Below, piece by piece: positions 1-64,000 of a DNA stretch of 64,000 nucleotides (within the stretch, counting starts at the first letter, position 1; each line of letters opens with the position of its first letter). The notes beneath the pieces were generated by a model. That model was not told where the DNA came from. It saw nothing but the letters and a program-made list of their open reading frames with translations, and ran no database searches. The DNA comes from Brumimicrobium glaciale. GTDB taxonomy: Bacteria; Bacteroidota; Bacteroidia; Flavobacteriales_D; Crocinitomicaceae. The stretch is taken from contig NZ_SETE01000003.1 in NCBI RefSeq assembly GCF_004152935.1, positions 387,876 to 451,875 of the forward strand. The letters are read 5' to 3'. The position numbers and the translations under genes are program-made.

Positions 1-217
1 AAAAGATATATTTCGAGGAACAAATTCAACTCTATTTAAATCCGTATGAAGTTTGTAGAAAAACACGAAGATTTAACAACCTTTCTCTTGGCTGATACGT
101 TTGAAAAAAAACAGAAATGTGTTTTTACTTTGAATTATAAATATTAGAAAAAAATAGTCTGCATCCTCCTTTTTACTTTGAATTCCTGCCGTACAATTAG
201 CGGGGATTTCATCATTA

Positions 218-1432
218 TCATTCGATGTCATCCTCCGTTAAAGTGAAATAATAGTAGGTTCCAGTATCATTATTTTCACGTTTATAGGTTCCTTCCAATT
301 GCTCTGTAAAAACCTCAATTAATTGTGTACCGAAGGTTTGTTCACCGTTTTCTTTCCATTTACCGTCATCAAAATAAGTCATATTAAAGCTTCGTCCTTC
401 GCCTGGACTTAAAGTTAACTCGATTCTGCCAGATTTAACAAAAGCGTGTTTCATTGTATTGCTCACCAGCTCATTTATTATCAAGCCGAGAGGAACTATA
501 TTTTTAGCACTTACACTTTTTAAACTTGAATTAACACTGAATTGAACATCTTTATCTACTGCTCCTGATTCAATAAGATTTTTAATTAAAGTACTCAGGT
601 AATCCTTAATATCTATATCAATCAAAGACTCTTTTTCATACATTTTTTGATGAATTAAAGACATCGTCATAATTCTGGTTATCGCATCTTCAAAACTTTC
701 TTTAGCTTCTTCTGATACTATTTCTCTCGATTGCATTCTCAAAAGACTCACGATCACTTGCATGTTGTTCTTTACACGGTGATGAATCTCTTGGAGTAAA
801 ACAGTGTTTTCTTTATTTTGATGCTCTACTATTTGTTTTTCCGAGTTCAATTCTTCATACGCTTCAGAAGCACGTTTGTAGGCATATTTATTAATCAATC
901 CATATTGAAACATCACATAACCAATCAGAAACATAGCAATTGTAAACTCAATAGACAGCAAAAGAAGTGCATCTGGTCTTATGGTGAGGCTAATATGCGC
1001 TGTTCCTGCAAATTGAAAATTATAATATATTCCGTAAAATATTGAGTTGATAAGCAAGTAGAAGCTTCCCCAACCATTTCCTAATGTAAAAAATGTAGAA
1101 AGGATTAATACAACCATCCACAATGCTTCTTGGAGATGCAAAGACTCAGGAACAGTAAAAATTGCCAAGCCCAAAACTATAGAAATTGTGAAATAAAGGA
1201 CTTTGGCTACTTGTCTATAGGACCTTAAATATTTTAAGAAAAAAAGACTGCCTACGGTAATAAAAAAGACTATGGCATAGTATACAAAAAATCGATCTTC
1301 AATGATATAAGTAAAAACCGTCATTACAAATCCCACAATCGTAAAGACGAAATTTATACGCCATACAAAATTGAATCTTGCTTTTTCTTGAAAACTAGAA
1401 AGTATGTTGTCCGGTGTCATTAATAGACTCAT
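218..1432 (-). CDS. Membrane sensor histidine kinase, HisKA_2 type (polytopic N-terminal sensor, HisKA_2 H-box HHRVKNN, HATPase_c)
   Basis: 404-aa ORF. About six N-terminal TM helices, the H-box motif EIHHRVKNNMQVIVSLL, and a C-terminal ATPase region with ELVSNTMKHAF. Paralogue of 1575..2789. Confidence 0.8.
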   Translation of the reverse strand: MSLLMTPDNILSSFQEKARFNFVWRINFVFTIVGFVMTVFTYIIEDRFFVYYAIVFFITVGSLFFLKYLRSYRQVAKVLYFTISIVLGLAIFTVPESLHLQEALWMVVLILSTFFTLGNGWGSFYLLINSIFYGIYYNFQFAGTAHISLTIRPDALLLLSIEFTIAMFLIGYVMFQYGLINKYAYKRASEAYEELNSEKQIVEHQNKENTVLLQEIHHRVKNNMQVIVSLLRMQSREIVSEEAKESFEDAITRIMTMSLIHQKMYEKESLIDIDIKDYLSTLIKNLIESGAVDKDVQFSVNSSLKSVSAKNIVPLGLIINELVSNTMKHAFVKSGRIELTLSPGEGRSFNMTYFDDGKWKENGEQTFGTQLIEVFTEQLEGTYKRENNDTGTYYYFTLTEDDIE

Positions 1433-1574
1433 AAACGGATAGTTGGTTATTTAAACTGTTGAATTTCAAACGCTTTTAATTTGAAATTTAATTTCGACAT
1501 AAATATACAGTTTTTACTTTTAGCACATCAGTAAAGCAATGTTTCATTTTACATAATTGCTGTTTTTTTTGAAA

Positions 1575-2789
1575 TTACATAATCACTTCATCAGTGAGTT
1601 CAAAATGATAATATGTTCCAATAGTTGCAATTTCTCTTTCATAAGATCCATCTAGTTGTTCTGTAAAAACATCAATTAATTGTGTACCAAAAGTTTTTTC
1701 TATATTTTCTTTCCAAATACCATCGTCAAAATACGTCATTTTAAAGTCGCCTCCTTCTCCCGGAGTTAAGGTTAGTTCTATTCGCCCTGACTTCTCAAAA
1801 GCATGTTTAATCGTATTACTCACCAATTCATTTATTATTAATCCCAAGGGCACTATGCTTTTAGCGCTCACACTTTTCAGCGTAGAATTAACAACAAAAA
1901 TGATGTTTTTATCTACCGAGCCTGTATCAATTAAATTTTTAATCAAGGTATTCAAGTAATCTTTAATATCAATATTCATTAAAGATTCATTCTGATATAG
2001 TTTTTGATGAATAAGTGACATTGTTAAAATTCGAGTGATGGCATCTTCAAAAGTTTCCTTTGCTTCTTCCGATTTTAATTCTCTTGATTGCAGTCTCAAT
2101 AAACTCACTATCACTTGAAGATTGTTTTTTACGCGGTGATGAATTTCTTGAAGTAAAATTGTTTTTTCTTTATTTTGAAACTCCACAATCTGCTTTTCTG
2201 CTTTCAATTCATCATAAGCGTCTGAAGTCTTTTTTACAGCCTGATTTATTAAAACCCCATATTGAATCATCACGAATCCGATTAGAAACATTGCTATTGC
2301 AAATTCGATGGATAAAACAAAAAGCTCATTTGAACTTATTTCGGCAATGAAATGCGCGTTAGGCTTAAAGACGTAATTATAGTAAAAGAAATAAACGATC
2401 GTATTGACAATCAAGTAAAAAATTCCCCAGCGATTTCCTAAGGTAAAAAAGGAGGTGAGAATTATAACGACCATCCACAATGCTTCTTGAAGGTGCAAAT
2501 ACTCAGGTAGGGCGAAAATGGCAAAAGAAACTATAGCCGCGAGTGTGAAATAAAATACAATAGCGACCTCTTTATAGGCTTTTAGAGACCTTAGCAAATA
2601 CGATCCTATTAAGCTGATTAGAAAAGCTACTAAATAGTAGTTAAAAAGACTATTGTCCTGTATGAAAGTGAATACAGACAGGAGCAAGCCAATGAATGCA
2701 TAACCAATAGTTATTCTCCAAACAAAGACAAACTGCGCCCGTTCTTGAAAACTGGGAAACTTATTTTCAGGTATTTTAAAAAAACTCAT
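1575..2789 (-). CDS. Membrane sensor histidine kinase, HisKA_2 type (tandem paralogue)
   Basis: 404 aa with the same architecture and length as 218..1432, and roughly 70% identical by eye. H-box EIHHRVKNNLQVIVSLL. Confidence 0.8.
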   Translation of the reverse strand: MSFFKIPENKFPSFQERAQFVFVWRITIGYAFIGLLLSVFTFIQDNSLFNYYLVAFLISLIGSYLLRSLKAYKEVAIVFYFTLAAIVSFAIFALPEYLHLQEALWMVVIILTSFFTLGNRWGIFYLIVNTIVYFFYYNYVFKPNAHFIAEISSNELFVLSIEFAIAMFLIGFVMIQYGVLINQAVKKTSDAYDELKAEKQIVEFQNKEKTILLQEIHHRVKNNLQVIVSLLRLQSRELKSEEAKETFEDAITRILTMSLIHQKLYQNESLMNIDIKDYLNTLIKNLIDTGSVDKNIIFVVNSTLKSVSAKSIVPLGLIINELVSNTIKHAFEKSGRIELTLTPGEGGDFKMTYFDDGIWKENIEKTFGTQLIDVFTEQLDGSYEREIATIGTYYHFELTDEVIM

Positions 2790-3091
2790 TAATGTTGTCT
2801 TTTTTAGCTTAAAATATAATATCCATGTGAAAAATAATTTGCTCTATACTATAGAAGGCATATTCCCACTTTTCAAATATAATGATTTTACAACCACAAT
2901 AATGATAAATAGATTCAGGTTTATAAAATGAAAGTGGTTTGAAAGCTGTATTCAACGCTAATCCAACCTTTAAAACTATTTCGCAATTATTAAAGCACTT
3001 CAGTTGGCGAGTAAGTTGTCATAGAGACTTGTTTTCTTTTTCAACCCTAATGTTAATAGTCGATACCTTCAGCTTTCTGTTCGAATTTTCT

Positions 3092-3099
3092 TACATTTG
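3092..3099 (+). promoter_or_regulatory. Candidate Bacteroidota -7 box TACATTTG upstream of the PLP-enzyme gene
   Basis: Matches the TAnnTTTG consensus 17 nt before the ATG at 3117. Inferred from the consensus only. Confidence 0.35.
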
Positions 3100-3116
3100 T
3101 ATGTATTAAAAATCAA

Positions 3117-4271
3117 ATGCAAGAAAAAACTTACAAGTTCGCAACTAAAGCTATTCACGCTGGAGTTGAACCTGATCCCACCACGGGAGCAATTATGACT
3201 CCCATCTACCAAACCAGTACTTACAAACAAGAAAAAGTTGGTCAACACAAGGGATATGCATATTCTAGAACATTAAATCCTACTCGTCACGCTTTAGAAA
3301 ATGCACTGGCAGAATTAGAAAACGCTAAATATGGCGCTTGTTTTGGAAGTGGAGTTGCTGCAATTGATGCTGTATTGAAAATGCTCAATCCAGGAGATGA
3401 AGTAATTACAACGGATGATCTTTACGGTGGTTCTTACAGAATTTTCACAACGATTTTTGCGAAATTTGGAATCAAGTTTCACTTCATTAAGATGGGTGAA
3501 TTATCTGAATTAGAGAATACAATAAATGAAAACACAAAGTTAATTTGGATTGAAACCCCTACCAATCCAATGATGAATATTATAGATATTGAAGCGGTTG
3601 CAAAGATTACTAAGAAATCAAATATCTTGTTGGCAGTAGACAATACTTTTGCAACACCTTATTTACAGAATCCTATCGATTTAGGTGCAGATTTGGTAAT
3701 GCATTCTGTAACGAAATACCTTGGAGGACATTCTGACGTTGTTATGGGAGCAATTGTTACCGACAATAAAAAAATTGCAGACGAAATTTACCGCATTCAA
3801 AATAGTTCGGGAGCAATCACTGGACCAATGGATTCTTTTTTGGTGTTGCGTGGATTAAAAACATTGCATTTACGTATGCAAAGACATTGTGAAAACGGTG
3901 AAATACTCGCTTACTTCTTGAAAGATCATCCGAAAGTGGACAAGGTTTATTGGCCTGGTTTTGAAGATCATCCAAATCATGAAATTGCGAAAAAACAAAT
4001 GCGTGGTTTTGGTGGAATGATTTCTTTTTCTTTGAAAGGAAACGATAGGAAAGAAGCACATTCAATTATGGAGAAATTTGAAATATTTACGCTTGCAGAG
4101 TCACTTGGTGGTGTTGAATCATTAACTTGTCACCCTGCGACGATGACACATGCTGCTCTTCCAGAAAAAGACAGACAAGAAGCAGGAATAGTAGATTCTT
4201 TGATTCGACTAAGTGTTGGAGTTGAAGATTCAGAAGATTTAATAAACGATTTAAAACAAGCTTTAGCTTAA
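3117..4271 (+). CDS. Cys/Met-metabolism PLP-dependent enzyme (cystathionine gamma-synthase / beta-lyase / methionine gamma-lyase family)
   Basis: 384 aa. N-terminus KAIHAG...TGA..TPIYQTSTY, and a PLP-lysine region HSVTKYLGGHSDV typical of the MetB/MetC/MGL family. Confidence 0.85.
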   Translation: MQEKTYKFATKAIHAGVEPDPTTGAIMTPIYQTSTYKQEKVGQHKGYAYSRTLNPTRHALENALAELENAKYGACFGSGVAAIDAVLKMLNPGDEVITTDDLYGGSYRIFTTIFAKFGIKFHFIKMGELSELENTINENTKLIWIETPTNPMMNIIDIEAVAKITKKSNILLAVDNTFATPYLQNPIDLGADLVMHSVTKYLGGHSDVVMGAIVTDNKKIADEIYRIQNSSGAITGPMDSFLVLRGLKTLHLRMQRHCENGEILAYFLKDHPKVDKVYWPGFEDHPNHEIAKKQMRGFGGMISFSLKGNDRKEAHSIMEKFEIFTLAESLGGVESLTCHPATMTHAALPEKDRQEAGIVDSLIRLSVGVEDSEDLINDLKQALA

Positions 4272-4280
4272 AATACACAA

Positions 4281-4979
4281 ATGGGATTTAACAAATTTGC
4301 AGTAATTGGAGTTGGGAAATATGGTTCAAACATCGCCCGACGTCTTGCCGAAAAAGGAGCACAAGTTTTCGCTTTCGACAATAATGAAGAAAAAATTGAA
4401 AACATCAAGGATGATGTTGCATTTGCTGTGACGTTAAACAGTACAGATTTTAAGATCTTATCCTCTCAGAAATTGGAAGAAATGGATGCCGCTGTGGTAG
4501 CCATAGGTGAGAATTTTGAAGCTACAATTCTAACTGCAGTTCATTTAATGGATTTAGGTGTTAAGAGAATTATTGCACGTGCAAACGGAGCAGATCAAAG
4601 ATTAATTCTAGAAAAAATCGGTATTAAAGAAATCTTAACTCCAGAGGATGAGGTTGCTTTCGTTATTCGAGAGAAATTGCTGAACCCTTCAATTTTATCT
4701 TTCCTTCAGTTATCTGAGGAATATGAAATTGCTGAAATAAAACCTCCAAAAGGAGTACTCAATAGAACAATTCAAGATATTGATTTTAGAAATAAATATC
4801 AATTGACATTAGTAACCATGAGGCGCGAATATGACATTAAAAAGAAAGGTCAGTACGAGGTAGAACAACATGTTATTGGTGTTCCGAAAGGAGATACCGT
4901 AATTGAATCTCGTGATACTTTGGTGGTTTTCGGAACTGCAAAACACGTTCAGCGCTTTATTGACGTAAATGAATCATGA
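4281..4979 (+). CDS. TrkA/KtrA-like regulatory protein (TrkA-N Rossmann domain + TrkA-C)
   Basis: 232 aa with the motif AVIGVGKYGSNIARRL (GxGxxG). Immediately downstream of the PLP enzyme. Confidence 0.7.
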   Translation: MGFNKFAVIGVGKYGSNIARRLAEKGAQVFAFDNNEEKIENIKDDVAFAVTLNSTDFKILSSQKLEEMDAAVVAIGENFEATILTAVHLMDLGVKRIIARANGADQRLILEKIGIKEILTPEDEVAFVIREKLLNPSILSFLQLSEEYEIAEIKPPKGVLNRTIQDIDFRNKYQLTLVTMRREYDIKKKGQYEVEQHVIGVPKGDTVIESRDTLVVFGTAKHVQRFIDVNES

Positions 4980-5683
4980 TTTATATAATAACAGGAACAT
5001 CATCGGGAATAGGAAAAGCCTTAGCCCATTTTTACTTAGAAAAAGGAGAAAAAGTAATCGGAATTTCGAGAAACAATTCCATTACAGACGATAATTTCAC
5101 GCATGTAATGTGTGATTTATCAGACAAACACCAATTGCATGATCTTGCACTTTTAGATCTTGTCTCAAAAGACAACTTCCCAATTCGTTTAATTAACAAT
5201 GCAGGAATCATCGGAGATATTAAAAGATCGCATGAATTAACGTTGACGCATTATGTGGATATGGCAATGGTTAATCTTGTTGCTCCACAATATCTTTGTA
5301 GCTATGCTTTATCGACGTTTGGTTTTGAAAATGTAGATACAATTGTAAACATAACTTCTGGTGCAGCTCAGCGCCCTGTTCCATCTTGGGGTTCTTATTG
5401 TGCCACCAAAGCAGCGATGGATATATTTGCTGAAACCCTAAATGAAGAAATCAAAGAATTAGGCAAATCAACGAAAATTTTCAATATAGCGCCAGGTGTT
5501 GTAGACACGCGTATGCAAGAAGCTATTCGCGGAAGTGGAGCACAAAACTTTTCTGGTCACCAAAATTTTGTTGATTTAAAAGAAAATAATGAGCTGAGAA
5601 GTCCAGAGGAAGTGGCGGTTTTAATTGATGCATTTATCAATGAAGAACACCCGGAAGAAGAAGGAGTGATTTGGAGAATTTGA
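4976..5683 (+). CDS. Short-chain dehydrogenase/reductase (SDR) family oxidoreductase
   Basis: 235 aa. TGTSSGIG glycine motif, NNAG, and a YxxxK catalytic pair (YCATKAA). Start overlaps the TrkA-like stop by 4 nt. Confidence 0.8.
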   Translation: MIYIITGTSSGIGKALAHFYLEKGEKVIGISRNNSITDDNFTHVMCDLSDKHQLHDLALLDLVSKDNFPIRLINNAGIIGDIKRSHELTLTHYVDMAMVNLVAPQYLCSYALSTFGFENVDTIVNITSGAAQRPVPSWGSYCATKAAMDIFAETLNEEIKELGKSTKIFNIAPGVVDTRMQEAIRGSGAQNFSGHQNFVDLKENNELRSPEEVAVLIDAFINEEHPEEEGVIWRI

Positions 5684-5685
5684 AA

Positions 5686-5750
5686 ATTAATGGTTAACGT
5701 GAAATAATGGTTAATGTTTAATTGTTAATGTTTAACGAGGTTTTGTTTGA
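5686..5750. repeat. Short AT-rich intergenic repeat (family B; core TTAATGTTTAACGAGG); second copy at 15946..16010
   Basis: An exact 16-mer ttaatgtttaacgagg plus flanking aatggttaa and aattgttaat motifs are shared with 15946..16010. Both copies begin right after the stop of a + strand gene in a convergent intergenic region. Confidence 0.6.
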
Positions 5751-5936
5751 AAATTAGATGGTTACATGTTGTTTTAAAACGAATTTTGTGGAATCATTTT
5801 TTTGGTTTTGATCTGTTTTTAATACAAAAGAGATCCTCTGTCAACTAACGAGATCCCTTGTTAAAATTCTTTTCCAACAAGTTGAAAAAAGAATTTTAAC
5901 AAGGGATGACAGTCGGAGGTGGGTTATTTTGAAAAA

Positions 5937-5985
5937 AGGGGAGAAAAAGTTGATGCTCTGCATCAACTTTTTCTCCCCTTTTTTC
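5937..5985. terminator. Bidirectional rho-independent terminator (18-bp perfect stem flanked by A-run and T-run)
   Basis: ggggagaaaaagttgatg ctctg catcaactttttctcccc followed by ttttttc, and preceded by aaaaaa on the other strand. Two further long hairpins lie at 5855..5905 and 6006..6058. Confidence 0.7.
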
Positions 5986-6234
5986 ACTCCAAAACTACTA
6001 TAGACTGTCATCCTACCTATTTGTGAAATCATTGATTTTACAAATGGGTAGGATCTTGTTGGAGAGCGAAGCCTAGTGCCATTATTGAAATTTTTCAATT
6101 TAAAAATCCATAAGCAATGGTTGAGTTCTGGTCTACCACTTTTGGAGAACTAAAACATAATCAAACCATTGATGAACTAAATCTAAAACACCAAGCACAC
6201 AATCTGATAATTATCAATTGTCCATTGTTAATTA

Positions 6235-7227
6235 TCAATTATATTTAAAGCTTACTCTTTTTACCGGAACTTTTCTCAAAGTGTCATCTGCGTTGAAAAA
6301 ATTAAGTTCACTTGGAAGAAAATTCTTGTACTTTATAATTCCTAAATCACTGTGTAGAAATTCATCGCTGGCAGAAACTAAACTGTCTTTGATACTCATT
6401 AAAACTCCAGTAGAATCATAATCAAAACATCTTTTAGTGGTAAAATCTTTCGTGTGAAAACTTTGACTTTTTAAAGCTTTTGATGGATAATAAATACGGG
6501 ATTGTTTCAGGGATTTTTCTACTAGATTCACCAATGAAAAAGAGGAAAGATAATCTGTTGGAGAACCATAATAAAATAGGTGTTTTCCTTCTGGATTAAA
6601 GTTATGATCTATGTAGGAGACATTCCAATTTGCTGTGTCCAAGATGAAATAATGATAGATTTCTTTTTTACTGCTTTTGTCAACATATTTAAGTAGTTTT
6701 TCATCTGATTCTTCTAAAACTAATCTTTGATATTGCTGCAGTTCCTGTAAAGTATTCAATAATGAAATCATACTTTTTTCGCGGTATTTTACATTGCTAG
6801 AAACTGCTGGAGTTGAATACCCCAAAGAATCTGTTCCTGATTTGTAACTAAAAATGTGCTGCGCCAATTGAATTCCGTCAATAAATTCTGCCATGACAAC
6901 CTTTTTCACACTTCCTTTTTGATCAAAATTAATTTCTAAAGTTCTATAAGGCATTGTATCGGTAATGTTGACAATACTGTCTGTAAAATTGAAATTTGTA
7001 AATCCAATCAATATGGTTTTAATATCATTTGAATCGATTAATTCTTTGGAAAACCAAGTTGGAAAACTCATGTTTTTCCATCCATCAGCATTCATAACAC
7101 TCCAGTTTATCAATTGCGAAGTTAGCGGTGGCTCAATTAGAATCTCCTCTTTTTTTACTTCTTCCTGACCACAAGAATACAATAATGCGATTGAAAAAAT
7201 CAAAAGATATTTTATGCGAAATTTCAT
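6235..7227 (-). CDS. Lipoprotein of unknown function (lipobox LLYSC), translationally coupled to the upstream beta-CASP hydrolase
   Basis: 330 aa. Signal peptide plus Cys lipobox. Its ATG overlaps the TGA of 7224..8627 (ATGA). No recognisable catalytic motifs. Confidence 0.6.
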   Translation of the reverse strand: MKFRIKYLLIFSIALLYSCGQEEVKKEEILIEPPLTSQLINWSVMNADGWKNMSFPTWFSKELIDSNDIKTILIGFTNFNFTDSIVNITDTMPYRTLEINFDQKGSVKKVVMAEFIDGIQLAQHIFSYKSGTDSLGYSTPAVSSNVKYREKSMISLLNTLQELQQYQRLVLEESDEKLLKYVDKSSKKEIYHYFILDTANWNVSYIDHNFNPEGKHLFYYGSPTDYLSSFSLVNLVEKSLKQSRIYYPSKALKSQSFHTKDFTTKRCFDYDSTGVLMSIKDSLVSASDEFLHSDLGIIKYKNFLPSELNFFNADDTLRKVPVKRVSFKYN

Positions 7228-8627
7228 GTTTCAAAGGTCATGTTTTTATCAGGAATAACCACATTATGGTAGCCATTTTCTTTTAAATGTTTTTTGAAGT
7301 GAACGGCAACTTCTTCCTCACCATGAACTAAGAACAAACGTTTTAATTTCCCTGAATTATTTCCTGACAAATAACGAATCATTTCGTTGTAGTCTGCATG
7401 GGCACTCAAGGATTTAATGTATTCTATTTCGGCATTCACTTTTCTTTCATCTCCAAAAATAGTGACTACTTTATCGCCTCTTTGTAAACGTCCAGCCAAT
7501 GAATTTGGCTCAGCATATCCAACAAAAAGAATGGTGTTTTTAGCTTTTTCTAGTGCATGATAAATATGGTGTTTCACCCTTCCTGCGTCTGCCATTCCTG
7601 AAGCAGAAATTACAATACAAGGCTCATCCAATTCATTTATACGCCGAGAATATTTTTGTTCTTTAACGTAAATCAATTTTTTAAAACCAAATGGGTCGTG
7701 TCGGGTTCCTTTCTTAAAACGTGTAACCTCTCGGTTTAAAAGATGCGAATAACGGCGCATAATATCTGTTGCGTCAATTGCCAACGGACTATCTACAAAT
7801 ATTTTTACATCTGGAAGTAATCCATATAGATCCAATTTATTCAAAGCAAACACTAACTCTTGGGTTCGTCCCAAACTAAAAGCTGGAATTATTAATTTTC
7901 CTTTTTTATCTTTTAAAGTATGCAAAACAGCATTCAATAAACCTTGTTCTGCATCAACGGTATTGTCATGTAATCGATCTCCGTAAGTAGATTCACAAAT
8001 CACGTAATCTGCTTGAGGTGGAAGTTCAGGATTTCGCATTAAAGTAGCGTCGTATCTTCCAATATCCGCTGTGTAAAGTAAAGTATGTTTTTCGCTTACT
8101 TCGTCAATATTCAAATAAATGGCAGCACTTCCTAGGATATGTCCATTCGGAATAAATGTTGCTTTAATTCCTGAAGTTATTGCAGTAATTTCATTTTCCT
8201 TAACAATCACAAACTGATGTAAAGCTTGCTCAACATCTTCAAAACGATAAAGTGGTTCATAAGCAGCATCACCTTCTCTTTGGTGTCTTTTATTAGAATA
8301 AAGCACATCTGCTTCTTGAATATGCGCACTGTCCCGCAGCATAATTTCACATAATGCATGTGTGGCTTCGGTACAAAATATTGGCCCTCTGTAACCATCT
8401 TTTACAAATTTTGGAATTAATCCAGAGTGATCAATGTGCGCATGGGAAAGTAAAATAGCTGAAACGGAAAGCGGATCTGCAAAATCCTCCGAATTTAAAG
8501 AGTGCGTATCTTTTCCCATTCCTTGGTACATTCCACAATCCAACAATACCTTTGTATTGTCCCACAATTGAACAATGTGCTTACTTCCTGTAACTGTTTT
8601 GGCGGCTCCTGCAAATGTAATTTTCAT
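7224..8627 (-). CDS. Metallo-beta-lactamase fold / beta-CASP family hydrolase (RNA-metabolising MBL, RNase J/CPSF-like)
   Basis: 467 aa. HxHxDH motif (LLSHAHIDHSG) near the N-terminus, and a C-terminal beta-CASP region with a conserved His (LVHGEE). Confidence 0.8.
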   Translation of the reverse strand: MKITFAGAAKTVTGSKHIVQLWDNTKVLLDCGMYQGMGKDTHSLNSEDFADPLSVSAILLSHAHIDHSGLIPKFVKDGYRGPIFCTEATHALCEIMLRDSAHIQEADVLYSNKRHQREGDAAYEPLYRFEDVEQALHQFVIVKENEITAITSGIKATFIPNGHILGSAAIYLNIDEVSEKHTLLYTADIGRYDATLMRNPELPPQADYVICESTYGDRLHDNTVDAEQGLLNAVLHTLKDKKGKLIIPAFSLGRTQELVFALNKLDLYGLLPDVKIFVDSPLAIDATDIMRRYSHLLNREVTRFKKGTRHDPFGFKKLIYVKEQKYSRRINELDEPCIVISASGMADAGRVKHHIYHALEKAKNTILFVGYAEPNSLAGRLQRGDKVVTIFGDERKVNAEIEYIKSLSAHADYNEMIRYLSGNNSGKLKRLFLVHGEEEVAVHFKKHLKENGYHNVVIPDKNMTFET

Positions 8628-8931
8628 TTGTTGTGTTGTTTAGTAGTTCTTGTCTAGTGTCCATAAGAAAACTAGGCCTTTTCTAGTATTTGATAAGAAG
8701 ATTCCAAAGACAAGGCTTGTGATTCCGATAGCTATCGGAATTTTAATTGTCAGGAGTCCCCAATAATAGATTGGGGATGACTGCAATTTAAAACAAGCAT
8801 AACGCAGTATTTGTAGTTTTCTTGCAAAGACTATCTAAGGTAACACAAATGAATGAATAAAGGAAGGGAAATGTGGGGAATAAAAAAAAGTGCAGCTCTT
8901 TCAAACTACACTTTTAACACACCTTCTTATT

Positions 8932-9672
8932 TTACTTTAACTTTTCGGCACTTCTTTTTATTTTAGCTGCTCTCCACAAGTCGTAATAACTTTTCGTTTC
9001 TATGATAATTACGCCACCTGTTGTATCTCCATATTTTGCTGGAATTGCGCTAGAATAAATAGTAATTGCTCCGATAGCAGCACTGGGAATTGATTTCACT
9101 TCATCCATTTTTACTCCATCGATATAAGAAACGAGGTTATTCCCTCTAGATCCACGGATCATCATTTGTCCATTGTCGTCAATCTTTATATCAGAATTTC
9201 TGCTGCTGATTAAAGCTTTCATGTCAGATCGAACAGCACTTTGGGCGATATCTAAACTATTGATTCTTTCTTGACCAAAGTCGAAGCTAATTAAAGGATC
9301 TTGGTAATATCCGATTTTATCAAAACCTTCTATTTCCATTACCTTGTCTTTAAAGTTAATTCGACCTAAATTTTCTATTCCATCTGCCACCACTTTAGCA
9401 TAAATGGTTTGAGAAATAGTGTCCGATAAGTAGTTCACTTTTAGCACATACATTCCTGTTGGAATAGAATTAATTTTAAATCTTCCATTTTCATCTGTGT
9501 CGGCCCCAAATTTTGTGGCACCTCTTTCCACCCAAACTTTGGCGAAAATTGCTGGTTTTTCTGTATCTGGATCTTCAAAAATTTGTCCTTGAATATCTCC
9601 AACCGCTCCTTGAGCAACTGCAAAATTCACAAAGAACATTGCTGCGATAACTTTCATTATTGTTTTCATCAT
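8932..9672 (-). CDS. Carboxypeptidase-regulatory-like + TonB-dependent-receptor plug domain protein, apparently lacking the beta-barrel (possible truncated TBDR)
   Basis: Only ~246 aa from the likely start MMKTIMKV, against ~700-1000 aa for a full TBDR. The ORF-track start at 9699 is probably an upstream extension. Signal peptide and a plug-like region (MIRGSRGNNLVSYIDGVKM). Only ~300 bp of palindrome-rich non-coding DNA follows. Confidence 0.5.
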   Translation of the reverse strand: MMKTIMKVIAAMFFVNFAVAQGAVGDIQGQIFEDPDTEKPAIFAKVWVERGATKFGADTDENGRFKINSIPTGMYVLKVNYLSDTISQTIYAKVVADGIENLGRINFKDKVMEIEGFDKIGYYQDPLISFDFGQERINSLDIAQSAVRSDMKALISSRNSDIKIDDNGQMMIRGSRGNNLVSYIDGVKMDEVKSIPSAAIGAITIYSSAIPAKYGDTTGGVIIIETKSYYDLWRAAKIKRSAEKLK

Positions 9673-9867
9673 TTCTATGTTTATATACCAACTCAACATT
9701 CTAATAACTCATTAAAAAGATAAATTGGTATTGGTTCAACATTGAGATGCGGAAGGAGTAAAAATTCCATAAATTAATTTGAAATAGTTGTGAAACAGCT
9801 TGACTGAATAACTATAGACTATAAGTGTCATCGGTTCATTTGAGAATAAAATTCTATATCTAGCGAA

Positions 9868-10020
9868 ATATTTAGATGTTAGATTTTAGATGTTTGTCAA
9901 AAGACAAAAAGTCTAACATACAAAATCTATTGTTTGGTTTAAAAATTTTTAGAAGCTAAAGCTAGATGCATTAAAGCGCATATTTTCAACTATTTATGAG
10001 ATCAATAAAGGGCGTATTGG
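9868..10020. repeat. Intergenic repeat family A, copy 1 (hairpin-rich element; other copies at 30206..30436 and 30437..30665)
   Basis: Shares the tagattttaga...gtctaac...aaatcta hairpin module and the tttagaagctaaagctag...caataaa core with the two tandem copies near 30.3 kb. Confidence 0.6.
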
Positions 10021-10076
10021 ACTTCGACGCTGTTCAGCCACTTCCATCCATACATTCAAGCTTTTAAAAAAAAACA

Positions 10077-10994
10077 TTAGCTAATTTTCTTTTTCCCCCT
10101 AACTTTCATCAAGAGTTTAGAGAAATTAATATTATCGAAAATCAATCCTACCACTATAAAAATAAGACCTGCAATTGTGGAAACGAGGATGGTTTCGCCG
10201 AGAACAAAATAAATTACGATTAGAGAAAGGAAAGGAACCAAGTAGATGAATTTACTCACTTTAGCGGTGTGTGTTGACTTTTTTAAGGCCAGTGACCAAA
10301 TAACGAAGGTAATTCCCATTTCAAAAAAACCAACATAAGCAGCAGCAGAAAAGTATTTTAGAGAGAATTTAGGGAACTCAGAAAAAACAAAAAGAAAAAT
10401 TGTAATGTACACCATTCCAAAAAGGAAATTAAGAAACAGTTTCCCGATTTCGTCTCGTTTATCCTTAATATTATAAATCCAAAAAAGAGCCCAAATTACC
10501 GCTGAAAGTAAACCAAGCAAAGCGCCAAAAGGATTACTAAATGTAAATCCTAGAATATCTCCTTTTGTTGAAATCACGAGTACACCAATGAAACTGATGA
10601 ATATTGCAACGAAATTCTTTACTGTTATTTTCTGTCCTAAAATAGGAATAGAGAGTAAAGTCATCATGATAGGCCAAGTATAATTTAAAGGTTGCGCTTC
10701 TTGCGCTGGCAATAGTGAATAGGCTTTAAAAAGAACGATATAATACAAAAATGGATTGACCAGCCCGAAAACGGCCGATTTTAAATAAGCTTTTCTTTCA
10801 TATTGGAATACATCCTTTAGCTTATTCTGAAAAACCAGAATAAAAAACAAAGAGATTAAAGAACAGGAAATAGCCAGAAAAAGCAATTGCAAATAATCAA
10901 AATAGCCCAATGACAACTTCATTGCTGAAGCGACGGTACTCCATAAAATTACAGCAATTATGGCGTATAGATATGCTTTGTTTTGATCTTTCAT
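10077..10994 (-). CDS. EamA/DMT-family transporter
   Basis: 305 aa with ten predicted TM helices and the duplicated EamA-like halves. Confidence 0.7.
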   Translation of the reverse strand: MKDQNKAYLYAIIAVILWSTVASAMKLSLGYFDYLQLLFLAISCSLISLFFILVFQNKLKDVFQYERKAYLKSAVFGLVNPFLYYIVLFKAYSLLPAQEAQPLNYTWPIMMTLLSIPILGQKITVKNFVAIFISFIGVLVISTKGDILGFTFSNPFGALLGLLSAVIWALFWIYNIKDKRDEIGKLFLNFLFGMVYITIFLFVFSEFPKFSLKYFSAAAYVGFFEMGITFVIWSLALKKSTHTAKVSKFIYLVPFLSLIVIYFVLGETILVSTIAGLIFIVVGLIFDNINFSKLLMKVRGKKKIS

Positions 10995-11094
10995 ATTATA
11001 GTTTTAAGAAGCATAAGCAAGGGCGTTTTGCAAAACGCCCATACTTAATACTTCTTAAAAAGTACTCCGATGAAATGAGTTCAGTAACCTCTCA

Positions 11095-12048
11095 CTACCC
11101 CTCACCTTTTTCTCTTTTCTTTCTGTTCTCCTCATCAACTCTTTTCATTGTTTCACCAATTTGGTTTGACGCTGTAAACGAAGCCACCATATTGTTCAAC
11201 ATATCACTACCCGCTTGTGGCGAGTTTGGAAGTAAGATAAGATTAGAATTTGTTTCTTCTCCAAGAGATTGTAGCGTATCGTAATGTTGTGTTACCACGA
11301 TTAAAGCCGAAGCTTCTTGAGAATTAATTCCCACTTTGTTTAAGACATCAACACTTTCAACTAAACCTCTTGCGATTTCTCTTCTTTGATCTGCAATACC
11401 TTGACCTTGTAATCTTTTACTTTCTGCTTCTGCACGTGCTTTAGCTACAATTTTAATTCTTTCTGCTTCTGCTTCAAATTCAGCCGCTACTTTTTCACGT
11501 TCCGAAGCATTAATTCTGTTCATTGAAATTTTAACTTGCTCGTCTGGATCAATGTCTGTTACCAAAGTTTTGATAATATCGAATCCATAATCCTGCATCG
11601 CTTCGTTTAATTCTGATTTTACAGCATTTGCAACGTCGTCTTTACGCTCAAATACATTGTCTAATACCATTTTTGGAACTTCAGCACGTACAACATCAAA
11701 AACGTAAGATGTAATTTGAGATTGTGGATTTTCAAGCTTGTAGAAAGCTTCATAAACCTTGTCTTTCATTACTTGAAATTGAACAGAAACTTTTAAACGT
11801 ACAAAAACATCATCTTTGGTTTTTGTTTCAATGATTACATCCAACTGCTGGATTTTTAAATTGATTCGTCCAGCTACTTTATCTATCAAAGGAATTTTGA
11901 GTTGTAAACCTGAATCTCTAACCGATTGAAATTTACCAAAACGCTCCATAATTGCAGCAGTTTGTTGTTTTACGAGGAAAAATATGCCGTAAATCAAGAA
12001 AATGACAATGGCAAGGATGATCACATTGGAAATTGGAAATTCGTTCAT
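11095..12048 (-). CDS. SPFH/band-7 (stomatin/prohibitin-like) membrane protein
   Basis: 317 aa. N-terminal TM, an SPFH core, and a coiled C-terminal region rich in A/E/R. Confidence 0.75.
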   Translation of the reverse strand: MNEFPISNVIILAIVIFLIYGIFFLVKQQTAAIMERFGKFQSVRDSGLQLKIPLIDKVAGRINLKIQQLDVIIETKTKDDVFVRLKVSVQFQVMKDKVYEAFYKLENPQSQITSYVFDVVRAEVPKMVLDNVFERKDDVANAVKSELNEAMQDYGFDIIKTLVTDIDPDEQVKISMNRINASEREKVAAEFEAEAERIKIVAKARAEAESKRLQGQGIADQRREIARGLVESVDVLNKVGINSQEASALIVVTQHYDTLQSLGEETNSNLILLPNSPQAGSDMLNNMVASFTASNQIGETMKRVDEENRKKREKGEG

Positions 12049-12411
12049 AGCTATTAGTTTTGAACGAATTTACAATAAAGAAGTTAATAAACGATTAAAA
12101 CAAATAGGTTTGGTTAGATATGGACCTAACTTTTACATTTCAATAATTCCGTGTAATTAAATCACCTATAATGTTCCCGAAACATTAAGTCATTTATATG
12201 ACATTACAGTAAGCGCTGTATTGAAACGCTGACATTAGTCCCTTATTTTAATCGGAATGACGCTGATCTCTTCCCTCAGATTTTGCGCAGATTCAAATAA
12301 TGAAAAGTCTTGCAGGTCGATTGTCGGAGAAACTATAGATAATTCAATAAGATTATAAAAATAAGAACCTCCCTCTCGTTCTCGCTCCAAAGCAAGAAAT
12401 GAAAAAAAATA

Positions 12412-14250
12412 TTACAAACCTTGCATGGTACTCAACTTGTGATACAAACCATTTTTAGCAAAAAGTTCTTCATGCGTTCCGCGTTCGGCAATTTCACCTT
12501 TACTCAAAACCAAGATTAAATCGGCATTTTTAATGGTGCTTAAACGGTGAGCAATAACCAAGGAAGTTCGATTTTTCATTAAATTATCTAAAGCATCTTG
12601 AACCAATTTTTCGCTTTCTGTATCTAAAGCAGAAGTTGCTTCATCCAAAATCATGATGGGTGGATTTTTCAAAACTGCACGGGCAATACTCACTCGTTGT
12701 TTTTGACCTCCAGATAATTTGTTTCCACGTTCACCAATGTTCGTGTGGTAGCCATCTTCCATTGCAGAGATAAAATCATGCGCATTGGCTATTTTGGCTG
12801 CTTCCATCACTTCCTCTTCAGTTACATTGTTCATCCCAAAAGCGATGTTATTGAAAACCGTATCGTTAAACAGAATAGATTCTTGATTTACAATTCCTAC
12901 TTGATCACGTAAATCATGTACTGTAAATTGATTGATATTGGTTCCGTCATAAGTGATTTCACCCGAAGTAACATCATAGAATCGTGGAAGTAAATCAGCG
13001 ATAGTTGACTTCCCACTTCCAGATTCACCCACTAATGCAACAGTTTTTCCTTTCAGTAATTCGAAGTTCAAATGCTGCAAAACCATTTCTGTTTGATAAG
13101 AAAAAGATACGTTTTTAAATACAATCCCTTTTTCTAATGGATGAATAGCTGCTGGATGAACTGGATCAAGAATTTTCTCATCCGCTGATAAAATCTCTTC
13201 TATTCTTTCCTGACTCGCTTTTGCTTTACTCAGGTTCGCGCTATTCTTAGCTATATTCTGAACTGGAACTAACAATTGAGAGAATACGATAATGAATCCG
13301 ATAAACTCTTTCCCTGTGAAACCATCTCCAGCTGCTCCATCAAGAATCATTGAACCACCGTACCACACAATACCAATCATAACCAAAGCACCCAAAAACT
13401 CATTTAATGGCGAAGAAACATCTCTTTTTCTAAATGCACGCGTAGTTAATCTTTGGTGGTGTAAATTTATTGCTGCGAATTTTCTCACTGACTCATCCGT
13501 TGCATTGAATGCTTTTACAATTCTAATTCCTCCAAGGTATTCATCTAAAAATGAAAACAAAACACCCAATTGCTTTTGTCCTTTACTAGCAGTTCTTTTT
13601 AAACTTTTCCCTATTTGAGTAATGATTAAAGCAGAAACGGGCAGTAAAATAAAAGAGAAAAGTGTTAAAGCTGGACTCCAATAAACCAATACACTTACTG
13701 TAATGATTACAGATAAAGGATCTCTAAAAATCAATTCTAAAACAGCTACAACTGCAACTTCGATTTCATTGACATCGTTATTCATTCGTGACATCAAATC
13801 TCCTTTTTTCTCTTCTGTAAAGAATGAAATTGGCAATCCCATTGATTTTTTAAAGAGTTGATCTCGGTAATCTCTTACCACTGCCATTCTTAATTGGGAT
13901 TGATGGTAAATGGCCAGGTAACGGAATAAACTTTTAAAGAAAAACGCAATAACGACAGTTACACAAACAAAAAACAAAGCATGTTTTGGATCATTTTGCG
14001 CCATTGAAGTCATGAAATAATTGTAATAATTACTTAAAAACTCAATATAAGCTGAAATCCCGTCGTTTTCTAAAATTGGCTTACTCACTATTTCAACTTC
14101 TTCAGAAGGGAAAATAACTTGTAAAAAAGGTACAAAAAGCACCAATGAAAGAAGATTGAAAATGACATATAAGAAGTTAAAAACAATAGTAGCTATTGCT
14201 CTCGCTTTGTAAATAAATGTCGCTCTGAATATAGTCGATAATTGTTTCAT
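12412..14250 (-). CDS. ABC transporter, fused permease/ATPase (MsbA-like exporter)
   Basis: 612 aa. Six-TM ABC transmembrane domain, then Walker A GESGSGKST, signature LSGGQKQR, and Walker B ILDEATSALD. Confidence 0.85.
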   Translation of the reverse strand: MKQLSTIFRATFIYKARAIATIVFNFLYVIFNLLSLVLFVPFLQVIFPSEEVEIVSKPILENDGISAYIEFLSNYYNYFMTSMAQNDPKHALFFVCVTVVIAFFFKSLFRYLAIYHQSQLRMAVVRDYRDQLFKKSMGLPISFFTEEKKGDLMSRMNNDVNEIEVAVVAVLELIFRDPLSVIITVSVLVYWSPALTLFSFILLPVSALIITQIGKSLKRTASKGQKQLGVLFSFLDEYLGGIRIVKAFNATDESVRKFAAINLHHQRLTTRAFRKRDVSSPLNEFLGALVMIGIVWYGGSMILDGAAGDGFTGKEFIGFIIVFSQLLVPVQNIAKNSANLSKAKASQERIEEILSADEKILDPVHPAAIHPLEKGIVFKNVSFSYQTEMVLQHLNFELLKGKTVALVGESGSGKSTIADLLPRFYDVTSGEITYDGTNINQFTVHDLRDQVGIVNQESILFNDTVFNNIAFGMNNVTEEEVMEAAKIANAHDFISAMEDGYHTNIGERGNKLSGGQKQRVSIARAVLKNPPIMILDEATSALDTESEKLVQDALDNLMKNRTSLVIAHRLSTIKNADLILVLSKGEIAERGTHEELFAKNGLYHKLSTMQGL

Positions 14251-14304
14251 TCATCGCAAATATAGGATTTTTTCAAGTTTAAAGAGTAGACAAAAAGTTA
14301 TTAA

Positions 14305-14348
14305 TGATAAACGTAGAAACGCAATGCATTGCGTCTCTACGTTTATCA
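14305..14348. promoter_or_regulatory. 44-nt near-perfect palindrome in the divergent region between the ABC exporter and rbfA
   Basis: tgataaacgtagaaacgcaatg|cattgcgtctctacgtttatca, with one mismatched pair. Sits between the two divergent start codons at 14250 and 14394. Confidence 0.4.
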
Positions 14349-14393
14349 TAAAATGCATTCATACAATATCTAAATTATCACTACTTTTGCACT

Positions 14394-14729
14394 ATGGGTA
14401 CAATAAGACAAAACAAAATTGAGAAAGTCATTCAGGAGGAAGTTTCTAAAGTTTTCCAACAGAATGCGCGCGAATTGTGCATGGGAGCAATGGTTACAGC
14501 AACTGTGGTTCGTGTAACTCCGGATTTGAGCTTGGCTCGTGTATATTTAAGTATTTTTGCTGGTCCACCAAAGGAGGAAGTATTGCAAAACATACAGATT
14601 AACAAAGGAAAAATTCGTGGTGACGTTGGAAGAAGATTAAAAGATATGCGTCATATTCCTGATTTAGAATTCTTCATTGATGATTCATTGGATTACGCTG
14701 AAAAAATCGATGAATTGTTAAAGAAATAA
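14394..14729 (+). CDS. rbfA: Ribosome-binding factor A
   Basis: 111 aa of RbfA-like sequence and size, with conserved rbfA-FtsX-like permease synteny as seen in Bacteroidota. Confidence 0.75.
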   Translation: MGTIRQNKIEKVIQEEVSKVFQQNARELCMGAMVTATVVRVTPDLSLARVYLSIFAGPPKEEVLQNIQINKGKIRGDVGRRLKDMRHIPDLEFFIDDSLDYAEKIDELLKK

Positions 14730-14733
14730 GTCT

Positions 14734-15945
14734 ATGAATGTTGCTCGATTCATAGCACGAAGGTACTTTAAAGCTAAAAAATCTCGAAATGTAATTAACC
14801 TCATCACTATGATTAGTGTTGTGGGAATTGCTATTTCTACTGCTGCTTTGGTGATTTTACTTTCTGCATTTAATGGAATTGAGCAAATGGTTATAAAATT
14901 GTACAGCGATTTTGATCCATCGATCAGTATTCGTTCTGCAAAAGCAAAAACCTTTAATCAAGGCTTTATAGATTTAGAGAAAATTAAAGCGGTTGAAGGG
15001 GTTCAAAATACATCGCGTGCCATTGAGGAAGTCATCATTTTAAAACATGAAGACAAATGGGTTCATGCTGAAATGGTTGGTGTAGACACCAGTTTTTTAA
15101 CCATGTCTAAGATGAAAGACCACCTTGTGGATGGTATTCCAACTTTGTATATCAACAATAAACCGCAAGCCATTTTTGGAGCATATTTGTTAGATAAATT
15201 GGGCGGTTACATTCCGATGTCTGATCATATTCAAGAACAAATCACGTTTAATGTTCCTTTACGAGAAGCAAAACTACGCCCAGGAAAAAACCCTTTGAAT
15301 GTGCGTGTTGTTAGTGTTTCCTCTCGCATGAATTTCAACAGAGAAGTCAACGCTGAAAAAGCAGTTATTCCTTATGAATTGGCCAATGAACTGCTAGAAT
15401 ACGGAGAAGATATTACGGCAATGTATGTTGATGTGAATGACGATTACAATCTAAATTCGGTCAAAAAAGAGATCCAAAATGTTGTAGGAGATGATTTTGA
15501 AGTAAAAACTAACTTTGAAAAGAATGAGTTGATTTTCAAAACAAGTCAATCCGAACGCCTAATAGTTTACTTCATTTTGGTGTTTATTTTTATTCTGGCT
15601 TCTTTCAATCTCATTGCTTCTATTGCGATGCTTTTTGTTGAGAAAAAGTCAGACATTACCACACTTTATGGATTAGGAGCAACAAAAAGCACCATTTTCA
15701 ACATCTTCTTCTTTGAAGGATTAATGATTGTGGGAAGAGGAATTGTTTTCGGATTAATAATCGGTTATTTTGTGACCTTCTCACAAATCTATCTCGGCTT
15801 AGTAGCAATGCCAAGCGCACCTGGAGAAAGTTTCCCGATGGTGACCACTTGGTCTGATGCATTTATGATTATTTCATCAGTGACTGTTTTAGGACTGATC
15901 GTTTCTTATTTCCCAACGAAGGTTTTGATTCGTAGACACGAATGA
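14734..15945 (+). CDS. FtsX-like ABC transporter permease (LolC/E-like)
   Basis: 403 aa. N-terminal TM, a large periplasmic loop, and a C-terminal FtsX 3-TM bundle. Confidence 0.7.
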   Translation: MNVARFIARRYFKAKKSRNVINLITMISVVGIAISTAALVILLSAFNGIEQMVIKLYSDFDPSISIRSAKAKTFNQGFIDLEKIKAVEGVQNTSRAIEEVIILKHEDKWVHAEMVGVDTSFLTMSKMKDHLVDGIPTLYINNKPQAIFGAYLLDKLGGYIPMSDHIQEQITFNVPLREAKLRPGKNPLNVRVVSVSSRMNFNREVNAEKAVIPYELANELLEYGEDITAMYVDVNDDYNLNSVKKEIQNVVGDDFEVKTNFEKNELIFKTSQSERLIVYFILVFIFILASFNLIASIAMLFVEKKSDITTLYGLGATKSTIFNIFFFEGLMIVGRGIVFGLIIGYFVTFSQIYLGLVAMPSAPGESFPMVTTWSDAFMIISSVTVLGLIVSYFPTKVLIRRHE

Positions 15946-16010
15946 TTTAATGTTTAATGGTTAATTATTAATGTTTAACGAGGGTTGTTTTTAATTGTTA
16001 ATTTTTAGCG
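15946..16010. repeat. Intergenic repeat family B, copy 2
   Basis: Contains the exact 16-mer ttaatgtttaacgagg and aatggttaa motifs also found at 5686..5750. Confidence 0.6.
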
Positions 16011-16336
16011 AAGGTTCGTATTGAATTTCTACTGTTTAGAAATTGAGGTTGTTACTCAATTGTGGAGTTTTAATCTAATTGATTTCACCTTCGCGTACGC
16101 GTTGAATAATGGTCTCCTCCAACTGAAGGATGACACGACTATGATGGGTTTGGGTTGAAAAACGTGGATTAAAAAATCCTCTCCCTCAGTCCCTCTCCAA
16201 AGAGGGAAGTGCTTCGAATCAAGCTTTTGCCATATAAGAAGAGACTCCTCAATCTTATAGTTGTAAGCAATTAGCGGCTTAACTCAGCAATCCAATGAGA
16301 AACAATATCAATGATTTTATCAGTAGCCCAAAATTA

Positions 16337-18310
16337 TCAATTGTCAATTAACTGAACGAATCCAGATTTATCAACATCTTCGCCAGTAATAGTTTTGGCT
16401 TTTATGACATAGAAAAATGTTCCGTTGGTAATTTTATTGCCTTTTTTATCTGTTCCATCCCATTTGAAATCAGGAGTATCGAATTCACGAACTAAATTTC
16501 CCCAGCGATTTACGATCACACATTCTAGTTGTTGAATTCCTTCGAAAGAGATCAGTTTAAAGTAATCGTTAATACCATCAGAATTTGGTGTAAAAACGTT
16601 GGGTACTTCAACATCACAATTGGGATTCACTGAGATAAAAACAGAATCTAAATCTGATTTACATCCTCCAACATTTGCTTGTACATAAAAGTAGCTAGAT
16701 TCTGAAGGTGACAACATCTGACTCGCCCCAATCAAATTATTTGGAAACCATGTGAATTCAGAATTGGGAATCGATGAAACAGCCACTAAGTTTGCTTCAT
16801 CACCTAAGCATAAGTTAACACTGTCTGGTAAAGAAACAAGTGGCTTTTCGCCTAAAACGAGTTGAATGGAATCTATTTCCGTTCCACAAACTGGATGTGT
16901 TCCTTCAAGATATACCCAGCCAATATCAGCAATGGTAGTACTTAAAACTGGAGTTGTTTCGTTTCTTGGTAACCATAAAAAATCAGTTTCAGTTAGATTA
17001 GAGATGGCTTGTAAACTGTTTTGGTCGCCTTCACAAAAAACGGTATTTCCTTCAATTTCAACTTCTAATTCCTCCAGTACAGTCATTTCAAATTCAGCTG
17101 TTGCTACACATCCTTGTGGACTAGTTGCTGTTACTTCATAAATTGTTGTTGTACTTGGCGCAACTGTAATTGTAGCTAGTGTTAAATTATTATTCGTCCA
17201 TAAAAAATCTGTTTGTGGAATTGAAGAAATAACTTTAATTAATCCTGCTGTACCCTCACATATAACCGAATCACCTTCAAATGTAAGAACCGGTAAAGGA
17301 TTAACATTTACGACAACCGTTCCTGTGTTCGATATACAACCGTTTGCATCTTCTCCCACTACAGTATAAGACGTTGTTGCGTTTGGAGAAACATTAATTG
17401 TAGCTCCTGCTCCACCTGGCGTCCAAGTATAAGTCATATTTGAAGACACAGAACTTGCTGTAATATCAACATTATCTCCCTCACAAATGGTTTGTGCTGA
17501 ATTCACTTGAATTACAGGGTTTGGTGGAATTGTAACAGTAACTTGATCAGTATAAGTACAAACTGGTCGAAAAGAGATATCATCAATTGAAAAGTCATTT
17601 CCACCTCCAGAACTATTCAAATTAGTAATACAAATATCAATTGATGTATTGGCTCCGGAATTCCATACTTCAAAAAATTGATTCCATGTACATGCATTCG
17701 TTGCCGTTGAAAATGGTGTTCCTAATGTGGTTCCGTTTATAGAAAATTGAAGTTGTGCAACATTTGGATCATTTAAAGCATTGGCTGCCCAAGTACTAAA
17801 CTGATAGTTCGTATTGGGGGAGACATTTACAGTCTGACACCAAACATTTGTTCCTGGAATATCAGCACCGTTAACAACCATCATATTTCCAGTTCCGGTA
17901 GTATGGTCTGGACAAGAGCTAAAGTTATTGTGAGCATTGCTTGGAGAAGTAGTTATGGCATAAGTACCAGGATTTGAAAGCAATCCATAAGTACCGCCTG
18001 GAACACCAAGTGTATAACCAGTTGTAAAACCAGTATTTCCTGCTGAAAAATCTCCATTTACTACTATTTCTGGTCCCAAATCAGTCGCAAAACAGCTATA
18101 CGTTCCTGATGTAGAAACTGTAATAGAAGATTGAGAAGATCCTGTACTCCAAGCATAACTATCTAGTCCTTGATTGGCTTGAAGTGTATACGTTTGACCA
18201 CAAAGTAATGTTGAATCATTTCCGATAGAGAAGTTAATGTTACAAGGACTTTGGGCTTGCAGTGTAAAAACACAAAACAATAGGGCGACTAAAAGGAATA
18301 TTGATTTCAT
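16337..18310 (-). CDS. T9SS cargo / adhesin-like protein: CBM-like N-terminal beta-sandwich, Ig-like repeats, type-B C-terminal sorting domain (gliding-motility-associated CTD)
   Basis: 657 aa with a signal peptide. C-terminal motif PNVFTPNSDGINDYF...RWGNLV. The N-terminal ~230 aa, ending NDFSIDDISF, is paralogous to the N-terminus of 23577..25880. Confidence 0.75.
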   Translation of the reverse strand: MKSIFLLVALLFCVFTLQAQSPCNINFSIGNDSTLLCGQTYTLQANQGLDSYAWSTGSSQSSITVSTSGTYSCFATDLGPEIVVNGDFSAGNTGFTTGYTLGVPGGTYGLLSNPGTYAITTSPSNAHNNFSSCPDHTTGTGNMMVVNGADIPGTNVWCQTVNVSPNTNYQFSTWAANALNDPNVAQLQFSINGTTLGTPFSTATNACTWNQFFEVWNSGANTSIDICITNLNSSGGGNDFSIDDISFRPVCTYTDQVTVTIPPNPVIQVNSAQTICEGDNVDITASSVSSNMTYTWTPGGAGATINVSPNATTSYTVVGEDANGCISNTGTVVVNVNPLPVLTFEGDSVICEGTAGLIKVISSIPQTDFLWTNNNLTLATITVAPSTTTIYEVTATSPQGCVATAEFEMTVLEELEVEIEGNTVFCEGDQNSLQAISNLTETDFLWLPRNETTPVLSTTIADIGWVYLEGTHPVCGTEIDSIQLVLGEKPLVSLPDSVNLCLGDEANLVAVSSIPNSEFTWFPNNLIGASQMLSPSESSYFYVQANVGGCKSDLDSVFISVNPNCDVEVPNVFTPNSDGINDYFKLISFEGIQQLECVIVNRWGNLVREFDTPDFKWDGTDKKGNKITNGTFFYVIKAKTITGEDVDKSGFVQLIDN

Positions 18311-18493
18311 AATTTTTAAAATATCTGGTTATTAAAATTAATTTAATAGTTATTGTTAGACGAGATGAAAGGCTAAATAGTTGTTTTGCTTTTCACATTA
18401 ATATGCCAAATTCTAACTAATAAAGAACAGTTTAAACTATTGAAAGTAAAGGCATCTCGATAAACATAATCAGCTTTAGTTTCATAATCTAAG

Positions 18494-18531
18494 GTATAAA
18501 AAAAGTGATGGATGAAATGCATCCACCACTT
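18494..18531 (-). terminator. Rho-independent terminator downstream of the 1015-aa T9SS gene
   Basis: On the minus strand: stem agtggtggatgcatttcatccatcact followed by ttttttta. Confidence 0.65.
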
Positions 18532-18540
18532 TTAAAAAAT

Positions 18541-21500
18541 TTATTGAACAATCAGTTTTACAACTTCAGTTTTATTTGCATCTGTAATATGAGCAAAGAA
18601 TACACCTTTACTCCAATTGTTTACATCTATTTTCACAGTTGAATTAATTTCTCCTAAATCAGAAACAACTTTTCCGTTTACATCAAATATTACAACATTT
18701 GCTTTAGCAGTATTCCCTAATTCGATAGTGATAAAATCGCTACTTGGATTAGGATAAATTCTCAAAGCTTCTTCGCTGTTTTCATCTGTTAGACCAACAG
18801 TTGTCGTAATATTCACTGAATTTGTAATGGTTGTATCTCCACAATCGTTTGAAACAACAACTGTAGCTGTATACACTCCTTTATCATCGTAAATATGACT
18901 TATGTTTCCTGATGTATTTGAATCGGTATTTCCATCTCCAAAGTCCCAAGCATAAGCATACCCATTTTGAGCATTTTGAACATTGAATAACGTAACTCCA
19001 GATGGGTGATAAACTACTTCTAACATTCCCACATTTGGAACGTCATTTACAGTAACAATTGTTGAACCCAAACCTGTACATCCTAACGTATCGGTAACTT
19101 GAACAACATAAGCACCTGACTGATTAACAGCATAAGTTTGCGTTACAACACTTGTTCCATTCCATACATAAGTTGAAGTTACATTTCCAGCATCTAAAAC
19201 TACAGAATCACCTTCACAAATTGTATAATCACCTCCTAAGTCTACAATTGGATTAGTGTTATTTAAAACAATAGTCTGAACCATTTTCTGACAGTTACTT
19301 GTAGAATCCTTTCTCATCCACAAATAGTAAGTTCCAGGAGCTAAACTATCAAATTCTTTACCCGCTTGCCATTTTGTTGGTTGATTTGTTGAAGATGTTG
19401 TAATACCAAACTCATATTGTCCAGCAGAGATTTTTAAGTTTTTAAGCGCATGTCTATTTGCATCACCACCCGTTTGAGCACTAAAACAATGTTTCCAATT
19501 GCTAACATCTTCAGTTATATAAGCAGCAGGCAATGCAACATTATCAAAAATAAGAACACCATTCACCATCAAAGAAAGTGCGCCATTTTCAATACTAATA
19601 TCAACAGGAACATCAGCTTGATTTTTCCAACTACTCAGGTCAGCATTATAAGCTAATGTAGTCAGATCTCCAGGAGCAGGAGCATTAGTATTTTGTTTTC
19701 CATAAACTAAATAAACACCTGCTGAATTCGAGCCGTTATCCGCAGAGTCAAAGCTCAATCTTAATTTAGAACCACGTCCATTATTTATGTTACTGTTCGA
19801 AACATTAATGTCATCTGCAAAAGAATAAGCAATACCATCTGCTCCACCTGTTCCGTATGTGTTAATTGGTAAATCAACAGTCAGGTCAAAAGAGATTTGC
19901 ATTGAATTATCACTTCCTAAAACTTGATTCGTTGGTGAAATAACCAAAGATCCATTATTTCCAGTTGCAGAAGGTGTAATTACAGCCATTCCATTTGTCA
20001 AACTTGTGTTTCCTACAACAACAAGGTCAGCTGTATTAGAAGGATCAGAAAAATCATTTTCGAAAATTATTGAACCAGTACTTTGACCGAAATCATTATT
20101 TGCTTGAATTGATCCACCTAAATTTACACAGTTGTAATCTACTACATTTACTTCTGTACCGAAACCAACAGTTATAGTTTTAACCGTAGATTCATTTTCA
20201 ACAGAAGAACACTCAGTTGATCTGATTTTATATTTGATTTTATAAACTGAATCTACTGGAGCATTAATTGCATAAGTATTAGTAGTACCCCAAGCAGCTA
20301 ATGTAACGTTGTTTTCATCCAAGAAAGTATATTCCCAAGCAGCTGTACCTGCTAAACTTGGTAGATTTATAACTTCAAAATTAATAATCGCTGGAGCACT
20401 GCATAAACCACTCGCATTGTAAGTGAAATCTGTAATTACTTTATCAATAGGACTTACTATTACTGTTTCAACGGCTGTACATCCGTTTATTGAAGTTCCT
20501 GTCACTTCATACGTTGTAACATCAGTAGGAGAAGCAGTAACAATTGCAGTATTAGAATTTGATAATCCAGCACTTGGTGACCAAGAATATGTATTTGCAC
20601 CACTAGCCATTATAGCAGCAGGATTACCTCCACAGAATGCGATATCTTGAAAATTCACGGTTAAAGGTGGCGCAGAACTAACTGTTATTGTCTCCACTCC
20701 TGTTAGGATTTCAGTATTATTAGCTAAACATGTTGCTTTTACTCTAATATCAGTCGTTTGAGCCAAACTAGACTCGTAATATGTTGAATCTGAATTTGCG
20801 AAATCAACCCAATTACCATTGTCTAGTTTTTGCCATTGATATACTAATCCATTCACATAAAACAATTCATCAAAAGTTCCATTAAACAACTCATTATCAC
20901 AAAGCGAAGATTGTGCTAATGTCATGTTATAAGGTCCTGTAAAAGCTTGACTTTGACAGTCAACATAATTGATGTGTTGAAATTTAATTTTTGGTACACT
21001 TTGATATAAATTTTGTGCCACCGGTGGAGTTTGTAAACTTGGAATGTTAAAATCATTATAGGTTCTCATAGAACGATTTCCTGTAACAGGGTATGTACCC
21101 CATTGAATTTGGCTGCCGGTATAACCAGGAGACTGATCACGGACTCCTACTACAATATTAGAAACACCATCCCATAAAAAAGTAGAATCTAATTCTATTT
21201 CCATCCATCCATTTGCACCATTTGCAGTAACCGTTCCGTTATAAAGCGTTTCTAGATTAGCAAAAGCTTCCCAATCATTTCCATCTTGAAAAGCTGTTTT
21301 ACTCGTTTGTCCAATTAAAATTGTCCAATTATCAGTGCTAACAACGTTTCCCGACACATTTAAAAAACTTAATTTACTTATTTCAGTGGGAACACCTTGA
21401 ACTGCGGGTAAAAATTCTGAGGCTAAGTAAATACTTTGACTATAACTATAGCCATAATATGAATATACTGGAATATTGGCGTTCTGACCTGTTCCTTGAT

Positions 21501-21588
21501 CCAGAGAGGTTTCATAAACTTGTGATTGAGCACTATTAAAAAAGAGCGCTGAAATAAAAATGATGAGTGAATAATGTTTAAGTTTCAT
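18541..21588 (-). CDS. Large T9SS cargo protein with type-A C-terminal sorting domain (Por_Secre_tail-like), multiple Ig/PKD-like repeats
   Basis: 1015 aa with a signal peptide. C-terminus RIYPNPSSDFITIEL...KLIVQ is typical of a T9SS type-A CTD. Confidence 0.75.
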   Translation of the reverse strand: MKLKHYSLIIFISALFFNSAQSQVYETSLDQGTGQNANIPVYSYYGYSYSQSIYLASEFLPAVQGVPTEISKLSFLNVSGNVVSTDNWTILIGQTSKTAFQDGNDWEAFANLETLYNGTVTANGANGWMEIELDSTFLWDGVSNIVVGVRDQSPGYTGSQIQWGTYPVTGNRSMRTYNDFNIPSLQTPPVAQNLYQSVPKIKFQHINYVDCQSQAFTGPYNMTLAQSSLCDNELFNGTFDELFYVNGLVYQWQKLDNGNWVDFANSDSTYYESSLAQTTDIRVKATCLANNTEILTGVETITVSSAPPLTVNFQDIAFCGGNPAAIMASGANTYSWSPSAGLSNSNTAIVTASPTDVTTYEVTGTSINGCTAVETVIVSPIDKVITDFTYNASGLCSAPAIINFEVINLPSLAGTAAWEYTFLDENNVTLAAWGTTNTYAINAPVDSVYKIKYKIRSTECSSVENESTVKTITVGFGTEVNVVDYNCVNLGGSIQANNDFGQSTGSIIFENDFSDPSNTADLVVVGNTSLTNGMAVITPSATGNNGSLVISPTNQVLGSDNSMQISFDLTVDLPINTYGTGGADGIAYSFADDINVSNSNINNGRGSKLRLSFDSADNGSNSAGVYLVYGKQNTNAPAPGDLTTLAYNADLSSWKNQADVPVDISIENGALSLMVNGVLIFDNVALPAAYITEDVSNWKHCFSAQTGGDANRHALKNLKISAGQYEFGITTSSTNQPTKWQAGKEFDSLAPGTYYLWMRKDSTSNCQKMVQTIVLNNTNPIVDLGGDYTICEGDSVVLDAGNVTSTYVWNGTSVVTQTYAVNQSGAYVVQVTDTLGCTGLGSTIVTVNDVPNVGMLEVVYHPSGVTLFNVQNAQNGYAYAWDFGDGNTDSNTSGNISHIYDDKGVYTATVVVSNDCGDTTITNSVNITTTVGLTDENSEEALRIYPNPSSDFITIELGNTAKANVVIFDVNGKVVSDLGEINSTVKIDVNNWSKGVFFAHITDANKTEVVKLIVQ

Positions 21589-21616
21589 ATTGCGTGTTTA
21601 ATAATTAATATTAAAC

Positions 21617-21624
21617 CAAAAATA
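21617..21624 (-). promoter_or_regulatory. Candidate -7 box TATTTTTG (minus strand) for the 1015-aa T9SS gene
   Basis: TAnnTTTG match 28 nt upstream of the ATG at 21588. The shared 18-mer lies ~34 nt further upstream. Confidence 0.35.
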
Positions 21625-21658
21625 ACTACAGCGCTTTTATATATCGAAAATTTAGCGA

Positions 21659-21676
21659 GACAAAAACAAGACAACT
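21659..21676. promoter_or_regulatory. Conserved 18-mer GACAAAAACAAGACAACT upstream of a T9SS cargo gene (copy 1)
   Basis: Exact 18/18 identity with 25993..26010. Both copies sit ~32-34 nt upstream of a TAnnTTTG box belonging to a minus-strand T9SS cargo gene. Confidence 0.5.
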
Positions 21677-21725
21677 AGGAATTAAAAATCAACTATACCT
21701 TTCAGTTCTTAAAGATTGAGTTGGA

Positions 21726-23369
21726 TTAAACGGTTTTTATAAATTGAATTAATTCCTTTTGAGACTCTATCGAGAGTTTTTTTCTAAGTCTTAAATTAGA
21801 TTTCCGCACTGAATCTTGAGATATTCCTAAAATTCTAGACATTTCAAGACTTGAAAGATTCAACTTGATTAGCATAGCCAATCTTGTCTCAGAATTTGTT
21901 AAATCATCCTGTTTTTGTATCAAAGAATCATAAAAACTAGGATGTATTTTATCGAATAAATGCTTAAACTCCAATAAATCATTCTCTGTCAGTAATGTAA
22001 AAGTGTTGATTTTCTCATATATAACTTCTTTCTCTTTTTGCAAAGTGAGATTTTCATCCGATACTTCTCTTTTATTAATCTCCTGATTTAAGGTGTCAAT
22101 AATATCGTTTTTCACAACTAAGTTTTCTAAAATCTTATTCAACTCTTCCTCGTTCTTTTTAAGCTCTGTTCGTATTTTTTCTTTTTCTAATTCTAAAATT
22201 TTATGCTCATAAATTTTCCTTTTTCGCATCAAATAAATGATGTAAATACAAGCTAAAATGATCACAGATAATATAATTGCAATTCCATAATAGAGTTGAC
22301 CTGTTCGTTTCTCTTTTTCAATTAATAATTCAGACTCATTTCTGTTTTTCTGAAATTTTATTTGAAAAATCATGTTTTGAAGATTCAATTGATCGTATTC
22401 CCTTCCTGATGAATCTTTATATAAAACACTTTGTTGATAAGATTCATAAGCCAATTTATACTCTTTAAGATGTTCCCAGTAAATTGTTTTTATATAATGA
22501 TAGCGCATTACCGAATAATAGTCAGTCACTTGAGGAATCAAAGAATCAAGGGTTTTCATATAAGTTTCAACCAAATCAAAACGCCCTCCATTTAACTCTA
22601 TTTCTATAAGTAGCGCAAGGGCATTTAAGGCGCTTTCTGTTTGCTCGTTTTTCAGACTTAATTCTTTATCTAAAATCAAACATTTTCTTGCACTGATTAA
22701 ATCTCCATTGAGATAGTAGATGAACCCCAAGTTCCCATTGATTATACCAATCCATTCATTGTTATCTATCTTCGTTGCTAGCTTTAAACCTTTATTGAAA
22801 TAATAAATCGAAGAGTCAATATCACCTAATTTTTTGTGAATTAATCCCAACGTATTAATCATACTAATTTTCAAAGTACTCTCTTCTTTCTGTTGTTTTA
22901 AAGCTTTTAAAAGTAATATCCTTGATTCCTCATATCTTCTAAAATCATAGAAATAAGTTCCTTTCATTTCATAAAACTCAGCTGCAAAAGAAATTTCTGA
23001 AATATCGTTCTCTTTTAAAATATTACTCACAACATCTAAATACTCATAAGCTTGATAAGGTTCATTGTCCTTAGTGAGTTTCTTGGCTATTTCAAAACAA
23101 ATTTCTGCATAAACGATGGTGTTTGAACCTTTAAATAATGCTGCTTTTTTAGTAATGAAACTTACGTATGCGTTATTACTTTCAAAGACATCTTTGTTTC
23201 CTACTTTTATGAAGTCTAAAAGTTCTTTCTCTTTATGAATACTTGGTTGTTCAGTCTTTTCTAAAGCTGATAAATTGGTGATTTCTTCACTTTCTTGCGT
23301 AATTGCATGTGAATTGGATACCAAATAAAAGATATAGAACAATATCAATAATAATCTTTTTTGCCTCAA
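21726..23369 (-). CDS. Membrane-anchored one-component regulator: signal peptide, periplasmic TPR repeats, single TM, coiled coil, C-terminal LuxR/GerE-type HTH
   Basis: 547 aa. A TPR-like region, a TM helix (LYYGIAIILSVIILACIYIIYLM), and a C-terminal LuxR-type HTH (LEMSRILGISQDSVRKSNLRLRKKL). Confidence 0.7.
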   Translation of the reverse strand: MRQKRLLLILFYIFYLVSNSHAITQESEEITNLSALEKTEQPSIHKEKELLDFIKVGNKDVFESNNAYVSFITKKAALFKGSNTIVYAEICFEIAKKLTKDNEPYQAYEYLDVVSNILKENDISEISFAAEFYEMKGTYFYDFRRYEESRILLLKALKQQKEESTLKISMINTLGLIHKKLGDIDSSIYYFNKGLKLATKIDNNEWIGIINGNLGFIYYLNGDLISARKCLILDKELSLKNEQTESALNALALLIEIELNGGRFDLVETYMKTLDSLIPQVTDYYSVMRYHYIKTIYWEHLKEYKLAYESYQQSVLYKDSSGREYDQLNLQNMIFQIKFQKNRNESELLIEKEKRTGQLYYGIAIILSVIILACIYIIYLMRKRKIYEHKILELEKEKIRTELKKNEEELNKILENLVVKNDIIDTLNQEINKREVSDENLTLQKEKEVIYEKINTFTLLTENDLLEFKHLFDKIHPSFYDSLIQKQDDLTNSETRLAMLIKLNLSSLEMSRILGISQDSVRKSNLRLRKKLSIESQKELIQFIKTV

Positions 23370-23576
23370 AACCTCATCTCTTTTTTCATGTAAAATTGAT
23401 AGTCAATTACGAATTCCCAACTTTTTAATTAAACAATTGAATTAAAGCTTTATCAATAAATTCAAAATGCAGATTCGTAACTTCTGAAAGTTATCTAAAA
23501 TATTGAAACTAAAAAGTAAGTCCTTGTAAAAAATCACCGAATTCGTAATTGACAATTATAAATGATCAATTGGTTT

Positions 23577-25880
23577 CTATCTTATCAAAACAACAGTCCC
23601 CGTCTTTATAACTACATTTTCATTTTTTAATTCATTGAAAGTTATCTTCCAAGAATACATACCTGCTTTTACTATTTGACTCCCATAAGTTCCATCCCAA
23701 CCTACACTGTAATCATTTGATTCAAATATTTTTTCTCCCCAACGATTATATACTTCAAACTTATACTGCTGCGGATCTACTCCGACAGTCATTATTGGAA
23801 GAAAAACATTGTTATTGTCATCACCATTTGGCGTAAAAGCATTGGGCACATAAAAAATTGTTTGGTCTTTTACTGGAACAATTCTCGTTGTTGAGTCAAT
23901 ACAGCCTTTATCCGAAGTAACGATTAACTTAACCTCATAGTTGCTTTCTTTACCAAACGGGAAAGTGAAAATTGGATGAGCTTCTGTGCTTTGACCTAAT
24001 CCATCAAAATTCCATTGATTTTGAGCGTTCAACTCTGATTGATTTTCAAAATTAACTACAGGGTTATCAGAAAATATACTTTTTGGTTTAAAATCAAAAG
24101 CCGCAACAGGATCTGGGTTAATACAGATAAGCTTGTTTTCTGTCAAACTTGAGGTACAAAAATTGTCTGTTACAATTCTTAAACCGATGTTATAACATTT
24201 CACTTCTTCAAAAGTATAACTCATGGTGTTGTTCACTCCCACTTGGTTTCCATCAACAAACCAAGTATAATCTGTGCTTCCATTCACAACTGTTAAATCC
24301 GTAAAATCAACAGTTAATGGACTACAACCTTCATATAAATTAGCAGAGAATTGAATATCTGCTATTTCACTTAACTCTATACTTACAAATGCTGTATCTG
24401 CTTCACACGGAAAATCATTGCTGACCACAAATTGGAAATTATAGCTATTTTTCGATAAATTATCTAACTGTAAAATTCCAGATGAAGGATTAAATATTGA
24501 ATTTGGCAACCCATCCAAAGAGGACCAAACACCAGCATTATTGACGGTTAAAAAGTTATTTAAGTTTGTTGTTCCATCACTACAAAAACGTTCAGAAATA
24601 TCATTTCCTGCGCTTTTAAAAACCTTAATGTCCAGTTCAAAAACAGCAGTATCTGATGGACAAAATGTACTGGTTAAGACATAGTCATAATTATTAACCC
24701 CTAACAATTGGCTAATATCTAATTGTCCGCCATTTATCAATATCCCAAGTTCAGTATACCATGCTCCTGATGTAGAAATTGAAGGATCTAATAAACTAAA
24801 TAGATCAACATTTAGATCCGTATCACAAAAAGAAAACGAGTCATCCATTCCAGCGTCTGGAGGCGTGTGAAAAGTGACAATAAAATCTTGTTGTTCATCA
24901 CAATAACCGTCATCAGAAACAGTCACTGTAAAAGTTCCAGAAGTATCTACTTGAATTGTTTGGGTGGTTTCATTTGTAATCCACTCATAATCAAAACCAG
25001 GGTTTTCTGCATTCAAGGTTAAAATTTCTCCTTCACAGTCATTTAAAATAGTTGGTAGAGAAAATACTGGACTCGAATTATAAGTAACATCAATGGTATC
25101 ATTAAAAACACAAATCGGAGAAAATGAAATATCATCAAGTGAAAAGTCATTTCCACCACCAGTACTATTCAAATTGGTAATACAAATTTCAGCCGTTGTT
25201 GCTGTTCCAGAATTCCAAATTTCAAAAAACTGATTCCATGTACATGCAGTCGGAGAGGCAGCAAAAGGTATTCCTATATTCACCCCATTTATGGTAAATT
25301 GAAGTTGCGCAACATTTAGATCATTCAAAGCATTGGCTACCCAAGTACTAAATTCATAATCAGTATTTGGAGAGACATTTACTGTTTGACACCAAACACT
25401 CGTTCCGGGAATATTTGCTCCATTCACAATCATCATACTTCCAACTCCTGTTGTATGGTCTCCACAAAAGCTAAAATTATTGTGCACATTGCTGGGTGAG
25501 GTATTGATGGCATAAGTTCCAGGATTTGACAAAATTCCCCAAGAACCACCTGTACCCACAATATAATCTGTTAGAAAGCTTGTGTTTCCCTGTGAAAAAT
25601 CACCATTTATCACCAAGTTAGTAGATAAATATTTTACTTCAACGAAATAAATCCCAGTTGCTGAAACTGTCCTTGTAGCTGAATTTGATCCATTATCCCA
25701 AGTAATTGAAGGATTATTTGTTAAACCCGATAAATCAAATTGTAAGGTATTGTTTGGACAAAGTATGGTGTCGTTTCCAAGGTCTGGACCAGTAAATTGA
25801 GTGCATTGGGTTTGTGCATGAACTATAAAAATAGCGAACATACCCAATTGTATAAATATATTTTTGAAATGAGCTTTCAT
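23577..25880 (-). CDS. T9SS cargo / adhesin-like protein with CBM-like N-terminal domain and type-B C-terminal sorting domain
   Basis: 767 aa with a signal peptide. N-terminal domain ending NDFSLDDISF is paralogous to 16337..18310. C-terminus PNAFTPNGDDNNNVF...RWGEKIF. Confidence 0.75.
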   Translation of the reverse strand: MKAHFKNIFIQLGMFAIFIVHAQTQCTQFTGPDLGNDTILCPNNTLQFDLSGLTNNPSITWDNGSNSATRTVSATGIYFVEVKYLSTNLVINGDFSQGNTSFLTDYIVGTGGSWGILSNPGTYAINTSPSNVHNNFSFCGDHTTGVGSMMIVNGANIPGTSVWCQTVNVSPNTDYEFSTWVANALNDLNVAQLQFTINGVNIGIPFAASPTACTWNQFFEIWNSGTATTAEICITNLNSTGGGNDFSLDDISFSPICVFNDTIDVTYNSSPVFSLPTILNDCEGEILTLNAENPGFDYEWITNETTQTIQVDTSGTFTVTVSDDGYCDEQQDFIVTFHTPPDAGMDDSFSFCDTDLNVDLFSLLDPSISTSGAWYTELGILINGGQLDISQLLGVNNYDYVLTSTFCPSDTAVFELDIKVFKSAGNDISERFCSDGTTNLNNFLTVNNAGVWSSLDGLPNSIFNPSSGILQLDNLSKNSYNFQFVVSNDFPCEADTAFVSIELSEIADIQFSANLYEGCSPLTVDFTDLTVVNGSTDYTWFVDGNQVGVNNTMSYTFEEVKCYNIGLRIVTDNFCTSSLTENKLICINPDPVAAFDFKPKSIFSDNPVVNFENQSELNAQNQWNFDGLGQSTEAHPIFTFPFGKESNYEVKLIVTSDKGCIDSTTRIVPVKDQTIFYVPNAFTPNGDDNNNVFLPIMTVGVDPQQYKFEVYNRWGEKIFESNDYSVGWDGTYGSQIVKAGMYSWKITFNELKNENVVIKTGTVVLIR

Positions 25881-25992
25881 AAAATAATTTGAAAATAGAA
25901 ATTTAACATCAAGTTAAAGGCGAAAATTAAGCGTTAAAGCACATAATCATTCAAATATAAAAAGATTATTTCTGGAATTTTATTAGTCGTGG

Positions 25993-26010
25993 GACAAAAA
26001 CAAGACAACT
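25993..26010. promoter_or_regulatory. Conserved 18-mer GACAAAAACAAGACAACT (copy 2), upstream of the 767-aa T9SS gene
   Basis: Identical to 21659..21676. A TATATTTG box on the minus strand (plus coordinates 25952..25959) lies 32 nt downstream in gene orientation. Confidence 0.5.
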
Positions 26011-26168
26011 CTCAAAAAACAAGCATTTATTACCAGTTCATTAGGATGTATACAAAGAATACACTTGTTTTTGAAAAGTAATAATCAATTTTTATCATAC
26101 CTTTTCAATTATATAGTTTTCCAAAAAAGAAATCTCAACCAAGACAGCAATATTCAATCAATAACTAT

Positions 26169-26176
26169 TAAATTTG
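26169..26176 (+). promoter_or_regulatory. Candidate -7 box TAAATTTG for serS
   Basis: TAnnTTTG match 22 nt upstream of the ATG at 26198. Confidence 0.35.
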
Positions 26177-26197
26177 CGCTTTCTAAAATGATACATT

Positions 26198-27469
26198 ATG
26201 TTGGAAATTACAAGGATTAGAGCAGAGAAAGATATCCTAATTGAAGGATTGAAAAAACGAGGCGTAGATTTTAGCCCACAATTAAACGAAATAACATCAC
26301 TTGATGAGTCATGGCGTGCTAAAAAATCTGAATTAGAATCAGTTCAATCCGACAGTAATAAAATCTCAAAAGAGATTGGAAAACTAATGGGAGCAGGAAA
26401 AACAGAGGAAGCGAATGCTGCCAAAGAACAAACTGCTAAACTTAAAAAACAAGAGCAAACGCTCAAGGATGAAGTAAGTCAATTAGAGGATAAAATTCAG
26501 GTATTACTTTACGAAGTTCCTAACGTTCCATTGGCAATAGTTCCTTCAGGCAAATCTGAAAATGATAACATAACAGTTGAAGAAGTAGGACAAAAAGTTC
26601 AGTTTTCTGGAACACCATTACCGCATTGGGAATTGGCTAAAAAATATGACATCATCGACTTTGAGTTGGGTGTTAAAGTTACAGGAGCAGGATTTCCATT
26701 CTATAAAGGAAAAGGAGCGAAAATTCAACGTGCTTTAATTAACTTCTTTTTAGCTGAAGCAGATAAAGCAGGTTATACTGAATATATTCCGCCATTAATG
26801 GTGAACGAAGCAAGTGGAATTGGCACTGGACAATTGCCAGACAAAGAAGGTCAAATGTATCATGATGCAAAGGACAATTTGTATTTGATTCCTACCTCTG
26901 AAGTTCCTTTAACGAATATTTACCGAGATGTCATTCTTCCAGATGAAAATTTCTCAATCAAAATGACAGGATACACGCCAAACTTTAGAAGGGAAGCTGG
27001 ATCTTATGGAAGTGATGTGCGTGGATTAAATCGTTTACATCAATTTGATAAAGTTGAATTGGTGCGTATTGAGCATCCAGACCGTTCTGAAAAAGCATTG
27101 GAAGAAATGGTAAACCACGTAAAAGGTTTACTTGAAAAACTAGGTTTACAATACCGTGTTTTACGTCTTTGTGGTGGTGATTTAGGATTTACATCTGCTA
27201 TCACTTATGATTTTGAAGTATTTTCAGCAGCACAAGAAAAATGGTTAGAAGTGAGTTCTGTTTCATTATTCGAAACTTTCCAAGCCAACCGTTTAAAATT
27301 GCGTTTCAGAAATGAAAGTAAGAAAACACAATTGTGTCACACTTTAAATGGAAGTGCTTTGGCATTACCAAGAATTTTGGCTGCGTTGCTTGAGAATTAT
27401 CAAACGCCAGAAGGAATTGAAATTCCAGAAGTATTAGAGAAGTATGTGAATTTTAAGATGATAAATTAA
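26198..27469 (+). CDS. serS: Seryl-tRNA synthetase
   Basis: 423 aa. N-terminal coiled-coil arm, then a class II core with motif 2 (FRREAGSYG) and motif 3. Confidence 0.9.
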   Translation: MLEITRIRAEKDILIEGLKKRGVDFSPQLNEITSLDESWRAKKSELESVQSDSNKISKEIGKLMGAGKTEEANAAKEQTAKLKKQEQTLKDEVSQLEDKIQVLLYEVPNVPLAIVPSGKSENDNITVEEVGQKVQFSGTPLPHWELAKKYDIIDFELGVKVTGAGFPFYKGKGAKIQRALINFFLAEADKAGYTEYIPPLMVNEASGIGTGQLPDKEGQMYHDAKDNLYLIPTSEVPLTNIYRDVILPDENFSIKMTGYTPNFRREAGSYGSDVRGLNRLHQFDKVELVRIEHPDRSEKALEEMVNHVKGLLEKLGLQYRVLRLCGGDLGFTSAITYDFEVFSAAQEKWLEVSSVSLFETFQANRLKLRFRNESKKTQLCHTLNGSALALPRILAALLENYQTPEGIEIPEVLEKYVNFKMIN

Positions 27470-27537
27470 TCAGCTCCACAGGAGCGACACATTAATAGCC
27501 AAGAATGTAAATCCTTGGTATAAAAAATAGTGATAAA

Positions 27538-27599
27538 ATAATCCCAAAAAAAAACCGACGTAATTGCATGCAATTACGTCGGTTTTTTTTTGGGATTAT
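27538..27599. terminator. 62-nt perfect palindrome: bidirectional rho-independent terminator after serS
   Basis: ataatccc a9 ccgacgtaattgcatgcaattacgtcgg t9 gggattat. Perfectly self-complementary, with A/T runs on both sides. Confidence 0.75.
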
Positions 27600-27857
27600 A
27601 GATTTGTGTGGTTCTATCGGATGGACTCACGTCCATTCCTATTAATATGTCGTCACTCTGTGACTGTAAACTATAATAAAGAGTTTAGCATAATTTAAAT
27701 ACTGTATTATACATCCAGAACAACTCTCGGGAGTATAAGACAGTATTTAAGATTATTCATTAATTTCGTCCCTCAATATTTTATGTGACAAATGTAACGG
27801 TGAAAACGCTCATCTGTTTGTAAATTTGCACTGTAATTGAAACTTAAAACAAAAACA

Positions 27858-28115
27858 ATGAGCAATAATAGAAAGGTTATAGACGTACGTTCAGAAATGG
27901 AATTCATGGGTGGAAATGTTGCAGGAAGCATAAATATTCCTTTGCAAGAGGTTCCTGATCGTTTAGATGAATTTAAGGCGATGGATAACCCTATTCTTTG
28001 TTGTGCATCAGGAAATAGAAGTGGACAAGCAGTTCAGTTTTTAAAAGCAAATGGCATCGAATGTGAAAACGGCGGTGGCTGGATGGAAGTAAATTATCAA
28101 ATGGCACAACAATAA
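27858..28115 (+). CDS. Single-domain rhodanese (sulfurtransferase)
   Basis: Likely start is MSNNRK at 27858; the ORF track begins at a TTG at 27837. Active-site CCASGNRS loop. Confidence 0.75.
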   Translation: MSNNRKVIDVRSEMEFMGGNVAGSINIPLQEVPDRLDEFKAMDNPILCCASGNRSGQAVQFLKANGIECENGGGWMEVNYQMAQQ

Positions 28116-28120
28116 TAGTT

Positions 28121-28426
28121 ATGGGATTTTTAAGTAGATTGTTTGGAGGAGGACCTAAAGTTGATTTAGCTGAATTGAAGAAAAATGGAGCGCTCATCCT
28201 TGATGTGCGTAACCCAGGAGAATTCAAAAGCGGCCATATCAAAGGTTCTAAAAACATTCCTTTACAAGAGTTAAATAGCAAAATGAAAGGTTTAAAAAAG
28301 GACCAAGTAATCATCACCTGTTGTATGTCAGGAATGCGTAGTGGAAGTGCTAAAAACATTTTAAAAAATGCGGGTTTTGAAGTTTACAATGGCGGCGGAT
28401 GGTCAAGCCTAAAGAATAAGATATAA
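28121..28426 (+). CDS. Single-domain rhodanese (sulfurtransferase), tandem paralogue
   Basis: 101 aa. Active-site CCMSGMRS loop. 5 nt downstream of the first rhodanese. Confidence 0.75.
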   Translation: MGFLSRLFGGGPKVDLAELKKNGALILDVRNPGEFKSGHIKGSKNIPLQELNSKMKGLKKDQVIITCCMSGMRSGSAKNILKNAGFEVYNGGGWSSLKNKI

Positions 28427-28464
28427 TAGTAGTGAATTATAATTAGTAGTAGTGTTTTTAATAA

Positions 28465-28498
28465 AAAGTCACTCCTTTGGGAGTGACTTTTTTGTTTT
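28465..28498 (+). terminator. Rho-independent terminator after the rhodanese pair
   Basis: aaagtcactcc tttgg ggagtgacttt followed by tttgtttt. Confidence 0.7.
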
Positions 28499-28543
28499 GA
28501 TTCGTTTAAATAAATTACCTTTGTTTTTAATAAATGATCAAAA

Positions 28544-29068
28544 ATGGAATTATATACTTTACATATTATTGAAACTATTGTTCTTCTTGTTGCTTACTTT
28601 ATTTTAAAGTATATCACAAAAAAAGCAACGAATAAAGCAGCATTAAAATTCTCAAAATCAAAGACACGTGTAAAGATCATTAAGAAAATCATTCAACTGA
28701 TGTTGATTACAATAACCTTAACTTTTCTATTGCTCATCTGGGGAGTTGAACAATCAGAACTAATGTTCTTCATTACCTCACTACTTACTGTATTAGGAAT
28801 TGCTTTTTTCGCGCAATGGTCTATTATATCAAACATTACTGCTACGTTGATTATTTTCTTCAATCACCCCGCAAAAATTGGTGACGAAATTGAAATATTT
28901 GATGTAGATCACCCTGTTCTAGGGAGAATTAGCGATGTGGGTATTTTCTTTGTTACAGTTAGAAATAAAGAAGGTGCATTAATTACCATCCCAAGTAATC
29001 TATTCATTCAAAAAATGATAATTAAAAGAGATAATCAAGCGTCTTCTATAACTTCAAAACTCCTCTAA
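28544..29068 (+). CDS. Small MscS-like mechanosensitive channel family protein (TM helices + beta domain, no C-terminal alpha/beta domain)
   Basis: 174 aa. Three TM segments, then KIGDEIEIFDV...GRISDVGIFFVTVRNKEGALITIPSNLF, which is typical of the MscS beta-domain. Confidence 0.6.
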   Translation: MELYTLHIIETIVLLVAYFILKYITKKATNKAALKFSKSKTRVKIIKKIIQLMLITITLTFLLLIWGVEQSELMFFITSLLTVLGIAFFAQWSIISNITATLIIFFNHPAKIGDEIEIFDVDHPVLGRISDVGIFFVTVRNKEGALITIPSNLFIQKMIIKRDNQASSITSKLL

Positions 29069-29660
29069 ATCCCCTAGAAATATAATAAGATATTGCACTG
29101 TTGTGATAGATAAAAACTTCATCATATCTATAGTCACCAAAAATCGCACCCCCTAGTTTTCTTATTCTCTCAGGTGTTTTTAACCAACTAGAAGTTTTGG
29201 AATCGAAGGTCCCAAATTCTTGAAGTCTCCTGTATCCGATATGGTCAAGGATATCAATTCCCATCTCTTCGGCAACATCTACAATATTATTTTTAGGTTT
29301 TGCTTTAGGTCTAGAAAGCCATGCTTCCTTGTCATAACATAAGCTTCTGCGTCCTTTTGGGCTTTCAATTGAACAGTCGTAAAAATAGTAGGTATCTGTT
29401 TGGGAATCATAATCAATCACATCAGGTTCACCGCCTGTTTCCTCCATTTTATGAAGAGACCACAGTTTTTCTGGATATGACTTTAATTTTTCTAATATAT
29501 TCTCCCATTTTAATGACTCGTGTCTCATTAAATTTTTTTCAAATCTTTCTTTAAGTGTTTTGATTAAGCGATCGCTTTCACGAGGGGTTATCGTCTGATT
29601 CATAATTGTAAGAGTTAGTTTAGTATAGCTTAGCATTGCTATAATGTACAAAAAGCACAT
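29046..29660 (-). CDS. Hypothetical cytosolic protein (DUF4256-like)
   Basis: 204 aa, though the real start may be MNQTITPRE at 29603. Its 3' end overlaps the 3' end of the convergent MscS-like gene by 23 nt. Confidence 0.5.
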   Translation of the reverse strand: MCFLYIIAMLSYTKLTLTIMNQTITPRESDRLIKTLKERFEKNLMRHESLKWENILEKLKSYPEKLWSLHKMEETGGEPDVIDYDSQTDTYYFYDCSIESPKGRRSLCYDKEAWLSRPKAKPKNNIVDVAEEMGIDILDHIGYRRLQEFGTFDSKTSSWLKTPERIRKLGGAIFGDYRYDEVFIYHNSAISYYISRGFRGVLKL

Positions 29661-29896
29661 AAATTGTTAACAAAGCTAATCGTTTTTTAAAGCTAATCGT
29701 TGTTTTCTAATTTCTTTTTAAGTTTTTCATTCATTAAGACAAATCCGTTTTTTGTGTTTAATTCGAAGTTTTTACCAAAAAAAAGCAATAAAAAACCTTT
29801 AAAAACCTCACTATGTAAGAAAGTTGTGGATCCACCTCCATTGTCAATTAGTTCAAACTGATGTGTTCAATCAAATAATCCTCTAAATAAAAAATG

Positions 29897-30133
29897 TCAC
29901 AACCAACAGAGTTTTGTACCTTTTTCTAGCGCCAAAACTGTAGGATTAAAAATCATTCCCTTTGAATTAGGTGGAACTATTTTCACTTTTAGCTTTTCTC
30001 CTATTTCAATTTTTCCAGTGATCGATTGAATAAAAGGGTTCCAAACAGGATATTCTTTAAAATTAGTAAGTACTTCCCAGATTCTCTCTTTACTTGAATT
30101 AATTACAATCTCTGTTTTAATCTCTTTTGTCAT
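29897..30133 (-). pseudogene. Truncated SRPBCC (polyketide-cyclase/Bet v1-like) gene fragment
   Basis: 78-aa ORF whose N-terminal half resembles an SRPBCC/START fold (EIVINSSKERIWEVLTNFKEYPVWNPFIQS), but it stops after about half the expected ~140-150 aa. Lies directly beside the family-A repeats. Confidence 0.4.
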
Positions 30134-30205
30134 TTGATTTTGTTTTTATTTATTACATCACAAAGATCTGGAAGGATAGTAACTTTCCTCTTGACAAATA
30201 TGAAG

Positions 30206-30436
30206 ACATTTAGATTTTAGAGGTTAGACATTAGACATTTTTAGTCTTCTGTCTTTCGTCTAACTTCTAAAATCTATTTTTTGAAATGAAAATTTTAGAA
30301 GCTAAAGCTAGCTGCACTAATCCCGATGGCTTATCGGGAGCATAGTTTTAACTATTTCTGAGACCAATAAAAAGTATTGATTGTTAGAATTAAGCCAAAT
30401 TTATAAAGTTGTTTTTTTTCTAATTCTACTAAATAT
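30206..30436. repeat. Intergenic repeat family A, copy 2 (tandem with copy 3)
   Basis: ~230 bp. Hairpin tagattttagaggttagac...gtctaac(t)tctaaaatcta, the tttagaagctaaagctagctgcactaat segment, and the cccgatggcttatcggg hairpin. ~90% identical to 30437..30665. Confidence 0.7.
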
Positions 30437-30665
30437 TTAGAGGTTAGATTTTAGAGGTTAGACATTAGACATTTTTCAGTCTTTTGTCTTTTGTCTAACC
30501 TCTAAAATCTATTGTTTGATATGAAAATTTTTAGAAGCCAAAACCAACTGCACTAATCCCGATGGCTTATCGGGAGCATAGTTTTAACTATTTCTGAGAC
30601 CAATAAAAAGTATTGATTGTTAGAGTTAAGCCGAATTTATAAAAGTTGTTTTTTTCTAATTCTAC
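30437..30665. repeat. Intergenic repeat family A, copy 3; includes the last ~9 codons and stop of the Crp/Fnr gene
   Basis: Tandem to copy 2. The segment aagttgtttttttctaattctac that encodes the Crp/Fnr C-terminus (RKKQLL*) is present in both copies. Confidence 0.7.
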
Positions 30666-31209
30666 TGAAAGTCTCTGGTGTCATTCCTAACATCGAAGCA
30701 ATATATTGCAGCGGAACTTCATTAAATAACGCTTTATTTGATTCAAAAAACATTTTATACCTCTGTTCTGCCGACATTGATAAATGACTAAAAACACGGT
30801 CTTCTAAAGTGATGAAACAATTAATCAAAAACTGCTTTTCCAAGGAGTGCCATTGGGAAACAATTTCTCCAATTTTATCATAATTTTCTTTGGTAATAGA
30901 AAACACTTCTGTGTCTACCAAAGCTTGAATAGAGAGTCGAGAAGATTCCTCATAAATAAAACTCGCCAAATCAGTTGAAAAATATCCTTTTGTGGAGATC
31001 CATTGCGTCACTTCATTTCCATCCACTAATGCGAACATGCGTAATAATCCAGATTGAACAAAACTGAGTTTATTACACTTTTTACCTGATTCTAATAGAA
31101 AATCACCCTTTTTAAGCTCAGAATATTCAAAAAGCTTACTGATTTTGTTTAAATCCTCTTTTTCGAGAATTCCAAAACTGGCTTCAATATATTTTTCGAG
31201 TTCTGTCAT
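30637..31209 (-). CDS. Crp/Fnr-family transcriptional regulator (cNMP-binding + HTH)
   Basis: Start set at MTELEKYIEA (ATG at 31209). The ORF-track N-terminal extension MARFYYFTLSQI overlaps the flotillin terminator hairpin and is probably spurious. cNMP-binding beta-roll, then a C-terminal HTH (ASMLGMTPETFSRIRK). Confidence 0.75.
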   Translation of the reverse strand: MTELEKYIEASFGILEKEDLNKISKLFEYSELKKGDFLLESGKKCNKLSFVQSGLLRMFALVDGNEVTQWISTKGYFSTDLASFIYEESSRLSIQALVDTEVFSITKENYDKIGEIVSQWHSLEKQFLINCFITLEDRVFSHLSMSAEQRYKMFFESNKALFNEVPLQYIASMLGMTPETFSRIRKKQLL

Positions 31210-31227
31210 GATTTGTGATAATGTGAA

Positions 31228-31256
31228 ATAATAAAACCTCGCCAATTGACGAGGTT
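31228..31256 (-). terminator. Rho-independent terminator of the flotillin/NfeD operon
   Basis: On the minus strand: aacctcgtcaattggcgaggtt followed by ttattatt. Confidence 0.6.
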
Positions 31257-31279
31257 TTGAAATGTAAAATTATAGTCTA

Positions 31280-32722
31280 TTATTTAGAAGTATCTCCTTT
31301 TGGTTTATCATCTTTAACATCAGCCTTCTTGTTTGAATTATCATCAGCGTCTTCCAATTCTTCACCTTTTAAGTAGTTCGGTAATTGCATTCCCGCCATA
31401 TTAAACATTTCCTGTAATGGCGGAACAGCTTTATACATTCCCGAAATAAAGTTAGAAGTAGCTGTTTTTCCATCTTTTCCTCCACCATTTTCCCAAACAG
31501 TAATTTTGTCAATTTTGATATTTTTAATCGCCTCAGCTTGTGTTTTAACTAATTCAGGTAATTTATCTGCAATTAATAACAGAACAGCATCTTTTGAGTT
31601 GTTCCCAGCTGCTTTTACAATCATATCTAAACCTTGTGCTTGCTTAGTTAGTATTTCATAAAGTCCTTTAGCTTCTGCTTCTTTCTTTAAGAATATTGCA
31701 TCCGCTTCACCTTTTGCAATTCTTCTGATTTGTTCTGCCAGTGCCTCTGCATCAATTTCAATTTTCTGTTTAGAAATTCTTGCTGGAACGATAATATCTG
31801 CTCCTTGCTCAGCTTCCTTTCGTTTTGCTCTGGCTTCTTCAGCGATTTTCTCCGCTGCATAAGCTTCCTCTAATGCTTGTGCTGCTTGAACTTTCTCAGA
31901 AGCATTTGCGATTTTTTCCGCTTCCGCTTCTCGCGCTCTTCTATCAGCATCAGAATTTGCTACTTGGATTTTTGCAGTATTTTCTCCTTCGACAGCATGC
32001 GCATTTGCCGCCGCTACTTGAATTCGTTGATCTTGCATTGCTTGTGCCTCACCAATTGCACCATCTCTCACTTTCTGAGATACGGAAATTTTAGCATCGT
32101 TAATTGCTTTGGCTGCAGCTTCTTTTCCTAAAGCCTCAATATATCCTGACTCATCATGAATATCTGTAATATTCACGTTGATTAATTTCAATCCAACTTT
32201 CTTTAATTCAGATTCAACACCAATTGTAATGTGAGATAAAAATTGATCTCTGTCAGAATTGATTTCTTCAATATCCATTGATGCAACGACCATACGTAAT
32301 TGACCGAAGATAATTTCTTGTGCTAAATCTTTAACAGCATCTAAAGTCAATCCTAAAAGTCTTTCAGCTGCATTTTGCATTATACTCGGCTCAGTAGAAA
32401 TACCAATTGTAAATCTTGAAGGTACATTCACACGAATATTTTGCTTACTCAATGCTTTGGTTAAATTCACCTCAATAGACATTGGAGTCAGGTCCAAGAA
32501 TTCGTAATCTTGAATAATTGGCCAAATAAATGCGGCTCCACCATGGATACATTTCGCTGATTGACCTCCGCCGGTTTTTCCGTAAACAACTAAAATGCTA
32601 TCAGAAGGACAACGTTTGTACCTGCGCATCATAGAAAACAGGAAAACAAATAAGATCAATACAACAGCGGCGACTAAATAAATCCCGCTAAAGATTTCAA
32701 CTTGTGCAATTAATAAATTCAT
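31280..32722 (-). CDS. Flotillin-family protein (SPFH domain + flotillin EA-rich coiled coil)
   Basis: 480 aa. N-terminal TM, an SPFH domain, a long A/E/K/Q-rich helical region, and a basic/acidic tail. Confidence 0.85.
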   Translation of the reverse strand: MNLLIAQVEIFSGIYLVAAVVLILFVFLFSMMRRYKRCPSDSILVVYGKTGGGQSAKCIHGGAAFIWPIIQDYEFLDLTPMSIEVNLTKALSKQNIRVNVPSRFTIGISTEPSIMQNAAERLLGLTLDAVKDLAQEIIFGQLRMVVASMDIEEINSDRDQFLSHITIGVESELKKVGLKLINVNITDIHDESGYIEALGKEAAAKAINDAKISVSQKVRDGAIGEAQAMQDQRIQVAAANAHAVEGENTAKIQVANSDADRRAREAEAEKIANASEKVQAAQALEEAYAAEKIAEEARAKRKEAEQGADIIVPARISKQKIEIDAEALAEQIRRIAKGEADAIFLKKEAEAKGLYEILTKQAQGLDMIVKAAGNNSKDAVLLLIADKLPELVKTQAEAIKNIKIDKITVWENGGGKDGKTATSNFISGMYKAVPPLQEMFNMAGMQLPNYLKGEELEDADDNSNKKADVKDDKPKGDTSK

Positions 32723-32724
32723 TT

Positions 32725-33312
32725 TTATTTGATTTTTGAAAGAGTTTCTACCAGTAATATTTCAGCACTCACGACGCCAACGACTTTAATGACAGTACCT
32801 GTGGACAATACATTATCCTCGTCAGTAAGAGCGTCCAATTCTCGAAATGAACCTTGTACACTAATTTGAATTTTTCCTGTTTTGGAACGATGAGGCCCAA
32901 TAGGTAAATACACTTCTCCAACAGTACCAATTGCATTTTTAATTTTCAGAGTACCATCTTCTGCAAGTCGGCTCATAAAGTAAAACATTGAAGAAGTAAC
33001 AAGCATCATTAATAAACCAGCAATGACAGAAATCAATAAAACGACACCATTAGAAAGATTTAAATCGTTACAAACTACGCCTGTCCAACCAAAAATAGTA
33101 AAGAAGGCAATTAGGTTTTTGAAAGTAAAAAACTCAAATCCAACACCTCCATCATCTGTTTCAAAGTCTGTGCTATCTGCTAACATATCACTATCCATGC
33201 CTCCGCCAACGAAAGTCATCACCAACAAAATACCAAATATTAAAGAACCAATAATGGCAATAATCCAATACGTTTGTGCGTAAACTGTTAATCCGTTAAA
33301 TAATTCTTGCAT
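32725..33312 (-). CDS. NfeD/YqiJ-like membrane protein (OB-fold), flotillin partner
   Basis: 195 aa. TM segments, then a C-terminal OB-like region (GTVGEVYLPIGP...GKIQISVQG...TVIKVVGVV). Ends 2 nt before the flotillin start. Confidence 0.7.
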   Translation of the reverse strand: MQELFNGLTVYAQTYWIIAIIGSLIFGILLVMTFVGGGMDSDMLADSTDFETDDGGVGFEFFTFKNLIAFFTIFGWTGVVCNDLNLSNGVVLLISVIAGLLMMLVTSSMFYFMSRLAEDGTLKIKNAIGTVGEVYLPIGPHRSKTGKIQISVQGSFRELDALTDEDNVLSTGTVIKVVGVVSAEILLVETLSKIK

Positions 33313-33582
33313 TTATAATAGTTTTGAAATTCTTTGAGTTAAGAAGATTTCAGAAAACAAAATAAACATATTTTTTGGTATTGGACCCTTTTTTCAGAAT
33401 GACAATTTTTAAACCATAGATATTGAAGCACATTACCCACAGTTTAATTGGCAACACTTATTTGCTCCAAATGGACTCATTTTTATCATAATCCAGCCAT
33501 TTGATTCAAATAGCATTAAAAAACTTGGAAAATTCATGTATTTATGATAGATTCTGCGATCAAAAAAAATTAACAATAATAT

Positions 33583-35250
33583 ATGTCAATTAAAGTCTCA
33601 AGAAAAGACAGTACTTCAACATTTTTAGGATTAGTCGTAAATAAAACAGTGTTTTTTGCAACAATCGCAGTAATTATATTTAGTGTTGGATTTACGCTTA
33701 TTTTCGAACAACAGGCAGACCATTATTTTGGAATTGCACAAACTTATGTTTCTGAACACGGAGGATGGATTTATACTTTAGCCGTTAATTTATTCATTGT
33801 TTTTTGCCTATACATGGCTTTCAGTAAATACGGATCTATTCGCATTGGCGGACGAAAAGCTAAACCGGAATTTAGCCGTTGGGCTTGGTTTGCTATGCTT
33901 TTTAGCGCTGGAATTGGAAACGGATTGGTGCTTTTTAGTATCGCAGATCCTGTACGTGACTTTCTTAATCCACCACGATTGGCTGGAGAAGATCCTGTAT
34001 TAATTGCACAAGAAGCGATTAACTTTTCATTTTTACACCACGGAATTCACGGTTGGGCAATTTATTCGGTAGTCGGATTATCTCTCGCTTATTTTACCTT
34101 CAACCGAAAGATGCCGCTCACATTACGTTCTGCTTTTTATCCTATTCTTGGAAATAAAATTTACGGTTGGATGGGAGATTTAATAGATATAATGGCCGTG
34201 ATTACCACCTTGTTTGGATTGGCAACAACTATTGGTTTTGGAGTTGGACAAATCAACTCAGGTTTAACCCATGTATTTGGTATTCCAAGTTCTCTGTACT
34301 ATCAAATTATTATTATTCTAGCAGTAACTCTAGCAGCTACAATTTCAGCATTTAGTGGAGTAAATAAGGGAGTTCAAATGCTAAGCAAACTCAATATTAG
34401 AGTAGCTTCTGCCATATTTTTATTGGTACTTATTTTAGGTCCAACAACATATATTTTAAGTGCATACATTCAAAACTTGGGTAGTTATTTGGTGAATTTT
34501 GTAGATATGTCAACATGGACAGAATCATTACGTGGAACAGATTGGCAAAAAACACGAACAATAATGTATTGGGGTTGGTGGATTTCATGGTCTCCTTTTG
34601 TGGGAACCTTTATCGCTCGAATTTCAAAAGGAAGAACCTTCAAAGAATTTATTTTATGCGTTCTCATTCTACCTGCATTGGTAACTTTCTTATGGTTTAG
34701 TGCTTTTGGAGGAATAACAATGCGCGATATTCTCTCGGGTGATACAGCCATGATTGTTGCGGTTGGAGACGATATTTCTACGGCTGTTTTTGTATTCTTT
34801 GACAAGTTTCCAATTGCAATGGTATTAAAGGTTCTTGGCCTTGTTCTCATCAGTAGCTTCATCATCACTTCTGCAGATTCTGGTGCTTTGGTAGTAGACA
34901 GCATAACATCAGGAGGGAAATTGAAAACACCTAAATACCAAAGGGTTATTTGGGCTGTAGCAACTGGACTAATTGCGGCAGTCTTAATGTACGGTGGTGG
35001 TTTAAATGCCCTGCAAACCGTCTTCACTATTTCTGGACTTCCCTTCGCTATTCTATTGGTCATCATGTGTTTTTCGTTGTATTCAGGTGTCAAAGAAGAT
35101 TACAATAAAGCTGAAAGAAAAGAAAAACTCGTTGAACGGGAGGATTACAAACAAAACATTCTTCAATTGGTAAATAAAGACCGAGAGGAACGGAGTTTAG
35201 ATAAAATTGATCCGGAAGATAAAGATGATTCACAAACATTAAGTGATTAA
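33583..35250 (+). CDS. BCCT-family (betaine/carnitine/choline) transporter
   Basis: 555 aa with 12 TM helices and BCCT-like conserved Trp-rich segments (WTIFYWGWWISWSPFVG-like: MYWGWWISWSPFVGTF). Confidence 0.85.
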   Translation: MSIKVSRKDSTSTFLGLVVNKTVFFATIAVIIFSVGFTLIFEQQADHYFGIAQTYVSEHGGWIYTLAVNLFIVFCLYMAFSKYGSIRIGGRKAKPEFSRWAWFAMLFSAGIGNGLVLFSIADPVRDFLNPPRLAGEDPVLIAQEAINFSFLHHGIHGWAIYSVVGLSLAYFTFNRKMPLTLRSAFYPILGNKIYGWMGDLIDIMAVITTLFGLATTIGFGVGQINSGLTHVFGIPSSLYYQIIIILAVTLAATISAFSGVNKGVQMLSKLNIRVASAIFLLVLILGPTTYILSAYIQNLGSYLVNFVDMSTWTESLRGTDWQKTRTIMYWGWWISWSPFVGTFIARISKGRTFKEFILCVLILPALVTFLWFSAFGGITMRDILSGDTAMIVAVGDDISTAVFVFFDKFPIAMVLKVLGLVLISSFIITSADSGALVVDSITSGGKLKTPKYQRVIWAVATGLIAAVLMYGGGLNALQTVFTISGLPFAILLVIMCFSLYSGVKEDYNKAERKEKLVEREDYKQNILQLVNKDREERSLDKIDPEDKDDSQTLSD

Positions 35251-35310
35251 AATAAGGTAAAACAAATCACAGGTATTAATAATTAATTGCGTTAAAATAG
35301 ATTCAAAATA

Positions 35311-36189
35311 ATGGGGAGAAAGATAAATTTAAACTCGAATTTAAAAATAATGGTAGCGATGGATCTAACTAAAATGGATGCCATTCTCTTGAATTACGTG
35401 AGTTTTTTGTGTTCGGTTTGGGGAACGGAACACATTTACTTCACGCACAACATTAAACAATATAAATTAGAAAGTCTACAGGATAGTTTTTTGGAAGAAG
35501 GAATTTCCATTGAAAATATCATTGATAAAGAATTACAAAGATCAATAAAAGAAAATTACACAGCTGATATTCCTTACACTATTTTACTCACAGCAGACGA
35601 TTACACCGAAAGTATTCTCACACATTTGTCTAAAGAGTATAAGATAGATATTATGATTACAGGGAATAAAAACGAATTGCAAGGAACGGGTGCATTGAAC
35701 CAAAAGCTTGTGCGAATGTTAGACGCAAATGTTTTACTAGTACCAGAAAAAACAAGAAATCAACTAAAAAAAGTATTGATCCCTACAGATTTTAGTTCAG
35801 CTTCAGCAAATTCTTTTGAAGAAACACAAATCTTAATAGCAAGCTCAAAAGGTGAAATTGAAGCTTTGCATGTTTACAATATTCCATCATTTTTCTTTCC
35901 ATATATCAACACTGAAAAAGCAATTGATAAAACCAAAAAGCAACTGAAAGAAAAAGTTCAACAGTTCAAAAAACGCTATAAACTTACAGAAGATATTGAT
36001 TTCAAATATATGGACAGAAAAGAATTCTCGGTAGTAGAAGCCATTGAAGAACATGCAGAAAAGGGTGATTTTGATATTATAGTCGTTTCTGCTAGAGGTG
36101 GAAACAAAATCGCTTCGTTGTTTATTGGAAGTGTGACGAATGATTTATTGATTAGGAATAGGAGAATGCCATTGTTAGTGATTAATTAA
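35311..36189 (+). CDS. Universal stress protein (tandem UspA domains)
   Basis: 292 aa with two Usp-like alpha/beta domains. C-terminus GSVTNDLLIRNRRMPLLVI. The actual start may be Met-14 at 35350. Confidence 0.7.
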   Translation: MGRKINLNSNLKIMVAMDLTKMDAILLNYVSFLCSVWGTEHIYFTHNIKQYKLESLQDSFLEEGISIENIIDKELQRSIKENYTADIPYTILLTADDYTESILTHLSKEYKIDIMITGNKNELQGTGALNQKLVRMLDANVLLVPEKTRNQLKKVLIPTDFSSASANSFEETQILIASSKGEIEALHVYNIPSFFFPYINTEKAIDKTKKQLKEKVQQFKKRYKLTEDIDFKYMDRKEFSVVEAIEEHAEKGDFDIIVVSARGGNKIASLFIGSVTNDLLIRNRRMPLLVIN

Positions 36190-36204
36190 TCTGTTCTACA
36201 GGGT

Positions 36205-36285
36205 TGGTGTAGGTCCGGTTTGCAACCGACTTTGCCTAACCACCCCTGCAAACCGTCCTTAACGAACAGCCCCTGCAAAACCTTC
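36205..36285. repeat. GGTTTGCAA-type palindromic intergenic repeat cluster (family C)
   Basis: ggtccggtttgcaaccgac, then the inverted copies cccctgcaaaccgtcc and cccctgcaaaacc. Related units occur at 43556..43582 and 54411..54468. Confidence 0.55.
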
Positions 36286-36286
36286 T

Positions 36287-36631
36287 CTATTTAGTACTCA
36301 CAACCTGCAATCCAACAATAGAAATAACCAATGTCATCAGGAAGAATAATCTCCAAAAACTAACCGGTTCTTTAAATAGAATAATACCTGCGATTACTGT
36401 TCCGATGGCGCCAATTGCACCCCAAACAGCATAAGCTGTGCCAACAGGAATCGCGTTTTCTCCACCCATCGCTTTAAAAAGTAAATACATACTCACACTC
36501 ACGCAAATTGCAAAAGCTATGAGCCACATCCATAATTCTTTTCCTGAGGTTTGTTGTGCTTTTCCTAAGCTAATGGCAAATCCCGTTTCAAATAATCCTC
36601 CAATAATTAATAAAATCCAATTGATACTCAT
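36287..36631 (-). CDS. sugE: SMR-family small multidrug/guanidinium exporter (SugE/Gdx-like)
   Basis: 114 aa with four TM helices, the conserved Glu in TM1 (GGLFETGFA), and a SugE-like GxAY motif. Confidence 0.75.
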   Translation of the reverse strand: MSINWILLIIGGLFETGFAISLGKAQQTSGKELWMWLIAFAICVSVSMYLLFKAMGGENAIPVGTAYAVWGAIGAIGTVIAGIILFKEPVSFWRLFFLMTLVISIVGLQVVSTK

Positions 36632-36839
36632 GTTTTTATTTTCTGTCTTTAAAGTGTTATTAAAAAAATGTTTCGCTGTGTTAAAAGCCGCGGAAAAGAT
36701 ACACTTTGTTTTAGTGAATTACCAATAAATACATCTTTGAGTGAATGATTTTGATTAAATTGAACAGCTCAATGTAAGCAGAAACCTTACATAAACTTTA
36801 AGCTTCAAACAGTTAAAATTCTTTTTCAAAATAATTCCC

Positions 36840-36847
36840 TATTTTTG
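36840..36847 (+). promoter_or_regulatory. Candidate -7 box TATTTTTG for the 36876 lipoprotein gene
   Basis: TAnnTTTG match 29 nt upstream of the ATG. Confidence 0.35.
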
Positions 36848-36875
36848 TATTACATTTTATTTAAAACCAAAACTT

Positions 36876-38486
36876 ATGCAACATCTAACATCTAAGCTTT
36901 TAATTGCAGTCATTACTTGCTTTTTCCTTTTTACAAGCTGTAAAAAATTTGGTTTTGACAAAATAGCTGAGGGCAGCTGGAATCCAAACTTTGCTGTTCC
37001 AGTAGCACATGCCAATTTCGGTGTCTACGATATTTTGGCTTCTCAAGACAGTTCTGATTTAGTTGTAATAGATCCTAATACTGGTGCAATTGCGCTCGTT
37101 TATAAAGGAGAAATTTTAACGATTGATGCTGGAGTTTTGTTAAATATTCAAGACGAGAATGAAAGTTTAAACCTTGATGCTACTGACTTGAATGCTATTC
37201 CTGCGCCTATTTTCAACGGTTCGGTGACTTCGAATAACAATCAAAACTTTGTTTTTGACGCTGGAACTTCGGAGCTCCATCAAGTTACTTTCAAATCTGG
37301 AAACCTAGACATTAATGTTTCTACAGATTTAGCACATGATATTACATGCATTATTACTTTTCCAGAACTAAAAAAGAACGGAATTCCAATTTCAACTACA
37401 GTTTCACTCAATTATTCTGGAAATGTTCCACAAAGTGACAATGCTTCGGTTAATCTTTTAGAGGCGATTGGAGATTTTACTTTAGGAAATACCACTTTTA
37501 ATCAACTCGATGCTGAGATATCTATAACGATAAACGGAACTGGTCAACCAATAACAGGAACGGAGGATATAGACATTGAATTTGCTTTTAGTAATCTCGA
37601 TTTTAAAAATGCGAACGGATATTTCGGTCAGAATAATTTAGGGATTTCCGGAGATTCAGTTCTTTTAAGATTGTTCCAAAATGCCAATAATGGATATTTT
37701 GAATTAATTGATCCTAAGATTACGTTTTTTGCAGAAAACACATTCGGTTTTCCAATACGTATGAATTTTTCAAATTTAAAGACTGTTAATGTCAACAATG
37801 GAAATGAAATTTTTCTATCTGGATTTCCTAGTGTATTTGATATTCCTAGCGCTATTTCAATTGGACAATCATCATTTTCTCAATTTGATTTGAATACTAC
37901 AAACACAACTAATTTATCAACTATAGTCTCTTCTGTACCGAAGTTTTTTGTTTATACAGCCAATGTAGTATCGAATCCTGATGGAAATATTCCACCATTA
38001 AACTTTATCTCCGAAAAAAGTCAAATGAAAATTCGAACTGAGGTTGAATTGCCTATGGAAGGTTTAGCTTATGGATTTGAGTTAAGAGATACAGTTGATT
38101 TTAACTTTAATGAAGATCTTTCACAGTTGGAATCTGTAATGTTTAGATTAAATATAGACAACGGTTTCCCTGTAGAATTAAAGTCTCAAATAACATTTTT
38201 AGATGATAATTATAATCCTATTTTCTCAACATTTAATACACCCGAATCTGTTGTTTCTCCAGCCTTGGTAGATAATAATGGACGTGTGAATCAGCGCATA
38301 AAAAAAATCACTGATATTAATCTGACTCAGGATCAAATTTTACTTCTTTCTGGTGTAAAATATATTCTTTTAAATGCTGTAGCTCAAACGCTAGATGGGA
38401 CTAATGGACAAGTTATAAAACTATTTGATGACTATACCTTAGATTTTAAATTAGGACTTCAGGTTCAAGGAAAAATTAACTTATAA
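36876..38486 (+). CDS. Secreted lipoprotein of unknown function (lipobox FTSC)
   Basis: 536 aa. Signal peptide plus Cys, rich in N/S/T/G and probably beta-rich, with no catalytic motif recognised. Confidence 0.55.
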   Translation: MQHLTSKLLIAVITCFFLFTSCKKFGFDKIAEGSWNPNFAVPVAHANFGVYDILASQDSSDLVVIDPNTGAIALVYKGEILTIDAGVLLNIQDENESLNLDATDLNAIPAPIFNGSVTSNNNQNFVFDAGTSELHQVTFKSGNLDINVSTDLAHDITCIITFPELKKNGIPISTTVSLNYSGNVPQSDNASVNLLEAIGDFTLGNTTFNQLDAEISITINGTGQPITGTEDIDIEFAFSNLDFKNANGYFGQNNLGISGDSVLLRLFQNANNGYFELIDPKITFFAENTFGFPIRMNFSNLKTVNVNNGNEIFLSGFPSVFDIPSAISIGQSSFSQFDLNTTNTTNLSTIVSSVPKFFVYTANVVSNPDGNIPPLNFISEKSQMKIRTEVELPMEGLAYGFELRDTVDFNFNEDLSQLESVMFRLNIDNGFPVELKSQITFLDDNYNPIFSTFNTPESVVSPALVDNNGRVNQRIKKITDINLTQDQILLLSGVKYILLNAVAQTLDGTNGQVIKLFDDYTLDFKLGLQVQGKINL

Positions 38487-38504
38487 ATATTTAAATCACC
38501 AATT

Positions 38505-39893
38505 ATGAAAAATTTAGACTTAAATATTAATTTTCTTTGGATAACGATTATAGCTTTATTCATTGGAGGAAATGCAATTGCACAAAAGAATTACACATTT
38601 TATGCTCTCGAAAACACAGCCCAATCTCATTATTTTAATCCTGCTTTTAAACCTTCTGCAAAGGTTTCAGTGAGTATTCCTGGATTATCGATGCACAGTT
38701 TTGGTGCTTCCAATAGCGGATTTAACTTGAGTAATCTTTTTAATGAAAGACCTCAAGACGATTCCTTACAGATCGATCCGCAGAAAGCGCTTAGTAAAAT
38801 GAAGGATAAGAATTTCTTAACTTTTGAATCTTACAACGAGATTTTTGCTTTCGGAATAAAAGTAAATAAAAACTATTTCAGTTTTGGAATTACCAACCGA
38901 TTAAATGCCAGTTTTATCTATACTAAAGACCTATTTACAATCGCTATAGAAGGAAACGGTAAATCACTTTTGGGTGAGCGTGCAAGCTTTGATGGAACAG
39001 GAATAAACCTAAATTCTTATGTGGAATACGCTTTAGGTTTCAATAGGGAAATAAATGATAAACTTGATGTTGGGGTAAGAATGAAAATTCTTTCTGGTAT
39101 TGCTAACGTAAACACACGAAAAAGCGAATTCGGAATACACACCAATAAAACTACGTTTGATCTAACGTTTGATGGTTCTGCTATCATTAACACTTCTGGG
39201 ATTAAGCCATTTTATGATACGCTTGCAACAGACGATTATATGCCATCCGATAACGCTTATAATTTTAAAAACTTTGGTCTGGCCTTCGATTTAGGTGCTT
39301 CTTACAAATTGACAGAGAAAATAAAAGTATCAGCGAGCTTACTTGATTTAGGTTTTATTACTTGGAAAACTGAAAATGCTACTTTTGAAATTGACGAAAT
39401 CAATTACAGATTTGAAGGTGTGTATTTGAATCAATTTTTAACAGACTCAACGGAAGCCGTTTTTCAACAATTGCAAGACACTTTAAAAGATGTTTTTTCA
39501 CAAGAAGAAAGCAGCGAAAATTACAGAACAGGATTAGCTACTCGTTTTTATTTAGGTGGGACTTATGAGTTAACTGAAAAATTTAAAGTTGGAGCTACAT
39601 TATATAATGAAATAATTAAATCAAATTATCGTGTCGCAGCAATTGTTTCAGGAACTATTCAATTAAAAAATTGGTTAAGCGCAACCATAAATTATTCACA
39701 ATATGCTAGATCTTTTGGAAGTATTGGCGCTGGAGTTTCTTTGCGAGGTGGACCTATTCAATTCTTTGTTGCCTCAGACAATATACTTGGTTTTATTGCT
39801 CCACAAAATTCAAAAAATGTGCATTTAAGTTTTGGTTTAAATCTTTTGTTTGGGAAACCAGATAAGCCAATTAATAAAAAAAGATACGGATAA
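38505..39893 (+). CDS. Secreted outer-membrane-like protein of unknown function
   Basis: 462 aa with a signal peptide and an alternating hydrophobic pattern suggesting a beta-barrel. 19 nt downstream of the lipoprotein gene. Confidence 0.5.
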   Translation: MKNLDLNINFLWITIIALFIGGNAIAQKNYTFYALENTAQSHYFNPAFKPSAKVSVSIPGLSMHSFGASNSGFNLSNLFNERPQDDSLQIDPQKALSKMKDKNFLTFESYNEIFAFGIKVNKNYFSFGITNRLNASFIYTKDLFTIAIEGNGKSLLGERASFDGTGINLNSYVEYALGFNREINDKLDVGVRMKILSGIANVNTRKSEFGIHTNKTTFDLTFDGSAIINTSGIKPFYDTLATDDYMPSDNAYNFKNFGLAFDLGASYKLTEKIKVSASLLDLGFITWKTENATFEIDEINYRFEGVYLNQFLTDSTEAVFQQLQDTLKDVFSQEESSENYRTGLATRFYLGGTYELTEKFKVGATLYNEIIKSNYRVAAIVSGTIQLKNWLSATINYSQYARSFGSIGAGVSLRGGPIQFFVASDNILGFIAPQNSKNVHLSFGLNLLFGKPDKPINKKRYG

Positions 39894-40083
39894 GAAAGTG
39901 AAAAGCTATTAAAAAAATGACGCTTTAGGCGTTAGAGAAATGACTTTTTTTCAAACATTTGTTTTCTGATGCTGTCTCCATAAAAAATCACAAAAAGTCA
40001 ATTTTGGGGATTAAATCAGCTAAAAAATGCGATATTAACGCTATTGTAAGGTATTTCACACCAAAATCTCAAAAAATAACTAG

Positions 40084-43000
40084 ATGAAAATTAAAAAAGT
40101 ACTTGTTGCCAATCGTGGAGAAATTGCGATTAGAATATTTCGATCATGTACAGAAATTGGCTTAAGAACCGTTGGAATTTACACATTTGAAGACCGTTAT
40201 TCTTTGCACCGATATAAAGCGGATGAAGCTTATCAAATTGGTGAAGATGATGATCCTATCAAACCTTACCTTGACATCAACAAAATTATTCAGGTTGCGA
40301 AAGAAAATGGTATAGATGCTATTCACCCTGGATATGGGTTTCTATCAGAAAATGCAGCATTTGCTCAAGCGTGTGAAGACAATGGAATAATTTTCATTGG
40401 TCCAGATGTTTCAGTTTTAAAATCTTTGGGAGATAAAGTAATGGCGAAAAAAGTAGCCATTGAAAACGGAATTCCAATTATTGAAAGTAATAAAAACGAC
40501 CTTACAACAGTAGAAATAGCTATTGAAGAAGCTGAAAAAATTGGCTACCCTGTAATGCTAAAAGCTGCCTCAGGAGGTGGTGGACGCGGAATGCGTGTGA
40601 TCAAAAACAGAGATGAGCTGAAAAAAGCTTATCCTGAATCAAAAAGAGAAGCGTTAGGTGCTTTTGGAGATGATACTGTTTTCTTAGAAAAATACGTTCA
40701 GAATCCGAAGCATATTGAAGTTCAAATTCTAGGTGACAAACACGGAAATTTAGTGCACATGTTTGAGCGTGATTGTTCTGTGCAACGCCGTTACCAAAAA
40801 GTAATTGAAATTGCTCCTTCTATTCATTTGCCGCAAGAAGTAAAAGATAAACTATATAAATATGCCTTAGATATCGGTAAAGCTGTGAATTACAGCAATG
40901 CCGGAACGGTAGAATTTTTGGTTGACGAAGACCAAAGTATTTACTTTATTGAGGTAAATCCGCGTATTCAAGTGGAGCATACAGTAACGGAAGTTGTGAC
41001 TGGAATTGACATTGTGAAATCACAAATATTTATTGCTGGTGGTTATAAATTGGCCGACGAACAAATCAAAATTACAAGTCAAGATTCAATTACCACCAAT
41101 GGATTTGCTGTTCAATGTAGAATAACAACAGAAGATCCTAAAAACGATTTCAAACCAGATTACGGAACAATTACTACTTACAGAAGTGGAAGTGGTTTTG
41201 GTATTCGTCTAGATGCTGGAAGTGTTTACCAAGGTGTTACTGTTTCGCCATTTTTCGATTCAATGTTAACGAAAATCACTGCCAACAGTAGAACTTTGGA
41301 TGGTGCTTGTCGTAAAATGAGACGTGCTTTAGCAGAATTTAGAGTCCGTGGTGTAAAAACCAATATGGCGTTTCTAGACAATATTCTAAACGACCCAACT
41401 TTTAGAGAAGGAAAAGTTACTGTAAATTATATTGCAAATACACCTGAGCTTTTCAATATTAGAGAACCACGTAACAGAGCAACAAAATTGCTTAATTTCT
41501 TAGGAGATGTAATTGTGAATGGAAATCCAGATGTGAAAATCATCGATCCAAATAAAAAATTAATTAAACCACATATTCCGAAATTTGATAAGCAAGCAGC
41601 TTATCCAAAAGGAACAAAAGATTTACTCACCGAATTAGGTCCAGAAGGATTCTCAAAATGGTTGAGTAATGAAAAGAAAATTCATTACACAGATACCACA
41701 ATGCGTGATGCGCACCAGAGTTTATTGGCGACACGTATGCGTACTTATGATTTAGAAAAAGTGGCCAAAGGATTCGCAATGAATCACCCAGAAGTTTTCA
41801 GTATGGAAGTTTGGGGTGGAGCGACATTCGATGTTTGTATGCGTTTCTTAAAGGAAAATCCTTGGGAACGTCTACGTGTTTTGAGAGCTGCAATGCCAAA
41901 TGTATTATTCCAAATGTTATTGCGTGGTTCAAACGGTGTGGGTTATACTGCTTATCCAGATAATTTAATCGAACGTTTTGTTTCTGAAGCTTGGGAAAAC
42001 GGAGTTGATATTTTCAGAATTTTCGATTCTCAAAACTGGATGAAATCTATCGGACCTGCAATTGAACATGTGCGCAAGAATACCAAAGGATTGGCAGAAG
42101 GTGCGATGTGTTACACGGGAGATATTTTAAACCCAAATGAGCAAAAATATAATCTAAAATACTATTTAGATCTTGCCAAAGAAATTGAAAATGCTGGAGC
42201 TCATATTTTAGCCATTAAAGACATGGCAGGTTTATTAAAGCCTTATGCAGCAACGGAATTAATTACGGCTTTGAAGTCGGAAATTAAGATTCCAATTCAT
42301 TTGCATACACACGATACCTCATCCATTCAATCTGCAACTTACATTAAGGCAATTGAAGCTGGTGTTGATGTTGTAGATGTTGCTTTGGGCGGATTAAGTG
42401 GATTAACTTCACAACCCAACTTCAACTCTATCGTGGAATCTATGCGTTTTCAAGAGCGTGAGAATAAAATGGACATTCAAAAATTGAATGAATATTCTAC
42501 CTATTGGTCAGATGTGCGTGATTACTATTATCCATTCGAATCTGGATTAAAATCTGGAACTGGAGAAGTATTTACACACGAAATTCCGGGTGGACAATAT
42601 TCTAACTTAATTCCACAAGCAGAATCTTTAGGATTAAGAGATCGTTTTTCTGAAATTACAGAAATGTATACGAAAGTGAATAAACTTTTCGGAAACATAA
42701 TTAAGGTAACACCAAGTTCGAAAGTTGTGGGTGACATGGCGCAATACTTAGTAAGTAACAACTTGACGATTGAAGATTTCATGGAAAAAGGAGAGACATT
42801 GTCTTTCCCAGAATCTGTGATCAGTTTCTTTCGTGGTGATTTAGGTCAACCCGTTGGTGGATTCCCAAAGGACATTCAAAAAATCATTTTACGTGATGAA
42901 AAACCATACACGGATCGTCCAAATGCGCACCTGGAACCAATTGATTTTGATAAAGAATTCGCTGAGTTTAAAAAGGAATTCGATGCTGGAATGGACAGGG

Positions 43001-43536
43001 AATTAGAGATTACTGATTTCTTATCTTACAAACTGTATCCAAAAGTATTTACTGATTTGTATAATCACTATCTCAAGTTTGGTAAAGTGATGCAAATTCC
43101 AACTAAAAACTTCTTCTACGGAATAAAGCCAGGGGAAGAAATTATTATTGAATTAGACAAAGGAAAAACTTTATTGATTGAGTTGATTTCTGTTACAGAA
43201 GCCAATGATGACGGTGAAAGAACAGTATTCTTCAAAATCAATGGACAAACAAGAAGTACTGATATTAAAGACAATACCATCTTAGTTGAAAAAATAGTTC
43301 ACCAAAAAGTGGACAAAAATAACGTCAATGAAATAGGTGCTCCATTGCAAGGATCTTTATCTTCCATCTTGGTAAAAGAAGGAGATACAGTTGAGAAAAA
43401 CCAAGGTTTATTTGTAATCGAAGCCATGAAAATGGGAACAACGATTTGTGCAAATGCCGAAGGAAAAATCAAGAGAATTTATCTGAAAGAAGGAACGATG
43501 GTGCACAGTGATGATTTGATTGTGGAAATGGAGTGA
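40084..43536 (+). CDS. pyc: Pyruvate carboxylase (biotin carboxylase + carboxyltransferase + biotinyl domains)
   Basis: 1150 aa. BC ATP-grasp region (MLKAASGGGGRGMRV), a carboxyltransferase TIM barrel (DTTMRDAHQSLLATR), and a C-terminal biotinylation motif EAMKM. Confidence 0.95.
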   Translation: MKIKKVLVANRGEIAIRIFRSCTEIGLRTVGIYTFEDRYSLHRYKADEAYQIGEDDDPIKPYLDINKIIQVAKENGIDAIHPGYGFLSENAAFAQACEDNGIIFIGPDVSVLKSLGDKVMAKKVAIENGIPIIESNKNDLTTVEIAIEEAEKIGYPVMLKAASGGGGRGMRVIKNRDELKKAYPESKREALGAFGDDTVFLEKYVQNPKHIEVQILGDKHGNLVHMFERDCSVQRRYQKVIEIAPSIHLPQEVKDKLYKYALDIGKAVNYSNAGTVEFLVDEDQSIYFIEVNPRIQVEHTVTEVVTGIDIVKSQIFIAGGYKLADEQIKITSQDSITTNGFAVQCRITTEDPKNDFKPDYGTITTYRSGSGFGIRLDAGSVYQGVTVSPFFDSMLTKITANSRTLDGACRKMRRALAEFRVRGVKTNMAFLDNILNDPTFREGKVTVNYIANTPELFNIREPRNRATKLLNFLGDVIVNGNPDVKIIDPNKKLIKPHIPKFDKQAAYPKGTKDLLTELGPEGFSKWLSNEKKIHYTDTTMRDAHQSLLATRMRTYDLEKVAKGFAMNHPEVFSMEVWGGATFDVCMRFLKENPWERLRVLRAAMPNVLFQMLLRGSNGVGYTAYPDNLIERFVSEAWENGVDIFRIFDSQNWMKSIGPAIEHVRKNTKGLAEGAMCYTGDILNPNEQKYNLKYYLDLAKEIENAGAHILAIKDMAGLLKPYAATELITALKSEIKIPIHLHTHDTSSIQSATYIKAIEAGVDVVDVALGGLSGLTSQPNFNSIVESMRFQERENKMDIQKLNEYSTYWSDVRDYYYPFESGLKSGTGEVFTHEIPGGQYSNLIPQAESLGLRDRFSEITEMYTKVNKLFGNIIKVTPSSKVVGDMAQYLVSNNLTIEDFMEKGETLSFPESVISFFRGDLGQPVGGFPKDIQKIILRDEKPYTDRPNAHLEPIDFDKEFAEFKKEFDAGMDRELEITDFLSYKLYPKVFTDLYNHYLKFGKVMQIPTKNFFYGIKPGEEIIIELDKGKTLLIELISVTEANDDGERTVFFKINGQTRSTDIKDNTILVEKIVHQKVDKNNVNEIGAPLQGSLSSILVKEGDTVEKNQGLFVIEAMKMGTTICANAEGKIKRIYLKEGTMVHSDDLIVEME

Positions 43537-43555
43537 GACAGTGTTGAGTATTGAG

Positions 43556-43582
43556 TAGGGACGGTTTGCAAGCTGTCCCTAC
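43556..43582. repeat. Family C palindromic unit (gggacggtttgcaagctgtccc) immediately after the pyc stop
   Basis: Stem gggac...gtccc around the core ggtttgcaagc. Same core as 36205..36285. Confidence 0.5.
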
Positions 43583-43689
43583 CCAAGTAAACTCGATTAA
43601 AATCGGCAGGAAGAAAAAAGGTGAATATGGGCTCGGAGTGAGGGCTTCTAACGTGAATTTTGTGAGTTGGTGTTGTTAGGTGTTTTTTC

Positions 43690-43720
43690 TCCCGCAGATT
43701 ATCGCAGATTTCGCAGATTT
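43690..43720. repeat. Three tandem CGCAGATT-type 9-mers; related copy at 12278..12300
   Basis: tcccgcagattatcgcagatttcgcagatt then a T-run. 12278..12300 has tccctcagattttgcgcagatt (17/21 identical). Confidence 0.5.
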
Positions 43721-43917
43721 TTTTTGGTGCGTGACTTCTGTAGACTTTAAAACTAGTTTCCTTTCTATCCAATCTCGGTGAATCACTGTACTTTCTCAGT
43801 GCCCTCTGTGCAAAACCTTTCTTCTCTCCCCTCTCTCTGCGAATCTCTGCCCCTCCGCGCATCTCTGCGTCATTCTTTTTCTCTTCTCTTTGAGACCTCC
43901 GCGGTTAAATTTTATCT

Positions 43918-44928
43918 TTGTCCTCCATGAGAATTGATCCATTTGTAATTGCCATCACGTTAAGTATAGTCTTGGCGTATTTCTTTCCGCAACTCGGTGC
44001 TTCTGGAAGTCCTATTCCTCTAAACATCATTGCAAGTTTGGGGATTTCACTCATCTTCTTTTTCTATGGATTAAAACTCTCCACCGAAGCCATTAAAAGC
44101 AGTTTAAAGAACTGGAAACTTCACGTTGTTGTTCAAGCAAGCACATTCGTCCTATTCCCTTTGATTGTCGTTGTATTCTATCCGCTAGTTAAAGACACAA
44201 CTCACGAGATGCTTTGGCTTTCCTTACTTTTTATGGCTGCTTTGCCTTCTACCGTTTCTTCATCTGTTGTGATGGTTTCTTTGGCCAAAGGAAATATTCC
44301 TGCAGCTATTTTTAATGCCAGTATTTCGGGAATCATTGGAATAATAATTACTCCATTGTGGATGACGACTTTCATTCAACAAACCGATATCGCTTATGAT
44401 TTCTCCGCTATTTATTTGCAACTGGGAATGGAAATCTTGCTGCCACTTATCTTGGGATTATTGTTGCGAAAATACCTTGGAGCTTTCGCACAAAAGAACA
44501 AGCGTGGATTAAGTCTATTCGATAAATCTATAATTCTCCTTATCATTTACAAAAGTTTTGTTCATTCCTTTGAAGAAAAGGTTTTCAGCAGCGTGAGTAT
44601 CTTCGATTTATTAATCATGTTTGTTCTTGTGATTGCGCTTTTCTTCCTCGTATTTTTCATTACTGGATGGATAGGAAAACGTTTACACTTCAACCGTGAA
44701 GATAGAATTACCGCTCAATTTTGCGGAACTAAAAAATCGCTTGTCCATGGAACCGTTTTTTCTGAAGCTTTGTTTGGTCAAACGAGTATTATGGGATTGA
44801 TGCTATTGCCGTTAATGCTTTTCCATGCGGTACAGATTTTAATTATTAGTGTTTTGGCTACTAAAATGGGGAAAGAGGAAACGGAACGGGAGATTGCAGA
44901 ATCACGAAGTTCCCATCAAAATAACTAG
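43918..44928 (+). CDS. Bile acid:sodium symporter (BASS) family transporter
   Basis: 336 aa with ~10 TM helices. BASS-like core, with a conserved SSVV region (LPSTVSSSVVMVSLAKGN). Confidence 0.7.
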   Translation: MSSMRIDPFVIAITLSIVLAYFFPQLGASGSPIPLNIIASLGISLIFFFYGLKLSTEAIKSSLKNWKLHVVVQASTFVLFPLIVVVFYPLVKDTTHEMLWLSLLFMAALPSTVSSSVVMVSLAKGNIPAAIFNASISGIIGIIITPLWMTTFIQQTDIAYDFSAIYLQLGMEILLPLILGLLLRKYLGAFAQKNKRGLSLFDKSIILLIIYKSFVHSFEEKVFSSVSIFDLLIMFVLVIALFFLVFFITGWIGKRLHFNREDRITAQFCGTKKSLVHGTVFSEALFGQTSIMGLMLLPLMLFHAVQILIISVLATKMGKEETEREIAESRSSHQNN

Positions 44929-45137
44929 TTTAAAAACAGCTTTTTTTCAGGTCGTTTTTTAAGGAAAATTACTTTTTTAACAATTGGTTACGAACTAAAA
45001 GGGTATAATTGTTAATTAATTATGCAGTTACATGATACATTAGAACATATTCTCTTAAATATAATTTTCCGTAATTAAGAAGAAAAAAATGACTCGAACA
45101 CTACTAAAAAACAAAGGCGAAATTATTTATATCTACT

Positions 45138-46082
45138 ATGAAAGAATCTATTTTTAAATCCACATTACAATCTTATGTATCAAAAACAGCTGTATTGGCA
45201 ATACTTTTGTTGATTGGAACAACACTAAACGCTCAAGTTGCATTCTATTTGAGACCGACGGTGAATATGAAGACAAACCAAAGTAGTTTTGGAACTGAAT
45301 ATCAAATGAACACTTATAATTCCGTCACCAACGAACATTTTACGTTTGTAAACAGACCAATGTTTTTGGATGGCCATATTGACTTAGGAATTAACGTAGG
45401 AATTCAGATAAAAGAAAAGCACTTTATAGAACTAGGTATATCCTCCGATCATTCTAGTATTGGAAGAAGTCTATTAACGCATTCAAATTTCAACGATTAT
45501 GAAACAGGAGAAAACTACACAAGCAATAGTTATTCACATACTACGGTAAGCCCTTTTTATGCAAGGATATCTGCTGATTACCACAATAATTTTTGGAACA
45601 ACAAGAAAGGAACTATAGGTTTTCGAAGTATTGCAGGAATAGGATTTTTATTTAGTGGAAATAGTAAACTTCAAATTAATGGAAGTGGACATGGAAACGG
45701 AAATTTAATCATGGGCAATGATGATTATGGAACTGGAATAACAGGTGATAATGATATTCAACAAATAGCCCCTGATGTTTTCATAACTGATTACGTAAGT
45801 AAAATTGAAACTTATGATGGTGTTACAGCATCCGTTAAGCTTGGACTAGGAATAGATTTCAGTACCAAAAAAGATTTTCATTTATTCTCATTTGATGTTT
45901 CCTATCTTCTAAGCACCAGACCTGTCCAGTTTCAAGAAACTAAAATCACAGTAATTGATAATGGTTTTGAAACAAATTATAGATATAATCAATCCAGTAG
46001 AGGTTCAGGATTATACTTTACATTATCGAGAAGATTCCAATTTTACCCTTGGAAACCTATAATTAAGAAACAGCAACTTTAG
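45138..46082 (+). CDS. Secreted protein of unknown function (tandem paralogue 1)
   Basis: 314 aa with a signal peptide (LNAQVAFYLRPT). Shares conserved blocks with 46306..47235: EHFTFxNxP, IQIKEKHFIELG, DYHNNFW, and FSxDxSYLLSxRPVQ. Confidence 0.6.
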   Translation: MKESIFKSTLQSYVSKTAVLAILLLIGTTLNAQVAFYLRPTVNMKTNQSSFGTEYQMNTYNSVTNEHFTFVNRPMFLDGHIDLGINVGIQIKEKHFIELGISSDHSSIGRSLLTHSNFNDYETGENYTSNSYSHTTVSPFYARISADYHNNFWNNKKGTIGFRSIAGIGFLFSGNSKLQINGSGHGNGNLIMGNDDYGTGITGDNDIQQIAPDVFITDYVSKIETYDGVTASVKLGLGIDFSTKKDFHLFSFDVSYLLSTRPVQFQETKITVIDNGFETNYRYNQSSRGSGLYFTLSRRFQFYPWKPIIKKQQL

Positions 46083-46305
46083 AAATAAGGATACTGTTTT
46101 TAGTTAAACCATTTTTAATTAAAAATACACCTTTATTATTAAATTATTGGCACCTATTTTGAAGAGCAAATATTTAAGCAAGAATTAATTTTTTAACAAA
46201 TACATATCTGTTTTAGAGTTAATATTGCAAGTTGTTTTGAAAAATAAAAGGAGATGATTTTACCTGAACGCTCCTAGATTAAAAGTAAGGCCCACTACAT
46301 TTTAT

Positions 46306-47235
46306 ATGAACATGAAAAAATCTGCATTTGAACCATTACTGTTTTTGTTGAAAACGGATAAATTAATCAACCTGAAAAAATCAACATTACTCTCCATATT
46401 TTTATTGTTTGGAATTACCTTAAACGCACAAGTTGCGTTTTATTTGAGACCGACAATTATTGCTAAAACCAACCAAGGTAAATTTGGAAGTTTTAGCGGT
46501 AAGGCGTCATTTAATACGATAACCAATGAGCATTTTACGTTTGCGAATCAACCTGTTTTATTCAGTGGATATCTCGATATAGGTTTTAATATTGGAATCC
46601 AAATAAAGGAAAAGCATTTCATTGAATTGGGTTTATCATCTGATTACTCTAGTATTGGAAACAATATTTTGATTAATTCAACTTATACTGATTTTCAAAC
46701 AGGTAAAGAATACATAACGAACAATTATTCTATGGGCACTACAAGTATATATTATCCGCGACTTTCTGTAGATTACCACAATAATTTCTGGAGTAATCCA
46801 AAAGAGACATTGCGAATTCGAAGCGTTGCAGGAGTAGGAGTTTTAATAGGTGGGAAAAGTATTGCTAGCAATGGAGGAGATTCTCCAGATCAACCAAATT
46901 CTCCCGAGGACTACCGTGAAATAGGACCAAATATTTTCATCACAAATGAATACTCTACAAGTACTAACAACGGAGGAAATACTGCTTACTTTAAACTAGG
47001 TTTTGGAATGGATTTCAACACGAAAAAAGACAGACATTTATTCTCTTTGGATGCATCTTATCTGCTTAGCGCAAGACCTGTACAATATGAAGAAACAAGA
47101 ATTCATGTGCTTGACAATGGAAATGAAGTAAACTATTTATTCGATCAATCAAGCAGAGGATCTGGTTTTTACTTCCAAATTTCTAGAAAGTTCCAGGTTT
47201 ATCCTTGGATTCCTATAAGAAAAGATAAAATATAA
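46306..47235 (+). CDS. Secreted protein of unknown function (tandem paralogue 2; 3' end altered by a ~105-bp insertion)
   Basis: 309 aa. The sequence homologous to paralogue 1's last codons (aaacggcaactttagaaataagg) reappears ~100 bp downstream of its stop. Confidence 0.6.
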   Translation: MNMKKSAFEPLLFLLKTDKLINLKKSTLLSIFLLFGITLNAQVAFYLRPTIIAKTNQGKFGSFSGKASFNTITNEHFTFANQPVLFSGYLDIGFNIGIQIKEKHFIELGLSSDYSSIGNNILINSTYTDFQTGKEYITNNYSMGTTSIYYPRLSVDYHNNFWSNPKETLRIRSVAGVGVLIGGKSIASNGGDSPDQPNSPEDYREIGPNIFITNEYSTSTNNGGNTAYFKLGFGMDFNTKKDRHLFSLDASYLLSARPVQYEETRIHVLDNGNEVNYLFDQSSRGSGFYFQISRKFQVYPWIPIRKDKI

Positions 47236-47302
47236 ATTGGAGCTTCGACTCCAGTATTATGTCATTCCCAACTGGGGCTTCGACTGCGCTCAGCCGCCAG
47301 TT

Positions 47303-47330
47303 GATAATTGATAATTGATAATTGATAACT
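47303..47330. repeat. (GATAATTG)x3-4 tandem repeat downstream of paralogue 2
   Basis: ttgataattgataattgataattgataac. Similar TTGATAATT units follow the stop codons of the genes ending at 6235 and 16337. Confidence 0.55.
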
Positions 47331-47564
47331 ATGAAACGGCAACTTTAGAAATAAGGTTGCTGTTTTTGTTTTTTGTAGGATAATATTGAATTGAAACACT
47401 TTTTCTAAAGAATTAATTCATCACAATAGAATTGATTTATCAAACAAGGACTATTAAATAGATGTGAAATTTCAACAAATTAAAAACACATCAACAAAAT
47501 CCCTATCGGGTGAACAATTTACAATTAAAATTTAACCATTAAAATATTAACTTTAGCCCTGCTA

Positions 47565-49460
47565 ATGAAAGAAACCCAGTTCATCAATCAGAATAAAAAC
47601 AAGTGGAACAAATTTGAAAAACACTTGGCTTCCTCTTCGACTGATCCCGAAGAGATTCGTGAACTGTACACCGAACTCAACAATGACTTGAGTTACGCGC
47701 AAACGTTTTATGAAAAAAGAACTGTTCGGGCTTATCTCAATTACTTGGCTCAAAGTGTTCACCGACAATTGTACAAACAGAAAAAAGAACCTTTTTCGGC
47801 AGTATGGAAAGCTTGGACAATCGAATTACCACTAGAAATTTATAGAGCACGTAAAAACTTACTTTTTGCATTGATTTTGTTTGTTATTTATGCAGCAATT
47901 GGAGCTTTTTCAACACATCAGGACATTGATTTTGCGAAAACTATTCTTGGAACTGGTTATGTGAATTTAACAGAAGAAAATATCGCAGCAGGAAATCCTT
48001 TGGGAATTTATGGCGATTCTTCGCAAGGAACAATGTTTGTTCAAATCACACTCAACAACATTAAAGTAGCCTTGTTGTGCTTTTTTGGTGGAATTTTATT
48101 CTCTCTCGGAACACATGTTATTTTGTTTAATAACGCCGTAATGGTTGGTGTTTTTCAATACTTTTTTAAGGTTAAAGGATTGTTATTGACTTCATTTTTA
48201 ACGATTTGGATTCACGGAGCTTTTGAAATTTCTGCAATTGTTATTGCGTCAGGAGCCGGATTTACGCTTGGACATGGATTATTATTCCCTGGAAGCTATA
48301 CCCGACTCCAAGCTTTACAAATGAGCGGTATGAGAGGAATCCGCATTATGCTTTCTTTGATTCCTATATTTGTTATTGCTGGATTTTTGGAAAGTTATGT
48401 CACAAGAAACTACCAAGTGCTACCTGATTGGTCAAAATGGATGATTGTAATATTTTCTTTTGCAATGATTCTATTTTATTATGTCGTTTATCCAATTTTA
48501 GTCGCTCGGAAATATCCAGAGAAAGTGCACGCAACACCACAAACAACTGCATTTGAAAAGGTAAAATTTGAACCTTTTAAAATCAGAAAAAATCTTGAAA
48601 TATTTAGAGAAAGCTTTCAATTGTACAGTATAAAATTCATTTTCTTTTGGAAAGGAATCATGCGTAGCGCGGTTCCTATGATTTCGGCACTCCTTATTTA
48701 TCAGTTTTTCATGCATTATTCTGATTTAACGAGTTCGTATTCTGTTGACTGGAAAGCACAACTCTCTATTTTATTCGGAAATTCATGGTCAGAAACTTAT
48801 AATGGAATCTCTGATACATTGATCTCCATTTTGTGGATTTTACCGATAGTTTTTATCGCCTTATCCCTGTTTTTTAGTTTTTATTCAAAAGAAGAAATAT
48901 TCAAAATGCCAAGTTTCGTTTCTTATGTTAGCAAACGATTTTTAAAAATGTTATTGGCTGTTTTACCCCTATATTTCTTAATGATTGTCCTCCCTTTTTA
49001 TATTTTAATTCCGATGATATTCTTATTTCCATTTTTCATATTAGGTCTACCAAGTGCCGGATTAGAAGAGAAATCGTCAATTAAGTCGGTATTTAAACTG
49101 GCTTCTCAAAAGTGGTCTGCGAGTTTGATTATTCTGATCGTTTTATCACTTACCACATTCTTCTTTGCACAACCCTTTGCTTTTGTTATCTCAGGAATGG
49201 GTGATTTACTGGATTGGTTTACCGATTTCTTACTTCCAATTTTTGCTGAAATCTCATCAGATCCTATCGTTTGGGTTAATGTCATTCGACAAATAGTTTA
49301 TGTATTATTTATGATTTTATTACTTCCTTTATTCTTCATTGCATTTACATTATTGTTCTATTCTGCGAAAGAAGAAAATGAAGCTTTAGGATTAAAGTCA
49401 GAATTTCAGAAATTTGGTAAACGCAGTAGAATTAAAGAAACAATAGTCGATTTTGAATAA
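47565..49460 (+). CDS. Polytopic membrane protein with SpoIIM-like (DUF95) N-terminal module plus C-terminal multi-TM extension
   Basis: 631 aa. A cytoplasmic N-terminus, then about six TM helices resembling stage-II-sporulation-protein-M/DUF95, then ~8 more TM helices. First gene of a five-gene overlapping operon. Confidence 0.6.
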   Translation: MKETQFINQNKNKWNKFEKHLASSSTDPEEIRELYTELNNDLSYAQTFYEKRTVRAYLNYLAQSVHRQLYKQKKEPFSAVWKAWTIELPLEIYRARKNLLFALILFVIYAAIGAFSTHQDIDFAKTILGTGYVNLTEENIAAGNPLGIYGDSSQGTMFVQITLNNIKVALLCFFGGILFSLGTHVILFNNAVMVGVFQYFFKVKGLLLTSFLTIWIHGAFEISAIVIASGAGFTLGHGLLFPGSYTRLQALQMSGMRGIRIMLSLIPIFVIAGFLESYVTRNYQVLPDWSKWMIVIFSFAMILFYYVVYPILVARKYPEKVHATPQTTAFEKVKFEPFKIRKNLEIFRESFQLYSIKFIFFWKGIMRSAVPMISALLIYQFFMHYSDLTSSYSVDWKAQLSILFGNSWSETYNGISDTLISILWILPIVFIALSLFFSFYSKEEIFKMPSFVSYVSKRFLKMLLAVLPLYFLMIVLPFYILIPMIFLFPFFILGLPSAGLEEKSSIKSVFKLASQKWSASLIILIVLSLTTFFFAQPFAFVISGMGDLLDWFTDFLLPIFAEISSDPIVWVNVIRQIVYVLFMILLLPLFFIAFTLLFYSAKEENEALGLKSEFQKFGKRSRIKETIVDFE

Positions 49461-50310
49461 ATTTCAACTCAAATATAATCTGATTTGGCTCTTGTTTGCC
49501 GTTTTTCCTTTCGTGCTTTTTGGACAGGAGAATGATGCTTTTGAAAAGCGTTGGGAGGAAATCAATAAAGGAATTGAATACAAAAAATCAGCACGTCCAA
49601 AAGGCCCTGAAAAAGAATACATCGCTCCTCAAAGTTTAAATGAAGAGCGCAAGAACGAAGAAAATTACGATGCTCGACCTAACAGTGAAGATATTATTTA
49701 TTCGAGAGAAAAGCGATATGAAAATGGCGAAAATCAAGGAATAAAAAAGCACATTAAAGATGGAGAAAATCAAAATATAGATGATTTATCAACTCCAAAA
49801 AGCGAAGCACCAAAATCGGAAAATTCTTATAATAATCGTGATTTCGGTGATGGTACCGTTTTTAAATATATTATCATCATTGGTATCGTCTTGGTCGTTT
49901 TTCTAATCTATTATTTCTTCTTCAAAAATGCGGTAAAGTCCGACAAGGAAATCGTGAATATCGATTATGAAAAAGTAAATGACATCAATCCAGAAACCAT
50001 TAATAAAAGTCAGCTGGAAACTGATTTAGAAAAAGCTATTTCAGAAGAAAATTACCGTGCTGCAATTCGTATTTATTACATTCTTTTATTAAAAGCCTTA
50101 ATCAATAGAAACTTGATAAAATGGGCGAACAGAAAGACAAACACACATTATTTGGCAGAAATGACCACGCAAAAGGAGTTTGAAAACTTCAATAAATCGG
50201 TTAATATTTACGAATGGACTTGGTATGGGAAAAACAATCCAAGTAAGGACGTTTTTGAGCGCTTCGCAGCATTTTATGATGACTTTTTAAAACGATTAAA
50301 GGATGAATAA
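49453..50310 (+). CDS. DUF4129-like membrane protein (N-terminal hydrophobic segment, acidic/low-complexity linker, TM, cytoplasmic DUF4129-like C-terminal domain)
   Basis: 285 aa. The TTG start overlaps the upstream stop. TM KYIIIIGIVLVVFLIYYFFF; C-terminal W/Y-rich block (NIYEWTWYG...FERFAAFYDDF). Confidence 0.55.
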   Translation: MNKFQLKYNLIWLLFAVFPFVLFGQENDAFEKRWEEINKGIEYKKSARPKGPEKEYIAPQSLNEERKNEENYDARPNSEDIIYSREKRYENGENQGIKKHIKDGENQNIDDLSTPKSEAPKSENSYNNRDFGDGTVFKYIIIIGIVLVVFLIYYFFFKNAVKSDKEIVNIDYEKVNDINPETINKSQLETDLEKAISEENYRAAIRIYYILLLKALINRNLIKWANRKTNTHYLAEMTTQKEFENFNKSVNIYEWTWYGKNNPSKDVFERFAAFYDDFLKRLKDE

Positions 50311-51967
50311 TAAAAGAATCCTTTACCTCATCATTGCGGTTGTGCTTGTTGGCGCATTGTTCGTTCTGTTCCTAAATTCAGGTTCGGAGGAACCCACAGC
50401 AGCAAAACGTAAAAAAGTTGATTACTCTTCTCACGATTGGAAGGTTGACTTATCACTCGATAATAAAAATCCTTATGGTTTATATGCTTTCCGAGAGTTA
50501 ACAATTGCTGATGGTCGATTTACTGAATTCAATGCTGTTTCTGACTATAATTTACTCGATTCTATTGTCCAATTAGATTCATCGATGTTGATGTTCATTG
50601 GAATGGATTTAATGCTGACAGATGAAGAAATCGACTTGGTTTTAGAAAGTATTGATTACGGAAATGACTTCTTTATATCAGCTGAGAAAATACCTTCTTA
50701 TTTGTTAGATCAATTAATGAGTGAAAAAGCGTTAACCTATTATCCGAATAAAAAAGCGCCTCATAAAATCAATAAAAAGGTTTACGATATGTATTATTTC
50801 TACGAGAATGATACACTGACTGAAATTTGGGATCTATTCAATCCTAAGAAATTGGACACGCTGACCAATGTATTGTCTACAATCTACGGAAGACCTAATT
50901 ATATTGAGATTGAATATGGTTTAGGGAAGGTTTTTATCCATTTGAATCCTTTGGTTTTTACAAATGTTCAGCTCTTAAAAAGTGATGGTAAATCGTATTT
51001 TAAAGAAGTTTTATTGACGCTTGAACAACCAAAAATTCAATGGCTTACTTTTGCTAATTTCGAAGCTAAACCTTACAGCGATAAGTCAACAAGCTTTGAG
51101 AATAATAAGAGTTTATTGAGTGAATTATTCAAACATCCAGCTTTCCGTTGGGGATTTATTCTAGCCGTTTTTGGTGTACTTTTATTCTTGCTTTTTAGAA
51201 GTAAAAGAAGACAGCCAATTATTCCTGCAGTTGAAGACAATAAAAATACTGGCTTTAGTTATGTAGATACTTTGGCGGGAATTTATTACAACAAAGAACA
51301 TGGAGATAAAATCTTAAAAATCATGCGCCGTAATTTTTACAGCGCTGTTTACGACCATTTCTATATTGATTTGGCCAAACGAGAGGATTCAAAACCAATA
51401 ATAGCACTTTCAAAAAAGTCAAATATTCCTACATCTGAAATAGAGCAATTAATAAAGTACCTCGAAGTTACCACTAAAGTGAGCGATATTTTCTTGAGTA
51501 ATACTTACAAAATTCAGCGTTCCTTCTATTTAAAATCTGGAATCTGGAACGAAGAAATCAGACAAAAACAAATCAACAGTTCGGTTTCAATTTACCGTCA
51601 AAAAGAGCGGGCTTTGGGAACAATTGGTTTAGGTATTTTCATTATTGTACTTGGATTCATTTTCTTATCCGTTTCTTTAGGAGTTGGAGTTTTGTTCTGG
51701 CCATTGGGAATTGTAGGAATTGTGATTGGAACAAGAATGCTCAATACTCCAGCGATAATATTAAATCCTGGTCAAATTGAGTTAAATCCATTATTTGGTA
51801 AAAAAGTTATCATTTTGCATGAAAATATTAAGTTTATTGAAGAAAAAGGTCTAAATTCTCTCATTTACTTTAAAAATGGAGGAAAGGCTACTTTAAATAA
51901 TTCACAATTAGATCAAAAGAAAATTAAAGCATTAGATCATTTAAAACAACGGTTTAAACAAACTTAG
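50303..51967 (+). CDS. DUF4350-like membrane protein fused to a 2-TM + bacterial-PH-like C-terminal module
   Basis: 554 aa. N-terminal TM, a ~260-aa extracytoplasmic domain, a TM (WGFILAVFGVLLFLLF), a cytoplasmic region, two adjacent TM helices, and a ~80-aa C-terminal domain. The ATG overlaps the upstream gene by 8 nt. Confidence 0.55.
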   Translation: MNNKRILYLIIAVVLVGALFVLFLNSGSEEPTAAKRKKVDYSSHDWKVDLSLDNKNPYGLYAFRELTIADGRFTEFNAVSDYNLLDSIVQLDSSMLMFIGMDLMLTDEEIDLVLESIDYGNDFFISAEKIPSYLLDQLMSEKALTYYPNKKAPHKINKKVYDMYYFYENDTLTEIWDLFNPKKLDTLTNVLSTIYGRPNYIEIEYGLGKVFIHLNPLVFTNVQLLKSDGKSYFKEVLLTLEQPKIQWLTFANFEAKPYSDKSTSFENNKSLLSELFKHPAFRWGFILAVFGVLLFLLFRSKRRQPIIPAVEDNKNTGFSYVDTLAGIYYNKEHGDKILKIMRRNFYSAVYDHFYIDLAKREDSKPIIALSKKSNIPTSEIEQLIKYLEVTTKVSDIFLSNTYKIQRSFYLKSGIWNEEIRQKQINSSVSIYRQKERALGTIGLGIFIIVLGFIFLSVSLGVGVLFWPLGIVGIVIGTRMLNTPAIILNPGQIELNPLFGKKVIILHENIKFIEEKGLNSLIYFKNGGKATLNNSQLDQKKIKALDHLKQRFKQT

Positions 51968-51969
51968 CA

Positions 51970-53052
51970 ATGGAAGAAAACGAAAAATATTTACCGAAAA
52001 ACGAAGAGAATGCTTCAAGCAATAATGAAGAAAACCCTCTTTCATCAGGGGAGAATGTGGAAGTAAATCCACTTGAAAAAATGCCTTTTGAAGAAGAAAA
52101 TCCAGAGATGATTTGGCTCTCACAAAAGGTCAATGAAATCAGAGCAAAAATGGGTGAATTCATTATTGGTCAACACGTAATGGTAGATTTATTAATGACA
52201 GGAATTTTCTCTGCCGGACATATTCTGTTGGAAGGAGTTCCTGGAGTCGCAAAAACATTATCGGCAAAAGTATTGTCTAAATCATTGGATATTGATTTCT
52301 CTAGAATTCAATTTACTCCTGATTTAATGCCTTCAGATGTCATCGGAACTTCGGTTTTCAACATGAAGAATTCAGAGTTTATTTTCAAGAAAGGACCTAT
52401 ATTTTCTAACATAGTTTTGATTGATGAAATCAACCGTGCTCCAGCAAAAACGCAAGCTGCTTTGTTTGAAGTAATGGAAGAACGTCAAATTACTTATGAT
52501 GGAGATTTATACAAAATGGAGTTTCCATTCATTGTAATAGCGACACAAAATCCAATTGAACAAGAAGGAACTTATGCTTTACCAGAAGCTCAGTTGGACA
52601 GATTTCTATTCAAAATCACAATGGGTTATCCAGATTTAGAAGACGAAATAAAAATTCTTTACCGCTATAGAAATAATATTAAACCACCAGAATTAGATGA
52701 CGTAAAAGCGGTCATTTCCACTGCTGATATTCATAAAATTCAGGAGTTGATAAAGAAGGTTGTCATTACAGATGAGTTGATTCAATACATCGCTTCAATT
52801 GTTGATAAAACGAGAAATCACGGGAAGATTTATTTAGGAGCTTCTCCACGTGCATCGCTTTCAATTCTTAAAAGTGCAAAAGCAGCCGCAGGAATTCGAG
52901 GAAGAGCATTTGTAACGCCAGACGATATTCAATTTGTTTCTCCTTATGTGTTGAATCACCGTTTAATTTTAACGCCAGATGCTGAAATGGAAGGAACTTC
53001 AACGAATGAAGTTGTCGCTTCAATTATTCAAGAAATCGAAGTACCAAGATAA
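51970..53052 (+). CDS. MoxR-family AAA+ ATPase
   Basis: 360 aa. Walker A GVPGVAKT, Walker B VLIDEINRA, a sensor/arginine-finger region, and a MoxR-type C-terminal helical domain. An acidic ~40-aa N-terminal extension. Confidence 0.9.
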   Translation: MEENEKYLPKNEENASSNNEENPLSSGENVEVNPLEKMPFEEENPEMIWLSQKVNEIRAKMGEFIIGQHVMVDLLMTGIFSAGHILLEGVPGVAKTLSAKVLSKSLDIDFSRIQFTPDLMPSDVIGTSVFNMKNSEFIFKKGPIFSNIVLIDEINRAPAKTQAALFEVMEERQITYDGDLYKMEFPFIVIATQNPIEQEGTYALPEAQLDRFLFKITMGYPDLEDEIKILYRYRNNIKPPELDDVKAVISTADIHKIQELIKKVVITDELIQYIASIVDKTRNHGKIYLGASPRASLSILKSAKAAAGIRGRAFVTPDDIQFVSPYVLNHRLILTPDAEMEGTSTNEVVASIIQEIEVPR

Positions 53053-53055
53053 TAA

Positions 53056-54381
53056 ATGTTGAAATCGCTTTACATATCGCGCTTCTTTTTCATTGCTTTT
53101 GGAATGAGCATTGTTCTTATAGTAACAGGATTTTATTTGCCTGTTTTGCTCTATTTTGGACAATTTTCACTTATTGTGCTGCTAATTCTAACAATTTTGG
53201 ACGGTTTTCTGCTGTTTAATCATAAAAACCCAATTGCTGCAAAAAGGAACATAGAAGCACGTTTAAATTTAGGTGATGAAACATTAATTAATATTTCGAT
53301 TAAAAATAAAGGAAATCAACCTTACAGAATAACGGTTTTTGATGAGCCGCCATTTGAAATGCAAGCCAGAGATTTGACATTCAACGGATATATCAAAGCA
53401 GGAAGCGAAGAGCAATTCAGCTATACATTTAAACCCACAGAACGTGGAGAATATGAATGGAAAAACTTGCATGTTTTCATTCGTTCTTTTATCAATCTAT
53501 TGGAACGAAGAATCATTATTGAAGCTCCAGAAAAGGTCTTGGTTTATCCTTCTATTTTGCAAATGAAGAATTTTGAATTCCTTATTTTTAACCAACAAAC
53601 ACAGCAAAGAGGAATCAAAAAAATCCGAAGATTGGGTCACAACAATGAATTCGAACAAATTAAAAATTACATTCAAGGAGACGATATCCGAACTGTCAAT
53701 TGGAAAGCTACCTCTCGTCGTTCAGAATTAATGGTGAATCAATTCCAAGCACAAAGATCTCAATCTGTCTATGCGGTTATTGATAAATCACGCTCAATGG
53801 AACACCGATTTGAAGGATTAACACTATTGGATCATGCGATTAACAGCACACTTATATTTTCAAATATAGCATTAAAAAAAGGTGATAAAATTGGCTTGGT
53901 TACTTTCTCTCATAAGTTAGGAACTCAAATTGCGCCAAATCTAGGAAAGAGACAATTGCAAAGAATCTTAGATGCACTTTTTGCTCAAAAAACAGAGTTT
54001 AAAGAGTCAAATTACTCGCTTTTGTACCAATCTTTGCGAAAAACCATCCCTTTTCGTTCACTTTTGATGTTGTACACCAACTTTGAAACAGAACTCGCAA
54101 TGCACCGCGCTTTACCCATGCTGAAAAGCATCAATAAGAGACATGTTTTGGTAGTGATTTTCTTTAAGAACACAGACTTAAATGAAGAACTCACGAAAAG
54201 TCCGACGACTGCTAGAGAATTGTATGTTTCAACGCTTGCAGAGGATGTAATTAACACCAAAAAGCGCATCGCAAAAGAATTGAATCGACATGGAATTCAA
54301 ACTGTTTTAACAGCGCCAAATGAGTTGAATGTCGATACTTTAAATAAGTATTTGGAATTGAAATCTAGAGGGTTGATTTGA
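53056..54381 (+). CDS. DUF58 protein (vWA-like fold, N-terminal 2 TM), MoxR partner
   Basis: 441 aa. Two N-terminal TM helices, then a DUF58 core with the conserved GDDIRTVNWKATSR motif. Confidence 0.85.
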   Translation: MLKSLYISRFFFIAFGMSIVLIVTGFYLPVLLYFGQFSLIVLLILTILDGFLLFNHKNPIAAKRNIEARLNLGDETLINISIKNKGNQPYRITVFDEPPFEMQARDLTFNGYIKAGSEEQFSYTFKPTERGEYEWKNLHVFIRSFINLLERRIIIEAPEKVLVYPSILQMKNFEFLIFNQQTQQRGIKKIRRLGHNNEFEQIKNYIQGDDIRTVNWKATSRRSELMVNQFQAQRSQSVYAVIDKSRSMEHRFEGLTLLDHAINSTLIFSNIALKKGDKIGLVTFSHKLGTQIAPNLGKRQLQRILDALFAQKTEFKESNYSLLYQSLRKTIPFRSLLMLYTNFETELAMHRALPMLKSINKRHVLVVIFFKNTDLNEELTKSPTTARELYVSTLAEDVINTKKRIAKELNRHGIQTVLTAPNELNVDTLNKYLELKSRGLI

Positions 54382-54410
54382 TGTGTCTGTTTTCGTGCGG
54401 ACTTGCGGTA

Positions 54411-54468
54411 CGGACGATTTGCAAATCATGCACACATGGACTAGTACGGTCGATTTGCAAATCGTCCC
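54411..54468. repeat. Family C palindromic units (ggacgatttgcaaatc / ggtcgatttgcaaatcgtccc), plus a 21-nt segment identical to an internal GT9 coding segment
   Basis: A GATTTGCAAATC palindromic core occurs twice. aaatcatgcacacatggacta at 54423..54443 is identical to 54652..54672 inside the GT9 ORF. Confidence 0.55.
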
Positions 54469-55694
54469 TACAAAGTCCTTCTCACCAACCCCAAAGTCTT
54501 CTGCCCTTGGTCACTATAATAAATCGTCTTGTTTTTATTCTCTAAATCGGGAACAAACTCTTTATTCAAATGCAATTGAGCTTTTGAAAACACCTCTTCA
54601 ACAGTAATCAATTTCATACAAACATTATCGCCGTTACAAGGAGAAATATTGAAATCATGCACACATGGACTACAGAAAACTTTTTTGTAAATCACCGTTG
54701 TATATTCGTTTCCTCCATATTGATCAGGCGAACACGGTCCAAATAGACAAACTGTCGGTGTTTTGCAAGCGAACGCAATGTGCATTGGTCCTGTATCATT
54801 CGTAATGACCAATGTCGCCTTGTGAATCAAAGCTATCAACTCATCAATTGTAGTTTTACCCGCTACATTTTTAACGCTAGGATGATTGATTCCTTCAACT
54901 GTTTTTACGCTGTATGGACGCTCATCTTTACTTCCAACAACAAGTATTTCCATTAAAGGATATTCTTCAACCAATTTTAAAATTAATTGATTAAACTTAT
55001 CTGAACCCCATCTTCTTTCTAACCTTAAATCTGAAGCATTAGGATTAATGATAATGTATTCACTTTTTGGAATTCCGTCATAATCATGGGTGTTTTCAAA
55101 TAAAGGATACAAAACGTTTTTCGTGTGATTTACGCCAAAAAGACGTGAAATCTGTAAATAAACCTCCGAAATCGGCACATTATTGTTGAAAAACATCATG
55201 TGCGTATAAATCCCCATATTAAACGAACTTGATCTCAAGTAGAATCCAACTCTATTTTTCGAGAAAGTAAACAACGTAAATAATGTGCTGAAATTGGAAT
55301 AGATTTCTAAGTCAATATAAACATCTGGTCTTTTTCGCATTAATTTAAAAAGCGAAGAAAACATCGTAGAAATAAGCTTAAAAACGTTTTTGTCATCTAA
55401 GCAAATTATGGAGTCAATGTGCTCTATTTTTTCTAAAACAGTCCGATTGGCTTTCGTAGAAACAAATGTAATTTCAGCATCTGGAAATTGAGTTCGTAAA
55501 GCTTCAATCATTGGAGTCGCTTGAATAATGCTGCCCATTCCTTTGAATTTACAAACCACAATATGCTTGAAATCATTGTCTAAACTGTGATCAATTCGTA
55601 AAATTTGCCCAACGATTCGCACCAAAAAGTTCATCAAAAACGCAATGGGTTTGATGAGATAATTGTCTATTGCTAATTGATGTTTAGTTTTCAA
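54468..55694 (-). CDS. Glycosyltransferase family 9 (heptosyltransferase-like)
   Basis: 408 aa with the GT9 two-domain GT-B pattern. C-terminal segment GPMHIAFACKTPTVCLFGP is typical of ADP-heptose:LPS heptosyltransferases. Confidence 0.8.
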   Translation of the reverse strand: MKTKHQLAIDNYLIKPIAFLMNFLVRIVGQILRIDHSLDNDFKHIVVCKFKGMGSIIQATPMIEALRTQFPDAEITFVSTKANRTVLEKIEHIDSIICLDDKNVFKLISTMFSSLFKLMRKRPDVYIDLEIYSNFSTLFTLFTFSKNRVGFYLRSSSFNMGIYTHMMFFNNNVPISEVYLQISRLFGVNHTKNVLYPLFENTHDYDGIPKSEYIIINPNASDLRLERRWGSDKFNQLILKLVEEYPLMEILVVGSKDERPYSVKTVEGINHPSVKNVAGKTTIDELIALIHKATLVITNDTGPMHIAFACKTPTVCLFGPCSPDQYGGNEYTTVIYKKVFCSPCVHDFNISPCNGDNVCMKLITVEEVFSKAQLHLNKEFVPDLENKNKTIYYSDQGQKTLGLVRRTL

Positions 55695-58527
55695 ATCGTG
55701 TGTCTTTATATAGAGTAACGCTTTTTAAAGCACTTGAGTTACCATTTTCTAATTCAAAGAAAGTTGCATTTCCGTTGTGCCAATGGTAACTGTTTGAAAT
55801 TCGAATCATGTATTTATTTCCCAACTCTTTATTGATTTCAAACTTAAACAAGTCTAGTTTATTTCCCAAGGAATCTTGTAAAATTAAGCTTTTCGTTGTC
55901 TTATCGAAATCATCATTAAATTCAAATAATAAATACGCATGTGAATTATTATTCGCTAAATCTCTAATTGAAATTGGATCTGCTAATTGTGTTTTCCATT
56001 CTTGAATTGTTTCTAAATCTTCAAAGCTATTTCGCTGATAAAAGTCATGAATATAATGTGCTGTTTTCTTATAATTATAAACTTCTGGAGATTTAGAAAC
56101 AGAATCTTTTAATGCCAAATAATCGTTTTTAATTTTAAAATCTTTCGCTATCCAAATGCGTTTTTCACTAATGATTGAATAAGGTTCGTAATTTTTATAA
56201 ATGTATTCAGCGACCAGATAATAGCGCATACTGTTAGGTATTCCATCCGTTTCATCAAACCATGATTTTGGATAAGAAGAAAACACCACCACAGGAACAT
56301 CTTGAGGATTTACAGCATTCAATAAGTGCAATTGTGAAAAATCATCTACACTATTTTGAAGATTCTGACAAAAATATCCAGGCACTTCTTTCCCTGAATA
56401 ATAGTACAACATTGGTGTATTTGAAAAATCTAAGAAGGTTTCTTTCCCCGTTAAGTTATCCTCTAAAAAGTTTTTAAAATCTCTAAGCTCACTAGCATAA
56501 AAGCCATGGTTTGGTTTCGTTCTGCGTAATTCTGTTTTTGCAGCAATATCAACGTTTAATGTGATGAAAGCATTTTTCTTAATTGCCTTATCAAAAGTTC
56601 CAAATTCTGGTTGATAAGGGAAAAATCTGAATATTAAAAACAAAGAGAAACAACCAATATAAAAAAGTGTTAATCGATTTTTTACTACATAATTTCGAAG
56701 CAAAAACACAATCAATAATGTCAGCGCAAAATAAAATGTAGTAATCACTGCGCCATCATTATTTTCTGCATAACCATGCCGAACGATTCCTCTTTGTGCA
56801 TTGGCTAAAGAAATCAAAAAGAAAAACAATGAAGTATGTAAAATCAATACATCACTTTTACTGATGTTCAATAATTCCACTTTTTTCCATAAACGAAAAA
56901 CAATATAAAGTATAGAAATCACGGATATCAGCGGCAAGAAGAAATAAGAAATATAAAACTGATGTGGATATTTGTAGGCAATTTCAGAATATCCATGGGC
57001 TTGATTTCCGCTCACATAATGCAACGCAACTCTAAAGTTTTCTAAAATAGTACCTCCACCTCTCAATAAAATAGCGACAATAAGAAGTCCTAAAATTATG
57101 GCAATCGCAATGAAAAACCCCTTAAAAAGATGCTTCCACTGAATTGAAATAGTTTTGGTAATAGTTAAGAAAAGGAAATAGAAAAAACTTGAAATTAAGG
57201 CAGCATAACCGGCGTCAATTTTCCAAACAATCAAAAGAATTACAGAAGCAAATAAGAAGAAATAAAGTTTCGTTTTTGATTCTTTTAAAATCTGTTGAAT
57301 AATAAAAAACGGAAGTATACAATAGATTAAATCATTGGAAAAAACCTCTGTTAAAAATGGAAAGGCCAGAACAAATAAGAGAGAAAACGCTGGTCTTTTA
57401 AACAACTTGTTCAATACAAAATAAACGACTAAAAGGAACATCAATCGATTAAAGAAGAAGTAAATCTGAAAATCTAATTCATTATTGTACCCAAAAATAA
57501 GTGAGTAAATAATGCCGTACCATTGTTCTGCAAACATGTGAGAACTCATGAAATCAACAAATGGAATTTCACCAAACCTAAAGATTCGCATTATGGCATT
57601 CGCTGGATTCCCTAATTCAAAAAGCTCTGTGTTTTGTTGAATAATTGGAAAGTAATAAATCAATAAACAATATGCGATGATGATGGAAGGCGATAAATAT
57701 CTTCTAAAAATGAATGTTGTGTTTTTTAATTTTTTCTTTTTAAAGTAAATGAAACCATAAAACACAATTAGAGAAAGAGTGAAAAGTAATAAGTACAGTT
57801 TTCGATACCCTAAAAAATCATATCCTTTTTGATATTGGAGAATTACCAATTCTATAGCTAAAAATGAAAGTAAGGAGAGAAATATCAGCGGAATAAACAG
57901 ATGATTTATTTGTCTAAAAGTGAGTTTTGAAAATTGATTAATTATGAGAAAGACTATCGTCAAAAAGAATACGGAAAAGACATAAACTAATAAAAAATGT
58001 TCTGTTCCTGTTAAATACAAAACGGCAAAATAGACTAAAAATCCATAAGATAAAATGGAATTACTCAGTACCTCGGCTTTGAATATTTTAAAGGATTTTA
58101 TACCGCTATTTGCAAATCCATAAATGATTATTTTGTAGAACAACAGAAAGGAAATCAAATAAATAAGCATTTCTGTTTCTACTCCGATTACTTGAATTAA
58201 GGTAATTGAAATCCCAATACTACTCAATAACAACAATACAGATTCTTGTTGTTTTTGAATTTTTATGCGCTGAAAAACAAAATGAAATATTGATAAATTA
58301 ATCAACAAGAGAGCAATCAATTTAAAGATCAAACCGTAAAATAAATCTACCCGACTTTGAATAGAAATCCCATCTGCCGTGGCTTGACTAATGATGAGCT
58401 TGTGCATTTCAACCAACTCAAAACTACTATTTTGATAAAGCAGTTGCAACAAAAAAATACTTACAAAAAGCGCTGTAAAAAACGTAAAGCTTTTAATTTG
58501 TAGTAGATATGAAAAAGGGTTTCTCAT
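55684..58527 (-). CDS. Large polytopic membrane protein (>=20 TM) with ~300-aa C-terminal soluble domain; possible GT-C-type glycosyl/polymerase-like protein
   Basis: 947 aa. The stop overlaps the GT9 start by 11 nt. No motif I can assign, so the function is inferred from context only. Confidence 0.5.
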   Translation of the reverse strand: MRNPFSYLLQIKSFTFFTALFVSIFLLQLLYQNSSFELVEMHKLIISQATADGISIQSRVDLFYGLIFKLIALLLINLSIFHFVFQRIKIQKQQESVLLLLSSIGISITLIQVIGVETEMLIYLISFLLFYKIIIYGFANSGIKSFKIFKAEVLSNSILSYGFLVYFAVLYLTGTEHFLLVYVFSVFFLTIVFLIINQFSKLTFRQINHLFIPLIFLSLLSFLAIELVILQYQKGYDFLGYRKLYLLLFTLSLIVFYGFIYFKKKKLKNTTFIFRRYLSPSIIIAYCLLIYYFPIIQQNTELFELGNPANAIMRIFRFGEIPFVDFMSSHMFAEQWYGIIYSLIFGYNNELDFQIYFFFNRLMFLLVVYFVLNKLFKRPAFSLLFVLAFPFLTEVFSNDLIYCILPFFIIQQILKESKTKLYFFLFASVILLIVWKIDAGYAALISSFFYFLFLTITKTISIQWKHLFKGFFIAIAIILGLLIVAILLRGGGTILENFRVALHYVSGNQAHGYSEIAYKYPHQFYISYFFLPLISVISILYIVFRLWKKVELLNISKSDVLILHTSLFFFLISLANAQRGIVRHGYAENNDGAVITTFYFALTLLIVFLLRNYVVKNRLTLFYIGCFSLFLIFRFFPYQPEFGTFDKAIKKNAFITLNVDIAAKTELRRTKPNHGFYASELRDFKNFLEDNLTGKETFLDFSNTPMLYYYSGKEVPGYFCQNLQNSVDDFSQLHLLNAVNPQDVPVVVFSSYPKSWFDETDGIPNSMRYYLVAEYIYKNYEPYSIISEKRIWIAKDFKIKNDYLALKDSVSKSPEVYNYKKTAHYIHDFYQRNSFEDLETIQEWKTQLADPISIRDLANNNSHAYLLFEFNDDFDKTTKSLILQDSLGNKLDLFKFEINKELGNKYMIRISNSYHWHNGNATFFELENGNSSALKSVTLYKDTRFEN

Positions 58528-58784
58528 TTAATTAATTTGTTGAACTAAATTATGTAATTCTCCTCAAAATTAAGTTTTCGTGTGAAAAGATGGTTAATTC
58601 TTTCAAAAAATGAACTAATAATAAAAAATAGAAAACGGATTTCGGTTAATTTACAAATTAAAATCCGTTACTATCCGCGTTGCTAACGGTAATTGAGCCT
58701 GTGGAAGGCCCGCATAATCCGCGTTCCATCATCCCAGAAAACACCTGTTTCTACATTTATTGTTTACCTTTATACTTTTAAATT

Positions 58785-59579
58785 ATGCAAAAGCTTAAAC
58801 TCACAACAGATCAAAATGTACCCATCGAAGTAGAGTTGGCAGGAATCGAACAACGACTTCTGGCTGTACTTCTTGATTTGGTTATCCTGATGAGCTACTT
58901 TGTTTTGATGTTGGCGCTTATCAATATTATTTTTACAACGAGTTATAGCAATTTCAGTGAGCAAGATTTTAGTTTTTGGTTTATTCTTTTTATACTCCTT
59001 GTTTACTTACCTTTTTCTCTTTACACCCCCTTAATGGAGTATTTCACAAAGGGTCAAACCATCGGAAAAATGGCTTTAGGAATTCGTGTAACCAAGGTAA
59101 ATGGAGAGAATGCAAAATTTAAAGACTACTTTACACGTTGGCTTTTTCGCCCTTATGAAGTATACATTTTAATGTTTGCACTTGGCGGAGTATTAGCATT
59201 TTTAGCCTCATTTTTTTTTGATACTTTGATCAGTGCTATTTCAAGTAAAAACCAAAGAATTGGTGATTTTATGGCAAATACTGTTGTGGTAAGGAAAAAA
59301 CCAAAGAAAGTTTACTCTATAAATGATATCTTAGCCATCCGAAATAACGAAAACTATACCCCTACTTATACAGGAGTTTCGATGTACACAGACGAAGATA
59401 TGATGTTGGTTAAAAATGTCATTTCTCGTGTTGAAACATATAAAAACAAAGAAACAAAAGCATTAGCAATTGAACTCGCAGATCAAATTGCAGAAGAATT
59501 AAAGTTGGAAGAAAAACCAGAGAAAAAATTGACTTTTTTAAAAACAGTATTGAGCGATTATATCGTTTTAACAAGATAA
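58785..59579 (+). CDS. RDD-family membrane protein
   Basis: 264 aa. N-terminal RDD region (RLLAVLLDLVI...), three TM helices, and a soluble C-terminal domain. Confidence 0.7.
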   Translation: MQKLKLTTDQNVPIEVELAGIEQRLLAVLLDLVILMSYFVLMLALINIIFTTSYSNFSEQDFSFWFILFILLVYLPFSLYTPLMEYFTKGQTIGKMALGIRVTKVNGENAKFKDYFTRWLFRPYEVYILMFALGGVLAFLASFFFDTLISAISSKNQRIGDFMANTVVVRKKPKKVYSINDILAIRNNENYTPTYTGVSMYTDEDMMLVKNVISRVETYKNKETKALAIELADQIAEELKLEEKPEKKLTFLKTVLSDYIVLTR

Positions 59580-59582
59580 ATT

Positions 59583-60272
59583 ATGAGTGTATTATACGTT
59601 GTTCCCACACCAATTGGAAATCTAGAAGACATCACCTTGCGTGCACTTCGCGTGCTAAAAGAGGCTGACTTTATTTTGGCTGAAGACACCCGAACTACGG
59701 GACAATTGCTAAAGCATTATGAAATTTCGAATCAATTGGTTTCGCACCATATCCACAATGAACACAAATCTATTGAGCGATTAATTGACCAAATTAAAGC
59801 TTCCAAATCAGCTGCAATTGTGTCTGATGCTGGAACACCATCAATTTCTGATCCTGGATTTTTATTGGTTAGGGCTTGTATTGAAAATGATATCAATGTG
59901 GTTTGTTTACCTGGAGCTTCTGCAATTATTCCAGCAATTGTAGGTTGTGGTTTCCCTTGCGATAGTTTCATTTTTGAAGGATTTCTTCCGCATAAAAAAG
60001 GTCGTCAAACAAAATGGAAAGCAATTGCTGAAGAACCTAGATCTGTTGTTTTGTATGAATCTCCACACCGTTTAGTGAAAGCATTAAAAGAAATGGTTGA
60101 GTATTTAGCTCCAGACAGACAGATTTGTGTAGCTAGAGAAATCTCAAAAATGTTTGAAACTTTCCACCGTGGAACTGCAGCAGAATTACTTGCATATTTC
60201 GAAGAAACTCCACCAAAAGGAGAAATTGTAGTCGTTATTAGCGCAAAAGGAAAAGAAAATAAGGATGACTAA
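59583..60272 (+). CDS. rsmI: 16S rRNA (cytidine1402-2'-O)-methyltransferase
   Basis: 229 aa. N-terminus LYVVPTPIGNLEDITLRALRVLKEADFILAEDTR and the tetrapyrrole-methylase-like fold of RsmI. Confidence 0.85.
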   Translation: MSVLYVVPTPIGNLEDITLRALRVLKEADFILAEDTRTTGQLLKHYEISNQLVSHHIHNEHKSIERLIDQIKASKSAAIVSDAGTPSISDPGFLLVRACIENDINVVCLPGASAIIPAIVGCGFPCDSFIFEGFLPHKKGRQTKWKAIAEEPRSVVLYESPHRLVKALKEMVEYLAPDRQICVAREISKMFETFHRGTAAELLAYFEETPPKGEIVVVISAKGKENKDD

Positions 60273-61290
60273 ATTATCTATACAACTCACCAAGTTTGGC
60301 GGACCAAAAGAAGCTTTTTCTTTTACTGAATTGACCATTCCAGAACCTTTAAATGACGAAGTTCAAATTTCTGTCGAACGTTTTGGAATCAACTATGCCG
60401 ATGTTATGGCGAGAGAAGGAAATTATAAAGAAGCTCCTCCACTTCCATGTGTTTTAGGGTACGAAGTCGTGGGTGAAGTAACTAAAGTTGGGAAAGATGC
60501 ACCACAAGATTTAATTGGAAAACGTGTCGTTGCTTTTACGCGATTTGGAGGATATAGTCAATGCGTAAATACCAAGCATTTTGGAGTAGCAGAAATTGGA
60601 GATTACGACGGAAATAAAGCCTTGTGTTTGGCTACGCAATATGTTACGGCTTATTATATGGCTTTTGTAGCAACAACTGTTCAAAAAGGCGATAATGTTC
60701 TAATTCATGCCGCAGCTGGTGGTGTTGGAACGGCATTAATTCAATTGTTGCGCAATAAACAAGTGCGAGTTATTGCTAAAATTGGTAATGATTCAAAAGT
60801 GAAATACTTGAAAGATTTAGGTGTAGATTATATTGTCAATTATAACAAAAGTGATTACGCTCTTCAAATAAGACAAATTCTCAATACAGAACCAATTCAT
60901 ATTTCATTTAACCCTGTTGGTGGTTCAACATTTAAGAAAGATTGGAAACTTTTAGGCTTAACCGGAACGCTCGTTCTTTTTGGTGGAAGTGAACGCTCAG
61001 GTAAAAAATGGGGAATCCTTTCAACTTTAAATTTCGTTCGCAAAATGGGAATTGTTGTTCCTATTGGACTAATGATGCAGTCAAAAAGTATCATCGGAAT
61101 AAACATGTTGAAAGTTGCCGATTTAAAGCCTTTAGTTCTTCAAAATTGCCTTAAAGAAGTTGTTCAGATGGCTATAAAAGGTAAATTAGACCCAAAAGTT
61201 GGTAAAGTTTATAACGCCAAAAATATAAGCGAAGCACATGAATTTTTAGCTTCTGGAAAATCGACTGGTAAGGTTGTTTTAGAATGGTAA
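60265..61290 (+). CDS. Zinc-binding alcohol dehydrogenase family (quinone oxidoreductase / MDR superfamily)
   Basis: 341 aa. GroES-like N-terminal domain, then a Rossmann domain with AAAGGVGTALIQL. Overlaps rsmI by 8 nt. Confidence 0.8.
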   Translation: MTKLSIQLTKFGGPKEAFSFTELTIPEPLNDEVQISVERFGINYADVMAREGNYKEAPPLPCVLGYEVVGEVTKVGKDAPQDLIGKRVVAFTRFGGYSQCVNTKHFGVAEIGDYDGNKALCLATQYVTAYYMAFVATTVQKGDNVLIHAAAGGVGTALIQLLRNKQVRVIAKIGNDSKVKYLKDLGVDYIVNYNKSDYALQIRQILNTEPIHISFNPVGGSTFKKDWKLLGLTGTLVLFGGSERSGKKWGILSTLNFVRKMGIVVPIGLMMQSKSIIGINMLKVADLKPLVLQNCLKEVVQMAIKGKLDPKVGKVYNAKNISEAHEFLASGKSTGKVVLEW

Positions 61291-61299
61291 TTTGAACTT

Positions 61300-62376
61300 A
61301 TGAAACCCAGAATCGTCATATTTGCTCCTTATCCAAAAGGGACAGCTCCTTCTCAACGTTTTCGTTTTGAACAGTATTTACCTTTGTTAGAAAAAGATGG
61401 TTACGAAATCGTTTACAATAGTTTTTTAACTGAAAAAACATGGAAATTACTTTATCTTGAAGGTAATTTCGTAAAAAAAGGAATGGGAATGTTCAATAGT
61501 TTTTTTAAACGCGCCCTTTCAATTCTAAAATTAAAAAAATCAGATATTCTTTTTGTTCACCGAGAAATGTCTCACGTTGGACCTCCTGTTTTTGAATGGT
61601 TTGTGGCCAAAGTCATGCGTAAAAAATTTATTTATGATTTCGACGATGCGATATGGTTGCCCAATTATAGTGAGGTCAACGCTAAAGTACATTGGTTAAA
61701 AGCCTATTGGAAAGTAAAATACTGCATTAAATGGGCAAATCAATTGAGTGTTGGAAATGATTATTTAGCGGAATATGCTAGGCCATTAAATCCAAACATA
61801 ACGGTTGTACCTACGACAATCGATTTAGTAAATCACCATAATCTTATAACAGATTATGATCATTTACCAGTTATAATTGGTTGGACAGGAACCCAAACAA
61901 CATTGCGTTATTTAGATGAACTGGTTCCAATTTTAGCAGAATTAGAAAAAGAATATGATTTTGTTTTCCGCGTAATTTCCAATGAAGAACCTCAATTTAA
62001 TTTAAAATCATTGGAGTTTATTCCATGGAACAAAGAAACTGAAATTAAAGATTTAGCAGCCATTCAAATTGGCGTGATGCCTTTGGTTGAAGATCAATGG
62101 TCGAATGGAAAATGTGGTTTCAAAGCATTGCAATACATGGCGCTTGGAATCCCCTCTATTTTATCTCCAGTAGGAGTTAACACCAAAATCGTGAAAGATG
62201 GTCAAAATGGCTATTTATGCACTTCTCCAACGGAATGGAAAGAGCGTTTGGTAGAGTTATTATCAAATACAGAACAAAGAAAAGTAATTGGTCAAGCAGG
62301 AAGAAAAACAATTAATGAAGCGTATTCTGTAAAGGCTAATTATGCCAAGTATTTGGAAGTTTTAGGGAAAAGTTAA
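61300..62376 (+). CDS. GT-B glycosyltransferase (family 1/4-like)
   Basis: 358 aa. C-terminal half carries a GT1/GT4-type nucleotide-sugar-binding pattern (LQYMALGIPSILSPVGVNTKIVKDGQNGYL, an E-x7-E-like motif). Confidence 0.7.
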   Translation: MKPRIVIFAPYPKGTAPSQRFRFEQYLPLLEKDGYEIVYNSFLTEKTWKLLYLEGNFVKKGMGMFNSFFKRALSILKLKKSDILFVHREMSHVGPPVFEWFVAKVMRKKFIYDFDDAIWLPNYSEVNAKVHWLKAYWKVKYCIKWANQLSVGNDYLAEYARPLNPNITVVPTTIDLVNHHNLITDYDHLPVIIGWTGTQTTLRYLDELVPILAELEKEYDFVFRVISNEEPQFNLKSLEFIPWNKETEIKDLAAIQIGVMPLVEDQWSNGKCGFKALQYMALGIPSILSPVGVNTKIVKDGQNGYLCTSPTEWKERLVELLSNTEQRKVIGQAGRKTINEAYSVKANYAKYLEVLGKS

Positions 62377-62500
62377 TTCTTATTCGTTTCAATACTATAA
62401 CTCAAATTTTGTAAACCAAAATTTTAACTAAACCAATTTACATTGCAGACTTCATTCGTTAGATAGTTTCCTAACTAAGCCCTGTAATCCCAAATTTTAT

Positions 62501-63514
62501 CTAAACCTCAGGACTTAAGTCTATTTTCAATTGAGTACAAGCGCCTTGCTCATCATACAACTCTATTGAACCATCTAGTTGTTCTATCAGCCCATTTATG
62601 ATAGCTATCCCGAAAGAATTACCTTCTAGAATTGAGCTCAAAGCTTCACCATAACCAACACCATTGTCACAGAAAGTTAAGTTAAGCATGTTCTCCTCTT
62701 TTTCAATTTTAAGAGAAATAATCATTGAATCAGAACTTGACCTTCCATGTTTCATTGAATTATTAACCAATTCTGTAATTATGAGTCCAATTGGAATTAA
62801 AAAATCAATATTTTGTTTGTAATCAACTGAATCAATACTGAATTCTATATTTTGTTGTTGAATTAATGGTCTAACAATTTGCTCTATGTAAGTATCTATA
62901 TTTACAATTCCTAAGTCTTCAGTTTTATAAATGGCTTCATATGCCATGGCAATTGAATTTATTGAATCTTCTATTTCGTGGGTTTCAATCTTACCATTTT
63001 TGTCTTTTAACCTAGATAAACTGAGTAATAATTGAAGGTTGTTTTTAACCCGATGATGCACTTCTTTAAGCAGAATATCACGTTCCTTAATGGCTTTTTT
63101 AAGCTGAAACTCATGGTTCTTTTCTTCTGTAATATCAACATGACAGCCTATTACGCGAAGTGGTTCTCCTTTTTCATTCCATTTAACAACTTTACCATTG
63201 CACCTAACCCAAATAGTTTCACCATTTTTATGGTAATAACGAATTACAATATTAAATGCGGTTTTGCCTTTTGAATTTATATGATTTTCTAATGACGTAA
63301 ACATAGCAGGCAAATCTTCCTGAAATGCTATTTTTTGCCAAGCAGCAGGCGAACTCTCCATCTCTGAATCTAAATAACCAAACATCTCTTTAAAGCGAGG
63401 ACTAAGATACTCCTCATTGGTTACTATATTCCAATCCCAAAAACCAGCTAACGAACTTTCTAAAGCACTTTCGCTTAACAATCTAAGGTCTTCTATCGAG
63501 TTATATCTTTCCAT
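62501..63514 (-). CDS. Cytoplasmic PAS-domain sensor histidine kinase, HisKA_2 type
   Basis: 337 aa. A PAS fold (...IWVRCNGKVVKWNEKGEPLRVIGCHVDITE), the H-box EVHHRVKNNLQLLLSL, and a HATPase region ELVNNSMKHG. Confidence 0.8.
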   Translation of the reverse strand: MERYNSIEDLRLLSESALESSLAGFWDWNIVTNEEYLSPRFKEMFGYLDSEMESSPAAWQKIAFQEDLPAMFTSLENHINSKGKTAFNIVIRYYHKNGETIWVRCNGKVVKWNEKGEPLRVIGCHVDITEEKNHEFQLKKAIKERDILLKEVHHRVKNNLQLLLSLSRLKDKNGKIETHEIEDSINSIAMAYEAIYKTEDLGIVNIDTYIEQIVRPLIQQQNIEFSIDSVDYKQNIDFLIPIGLIITELVNNSMKHGRSSSDSMIISLKIEKEENMLNLTFCDNGVGYGEALSSILEGNSFGIAIINGLIEQLDGSIELYDEQGACTQLKIDLSPEV

Positions 63515-63746
63515 TTACTTTATTTACGTCTTCGTTATAAATTAAAAAGGTGATTAAAAGTAGTCTATTTCAATTTAGTTCTCAATCAAAAACTTTTTTT
63601 TAATTTAATCATTTTATATGACTAAATATAATAAACTGAAGTGTTTGTTAAAAGCAGTTTTAATGAAAACCTAAAAACATCCTATTTAATATATATGGCA
63701 AAAGATAAATAAGAGTTTTAAATTACTGACCTAAATTGATTTTTTT

Positions 63747-64000
63747 TTATAATTGTTTAGCTATAATAGAAGGGTCCCACTCTACTTGGGCAGACATTAT
63801 TTTGCCATTATTATTAATTTTAAATACTTCGATACCATTAAATAAAATCTCTTTGCCATTGAAGCTCTTTGCTTTGGCTTTCCAAATTATTTTTACTGAA
63901 TCTTCTTCCAGATGTTTACTCTCAATTGTCATACTGAGTTCTGAGAAAAAGCGTATAACTCCTTTAAAGAAAATAGCCAATTGTTGGTGACCAATGTAAG
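63747..64000 (-). CDS. NTF2-like / SnoaL-like protein, C-terminal part (gene continues beyond the window end)
   Basis: The reading frame stays open upstream to the window edge. C-terminal pattern GIEVFKINNNGKIMSAQVEWD is typical of the NTF2-like fold. Confidence 0.45.
   Translation of the reverse strand, partial: YIGHQQLAIFFKGVIRFFSELSMTIESKHLEEDSVKIIWKAKAKSFNGKEILFNGIEVFKINNNGKIMSAQVEWDPSIIAKQL

Follow-up and report, generated by a model that had tools for sequence, protein, structure and literature searches.

Repeat Copies and Their Surroundings

The analyzed window, a 64-kb stretch of the Brumimicrobium glaciale genome, contains three copies of a hairpin-rich repeat, one beside an EamA gene and two in tandem between an SRPBCC pseudogene and the 3' end of a Crp/Fnr-type regulator gene (Table 1). 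The first-pass annotation had placed three copies with a common core at these sites, and both observations held. The core string TTTTAGAAGCYAAARCYARMTGCA is found exactly 3 times in the window, against 0.02 occurrences expected by chance, and the same count was obtained for the 3' block AACTATTTMTGAGAYCAATAAA. The 57-nt core common to the three copies was detected by nhmmer with E values from 3e-17 to 4e-14: a profile of this block (the left end, or LE, as described below), made from genomes other than B. glaciale, matched positions 9945-10010 (E = 3e-17), 30293-30372 (E = 2.5e-15), and 30527-30608 (E = 4e-14), with no further match within the 64-kb window. All three copies align with the family column for column. 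The long hairpin previously noted in every copy is indeed present in each, although its arms are only 15 nt long in copy 1, and the second stem, described as limited to copies 2 and 3, was found in these two copies only.

Table 1. Features of the repeat loci in the 64-kb window
Feature	Position	Strand	Description
Copy 1	9803..10004	-	Putative decayed but complete 202-nt nonautonomous IS200-group element
Right-end remnants, copy 1	9811..9855	-	Weak match to the right-end (RE) profile
Long internal hairpin, copy 1	9880..9929		Arms 9880-9894/9915-9929, 87% complementary
LE block, copy 1	9945..10004	-	Three small hairpins
TTTAT (ATAAA on the + strand)	10005..10009	-	Conserved target or transposon-adjacent motif; abuts LE
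SRPBCC pseudogene	29693..30133	-	Neighbor outside the element; full-length, collinear 146-codon gene
Copy 2	30206..30366	-	Partial element, LE and long hairpin; SRPBCC-proximal unit
Long AT-rich hairpin, copy 2	30211..30276		Arms 30211-30237/30250-30276, 85% complementary
GC-rich hairpin, copy 2	30321-30339		TCCCGAT-GGCTT-ATCGGGA
Duplicated flank	30367..30430	-	TTTAT, 29-nt spacer, pseudo-copy of the Crp/Fnr 3' end
Copy 3	30431..30602	-	Partial element, LE and long hairpin; Crp-proximal unit
Long AT-rich hairpin, copy 3	30445-30511		Arms 30445-30471/30485-30511, 27 nt, 93% complementary
GC-rich hairpin, copy 3	30557-30575		TCCCGAT-GGCTT-ATCGGGA; with that of copy 2, the only two in the window
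Real Crp/Fnr tail segment	30603..30665	-	TTTAT, 29-nt spacer, last 9 codons and stop
Crp/Fnr gene	30637-31209	-	

The IS200-Group Family in Bacteroidota

Scanning of genomes with the core revealed 34 loci across many Bacteroidota genera and groups, namely, Flavobacterium, Aquimarina, Flavivirga, Maribacter, Tenacibaculum, Gelidibacter, Roseivirga, Cyclobacteriaceae, and Prolixibacteraceae. In each of the 34, conservation ends abruptly at the same point, ..GAGACCA|ATAAA. At four of these loci (L003, L009, L025, and L033), an open reading frame of 145 codons begins on the opposite strand ~20 nt from the block. Its 145-aa product matches the Y1_Tnp domain (Pfam ID PF01797) with an E value of 1e-36 and the IS200 model NF033573 with 127.7 bits (cut-off, 55), and its homologues carry the IS200/IS605 transposase annotation. 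In Aquimarina, Maribacter, and Prolixibacteraceae, the core lies directly upstream of the Y1 transposase gene. The shared core is the LE of an IS200-group insertion sequence of ~0.58 kb. Full-length relatives of this size encode the Y1 HUH transposase (TnpA) alone, its sense strand being the minus strand of the window, and their right end (RE) consists of AAACCACTATGGACTnAAAGTCCATAGG and a second hairpin.

Many Bacteroidota also carry ORF-less derivatives of ~200 nt that comprise the right end, a variable long hairpin, and the LE, with the hairpin taking the place of tnpA; the distance from the RE to the core is 131 to 154 nt in these derivatives versus 507 to 514 nt in the full elements. Flavobacterium piscis alone contains at least 11 near-identical dispersed copies of ~203 nt, and the 13 near-identical Flavobacterium copies have sharp boundaries and unrelated flanks. 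The TTTAT motif abuts the LE in all 13 of the F. piscis-type copies and at most of the other loci.

Members of this family have subterminal imperfect palindromes at both ends and lack terminal inverted repeats. The family LE palindrome is TGCAC-TTTA-GTGCA, and that of the RE is CTATGGAC-TTTAA-GTCCATAG, accompanied by the second hairpin; all these hairpins contain an ACTTTnAGT core, and the LE and RE are not inverted copies of one another. Positions in the LE stems are paired in 93.8% of cases. When read on the transposase-sense strand, one-sided changes in these stems result in G.T pairs 27 times and in A.C mismatches 6 times (21 and 2 times, respectively, outside Brumimicrobium), an excess that fits folding of the transposase-sense strand only and hints, indirectly, at strand-specific transposition of single-stranded DNA via a circular intermediate. 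Given that no double-sided compensatory change was found among the aligned members, the evidence for the LE structure consists of its conservation and this wobble asymmetry. The variant motif TTAAC is seen in just two members, L012 and L025, which are also the only ones with an A-to-G change 4 nt 5' of the foot of the LE hairpin; this coincidence is as predicted by the guide-to-cleavage-site pairing of IS608.

The window elements are short, hairpin-forming, and intergenic, and they lie beside gene 3' ends, all of which would also suit REP- or BIME-like elements mobilized by a RAYT, or REP-associated tyrosine transposase. Like the IS200 TnpA, to which they are related, RAYTs belong to the Y1 HUH enzymes, and in both systems short hairpin-forming intergenic repeats are handled by a Y1 transposase relative. 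However, the protein associated with the present family scores 27.3 bits with the REP_Tyr_transpos model, under its cut-off of 80, compared to the 127.7 bits obtained with the IS200 model. The architecture differs as well: the ~0.58-kb full elements are organized as LE, tnpA, and RE rather than as a RAYT flanked by inverted REPs, and the short units are ~200 nt long rather than the 20 to 40 nt typical of REPs. A REP-like nature, one of the possibilities raised in the first-pass annotation, is therefore very improbable.

The abrupt end of the conserved block, followed by variable sequence, might also be expected of a right-end omega/reRNA scaffold from an IS605-type element carrying TnpB or IscB, with the flank serving as the guide, and ORF-less IS200/IS605 derivatives often encode such guide RNAs (PMC10055086). 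This candidate was rejected and is exceedingly unlikely: the block occupies the end that precedes tnpA, the full-length elements of ~0.58 kb encode tnpA alone with no TnpB or IscB ORF, and the window has no match to the HEARO or IS605-orfB families of Rfam.

Copy 1 as an Inserted Mini-Element

On the minus strand, copy 1 is composed of the LE, the long hairpin, and the remnants of two right-end hairpins, and contains no ORF. Its left boundary (~9803) lies further left than initially noted and takes in the decayed right end, and its length of 202 nt compares with ~203 nt for the F. piscis mini-elements. The central LE hairpin, ATGCGC-TTTA-ATGCAT, is a degraded form of the family palindrome, and the long hairpin is shorter than those in the other copies and in the relative L041. 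One right-end remnant reads ACTATAGACTATAAGTGTCATCGGTT where the canonical sequence is ACTATGGACTnAAAGTCCATAGGTT; the second hairpin, AGAAT-AAA-ATTCT, occupies positions 9843-9855. The match of this region to the RE profile is weak, with an E value of 2.8 across all DNA compared and of 0.004 when the search was restricted to the 512 nt and the strand expected. The position and orientation of the remnants and their distance from the LE are as in the rest of the family, and their outer boundary coincides with the empty-site junction.

Copy 1 is present in B. glaciale and in a 99% relative but is absent from a 92% relative (L043; EamA, 92%), in which the flanks are contiguous (..GCCGGTAAACA|CAAGCTTTG), forming an empty site; the corresponding arrangement in the window is ..GCCCTTTAT|element|CAAGCTG. 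The flanks of copy 1 (..TTTAT| and |CAAGCT..) display no target duplication. In these comparisons, copy 1 behaves like a 202-nt mini-element that has been inserted at a site found empty in a relative. A point against this reading is that the junction of the empty site in L043 is GGTAAACA, not TTTAT.

The Tandem Array at the Crp/Fnr Locus

Copies 2 and 3 belong to two tandem units of 235 nt each that are 91.8% identical, in good agreement with the previously estimated ~90%. The unit takes in the final 30 nt of the Crp/Fnr gene (AGTAGAATTAGAAAAAAACAACTTTTATAA); the gene end was correctly recognized as part of the duplication, but it amounts to 9 codons and the stop, not 8. The segment that contains the real Crp/Fnr tail is the other half of the 235-nt unit. 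In the copy 2 unit, the pseudo-copy of this tail (30401-30430) has gained an A and lost a T, and reads ..SRIRKKTTL*. No similarity to the RE was detected upstream of copy 2, and both copies lack a right end; the boundary of copy 2 with the conserved flank CTTGATATTTGTCAAG was set by comparison with the relatives L036, L038, and L048.

The array varies among strains. It consists of 2 units in B. glaciale and 3 in a 96% relative, whereas none is found in an 87% relative, and the Crp-locus copy is absent from the relatives at 85 to 87%. The units are mosaic, and in the 96% relative the 3' end of the real Crp/Fnr gene itself has been swapped, from QLL to TTL. The apex of the long hairpin is built of AGAAGAC-type heptamers, the number of which differs among units and strains. 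The GC-rich hairpin sits in the LE hairpin of copies 2 and 3, which is disrupted by a 16-nt insertion; no other member of the family has the GC-rich hairpin, not even the three array units of the 96% relative.

The pair at 30206-30665 did arise by local duplication in tandem, and the duplicated stretch contains DNA from outside the element. In principle, the entire repeat could have arisen through purely local duplication of ordinary intergenic DNA, without any mobile element. Such an origin has next to no likelihood, as 34 stretches from many genera carry the core, at loci that are unrelated and next to a transposase, and as copy 1, at a distance of 20 kb, shows an empty site of its own. Far from being confined to a single local duplication, the repeat has dozens of related copies in other genomes. 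The initial proposal of a MITE-like element involved in local rearrangement is thus supported by the left end of an insertion sequence, the empty site, and the presence of two versus three units in related strains.

Possible RNA Functions

The copies may also function, or have come to function, as a locus for a small RNA or a cis-regulatory RNA, an option compatible with a transposon origin. Two versions of it can be envisioned. In Salmonella, the 5' untranslated region (5'UTR) of the IS200 tnpA is processed into a regulatory small RNA (sRNA) (PMC5435999, PMC12594629), and the antisense strand of the same 5'UTR encodes art200, an sRNA that binds Hfq (PMC4513863). By analogy, either the transposase-sense strand or, as an antisense RNA ending at the LE hairpin, the plus strand of the window copies would be transcribed.

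Several features are in line with this option. Conservation of the 57-nt LE is very strong among the classes of Bacteroidota, even in ORF-less copies, and the wobble asymmetry would also be expected of an RNA from the transposase-sense strand. On the plus strand, AGTTTT follows the LE hairpin, and in copies 2 and 3 this hairpin has been replaced by the stronger GC-rich one, which is terminator-like on that strand (2 such hairpins found versus 0.2 expected). However, the conservation of the LE is equally well explained by recent horizontal spread and recognition by TnpA, and its stems show no compensatory covariation. At gathering thresholds, Rfam 15 gave no matches in the 64 kb, the window repeats included; the subthreshold hits were nonsignificant ones to eukaryotic microRNA hairpin models, the best scoring 27 bits against a threshold of 90. 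Copy 3 has a folding z-score of -7, and that of copy 1 taken in full is not significant (z = -0.5). The two Salmonella RNAs likewise derive from the LE/5'UTR of an IS200 element but share no sequence similarity with the window copies. Hfq-type regulation is not known to be established in Bacteroidota. Overall, an RNA function of this kind appears unlikely.

Origin of the Copies and Comparison with Known Elements

As judged from sequence comparisons, the repeats most probably derive from a tnpA-only insertion sequence of the IS200 group (IS200/IS605 family), widespread in Bacteroidota, and are nonautonomous and decaying. Peel-and-paste single-strand transposition is the established mechanism of IS608 and ISDra2, and copy 1 would have arrived in the same way, with a cognate TnpA acting in trans and recognizing the subterminal hairpins. 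In the Crp-locus copy, ~19 nt precede the LE on its 5' side, among them a CAATAC, which at the copy 1 locus has the appearance of host flank. This copy would have been derived from copy 1 by noncanonical partial duplication and then duplicated once. Unequal homologous recombination and gene conversion would have subsequently expanded, contracted, and homogenized the array, spreading the GC-rich hairpin to both window units and swapping the C terminus of Crp in the relative. A search for tnpA across the 64-kb window and the Brumimicrobium loci compared gave no match, and the subfamily is represented by just two loci in the Brumimicrobium-type sequence examined. None of the three copies is likely to be mobile any longer. 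Apart from contributing hairpins to the 3' regions of the EamA and Crp transcripts, they are probably devoid of a dedicated function. The repeats can be regarded as common genomic debris, not as a new system, and as additions to the already known IS200-type gene-less elements.

Similarly to IS200 of Salmonella and E. coli, the full elements are very small, encode only a Y1 HUH transposase of ~145 aa, have no terminal inverted repeats, and possess hairpins near both ends and a structured LE/tnpA 5' region. In contrast to that element, they span ~0.58 kb instead of ~0.7 kb and have ends unrelated to those of the enterobacterial IS200, and the window copies contain no tnpA whatsoever. With IS608 and ISDra2 the full elements share subterminal imperfect palindromes on one strand and a mode of insertion in which the element lands 3' of a short conserved motif, TTTAT in this family, and no target duplication is made; they differ in having no tnpB. 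ORF-less IS200/IS605 derivatives have been described as palindrome-associated transposable elements (PATEs) in Haloquadratum (PMC3119063) and also in Geobacillus stearothermophilus (PMC10055086). Copy 1 and the F. piscis copies fit the PATE pattern of gene-less elements that keep the ends of the insertion sequence and are presumably mobilized by TnpA in trans. In the present elements, however, the middle part consists of short tandem motifs forming a long hairpin that evolves rapidly, instead of an omega-RNA, and copies 2 and 3 lack one end and appear to have been amplified by recombination, not transposition.

It is quite improbable that the IS200-derived module has been co-opted as a 3'-UTR, terminator, or small-RNA element, with the array serving as a recombination device that exchanges Crp/Fnr tails. 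The parts concerned would be the long hairpin, the LE, and, in B. glaciale, the newly acquired GC-rich hairpin, and the tails would be ..KKQLL or ..KKTTL.

The SRPBCC gene next to copy 2 had been described as a 78-aa fragment that looked truncated. That ORF is the first part of the 146-codon gene, which is interrupted by in-frame TGA codons in place of GGA at codons 79 (29897-29899) and 89 (29867-29869). A link between the truncation and the repeat was not borne out: the gene is intact in the relative with three array units, the two point mutations are distant from the repeat, and it is the 5' end of the ORF, not the truncated one, that faces the repeat. The Crp/Fnr regulator probably controls this adjacent gene via a conserved TTGAT-N4-GTCAA box.

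Repeat copies in the window

Comparison with other genomes identifies the hairpin-rich repeats of the window as an IS200/IS605-derived non-autonomous element with a probably recombination-driven tandem array, an object of a known kind. All three copies reported in the first-pass annotation are genuinely present: three occurrences of the core sequence TTTTAGAAGCYAAARCYARMTGCA were counted in the 64 kb, where 0.02 would be expected, and a second common block, AACTATTTMTGAGAYCAATAAA, is likewise found three times. A profile of the left end (LE) of the element, derived from other genomes, matched the window at positions 9945-10010 (E = 3e-17), 30293-30372 (E = 2.5e-15), and 30527-30608 (E = 4e-14), with no match in the window beyond these copies, all of which agree with the family alignment column for column. 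When the three copies are aligned with one another, copy 1 is set apart from the other two chiefly by two deletions, each at a hairpin tip. The direct tandem arrangement of copies 2 and 3 holds, with units of 235 nt each that are 91.8% identical. The arms of the long imperfect hairpin ascribed to all copies are 27 nt long in copy 2 (85% complementary) and in copy 3 (93% complementary) but measure just 15 nt in copy 1; compared with shuffled sequences, stable secondary structure was found for copy 3 (z ∼ -7, folded as DNA or RNA) but not for copy 1 as a whole (z = -0.5). Rfam searches of the whole window at gathering thresholds returned no family, and permissive searches of both loci returned nothing but generic hairpin hits, all sub-threshold, with miRNA models from plants and animals. 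Two short-read contigs end inside the LE block, SRR8466711_32 (L001) 42 nt past the Crp stop and SRR10849365_45654 (L042) 123 nt past the EamA stop, as expected where an assembler meets a repeat.

Coordinates of the features discussed (positions in the window unless another locus is named)
Feature	Position	Strand	Remarks
Copy 1	9803-10004		202 nt; from comparison of filled and empty sites
In-frame stops in the SRPBCC gene	29867-29869, 29897-29899	minus	both GGA (Gly) > TGA
Palindrome	30190-30205	minus	CTTCATATTTGTCAAG
Palindrome, L036 (96% relative)	5248-5263
Palindrome, L038 (85-87% relative)	4578-4593
Palindrome, L048 (85-87% relative)	~2119-2134
Crp/Fnr gene	30637-31209	minus

The IS200-group family and its ORF-less derivatives

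A scan for the core pattern in one genome per species yielded 34 loci, found in Flavobacterium (11 loci in F. piscis), Aquimarina, Flavivirga, Maribacter, Tenacibaculum, Gelidibacter, and Roseivirga, as well as in members of Cyclobacteriaceae and Prolixibacteraceae. At all 34 loci, a block of ~57 nt is near-invariant and ends sharply with ..GAGACCA, followed by ATAAA and then by unrelated DNA. Four loci (L003, L009, L025, and L033) contain, on the opposite strand, a ~145-aa ORF that starts ~20 nt beyond the other side of the block. This ORF matches PF01797 with E = 1e-36 and the IS200 model NF033573 with 127.7 bits (cut-off, 55), while its score with the REP-associated transposase model, 27.3 bits, is under the cut-off of 80; its database homologues are IS200/IS605 family transposases from Christiangramia, Algoriphagus, Maribacter, Gillisia, and others. 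It can be confidently predicted to encode an IS200-type Y1 transposase (TnpA). Given this adjoining opposite-strand ORF, the conserved block is the LE of an IS200-group element of ~0.58 kb, the sense strand of which corresponds to the minus strand of the window. The family is characterized by an LE with the signature ..TGGTCTCAnAAATAGTTAAAACTATGCACTTTAGTGCATTTAGCTTTAGCTTCTAAAA, a right end (RE) with the signature ..CTATGGACTTTnAGTCCATAGTGGTT that comes after a second hairpin of the GCAGACTTTCAGTCTGC type, and the target TTTAT; in full elements, the core-RE distance is 507 to 514 nt. Interpretation of the block as the right end of a TnpB element, with an omega-RNA and its guide in the flank, was dropped because the opposite-strand ORF is a tnpA and the elements are 0.58 kb long. 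No paper on this widespread Bacteroidota family of IS200 elements and mini-elements was found in the searchable literature (queries with IS200, miniature inverted-repeat, and Flavobacteri*), and the family itself thus appears there to be undescribed.

A core-RE distance of just 131 to 154 nt is seen in F. piscis and F. frigoris and in several further genomes. The resulting ORF-less elements of ~200 nt consist of two RE hairpins, a lineage-variable long hairpin, and the LE, with the long hairpin made of short tandem motifs that differ by lineage. Thirteen Flavobacterium copies are near-identical, with sharp boundaries and unrelated flanks, and TTTAT abuts the LE in every one of them. These elements are of the same style as the already known PATE/MITE-like ORF-less derivatives of IS200/IS605 (PMC3119063, PMC10055086). 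Outside the lineage of the window copies, the mini-elements carry unrelated long hairpins, likewise made of short tandem motifs such as CACAAATT in F. piscis and CACAGATT at L014 and L029. At five Flavobacterium loci (L002, L006, L010, L024, and L028), long same-strand ORFs of the host extend into the element and use the same stop, the TAA in the RE terminus (AAC TAA ACC), at position -142 or -144 from the core. The target TTTAT has a TAA in its complement, ATAAA, so that insertion may often hit stop codons, for which the element would provide a substitute.

The three small hairpins of the LE are 93.8% paired in the family alignment. Covariation analysis of these hairpins found no double-sided compensatory change, and shuffles scored as well as the real alignment. 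Among one-sided stem changes, read on the transposase-sense strand, G.T outnumbers A.C by 27 to 6 overall and by 21 to 2 outside Brumimicrobium, the counted cells being phylogenetically non-independent; such an excess would fit folding of the transposase-sense strand alone, as DNA or RNA. Two loci only, L012 and L025, have TTAAC instead of TTTAT as the adjacent motif, and the same two alone show an A>G change 4 nt 5' of the LE hairpin foot (column 33 of alignment A2). In IS608, a guide pairs with the cleavage site, which would predict that a change in the motif is matched by a change in the guide. The combination of TTAAC and G is a possible candidate for such IS608-like guide/target co-variation (n = 2).

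Copy 1 at the EamA locus

An element is indeed present at this locus, but its limits, first placed at 9868-10020, are replaced by those in the table, as defined by an empty site and by the coincidence of the outer boundary with the predicted RE terminus (..TTATTCAGT). The 92% relative (L043) lacks copy 1 and reads ..GCCGGTAAACA directly joined to CAAGCTTTG.., while in the window the 202 nt are enclosed between ..GCCCTTTAT and CAAGCTGTTTC..; in the 99% relative (L041), copy 1 is present and its hairpin is longer. The length is close to the ~203 nt typical of the family, and there is no target duplication. The RE remnant, ACTATAGACTATAAGTGTCATCGGTT, is weak (E = 2.8 globally and E = 0.004 in the expected region and strand), and the second hairpin, AGAAT-AAA-ATTCT, is preserved.

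The tandem array at the Crp locus

In L038 and L048, relatives whose Crp proteins are 85 to 87% identical, a short spacer without the element separates Crp from an intact SRPBCC gene. Three tandem units are present in the 96% relative (L036/L037), where SRPBCC is likewise intact (146 aa). Judged against the empty sites, the insertion starts ~19 nt 5' of the LE (AACAATCAATACTTTTTAT, followed by TGGTCTC..) and ends with ..CTAAAATCTAGATAT, immediately before the conserved CTTGATATTTGTCAAG. No RE was found in a search of copies 2 and 3; resemblance of the hairpin apex, AGACTGAAAAATGTCT, to an inverted RE hairpin was rejected as a coincidence, since the apex is a variable heptamer repeat. The sequence CAATAC just outside the LE is common to copy 1 and the Crp-locus copy. 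Next to copy 1 it seems to belong to the host flank (L043 has TCCAAATGCC), a homology recognized by eye, with the local aligner pairing just the first ~19 nt and MAFFT leaving the stretch unaligned. From this shared flank, the Crp-locus copy can be inferred to derive from copy 1 by non-canonical partial copying rather than to represent a transposition event of its own; extended target preference is an alternative explanation of the shared CAATAC. A metagenome search with a subfamily-specific 27-mer returned the known contig of the close relative alone, for two known loci in all.

The duplicated gene end described in the first-pass annotation was borne out: each unit takes in the final 30 nt of Crp, a spacer of 29 nt that contains TTTAT, and then the LE and the long hairpin. 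The SRPBCC-proximal units of both genomes group together (diagnostic sites GCAGCTAGC, AGAAGTTAGAC, and ACT-AAAAATG), as do the Crp-proximal units of the window and the relative; with corresponding units grouping across both genomes, the first duplication would be older than the split of the two lineages. The remaining sites form a mosaic among the units. A 16-nt GC-hairpin insertion in the LE hairpin, shared by the two window units and missing from all three units of the relative, points to gene conversion. The gene tails have also been exchanged. The real Crp gene of the window, the protein of which is 100% identical to the Crp/Fnr of Brumimicrobium glaciale, has the ancestral tail ..RKKQLL* (30637-30665), also seen in the 87% relative, while the real gene of the 96% relative (L036; protein P0002) ends at 4579-4609 in ..RKKTTL*, which is the frameshifted pseudo-tail of the window (30401-30430), and its QLL version sits in the downstream repeat units. 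On this sequence evidence, the tandem array appears to have overwritten the 3' end of the Crp/Fnr gene in the 96% relative. The number of AGAAGAC heptamers at the hairpin apex varies. This microsatellite (TTTTGTC in the other arm) differs in count by unit and strain, for instance at L036 4950-4995 (unit 2) and L041 11060-11130.

The grouped units, mosaic sites, shared GC insertion, exchanged tails, and variable heptamers suggest one initial duplication, after which unequal homologous recombination and conversion would have shaped the array. Formation of the array by TnpA was also considered, as the junction, ..AAATAT followed by TTAGTAGAA, would on one reading coincide exactly with the element end. 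However, the alignment at this junction is ambiguous and the left breakpoint lacks TTTAT, which makes recombination or slippage the simpler reading of the array origin.

The SRPBCC gene and its upstream box

The 78-aa SRPBCC fragment, previously linked to the repeat as a truncation, is the opening portion of a gene that runs collinear with the intact orthologue over 146 codons. Between this gene and its counterpart in the 96% relative, 15 of 441 nt differ, including the two GGA>TGA changes in codons 79 and 89. Given these two stops, the position of the repeat 73 nt upstream of the gene start, and the intact gene in a relative with more units, the truncation is therefore unrelated to the repeat. 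Two identical nonsense changes in Gly codons, 10 codons apart, look odd for random decay. In all relatives, an FNR/CRP-like palindrome, CTTGA(T/C)ATTTGTCAAG, is located just upstream of SRPBCC and directly downstream of Crp/Fnr; it is probably an operator of the adjoining Crp/Fnr regulator. In the window, the palindrome carries a G>C change, beside the pseudogenised target gene.

Mobility and potential functions

No tnpA was found in the window or in the Brumimicrobium loci examined. With the RE degraded in copy 1, and with copies 2 and 3 lacking an RE and having their LE hairpin disrupted, all copies are most likely immobile remnants. Measured on the minus strand to TTTAT, they lie 66 nt past the EamA stop and 29 nt past the Crp stop and therefore add strong hairpins to the 3' regions of both genes. 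On the plus strand, the GC hairpin is terminator-like; a sigma-70 promoter scan carries no meaning in Bacteroidota. By likeness to IS200 5'tnpA and art200 (PMC5435999, PMC4513863, PMC12594629), the copies may have a role as sRNA. For annotation, IS200-type remnants can account for a hairpin-rich intergenic repeat, for two points where assemblies break, and for an unusual duplicated gene tail. The array provides a small worked case of a transposon remnant that seeds a variable tandem repeat, which in turn can write over the 3' end of the gene beside it; no new biological question is opened.

Other repeats in the window

A second short intergenic repeat family (TTTAATTGTTAATGTTTAACGAGG..), unrelated to the IS200-derived element, has three copies, at 5700-5755, 15943-15998, and 15990-16028, two of them overlapping in tandem. 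Diverged direct repeats (71 to 78% identical) were seen at 246-1902 (units 246-545 and 1603-1902, period 1357), between 17532-17831 and 25084-25383, and at 45182-47367 (period ~1156-1266). The period-1357 pair appears to represent two adjacent HisKA_2/HWE_HK genes called in the 99% relative, and the other two sets look like paralogous genes.

Follow-up and report, generated by a model that had tools for sequence, protein, structure and literature searches.

We report that the region between positions 16337 and 25880 of the Brumimicrobium glaciale stretch (the 64-kb window below is the whole stretch of DNA analysed) carries four minus-strand genes, the ORF coordinates and strand of which match those of the first-pass annotation exactly. 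The gene set, listed here with the intergenic elements, codes for a pair of paralogues with a T9SS type-B CTD (657 and 767 aa), a protein with a type-A CTD (1015 aa) and a regulator of 547 aa:

23577..25880, minus strand: 767-aa secreted protein; signal peptide, Cys-rich lead-in, CBM-like jelly roll, Ig/PKD-like repeats, T9SS type-B CTD
23399..23556, no strand assigned: 18-nt inverted repeat (ATAGTCAATTACGAATTC / GAATTCGTAATTGACAAT) in the 207-nt spacer that separates the 767-aa and regulator genes; its arms enclose 122 nt
21726..23369, minus strand: 547-aa one-component regulator; signal peptide, TPR region, TM helix, coiled-coil linker, LuxR-fold HTH
18541..21588, minus strand: 1015-aa secreted protein; signal peptide, N-terminal domain without family, Ig-like repeats, PKD, type-A CTD
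18494..18533, minus strand: intrinsic terminator 3' of the 1015-aa gene; 14-bp stem and U7, -17.8 kcal/mol, z = -6.2
16337..18310, minus strand: 657-aa secreted protein; signal peptide, CBM-like jelly roll, Ig_7 repeats, T9SS type-B CTD

The type-B CTD covers aa 678-755 (nt 23616-23849) in the 767-aa protein, with matches to CHU_C (9.7e-15) and TIGR04131 (type B; 1.6e-11), and aa 567-654 (nt 16349-16612) in the 657-aa protein, where the corresponding matches (2.9e-20 and 2.8e-14) each exceed the curated cut-off. The 1015-aa protein, which is weakly L-type-lectin-like in its middle region, has its type-A CTD at aa 944-1015 (Por_Secre_tail, 4.5e-15; TIGR04183, type A, 3.2e-15). The CTD types that had been assigned to the three proteins were thus confirmed by HMM.

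The N-terminal regions of the 657- and 767-aa proteins are 53% identical over 324 aa (E=1e-98), and the core of their common domain is 71% identical across 175 aligned positions, with GGNDFS(I/L)DDISF at its end. The AF2 model (pLDDT 95) of this domain, which spans aa ~79-252 (nt 17555-18076) and aa ~85-258 (nt 25107-25628), respectively, is a CBM-like jelly roll, in agreement with the earlier claim of a shared CBM-like domain ending in NDFS(I/L)DDISF. Pfam has no model for it, and CBM_4_9 was not significant (E=0.11). By Foldseek it shares the beta-jelly-roll fold of CBM4/9, CBM16, CBM22 and 8zqf, an alginate-binding CBM (E 1e-7 to 1e-5, TM ~0.55-0.6), but identity to these is just 10-17% and, unlike the CBM families, the domain has signature motifs of its own, GDHTTGxGNMMxVNG and GNDFxxDDISF. 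It represents a large separate family, in other phyla often fused to PEP-CTERM; ligand binding is putative.

The regulator consists of a signal peptide (aa 6-24), a periplasmic TPR region (~aa 25-355), a TM helix (aa 356-384) and a cytoplasmic part with the coiled-coil linker followed by the HTH at aa ~490-547. Its two hydrophobic segments are aa 6-24 and 356-384, the second followed by RKRK, and TPR_12 matched with 36.9 bits (cut-off 30.1); the start codon, a TTG, is uncertain, and 540 or 532 aa were obtained with other callers. The HTH stayed below the Pfam GerE threshold (17.2 vs 23.5 bits, E=0.004). The PDB sequences matched by a 12-sequence HTH profile are mostly LuxR/NarL-type domains, and the AF2 model (pLDDT 89) superposes on the DNA-binding domains of DosR, LiaR, NarL and RcsB over 56-60 residues at ~1.1 A, and each of the top-50 structural matches has the LuxR fold; as modelled, the HTH is demonstrably LuxR-fold. 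The TPR_12 match, the hydrophobic segments and the superposition uphold the annotated architecture (signal peptide, TPR, one TM helix and LuxR-type HTH). Neither the CBM nor the GerE assignment passed the Pfam threshold in the HMM searches, and both the CBM-like and the LuxR fold were recovered in the AF2 models.

The same module recurs in ~15 genomes, from Brumimicrobium and Fluviicola as well as from metagenome contigs of other Bacteroidota, with regulator identities of 32-93% and flanking genes that vary by genus. Specifically, B. aurantiacum and a third genome retain the order 767-like / regulator / 1015-like / 657-like between serS and rbfA, the regulator-then-1015 junction was recovered from a B. 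mesophilum fragment, and L048, L073, L076, L079, L081, L082 and Fluviicola taffensis L084 carry the module at 32-40% protein identity among other flanking genes. A 1015-like gene directly follows all regulator homologues with enough downstream sequence to judge, and gene order in these relatives shows that the linkage between regulator and cargo is kept across genera. The region had been described as an islet; since its GC content is unremarkable and the serS/rbfA context is common to at least three other Brumimicrobium-like genomes, this description does not hold. The 18-nt inverted repeat is retained in L072 (a 93%-identical relative) and missing from L071.

The statement that no PorP/SprF partner gene is adjacent was found to be correct: PorP_SprF/TIGR03519 matched none of the ORFs scanned in the window, and no such gene was detected beside those related clusters that were examined. 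Of 46 ORFs with a length of 120 aa or more, the scan took in 38, among them every one of 250 aa or more (34 by Pfam and four by NCBIfam alone, which was also run on six without a Pfam match). The ORF at 38505..39893, put forward as an outer-membrane candidate, was rejected; it is a DUF5723 protein (1.3e-92) with no PorP/SprF signal. Type-B cargo that has no PorP/SprF gene linked to it is already documented: in Flavobacterium johnsoniae, 3/12 type-B substrates depend on Fjoh_1677, a shuttle encoded at an unlinked site (PMC12618676). With no such gene in the window or beside related clusters, the two type-B proteins fit this known class of "orphan" substrates, which comprises Fjoh_1123 and Fjoh_1720 as well as Fjoh_4934 and likewise combines a type-B CTD with no porP/sprF-like gene following (PMC12618676). 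Secretion of the F. johnsoniae orphans is supported by an unlinked PorP/SprF-like shuttle, whereas a Brumimicrobium counterpart is putative, and the passenger domains (CBM-like jelly roll and Ig_7/PKD), like the local regulator, are specific to the module described here.

We also report a TTGTCYY tandem repeat, new here, in the promoters of the 767- and 1015-aa cargo genes:

25991..26010, minus strand: operator-like tandem repeat AGTTGTCTTGTTTTTGTCCC, 110 nt 5' of the ATG of the 767-aa gene
~25952-25959, minus strand: -7 box TATATTTG, 31 nt downstream of the repeat at 25991..26010
21657..21676, minus strand: operator-like tandem repeat AGTTGTCTTGTTTTTGTCTC, 68 nt 5' of the ATG of the 1015-aa gene and 50 nt past the regulator stop codon
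~21617-21624, minus strand: -7 box TATTTTTG, 32 nt downstream of the repeat at 21657..21676

As an 18-mer the direct repeat TTGTCYY-N4-TTGTCYY occurs exactly twice in the 64-kb window, each time 5' of one of these genes, and 0.06 occurrences of the relaxed pattern are expected per 64 kb. The site upstream of the 767-aa gene is kept in L004 and L072, and a copy was found 5' of all 1015-like genes recovered. Among the related loci (~375 kb) there are 29 unique copies, each of which shares the strand of the gene it precedes and lies 58-128 nt 5' of a secreted-protein ATG; the genes behind them belong mostly to the 1015 family, with ~10 CBM-like type-B genes and one regulator paralogue (L083), and L084 has three further copies. 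A Bacteroidetes -7 box (TAnnTTTG, at least 7 of 8 positions, assigned by consensus match, with the start point predicted) lies 31-34 nt downstream of the repeat in 23 of the 29 copies. The 657-aa gene of B. glaciale has no TTGTC repeat upstream, its upstream region being different and preceded by a strong terminator; the 767 homologue of B. aurantiacum lacks the repeat, and none is present within the 427 nt available 3' of the regulator gene in L071.

The distance from repeat to start codon is 58-83 nt in most copies, and in Porphyromonas an ECF sigma factor (SigP, with PorXY) controls T9SS genes. Both would suit a repeat that is itself a core promoter element (an alternative/ECF sigma site or UP-like), the cargo being co-expressed via a sigma factor and the TPR protein having an indirect role or none. 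We consider this very unlikely, because the -7 box is a good housekeeping-type one and its constant spacing puts the repeat at ~-47 to -66, too distant for -35/-10 elements; moreover, 11-bp tandem heptads, of which there are four in L045, L075 and L077, are typical of transcription-factor sites, and no sigma or anti-sigma gene was found linked in the module neighbourhoods.

As to which factor binds, cargo genes in Salibacter halophilus L064 and in a second Fluviicola locus, L044, bear the repeat with no regulator gene within the retrieved 8 kb, so the binder could be another conserved factor, and the repeat is almost invariant while the regulators are just 32-40% identical across genomes. A different, unlinked factor, e.g. 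a family-wide regulator of surface/gliding proteins, is thus possible but unlikely, the TPR-HTH protein then being co-located for other reasons or having other targets. Against it, the repeat starts ~30-130 nt from the regulator stop codon in 13 distinct loci, and the B. aurantiacum and B. mesophilum genomes each have a single strict 20-mer, adjoining the regulator gene, which argues for a local rather than a global regulon. Fluviicola genomes encode the regulator at another locus, so L044 can be explained as a remote regulon member. Finally, the recognition-helix residues S517, S520, V521, R522, K523, N525, R527 and R529 are invariant in repeat-keeping orthologues, a distant Mucilaginibacter homologue has a differing recognition helix and no repeat, and the repeat also precedes the regulator paralogue in L083.

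Our data suggest, with somewhat better than even confidence, that the four genes form a conserved regulatory module of Crocinitomicaceae-type Bacteroidota, in which a membrane-spanning one-component activator controls genes for T9SS-secreted surface proteins of glycan-binding type. The best reading is a SusR-style periplasm-sensing transmembrane activator of the neighbouring T9SS adhesin-like genes, its binding to the repeat being predicted from sequence. The first-pass annotation had proposed a periplasm-sensing regulator of adjacent adhesins, for which the cross-genus linkage and the conserved promoter repeat speak, with control of the 767- and 1015-aa genes as the probable outcome; the repeat-less 657-aa gene does not fit.

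According to this proposal, the signal peptide and single TM helix would direct the regulator into the inner membrane, leaving the ~330-aa TPR domain in the periplasm and the coiled-coil linker and HTH on the cytoplasmic side. On sensing a periplasmic cue (at a guess, a glycan fragment or the envelope/secretion state), two HTH domains would engage the tandem heptads, which are 11 bp apart and hence on the same helix face. From there, with the centre of the repeat ~55 bp 5' of where the -7 box would put the start point, a spacing that would correspond to an activator site, the regulator may switch on the promoters of the type-B 767-aa and type-A 1015-aa genes; being encoded downstream of the former, it is probably autoregulated. 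The T9SS would then carry the products over the outer membrane, the type-A protein via the PorV route and the two type-B proteins via a PorP/SprF-type shuttle whose gene lies at another locus.

The sequence does not decide between activation and repression, and the weak look of the -33 regions fits activation without proving it; TPR domains, moreover, bind proteins/peptides more often than sugars. The protein might therefore be a repressor or a secretion/envelope-stress checkpoint that still uses the repeat as its site but differs in sign and signal. We regard this as improbable, since a site centred near -55, above the core promoter, is in the classical activator position and the closest functional precedent, SusR, is an activator.

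Membrane-bound one-component regulators are also exemplified by ToxR/CadC, which sense in the periplasm and themselves bind the DNA of promoters, in many cases at direct repeats. Like the 547-aa regulator these are single polypeptides across the inner membrane, but their OmpR winged-helix DNA-binding domain is N-terminal, opposite to the N-terminal sensor and C-terminal LuxR-type four-helix domain here, and no sequence relationship is known. FimS, a TPR sensor histidine kinase of Porphyromonas gingivalis controlling surface-appendage genes, likewise starts with a TPR sensor in the periplasm, behind which comes a TM helix; its NCBIfam match to the 547-aa protein is weak (1.1e-8, 33.8 bits vs cut-off 600) and spans the TPR end and TM helix. 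The output of FimS is a histidine kinase acting through FimR, whereas the HTH is fused directly in the 547-aa protein, making it a one-component system.

SusR, from Bacteroidota, sits in the membrane, senses in the periplasm, binds DNA through a cytoplasmic domain and activates adjacent operons; for its family, as here, direct-repeat sites have been predicted by phylogenetic footprinting (PMC3878776). Likened by description, SusR and the SusR-like PUL regulators of Bacteroides share with the 547-aa regulator a similar size, occurrence in Bacteroidota, inner-membrane location, periplasmic sensor and C-terminal cytoplasmic HTH, and each is encoded beside the surface-protein genes that it activates or, here, would activate. 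Among NCBIfam models the only related match of the 547-aa regulator was a weak one to the 'BT3442 family' (2.3e-6, 26.7 bits vs cut-off 940). Moreover, the heptads are 11 bp apart vs 67-77 bp between predicted SusR sites, and the SusR DNA-binding domain was reported to have no similarity to known transcription factors (PMC3878776), whereas the HTH here has the modelled LuxR fold. Finally, SusR acts on genes for SusC/D transporters and glycoside hydrolases, while in the present module genes for T9SS CTD cargo would be the targets.

The four minus-strand genes at 16337-25880 of this Brumimicrobium glaciale window (Flavobacteriales, Crocinitomicaceae) had been placed exactly right by the first-pass annotation. 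We tentatively propose that they form a self-contained sense-and-display module, in which a member of an undescribed SusR-style family of TPR-LuxR activators would be paired with T9SS proteins via tandem TTGTCYY heptads spaced 11 bp apart, and in which the passenger domain would be the founding member of an unmodelled 'DHTTG' family (about 10,900 50%-identity clusters in several phyla, with fusions to a T9SS CTD or to PEP-CTERM). The features are as follows.

16337..18310, minus strand, gene for the 657-aa protein (type B CTD)
17555-18076, minus strand, 'DHTTG' jelly-roll domain copy
18541..21588, minus strand, gene for the 1015-aa protein (type A CTD)
21657..21676, tandem repeat before the 1015-aa gene
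21726..23369, minus strand, gene for the 547-aa TPR-TM-HTH protein (the regulator)
23577..25880, minus strand, gene for the 767-aa protein (type B CTD)
25107-25628, minus strand, 'DHTTG' jelly-roll domain copy
25991..26010, tandem repeat before the 767-aa gene

The sorting signals read from the sequence of the three large proteins all scored above the curated cut-offs. The type B signal was found on the 657-aa protein (TIGR04131 53.0 bits, cut-off 35; PF13585 CHU_C 72.6 bits, cut-off 27) and on the 767-aa protein (44.2 and 54.9 bits against the same two cut-offs), and the type A signal at aa 944-1015 of the 1015-aa protein (TIGR04183 55.9 bits, cut-off 23; PF18962 56.1 bits, cut-off 27). By inspection of the sequences, the two type B proteins have a Sec signal peptide with a basic n-region, a hydrophobic h-region and an A-Q-(S/T) site, which for the 657-aa protein is also borne out by hydropathy. 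The 1015-aa protein contains a PKD domain; its N-terminal and middle regions match no significant Pfam or NCBIfam family (L-type lectin at E=0.012), and the search against PDB sequences returned the PKD and CTD pieces only. Judging from these sequences, the cargo products might act as adhesins or lectins. No T9SS core genes are present in the window.

The paralogy of the 657-aa and 767-aa proteins is confined to the first ~320 residues (53% identity, E=1e-98), with a shared core of 71% identity that ends in GGNDFS(I/L)DDISF, so the common N-terminal domain seen earlier is real. No Pfam or NCBIfam model covers it: the top Pfam match, CBM_4_9 (PF02018), reaches E=0.11 and 13.3 bits against a cut-off of 25.9, and membership of CBM family 4/9 was rejected, the match being to the fold alone. 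An AlphaFold2 model built with 40 homologues is a beta-jelly roll (pLDDT 95.2, pTM 0.90) resembling an alginate-binding CBM (8zqf, E=1e-7) as well as CBM16, CBM4 and CBM22 (TM about 0.55-0.6, 10-17% identity). With fold matches at this identity and CBM_4_9 at E=0.11, the earlier description 'CBM-like' is true of the fold and not of any defined CBM family. A profile search for the domain, which we call 'DHTTG', recovered 10,899 representatives of 50%-identity clusters at E<=1e-3 (4,117 at E<=1e-30), and a single protein can hold as many as 12 copies. Many members are stand-alone proteins of ~220 aa with a PEP-CTERM end from Planctomycetota, Acidobacteriota and Cyanobacteria, and these share with the Brumimicrobium domain 40-50% identity and the motifs NGDFxxGNxGF, GDHTTGxGNMMxVNG and GNDFALDDISF. 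For an extracellular domain, such identity across phyla is unusually strong conservation, and it may point to one particular ligand common to the family, or even to catalysis, rather than to generic CBM binding. The module exposes a very large extracellular domain family without a Pfam model.

The absence of an adjacent PorP/SprF partner was borne out. No ORF scanned in the window matched PorP_SprF (PF11751) or TIGR03519, where 38 of the 46 ORFs with a length of 120 aa or more went through the Pfam and/or NCBIfam scan and the remaining eight were all below 250 aa; nor was a porP/sprF-like gene seen among the genes examined beside homologous clusters. The outer-membrane-like gene at 38505-39893, once put forward as a possible partner, encodes a DUF5723 protein and was rejected, since it gives no PorP_SprF/TIGR03519 match and, at a distance of 12 kb, is not conserved along with the cluster. 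This 462-aa DUF5723 protein (E=1.3e-92) is preceded by a 536-aa protein without family match (36876-39893 for the pair, plus strand). In Flavobacterium johnsoniae nine of the 12 type-B genes adjoin an sprF-like gene and the three 'orphans' use an unlinked shuttle, Fjoh_1677 (PMC12618676). A downstream porP/sprF-like shuttle gene is a common, not universal, trait of type-B cargo, and the two type-B proteins here, with no linked gene of this kind, fit the 'orphan' substrate class and offer natural examples for the study of shuttle choice.

Six window ORFs had no family in the Pfam/NCBIfam scan. Large ORFs without a Pfam/NCBIfam match lie at 55684-58527 (minus strand) and 47565-51967 (plus strand), encoding 947, 631, 285 and 554 aa, the last three just upstream of a MoxR-type AAA_3 ATPase gene (51970-53052). 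The window also holds two tandem paralogous genes for 404-aa HisKA_2-type histidine kinases (218-1432 and 1575-2789, minus strand) and a third HisKA_2 kinase gene, with a PAS domain, at 62501-63514.

The regulator is identical (100%) to NCBI protein ERX46_08945, and its start codon is uncertain (547, 540 or 532 aa depending on the caller). Its predicted signal peptide, TPR repeats and single TM helix were all recovered: hydropathy gives hydrophobic segments at aa 6-24 (the signal peptide, …VSNSHA/IT) and at aa 356-384, the latter followed by RKRK, and between them, at aa 137-334, TPR_12 (36.9 bits, cut-off 30.1) and TPR_2 (27.6 bits, cut-off 27) score above threshold. From the two hydrophobic segments and the RKRK, the TPR region is expected in the periplasm and the final ~165 residues in the cytoplasm. 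The LuxR-type HTH stood as a fold and fell short as a family match. GerE (PF00196) covers profile positions 4-56 of 57 at 17.2 bits, below the gathering score of 23.5 (E=0.004), while precomputed PF00196 matches are present in some distant homologues (P0020, P0021). A profile of 12 C-terminal sequences found mostly LuxR/NarL-type proteins among PDB sequences (NarL, StyR, VpsT, VraR, DosR, EvgA-type), and the AlphaFold2 model of the HTH (pLDDT 89) has the four-helix LuxR fold; the top 50 Foldseek PDB matches are all LuxR-type DNA-binding domains, including DosR, LiaR, NarL, EvgA, RcsB, VpsT and TraR, superposing with an rmsd of 1.0-1.4 A over 54-62 residues (about 1.1 A over 56-60 for the named ones). 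The recognition-helix residues are invariant among orthologues. NCBIfam gave sub-threshold matches only (BT3442_fam and FimS), and nothing relevant was found in the literature on a characterised TPR-TM-LuxR regulator or BT3442.

The comparison of gene order in relatives upheld the linkage of cargo and regulator across genera and went against the reading of the cluster as an islet. The cluster lies between rbfA with an FtsX/MacB-type permease gene (14394-15945) and serS (26198-27469), its GC content of 0.30-0.37 equals that of the window (0.30-0.37), and neither an integrase nor a tRNA was noted in its flanks. The order 767-like, regulator, 1015-like and 657-like between serS and rbfA recurs in B. 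aurantiacum and one further genome, with regulators of 54-61% identity. A horizontally acquired islet or genomic island is ruled out by this ordinary composition, the lack of mobility genes in the flanks and the conserved serS/rbfA context in other Brumimicrobium-like genomes. In B. aurantiacum the 767 homologue and the regulator gene are separated by an extra 1054-aa type-B CTD gene with DUF8202 (locus L002, 6820-9984); the C-terminal half of its product and the 767-aa protein share 57% identity, pointing to duplication and domain swapping inside the module.

Further loci came from a metagenome scan with regulator alignment and motif scan. On a B. mesophilum fragment the 1015 homologue comes after the regulator gene, and at 32-40% identity the regulator is directly followed by a 1015-like gene wherever downstream sequence suffices; CBM-like type-B genes stand before and/or after it (L048, L073, L074, L076, L079, L080, L081 and L082). 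Fluviicola taffensis has the module with a duplicated 1015-like gene, flanked by nucleotide-sugar genes and not by serS/rbfA, and the flanks in other loci are unrelated housekeeping genes. A composition kept while the neighbourhood changes marks a functional unit, not a recently acquired islet. A Mucilaginibacter homologue (L006, 28% identity) has neither cargo neighbours nor the repeat, which confines the association to the orthologous group; in a contig at 40% identity (L005) the repeat is still present after the regulator gene, where the contig ends.

A repeat finder identified the 18-mer AGTTGTCTTGTTTTTGTC, a tandem TTGTCYY with 11-bp spacing, as present before both the 1015-aa gene and the 767-aa gene, with two exact copies only in the window. 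The relaxed pattern TTGTCYY-N4-TTGTCYY finds the same two sites only (0.06 expected), and in about 375 kb of related loci 29 unique sites, every one on the strand of a secreted-protein gene whose ATG follows after 58-128 nt. The 1015-family genes account for the majority, CBM-like type-B genes for about ten and a regulator paralogue for one; three more copies occur in F. taffensis. Spacer position 10 is T in 29/29 sites, though the pattern does not demand it. Four in-phase TTGTC heptads 11 bp apart are found at L075 2049-2088, L077 4401-4440 and L045 1857-1896, the last a heavily frameshifted contig used for repeat position only. The strict 20-mer gave 62 loci in 185,579 species genomes, a collection that left out B. 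glaciale, and this number is about chance level; B. aurantiacum and B. mesophilum have exactly one match each, adjoining the regulator gene, and five further matches precede cargo-type genes in a Crocinitomicaceae MAG, a Fluviicola MAG, Salibacter halophilus and a MAG labelled Chryseobacterium. Only the loci in Brumimicrobium, Crocinitomicaceae, Fluviicola, Salibacter and this one MAG are meaningful among the 62. In one locus (L083, repeat at 369-386) the gene after the repeat encodes a 322-aa protein whose C-terminal ~160 residues are 55% identical to the TM-plus-HTH part of the regulator, i.e., a regulator paralogue with a different N-terminal (sensor) domain and the same operator-like repeat.

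A Bacteroidetes -7 box (TAnnTTTG, 7/8 positions or better) follows 31-34 nt after the repeat in 23 of the 29 sites, which puts the repeat at roughly -47 to -66. This would be a typical activator position, before promoters with apparently weak -33 regions, and transcription is predicted to start about 7 nt downstream of TATTTTTG for the 1015-aa gene (near 21610) and of TATATTTG for the 767-aa gene (near 25945). A scan with sigma-70 and terminator consensus, which is uninformative for Bacteroidota, returned 31 promoter-like sites (47 expected) and missed the real terminator. The 1015-aa unit runs from its repeat-bearing promoter to this strong terminator (14-bp stem plus U7, -17.8 kcal/mol, z = -6.2); the 657-aa gene lies downstream of it with its own upstream region, where no repeat was found even with two mismatches. 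The B. aurantiacum 767 homologue is also without the repeat. The 657-aa gene and serS share an identical 16-nt stretch, CAATAACTATTAAATT (18340-18360 and 26154-26174), which lies about 30 nt before the start codon in each case and is oriented alike relative to the gene.

The regulator gene follows the 767-aa gene after 207 nt here, compared with 16-37 nt in two relatives. Given this order and the short spacers, the regulator gene and the cargo gene before it would probably share one transcript, at least in the two relatives, and the regulator would thereby be autoregulated. The longer spacer contains an 18-nt inverted repeat (23399-23416 and 23539-23556, 17/18 complementary) bracketing 122 nt, which may represent either a small insertion or a structure with a regulatory role; it is kept with two changes in a 93%-identical relative (L072) and is absent from other Brumimicrobium loci, where the spacer is 16-37 nt.

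Taken in silico, the conserved linkage and the repeat in cargo promoters support the earlier suggestion that the regulator controls the adjacent cargo genes, with the repeat-less 657-aa gene speaking against its full extent. In the chief alternative, the repeat would be bound by a conserved factor whose gene is unlinked. This alternative is kept alive by two repeat-bearing loci in Salibacter (L064) and Fluviicola (L044) that have no regulator gene nearby, although Fluviicola encodes the regulator elsewhere. That the regulator is the binder of the repeat, as well as the sign of regulation and the nature of the signal, we infer from the sequences at hand.

To our knowledge, the regulation of individual T9SS cargo genes is mostly obscure outside Porphyromonas, and we know of membrane-spanning one-component regulators in Bacteroidota almost only from work at polysaccharide utilisation loci (SusR). 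If true, our reading would give a dedicated cargo-specific transcriptional circuit for T9SS substrates whose operator was predicted from sequence alone. It is a compact testable case, with one regulator, a short operator that phylogenetic footprinting predicts, target promoters numbering two or three and hosts that are in culture (Brumimicrobium and Fluviicola taffensis), and it supplies both a sequence-defined operator and a tractable model for cargo-specific T9SS regulation.

The best-supported model is a SusR-style circuit that would control the adjacent T9SS cargo. SusR, a protein of Bacteroidota, sits in the inner membrane, senses in the periplasm and has its DNA-binding domain in the cytoplasm; it activates adjacent operons, and direct-repeat sites have been predicted for its family (PMC3878776). 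Following that definition (PMC3878776), the regulator described here is alike in having a periplasmic sensor, a TM helix, a C-terminal cytoplasmic HTH and a gene adjoining its putative targets. It is unlike SusR in that the output genes are T9SS cargo, that the HTH has the LuxR fold, and that the half-sites are adjacent, compared with 67-77 bp apart in the sites predicted for SusR.

Follow-up and report, generated by a model that had tools for sequence, protein, structure and literature searches.

A conserved tandem repeat upstream of two T9SS cargo genes of Brumimicrobium glaciale is probably the operator of a membrane-spanning TPR-HTH regulator

What does an 18-nucleotide word signify when it occurs twice, without a single mismatch, ahead of two genes encoding cargo of the type IX secretion system (T9SS)? 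In the 64-kb stretch of Brumimicrobium glaciale DNA analysed here (the window), the word GACAAAAACAAGACAACT has two exact copies on the + strand, at 21659-21676 and 25993-26010, both of which read AGTTGTCTTGTTTTTGTC on the - strand, that is, in gene orientation. The 18/18 identity reported in a preliminary description of the locus is thereby confirmed. On the comparisons set out below, we consider it likely, with a probability of roughly three in four, that the 18-mer is the core of an operator on which the regulator encoded at 21726-23369 would act as an activator. The relevant features are the following:

16337-18310, cargo gene C, with a type B CTD
18501..18533, - strand, intrinsic terminator hairpin after gene A, 14-bp stem and U run, fold z-score -6.8
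18541..21588, - strand, target gene A, 1015 aa, PKD domain and T9SS type A C-terminal sorting domain
21617..21624, - strand, gene A -7 box TATTTTTG, 34 nt downstream of the repeat core
21656..21676, - strand, predicted operator A, AG-TTGTCTTG-TTT-TTGTCTCG, direct repeat of 11-bp period, weight-matrix score 30.2
21726..23369, - strand, regulator R (B. glaciale ERX46_08945), 547 aa
21729-21902, LuxR/NarL-like HTH of the regulator, residues 490-547
22005-22226, coiled coil of the regulator
22227-22292, membrane helix of the regulator, residues 360-381, hydrophobic, inside the long helix 304-455
22470-23231, TPR domain of the regulator, residues 47-300 (sequence and AF2 model)
23304-23369, signal peptide of the regulator, residues 1-22
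23577..25880, - strand, target gene B, 767 aa, PKD domain and T9SS type B (CHU_C) sorting domain
25952..25959, - strand, gene B -7 box TATATTTG, 33 nt downstream of the repeat core
25990..26010, - strand, predicted operator B, AG-TTGTCTTG-TTT-TTGTCCCA, weight-matrix score 30.7

The neighbouring genes had been described as T9SS cargo, and sorting domains are indeed matched in all three (TIGR04183 with 55.9 bits in A; TIGR04131 with 44.2 bits in B and 53 bits in C). The Pfam families Por_Secre_tail and CHU_C also match the cargo proteins, and the passenger region of A matches no family. B and C are paralogues; A and B are not. Besides the T9SS cargo genes, the neighbours are serS, an ABC transporter, rbfA and FtsX-like genes. 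A susC/susD pair was found neither in the window cluster nor at six syntenic loci, and no glycoside hydrolase lies nearby.

As a functional unit, both promoters have a tandem direct repeat of 19-21 nt that reaches 3 nt past the 18-mer; it can be written as TTGTCYYG-TTT-TTGTCYCR and has a period of 11 bp. Operator A lies upstream of cargo gene A, 50 nt past the regulator stop codon and at about -62 to -44 relative to a start site predicted near 21612 (24-nt leader), and operator B lies between the divergent genes serS and cargo gene B, within their 317-nt spacer and at about -61 to -43 from a start site predicted near 25947 (67-nt leader). An activator-type position at -60 to -40 had been proposed earlier; an upstream placement is supported, with the predicted limits revised to about -62 to -44. 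The TAnnTTTG box described 32-34 nt past each copy was found at 34 nt for A and at 33 nt for B, and the distance from its end to the ATG is 28 nt for TATTTTTG and 71 nt for TATATTTG. Both boxes conform to the TAnnTTTG of the Bacteroidota sigma-A promoter and are suitably placed relative to the start codon; in Flavobacterium psychrophilum, the sigma-A box occupies -12 to -5 (PMC9723704). Among 11 Brumimicrobium-clade sites, chosen without regard to spacing, 10 have TAnnTTTG 33-35 nt past the core, and the -7 box is present at all orthologous sites apart from the decayed A site of locus L044. In Bacteroides and Flavobacterium promoters, the -7 box is expected to be preceded, at about 19 nt, by a -33 TTG. 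No conserved TTG was found there in any of the A and B promoters, some of which carry TTC or TTCG, and this would fit promoters that depend on an activator.

The repetition of the word carries little weight on its own. Its chance of arising had been put at 0.004, a value about 100-fold too low: at least one repeated 18-mer, on either strand, occurs in 44% of 200 windows simulated with an order-1 Markov model of the composition of this window (33.6% GC), the mean being 0.8, so the bare repeat is not significant. A shuffle test of the 18-mer gave 0 of 100, which is conditional on the word having already been picked, and the rest of the 64-kb window shows no enrichment of degenerate versions of the motif. 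In 596 Gb of sequence the exact 18-mer has 37 scattered matches, all in unrelated contexts; 11 are signal-peptide codons of one Bacteroides gene, and none is accompanied by a suitably spaced -7 box. Membership of a dispersed repeat, which the preliminary description had named as a finding that would speak against a regulatory site, is therefore not what these matches indicate. A REP- or MITE-like element was likewise rejected, since the 64 kb hold only two copies and no longer repeated unit, sequence similarity between them stopping within 3-4 nt of the 18-mer.

It is comparison between species that gives the site its standing. In five syntenic loci with regulators 56-93% identical, the site upstream of gene A is kept throughout, intact in four (L039, L040/L041, L042 and L043) and decayed in one (L044), and the site upstream of gene B is kept in four of the five (L039, L042, L043 and L044), being absent from B. 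aurantiacum (L040). Pairwise identity reaches 0.89 in the 19-nt core, compared with 0.36-0.46 in the adjacent flank and spacer. Operator A is found 16-230 nt past the regulator stop codon in every species, and only 16-41 nt separate the end of B (gene X in B. aurantiacum) from the regulator gene in three related species, so that the two are probably co-transcribed.

A third, inverted and degenerate copy had been described upstream of gene C. The segment in question, at 18379-18396 rather than 18374-18391, has 4 mismatches, which is at chance level (2.3 matches with at most 4 mismatches expected per window; three with 4 mismatches seen), and it scores below the threshold of a weight matrix trained on the true sites. 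In two related species, moreover, the A-C spacer measures only 61-66 nt and consists of nothing but a terminator hairpin; a hairpin is found in all species compared, and in the window it separates gene A from gene C. For these reasons the third copy was rejected as part of the operator system. The operator is absent from cargo gene C and from gene X of B. aurantiacum; the motif marks targets of the regulator family rather than T9SS cargo promoters as such, and at other loci these targets include a response regulator made up of a receiver alone and proteins without a known function.

Five distant regulator homologues (23-40% identity), retrieved by protein alone, each have an 11-bp-period tandem TGT(C/A)C repeat past the regulator stop codon:

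L047, 40% identity, TTGTCCCGCTTTTGTCCCA and TTGTACCGCTTTTGTACCG
L071, 29% identity, TTGTCCCAATTTTGTCCCAC, 34 nt, TACATTTG
L068, Mucilaginibacter, 28% identity, TTGTCTTGATTTTGTCCAC
L069, Maribacter, 26% identity, TGTACCCCTTTTGTACCCC, two copies
L070, Sphingobacterium, 23% identity, TGTCCACCCATTGTCCACC

The half-site word shifts as the regulators diverge, becoming TGTAC or TGTCCAC in the most distant ones, and the 11-bp period stays constant; TTGTCCC is nearly unchanged among regulators only 29-40% identical. A generic detector of tandems with period 11 gave 9 matches in 205.6 kb on both strands, all at the repeats just listed, and none in the same 205.6 kb at periods 10, 12 and 13. Motif and regulator family occur together in all 11 loci retrieved by protein, which represent at least three Bacteroidota families, and in each the site is next to the regulator stop codon. 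A metagenome scan for core, gap and box returned 20 loci, 4 of them chance-like and 16 credible, the latter having a pyrimidine after the second TTGTC even though the scan did not require one. Eleven of the 16 adjoin a gene of the regulator family (L053/L067 only weakly, E 3e-6); for the other five, the recovered DNA has no regulator gene, and at three of these loci it covers less than 1.1 kb upstream of the site. Individual loci vary: L053 encodes a regulator-like gene with its own upstream site, at L051 both the site and the -7 box that belongs to it face back towards the regulator gene's 3' end, and in L050/L066 the gene downstream of the site is a response-regulator receiver. The earlier proposal of a site for a shared regulator, with the TPR-HTH protein as binder, is thus supported strongly by phylogenetic footprinting, and also by the co-occurrence seen from the protein side (11/11) and from the motif side (11/16).

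The regulator itself is predicted to be a single-pass membrane protein with a periplasmic TPR domain and a cytoplasmic HTH. Its full-length AF2 model (pLDDT 82) has C-terminal helices at 492-502, 507-514, 518-532 and 537-546; a model of the isolated HTH domain (pLDDT 57) is too poor for a fold search. Against the GerE family (PF00196) the regulator reaches 17.3 bits, below the cut-off of 23.5 bits, in an alignment to model positions 4-56 of 57, and a longer fragment scores 15.3 bits; among the homologues, P0020 (25.4 bits) and P0169 (25.7 bits) lie above the cut-off, and most others reach 16-20 bits. A profile of 12 C-terminal domains (the C-terminal 95 residues) matched, in the PDB, StyR (1yio, E 0.0017), NarL (1je8, 0.0044), 3clo, VpsT, EsrB, VraR, DosR, EvgA, EL222 and SdiA, each over 50-65 residues that span the whole HTH domain, and almost no other fold. 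Each match is marginal alone; together they are consistent with NarL/FixJ-type HTH homology. The label "TPR-LuxR" given to the protein earlier agrees with these NarL/FixJ/LuxR-type matches, but for this protein "LuxR" holds only at the level of the superfamily. The HTH is the best-conserved segment of the regulator family.

The computations show the site, its conservation, its constant distance from the -7 box and its association with genes of the regulator family. Binding, activation, the kind of signal and the start sites belong to the mechanism that we propose, in which the operator would consist of two head-to-tail half-sites TTGTCYY whose starts lie 11 bp apart, one helical turn, placed upstream of two sigma-A promoters that have a good -7 box and no -33 TTG. 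A cleavable signal peptide would bring the TPR domain to the periplasm, and the membrane helix and coiled coil would join it to the cytoplasmic LuxR/NarL-type HTH. A periplasmic signal at the TPR domain would rearrange the coiled-coil dimer, upon which two HTH domains could engage both half-sites of the tandem from the same side of the helix and, from this fixed position, recruit RNA polymerase to otherwise weak promoters, switching on cargo genes A and B; in those cases in which the regulator gene is co-transcribed with B, self-activation of the regulator and thus positive feedback would be added. It is nevertheless important to stress that, for a GerE-type HTH on a parallel coiled coil, an inverted repeat is a more natural target than a head-to-tail one, and the arrangement of the site counts against this reading for that reason. 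The B. aurantiacum gene B that lacks a site, the orientation in L051, the five credible metagenome sites with no regulator gene alongside and the GerE score also sit uneasily with an operator of this regulator.

The same regulator might bind the site and repress, or anti-activate, for instance by holding promoter DNA at the membrane or by blocking an upstream element until a signal arrives. We infer the direction of regulation, the presence of the site being independent of mechanism, and membrane tethering could in principle sequester DNA; however, the site lies entirely upstream of -33, off the core promoter and start site, its distance from the -7 box varies by no more than 2 bp across families, as is typical of polymerase contact, the promoters lack the -33 TTG, and SusR, the closest characterised architecture, activates its adjacent genes (PMC3878776), all of which makes repression unlikely. 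It is less probable still that the repeat is bound by some other conserved factor, for instance a global or a response regulator, and that the TPR-HTH gene only travels with its targets. The near-constancy of TTGTCCC at 29-40% regulator identity makes such a binder, or cross-talk between paralogues, possible, and the credible sites with no regulator gene in the DNA examined and the receiver downstream in L050/L066 point the same way; yet the constant word can be explained by the HTH being the best-conserved part of the family, the word does change in the most divergent homologues, and the site stands beside the regulator stop codon in every protein-retrieved locus.

An element acting in RNA, or as part of the regulator's 3' end (a leader, attenuator or terminator), would suit the place of operator A behind the regulator gene in every species, the more so as no terminator is seen between the two and read-through transcripts would therefore include the site. 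But RNA folds at both site regions are no better than those of shuffles (z -0.14 and +0.81), an Rfam search at both sites matched no family, operator B is downstream of no gene, and a conserved distance to a DNA promoter box is unexpected for an RNA element, so that this explanation is very improbable. As for chance, or a functionless leftover of local duplication, exact 18-mer repeats are no rarity in simulated windows and B and C are paralogous, but the repeat is common to the non-paralogues A and B and not to the paralogues B and C; position, orientation and spacing are kept at 56-62% regulator identity despite diverged flanks. Syntenic conservation and recurrence with distant homologues effectively refute it.

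Among known systems, the regulator comes closest to Bacteroides SusR (BT3705) and its paralogues, represented by the Pfam families TPR_SusR (PF28559) and SusR_C (PF19904, formerly DUF6377). It shares with them the predicted layout of a phylum-specific membrane protein that senses in the periplasm and ends, on the cytoplasmic side, in an HTH. For SusR-like regulators, direct repeats ahead of TAnnTTTG promoters have been predicted as operators (PMC3878776), and a direct repeat likewise precedes the -7 box of the targets here; in contrast, the half-sites are 11 bp apart rather than the predicted 67 or 77 bp, the words differ, and the targets are T9SS cargo with no adjacent polysaccharide utilisation locus. 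The regulator matches neither SusR_C (E up to 1) nor TPR_SusR; matches are recorded for the distant homologues P0020 (SusR_C) and P0018 (TPR_SusR), and, of 10 family members sampled, 3 have weak sub-threshold DUF6377 matches, as does the L053 protein. With NarL/FixJ/LuxR (GerE-type) factors the regulator shares the C-terminal profile matches, and its AF2 model has four short helices at 492-546; it has no receiver or autoinducer domain, its HTH would be tethered to the membrane via the coiled coil, and its site is head-to-tail, the inverted repeat being more usual in that family. ToxR and CadC also combine periplasmic sensing and cytoplasmic DNA binding in one polypeptide and use direct repeats upstream of the promoter; these Proteobacterial proteins have an N-terminal winged helix and a C-terminal periplasmic domain, so the regulator's predicted topology is opposite, and its sequence is unrelated. 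Finally, control of the type IX secretion repertoire in Bacteroidota is known from PorX/PorY-SigP in Porphyromonas and from ECF-type SM6 promoters in Flavobacterium psychrophilum (PMC9723704). There, the secretion machinery is controlled via an ECF sigma factor and a CGT -10 box, unlike the sigma-A type -7 box and upstream predicted operator on cargo genes described here.

The uncharacterised TPR-membrane-HTH branch comprises about 2,400 clusters at 50% identity (E up to 1e-10). That an 11-bp-period tandem TGT(C/A)C, 33-35 bp upstream of the -7 box, is the general operator grammar of this large SusR-like branch is a doubtful extension of our reading; were it to hold, genome sequences alone would reveal the targets of the branch. 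In Brumimicrobium and several other lineages, the branch may couple a periplasmic TPR sensor to the expression of T9SS cargo, and the TPR domain may sense the cargo itself or the state of secretion, with self-amplification through co-transcription of the regulator.

Judged by its sequence conservation, the tandem repeat upstream of the T9SS cargo genes A and B is a genuine conserved cis-regulatory site. Most probably, it serves as operator for the neighbouring regulator R, a SusR-like protein of TPR-membrane-LuxR type that would activate both cargo promoters; the binding of R and the activation are what we infer from conservation and linkage. The whole cluster comprises four genes on the minus strand, with serS divergent from B:

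16337-18310, minus strand: gene C, T9SS cargo of 657 aa with a type B sorting domain
18541-21588, minus strand: gene A, T9SS cargo of 1015 aa with a type A sorting domain
21656-21676, minus strand: putative operator A
21726-23369, minus strand: gene R, regulator of 547 aa
23577-25880, minus strand: gene B, T9SS cargo of 767 aa with a type B sorting domain
25990-26010, minus strand: putative operator B
26198-27469, plus strand: serS

R matches ERX46_08945 of Brumimicrobium glaciale at 100% identity. A search of the window's large ORFs found no T9SS cargo beyond A, B and C, and the passenger domains of these three gave no informative family or structure match.

The 18-mer GACAAAAACAAGACAACT occurs in two exact copies (21659-21676 and 25993-26010), both reading AGTTGTCTTGTTTTTGTC in gene orientation, and is followed after 34 nt by TATTTTTG upstream of A and after 33 nt by TATATTTG upstream of B, so that the 18/18 pair and its TAnnTTTG boxes were reproduced as given in the preliminary description. 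The chance figure of 0.004 attached to the pair there was wrong, since an 18-mer repeated on either strand is present in 44% of 200 order-1 Markov simulations (the window having 33.6% GC). Several unrelated repeats of 18-21 nt also occur in the window and, with exact repeats of 19-21 nt joining unrelated places at 9947/30293 and 54423/54652, repeats of such length are not rare in it. Because a bare 18-mer repeat is this common, within one window weight falls only on the agreeing position and orientation of both copies. The inverted, degenerate third copy proposed upstream of C lies at 18379-18396 rather than 18374-18391 and carries four mismatches, a quality for which 2.3 matches are expected per window and three are present; it is rejected as a third site on this chance level, on spacer comparison in relatives and on a weight matrix. 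Looser forms and relaxed sub-motifs of the 18-mer showed no enrichment in the window. Other repetition in the window includes neighbouring paralogous 404-aa ORFs (218-1432 and 1575-2789), a short tandem repeat (5853-5969) and two tandem copies of ~235 nt, 92-100% identical and each with 27-nt inverted arms TAGATTTTAGAGGTTAGACATTAGACA (30210-30670), which reach from upstream of an ORF at 30637-31245 into its beginning.

The motif could have belonged to a larger dispersed repeat at unrelated loci, a reading rejected by an exact scan of 185,579 species-representative genomes (596 Gb, the source genome itself without a match), which returned 37 scattered matches, close to the chance level of roughly 17 expected for random sequence of uniform composition. 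None of the 37 has a -7 box (TAnnTTTG, the Bacteroidota sigma-A element) at the right distance, and 11 fall in the signal-peptide codons of a single gene orthologous among Bacteroides (MRKLFLFLVVLFLS..., seen in L002, L005, L013, L015, L017, L018, L022, L026, L028 and L030); that at least 10 Bacteroides species have the 18-mer there is coincidental and has nothing to do with the operator.

Five syntenic loci were fetched through homologues of R, with identities of 93% (L039), 61% (L043), 60% (L042), 57% (L044) and 56% (L040, B. aurantiacum), the B. mesophilum protein P0009 being without a recorded contig. The order serS / B / (X) / R / A / C is preserved across them, X being a gene next to R in B. 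aurantiacum. Four of the five loci keep an intact site before A; in L044 it has decayed, and no A gene comes next there within the available locus DNA. The site before B is likewise intact in four, and B. aurantiacum lacks it. Pairwise identity is 0.89 across the 19-nt core, against 0.36-0.46 for the adjacent flank and spacer. The conserved unit, TTGTCYYG-TTT-TTGTCYCR, consists of two head-to-tail half-sites with starts 11 bp apart and reaches 3 nt past the 18-mer, and in 10 of 11 sites TAnnTTTG stands 33-35 nt past the core.

Since the sigma-A box occupies -12 to -5 in Flavobacterium (PMC9723704), the repeat would lie at about -62 to -44 from the predicted starts, in line with the activator-type position (~-60 to -40) first proposed for it; the predicted leaders are 24 nt for A and 67 nt for B. 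No conserved TTG was found at -33 of the A and B promoters, as expected if these depend on an activator, and repression of A and B by R is the less likely direction of control. The repeat is itself rejected as a -33 element, its final TTG lying 35-37 nt from the -7 box. An ECF-sigma promoter is rejected as well: the two GTC words stand at a distance of 11 nt, what is conserved 33-35 nt downstream is a -7 box of sigma-A type, and a CGT -10 box is absent. The sigma-70 consensus used in a further scan is uninformative for Bacteroidota.

Retrieval by protein only and retrieval by motif only are two independent routes, and both lead to the pairing of regulator and motif. In all five distant R homologues examined, a tandem repeat of 11-bp period lies shortly past the regulator stop codon:

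L047 (40% identity): TTGTCCCGCTTTTGTCCCA and, 33 nt further, TTGTACCGCTTTTGTACCG
L071 (29%): TTGTCCCAATTTTGTCCCAC, 34 nt, then TACATTTG
L068, Mucilaginibacter litoreus (28%): TTGTCTTGATTTTGTCCAC
L069, Maribacter algicola (26%): TGTACCCCTTTTGTACCCC, in two copies
L070, Sphingobacterium kyonggiense (23%): TGTCCACCCATTGTCCACC

A generic detector of period-11 tandems gave nine matches in 205.6 kb on both strands, all nine at the repeat sites of homologue loci, and none in the same DNA at periods 10, 12 or 13. By the other route, a metagenome scan for TTGTCYYGTTTTTGTC, 33-35 nt, TANNTTTG yielded 20 loci. Four look like chance, with a purine after the second TTGTC and no gene context; the other 16 have a pyrimidine there, though the pattern did not demand it, and an R-family gene adjoins the site in 11 of these. 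Among these eleven are loci from outside Brumimicrobium that encode R homologues at 30-35% identity (L060, L051 and L050/L066), and L053/L067 with a weaker R-like protein. The downstream genes vary: A-like and B/C-like T9SS cargo in L057, L058, L060 and L063, a receiver-only response regulator in L050/L066, and proteins without any family match in L053 and L064. Thus, the site marks targets of the R family and not T9SS cargo promoters in general, a wider role that had been considered for it; it fits that neither C nor X has the site upstream.

Individual motif loci show further arrangements. L064 carries identical operators (7803-7821 and 9519-9537) before two neighbouring genes without family match; the GC-richer L058 and L063 have a third TTGTCC half-site ahead of the pair, at ~18-22 nt or about two helical turns; and the regulator-like gene of L053 itself has an operator in front (6566-6584), suggestive of autoregulation. 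In L051 (4620-4790), operator and -7 box face back to the 3' end of the regulator gene, and the predicted transcript of ~100 nt, ending at a hairpin terminator (4623-4650) common to that gene, could be a small RNA or antisense unit under the same operator.

Chance or a duplication remnant, as the origin of the repeat, is excluded by the phylogenetic footprint together with the linkage to the regulator family. The same two lines support the preliminary description in its view of a shared regulator site with the TPR-LuxR protein R as binder. That a different factor binds the repeat is improbable, as the half-site word co-varies with the most divergent regulators. Function at the RNA level is unlikely, the folds of both sites having z-scores of -0.14 and +0.81 and no Rfam family being found.

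R has a signal peptide (1-22), a TPR domain (47-300) and a hydrophobic helix (360-381) within a long helix (304-455), followed beyond the membrane helix by a coiled coil and, at the C-terminus, by a bundle of short helices. With 17.3 bits, R falls below the Pfam GerE cut-off of 23.5, which two relatives pass. A profile of 12 C-terminal domains, used alone since TPR matches dominated the search with the full-length alignment, found hardly any PDB domains other than those of NarL/FixJ/LuxR type; the AF2 model of the isolated HTH domain, built from a single sequence, was poor (pLDDT 57). Newer Pfam annotations of SusR_C (PF19904) and TPR_SusR (PF28559) are on record for the distant homologues P0020 and P0018, respectively, and neither family matched R itself, so that R shares the SusR-like architecture and can be no more than distantly related to the curated SusR families. 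A search with the last 247 residues of R gave 2,410 cluster representatives at E <=1e-10, nearly all 520-600 aa long and matched at their own C-terminus, and the ten relatives sampled all carry TPRs at the N-terminus.

Because R starts only 16-41 nt past B or X in L040, L042 and L043, the B operator probably drives R too, which would create positive feedback if R activates. The B-R spacer measures 207 nt in B. glaciale and L039 and 184 nt in L044; in B. glaciale it contains 18-nt inverted arms, 94% complementary (23399-23416 and 23539-23556), and may stem from a small insertion by which R lost its coupling to B. Read-through from R into A is possible, since a scan found no terminator between R and operator A; the same scan missed the hairpin terminator after A (18501-18533; 14-bp stem, fold z -6.8). 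This strong terminator is kept as a hairpin in all related species, forming the entire A-C spacer in two, so that C either relies on read-through or is served by an unrecognised promoter of its own. At the cluster borders, a perfect 32-nt overlapping palindrome just past the serS stop (27538-27599; sub-threshold Rfam noise only) looks like a bidirectional terminator, and ~130 nt past the stop codon of C a Whalefall-1 RNA match (16176-16210, minus strand) falls below threshold (29.6 bits against a gathering score of 37, E 0.0002).

To our knowledge, transcription control in Bacteroidota is poorly known outside the polysaccharide loci of gut Bacteroides. For the SusR-like regulators of Bacteroides, direct repeats spaced by 67 or 77 bp have been predicted, none determined experimentally as of that report (PMC3878776); in contrast, the Brumimicrobium half-sites have another word and are adjacent, one helical turn apart, and their targets differ too, with no susC/D near R. 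Our literature search found no description of the tandem motif or of a regulator linked to T9SS cargo, the motif strings returning primer-like coincidences only. What is gained is a sharply defined, cross-species putative operator for a family of membrane-anchored regulators that numbers thousands, with a fixed promoter geometry and secreted T9SS cargo proteins as concrete candidate targets. This opens the way to studying the route of periplasmic signals to promoters in Bacteroidota and the regulation of the cargo genes themselves, apart from that of the secretion machinery, and to predicting the regulons of orphan regulators by scanning for tandem repeats.
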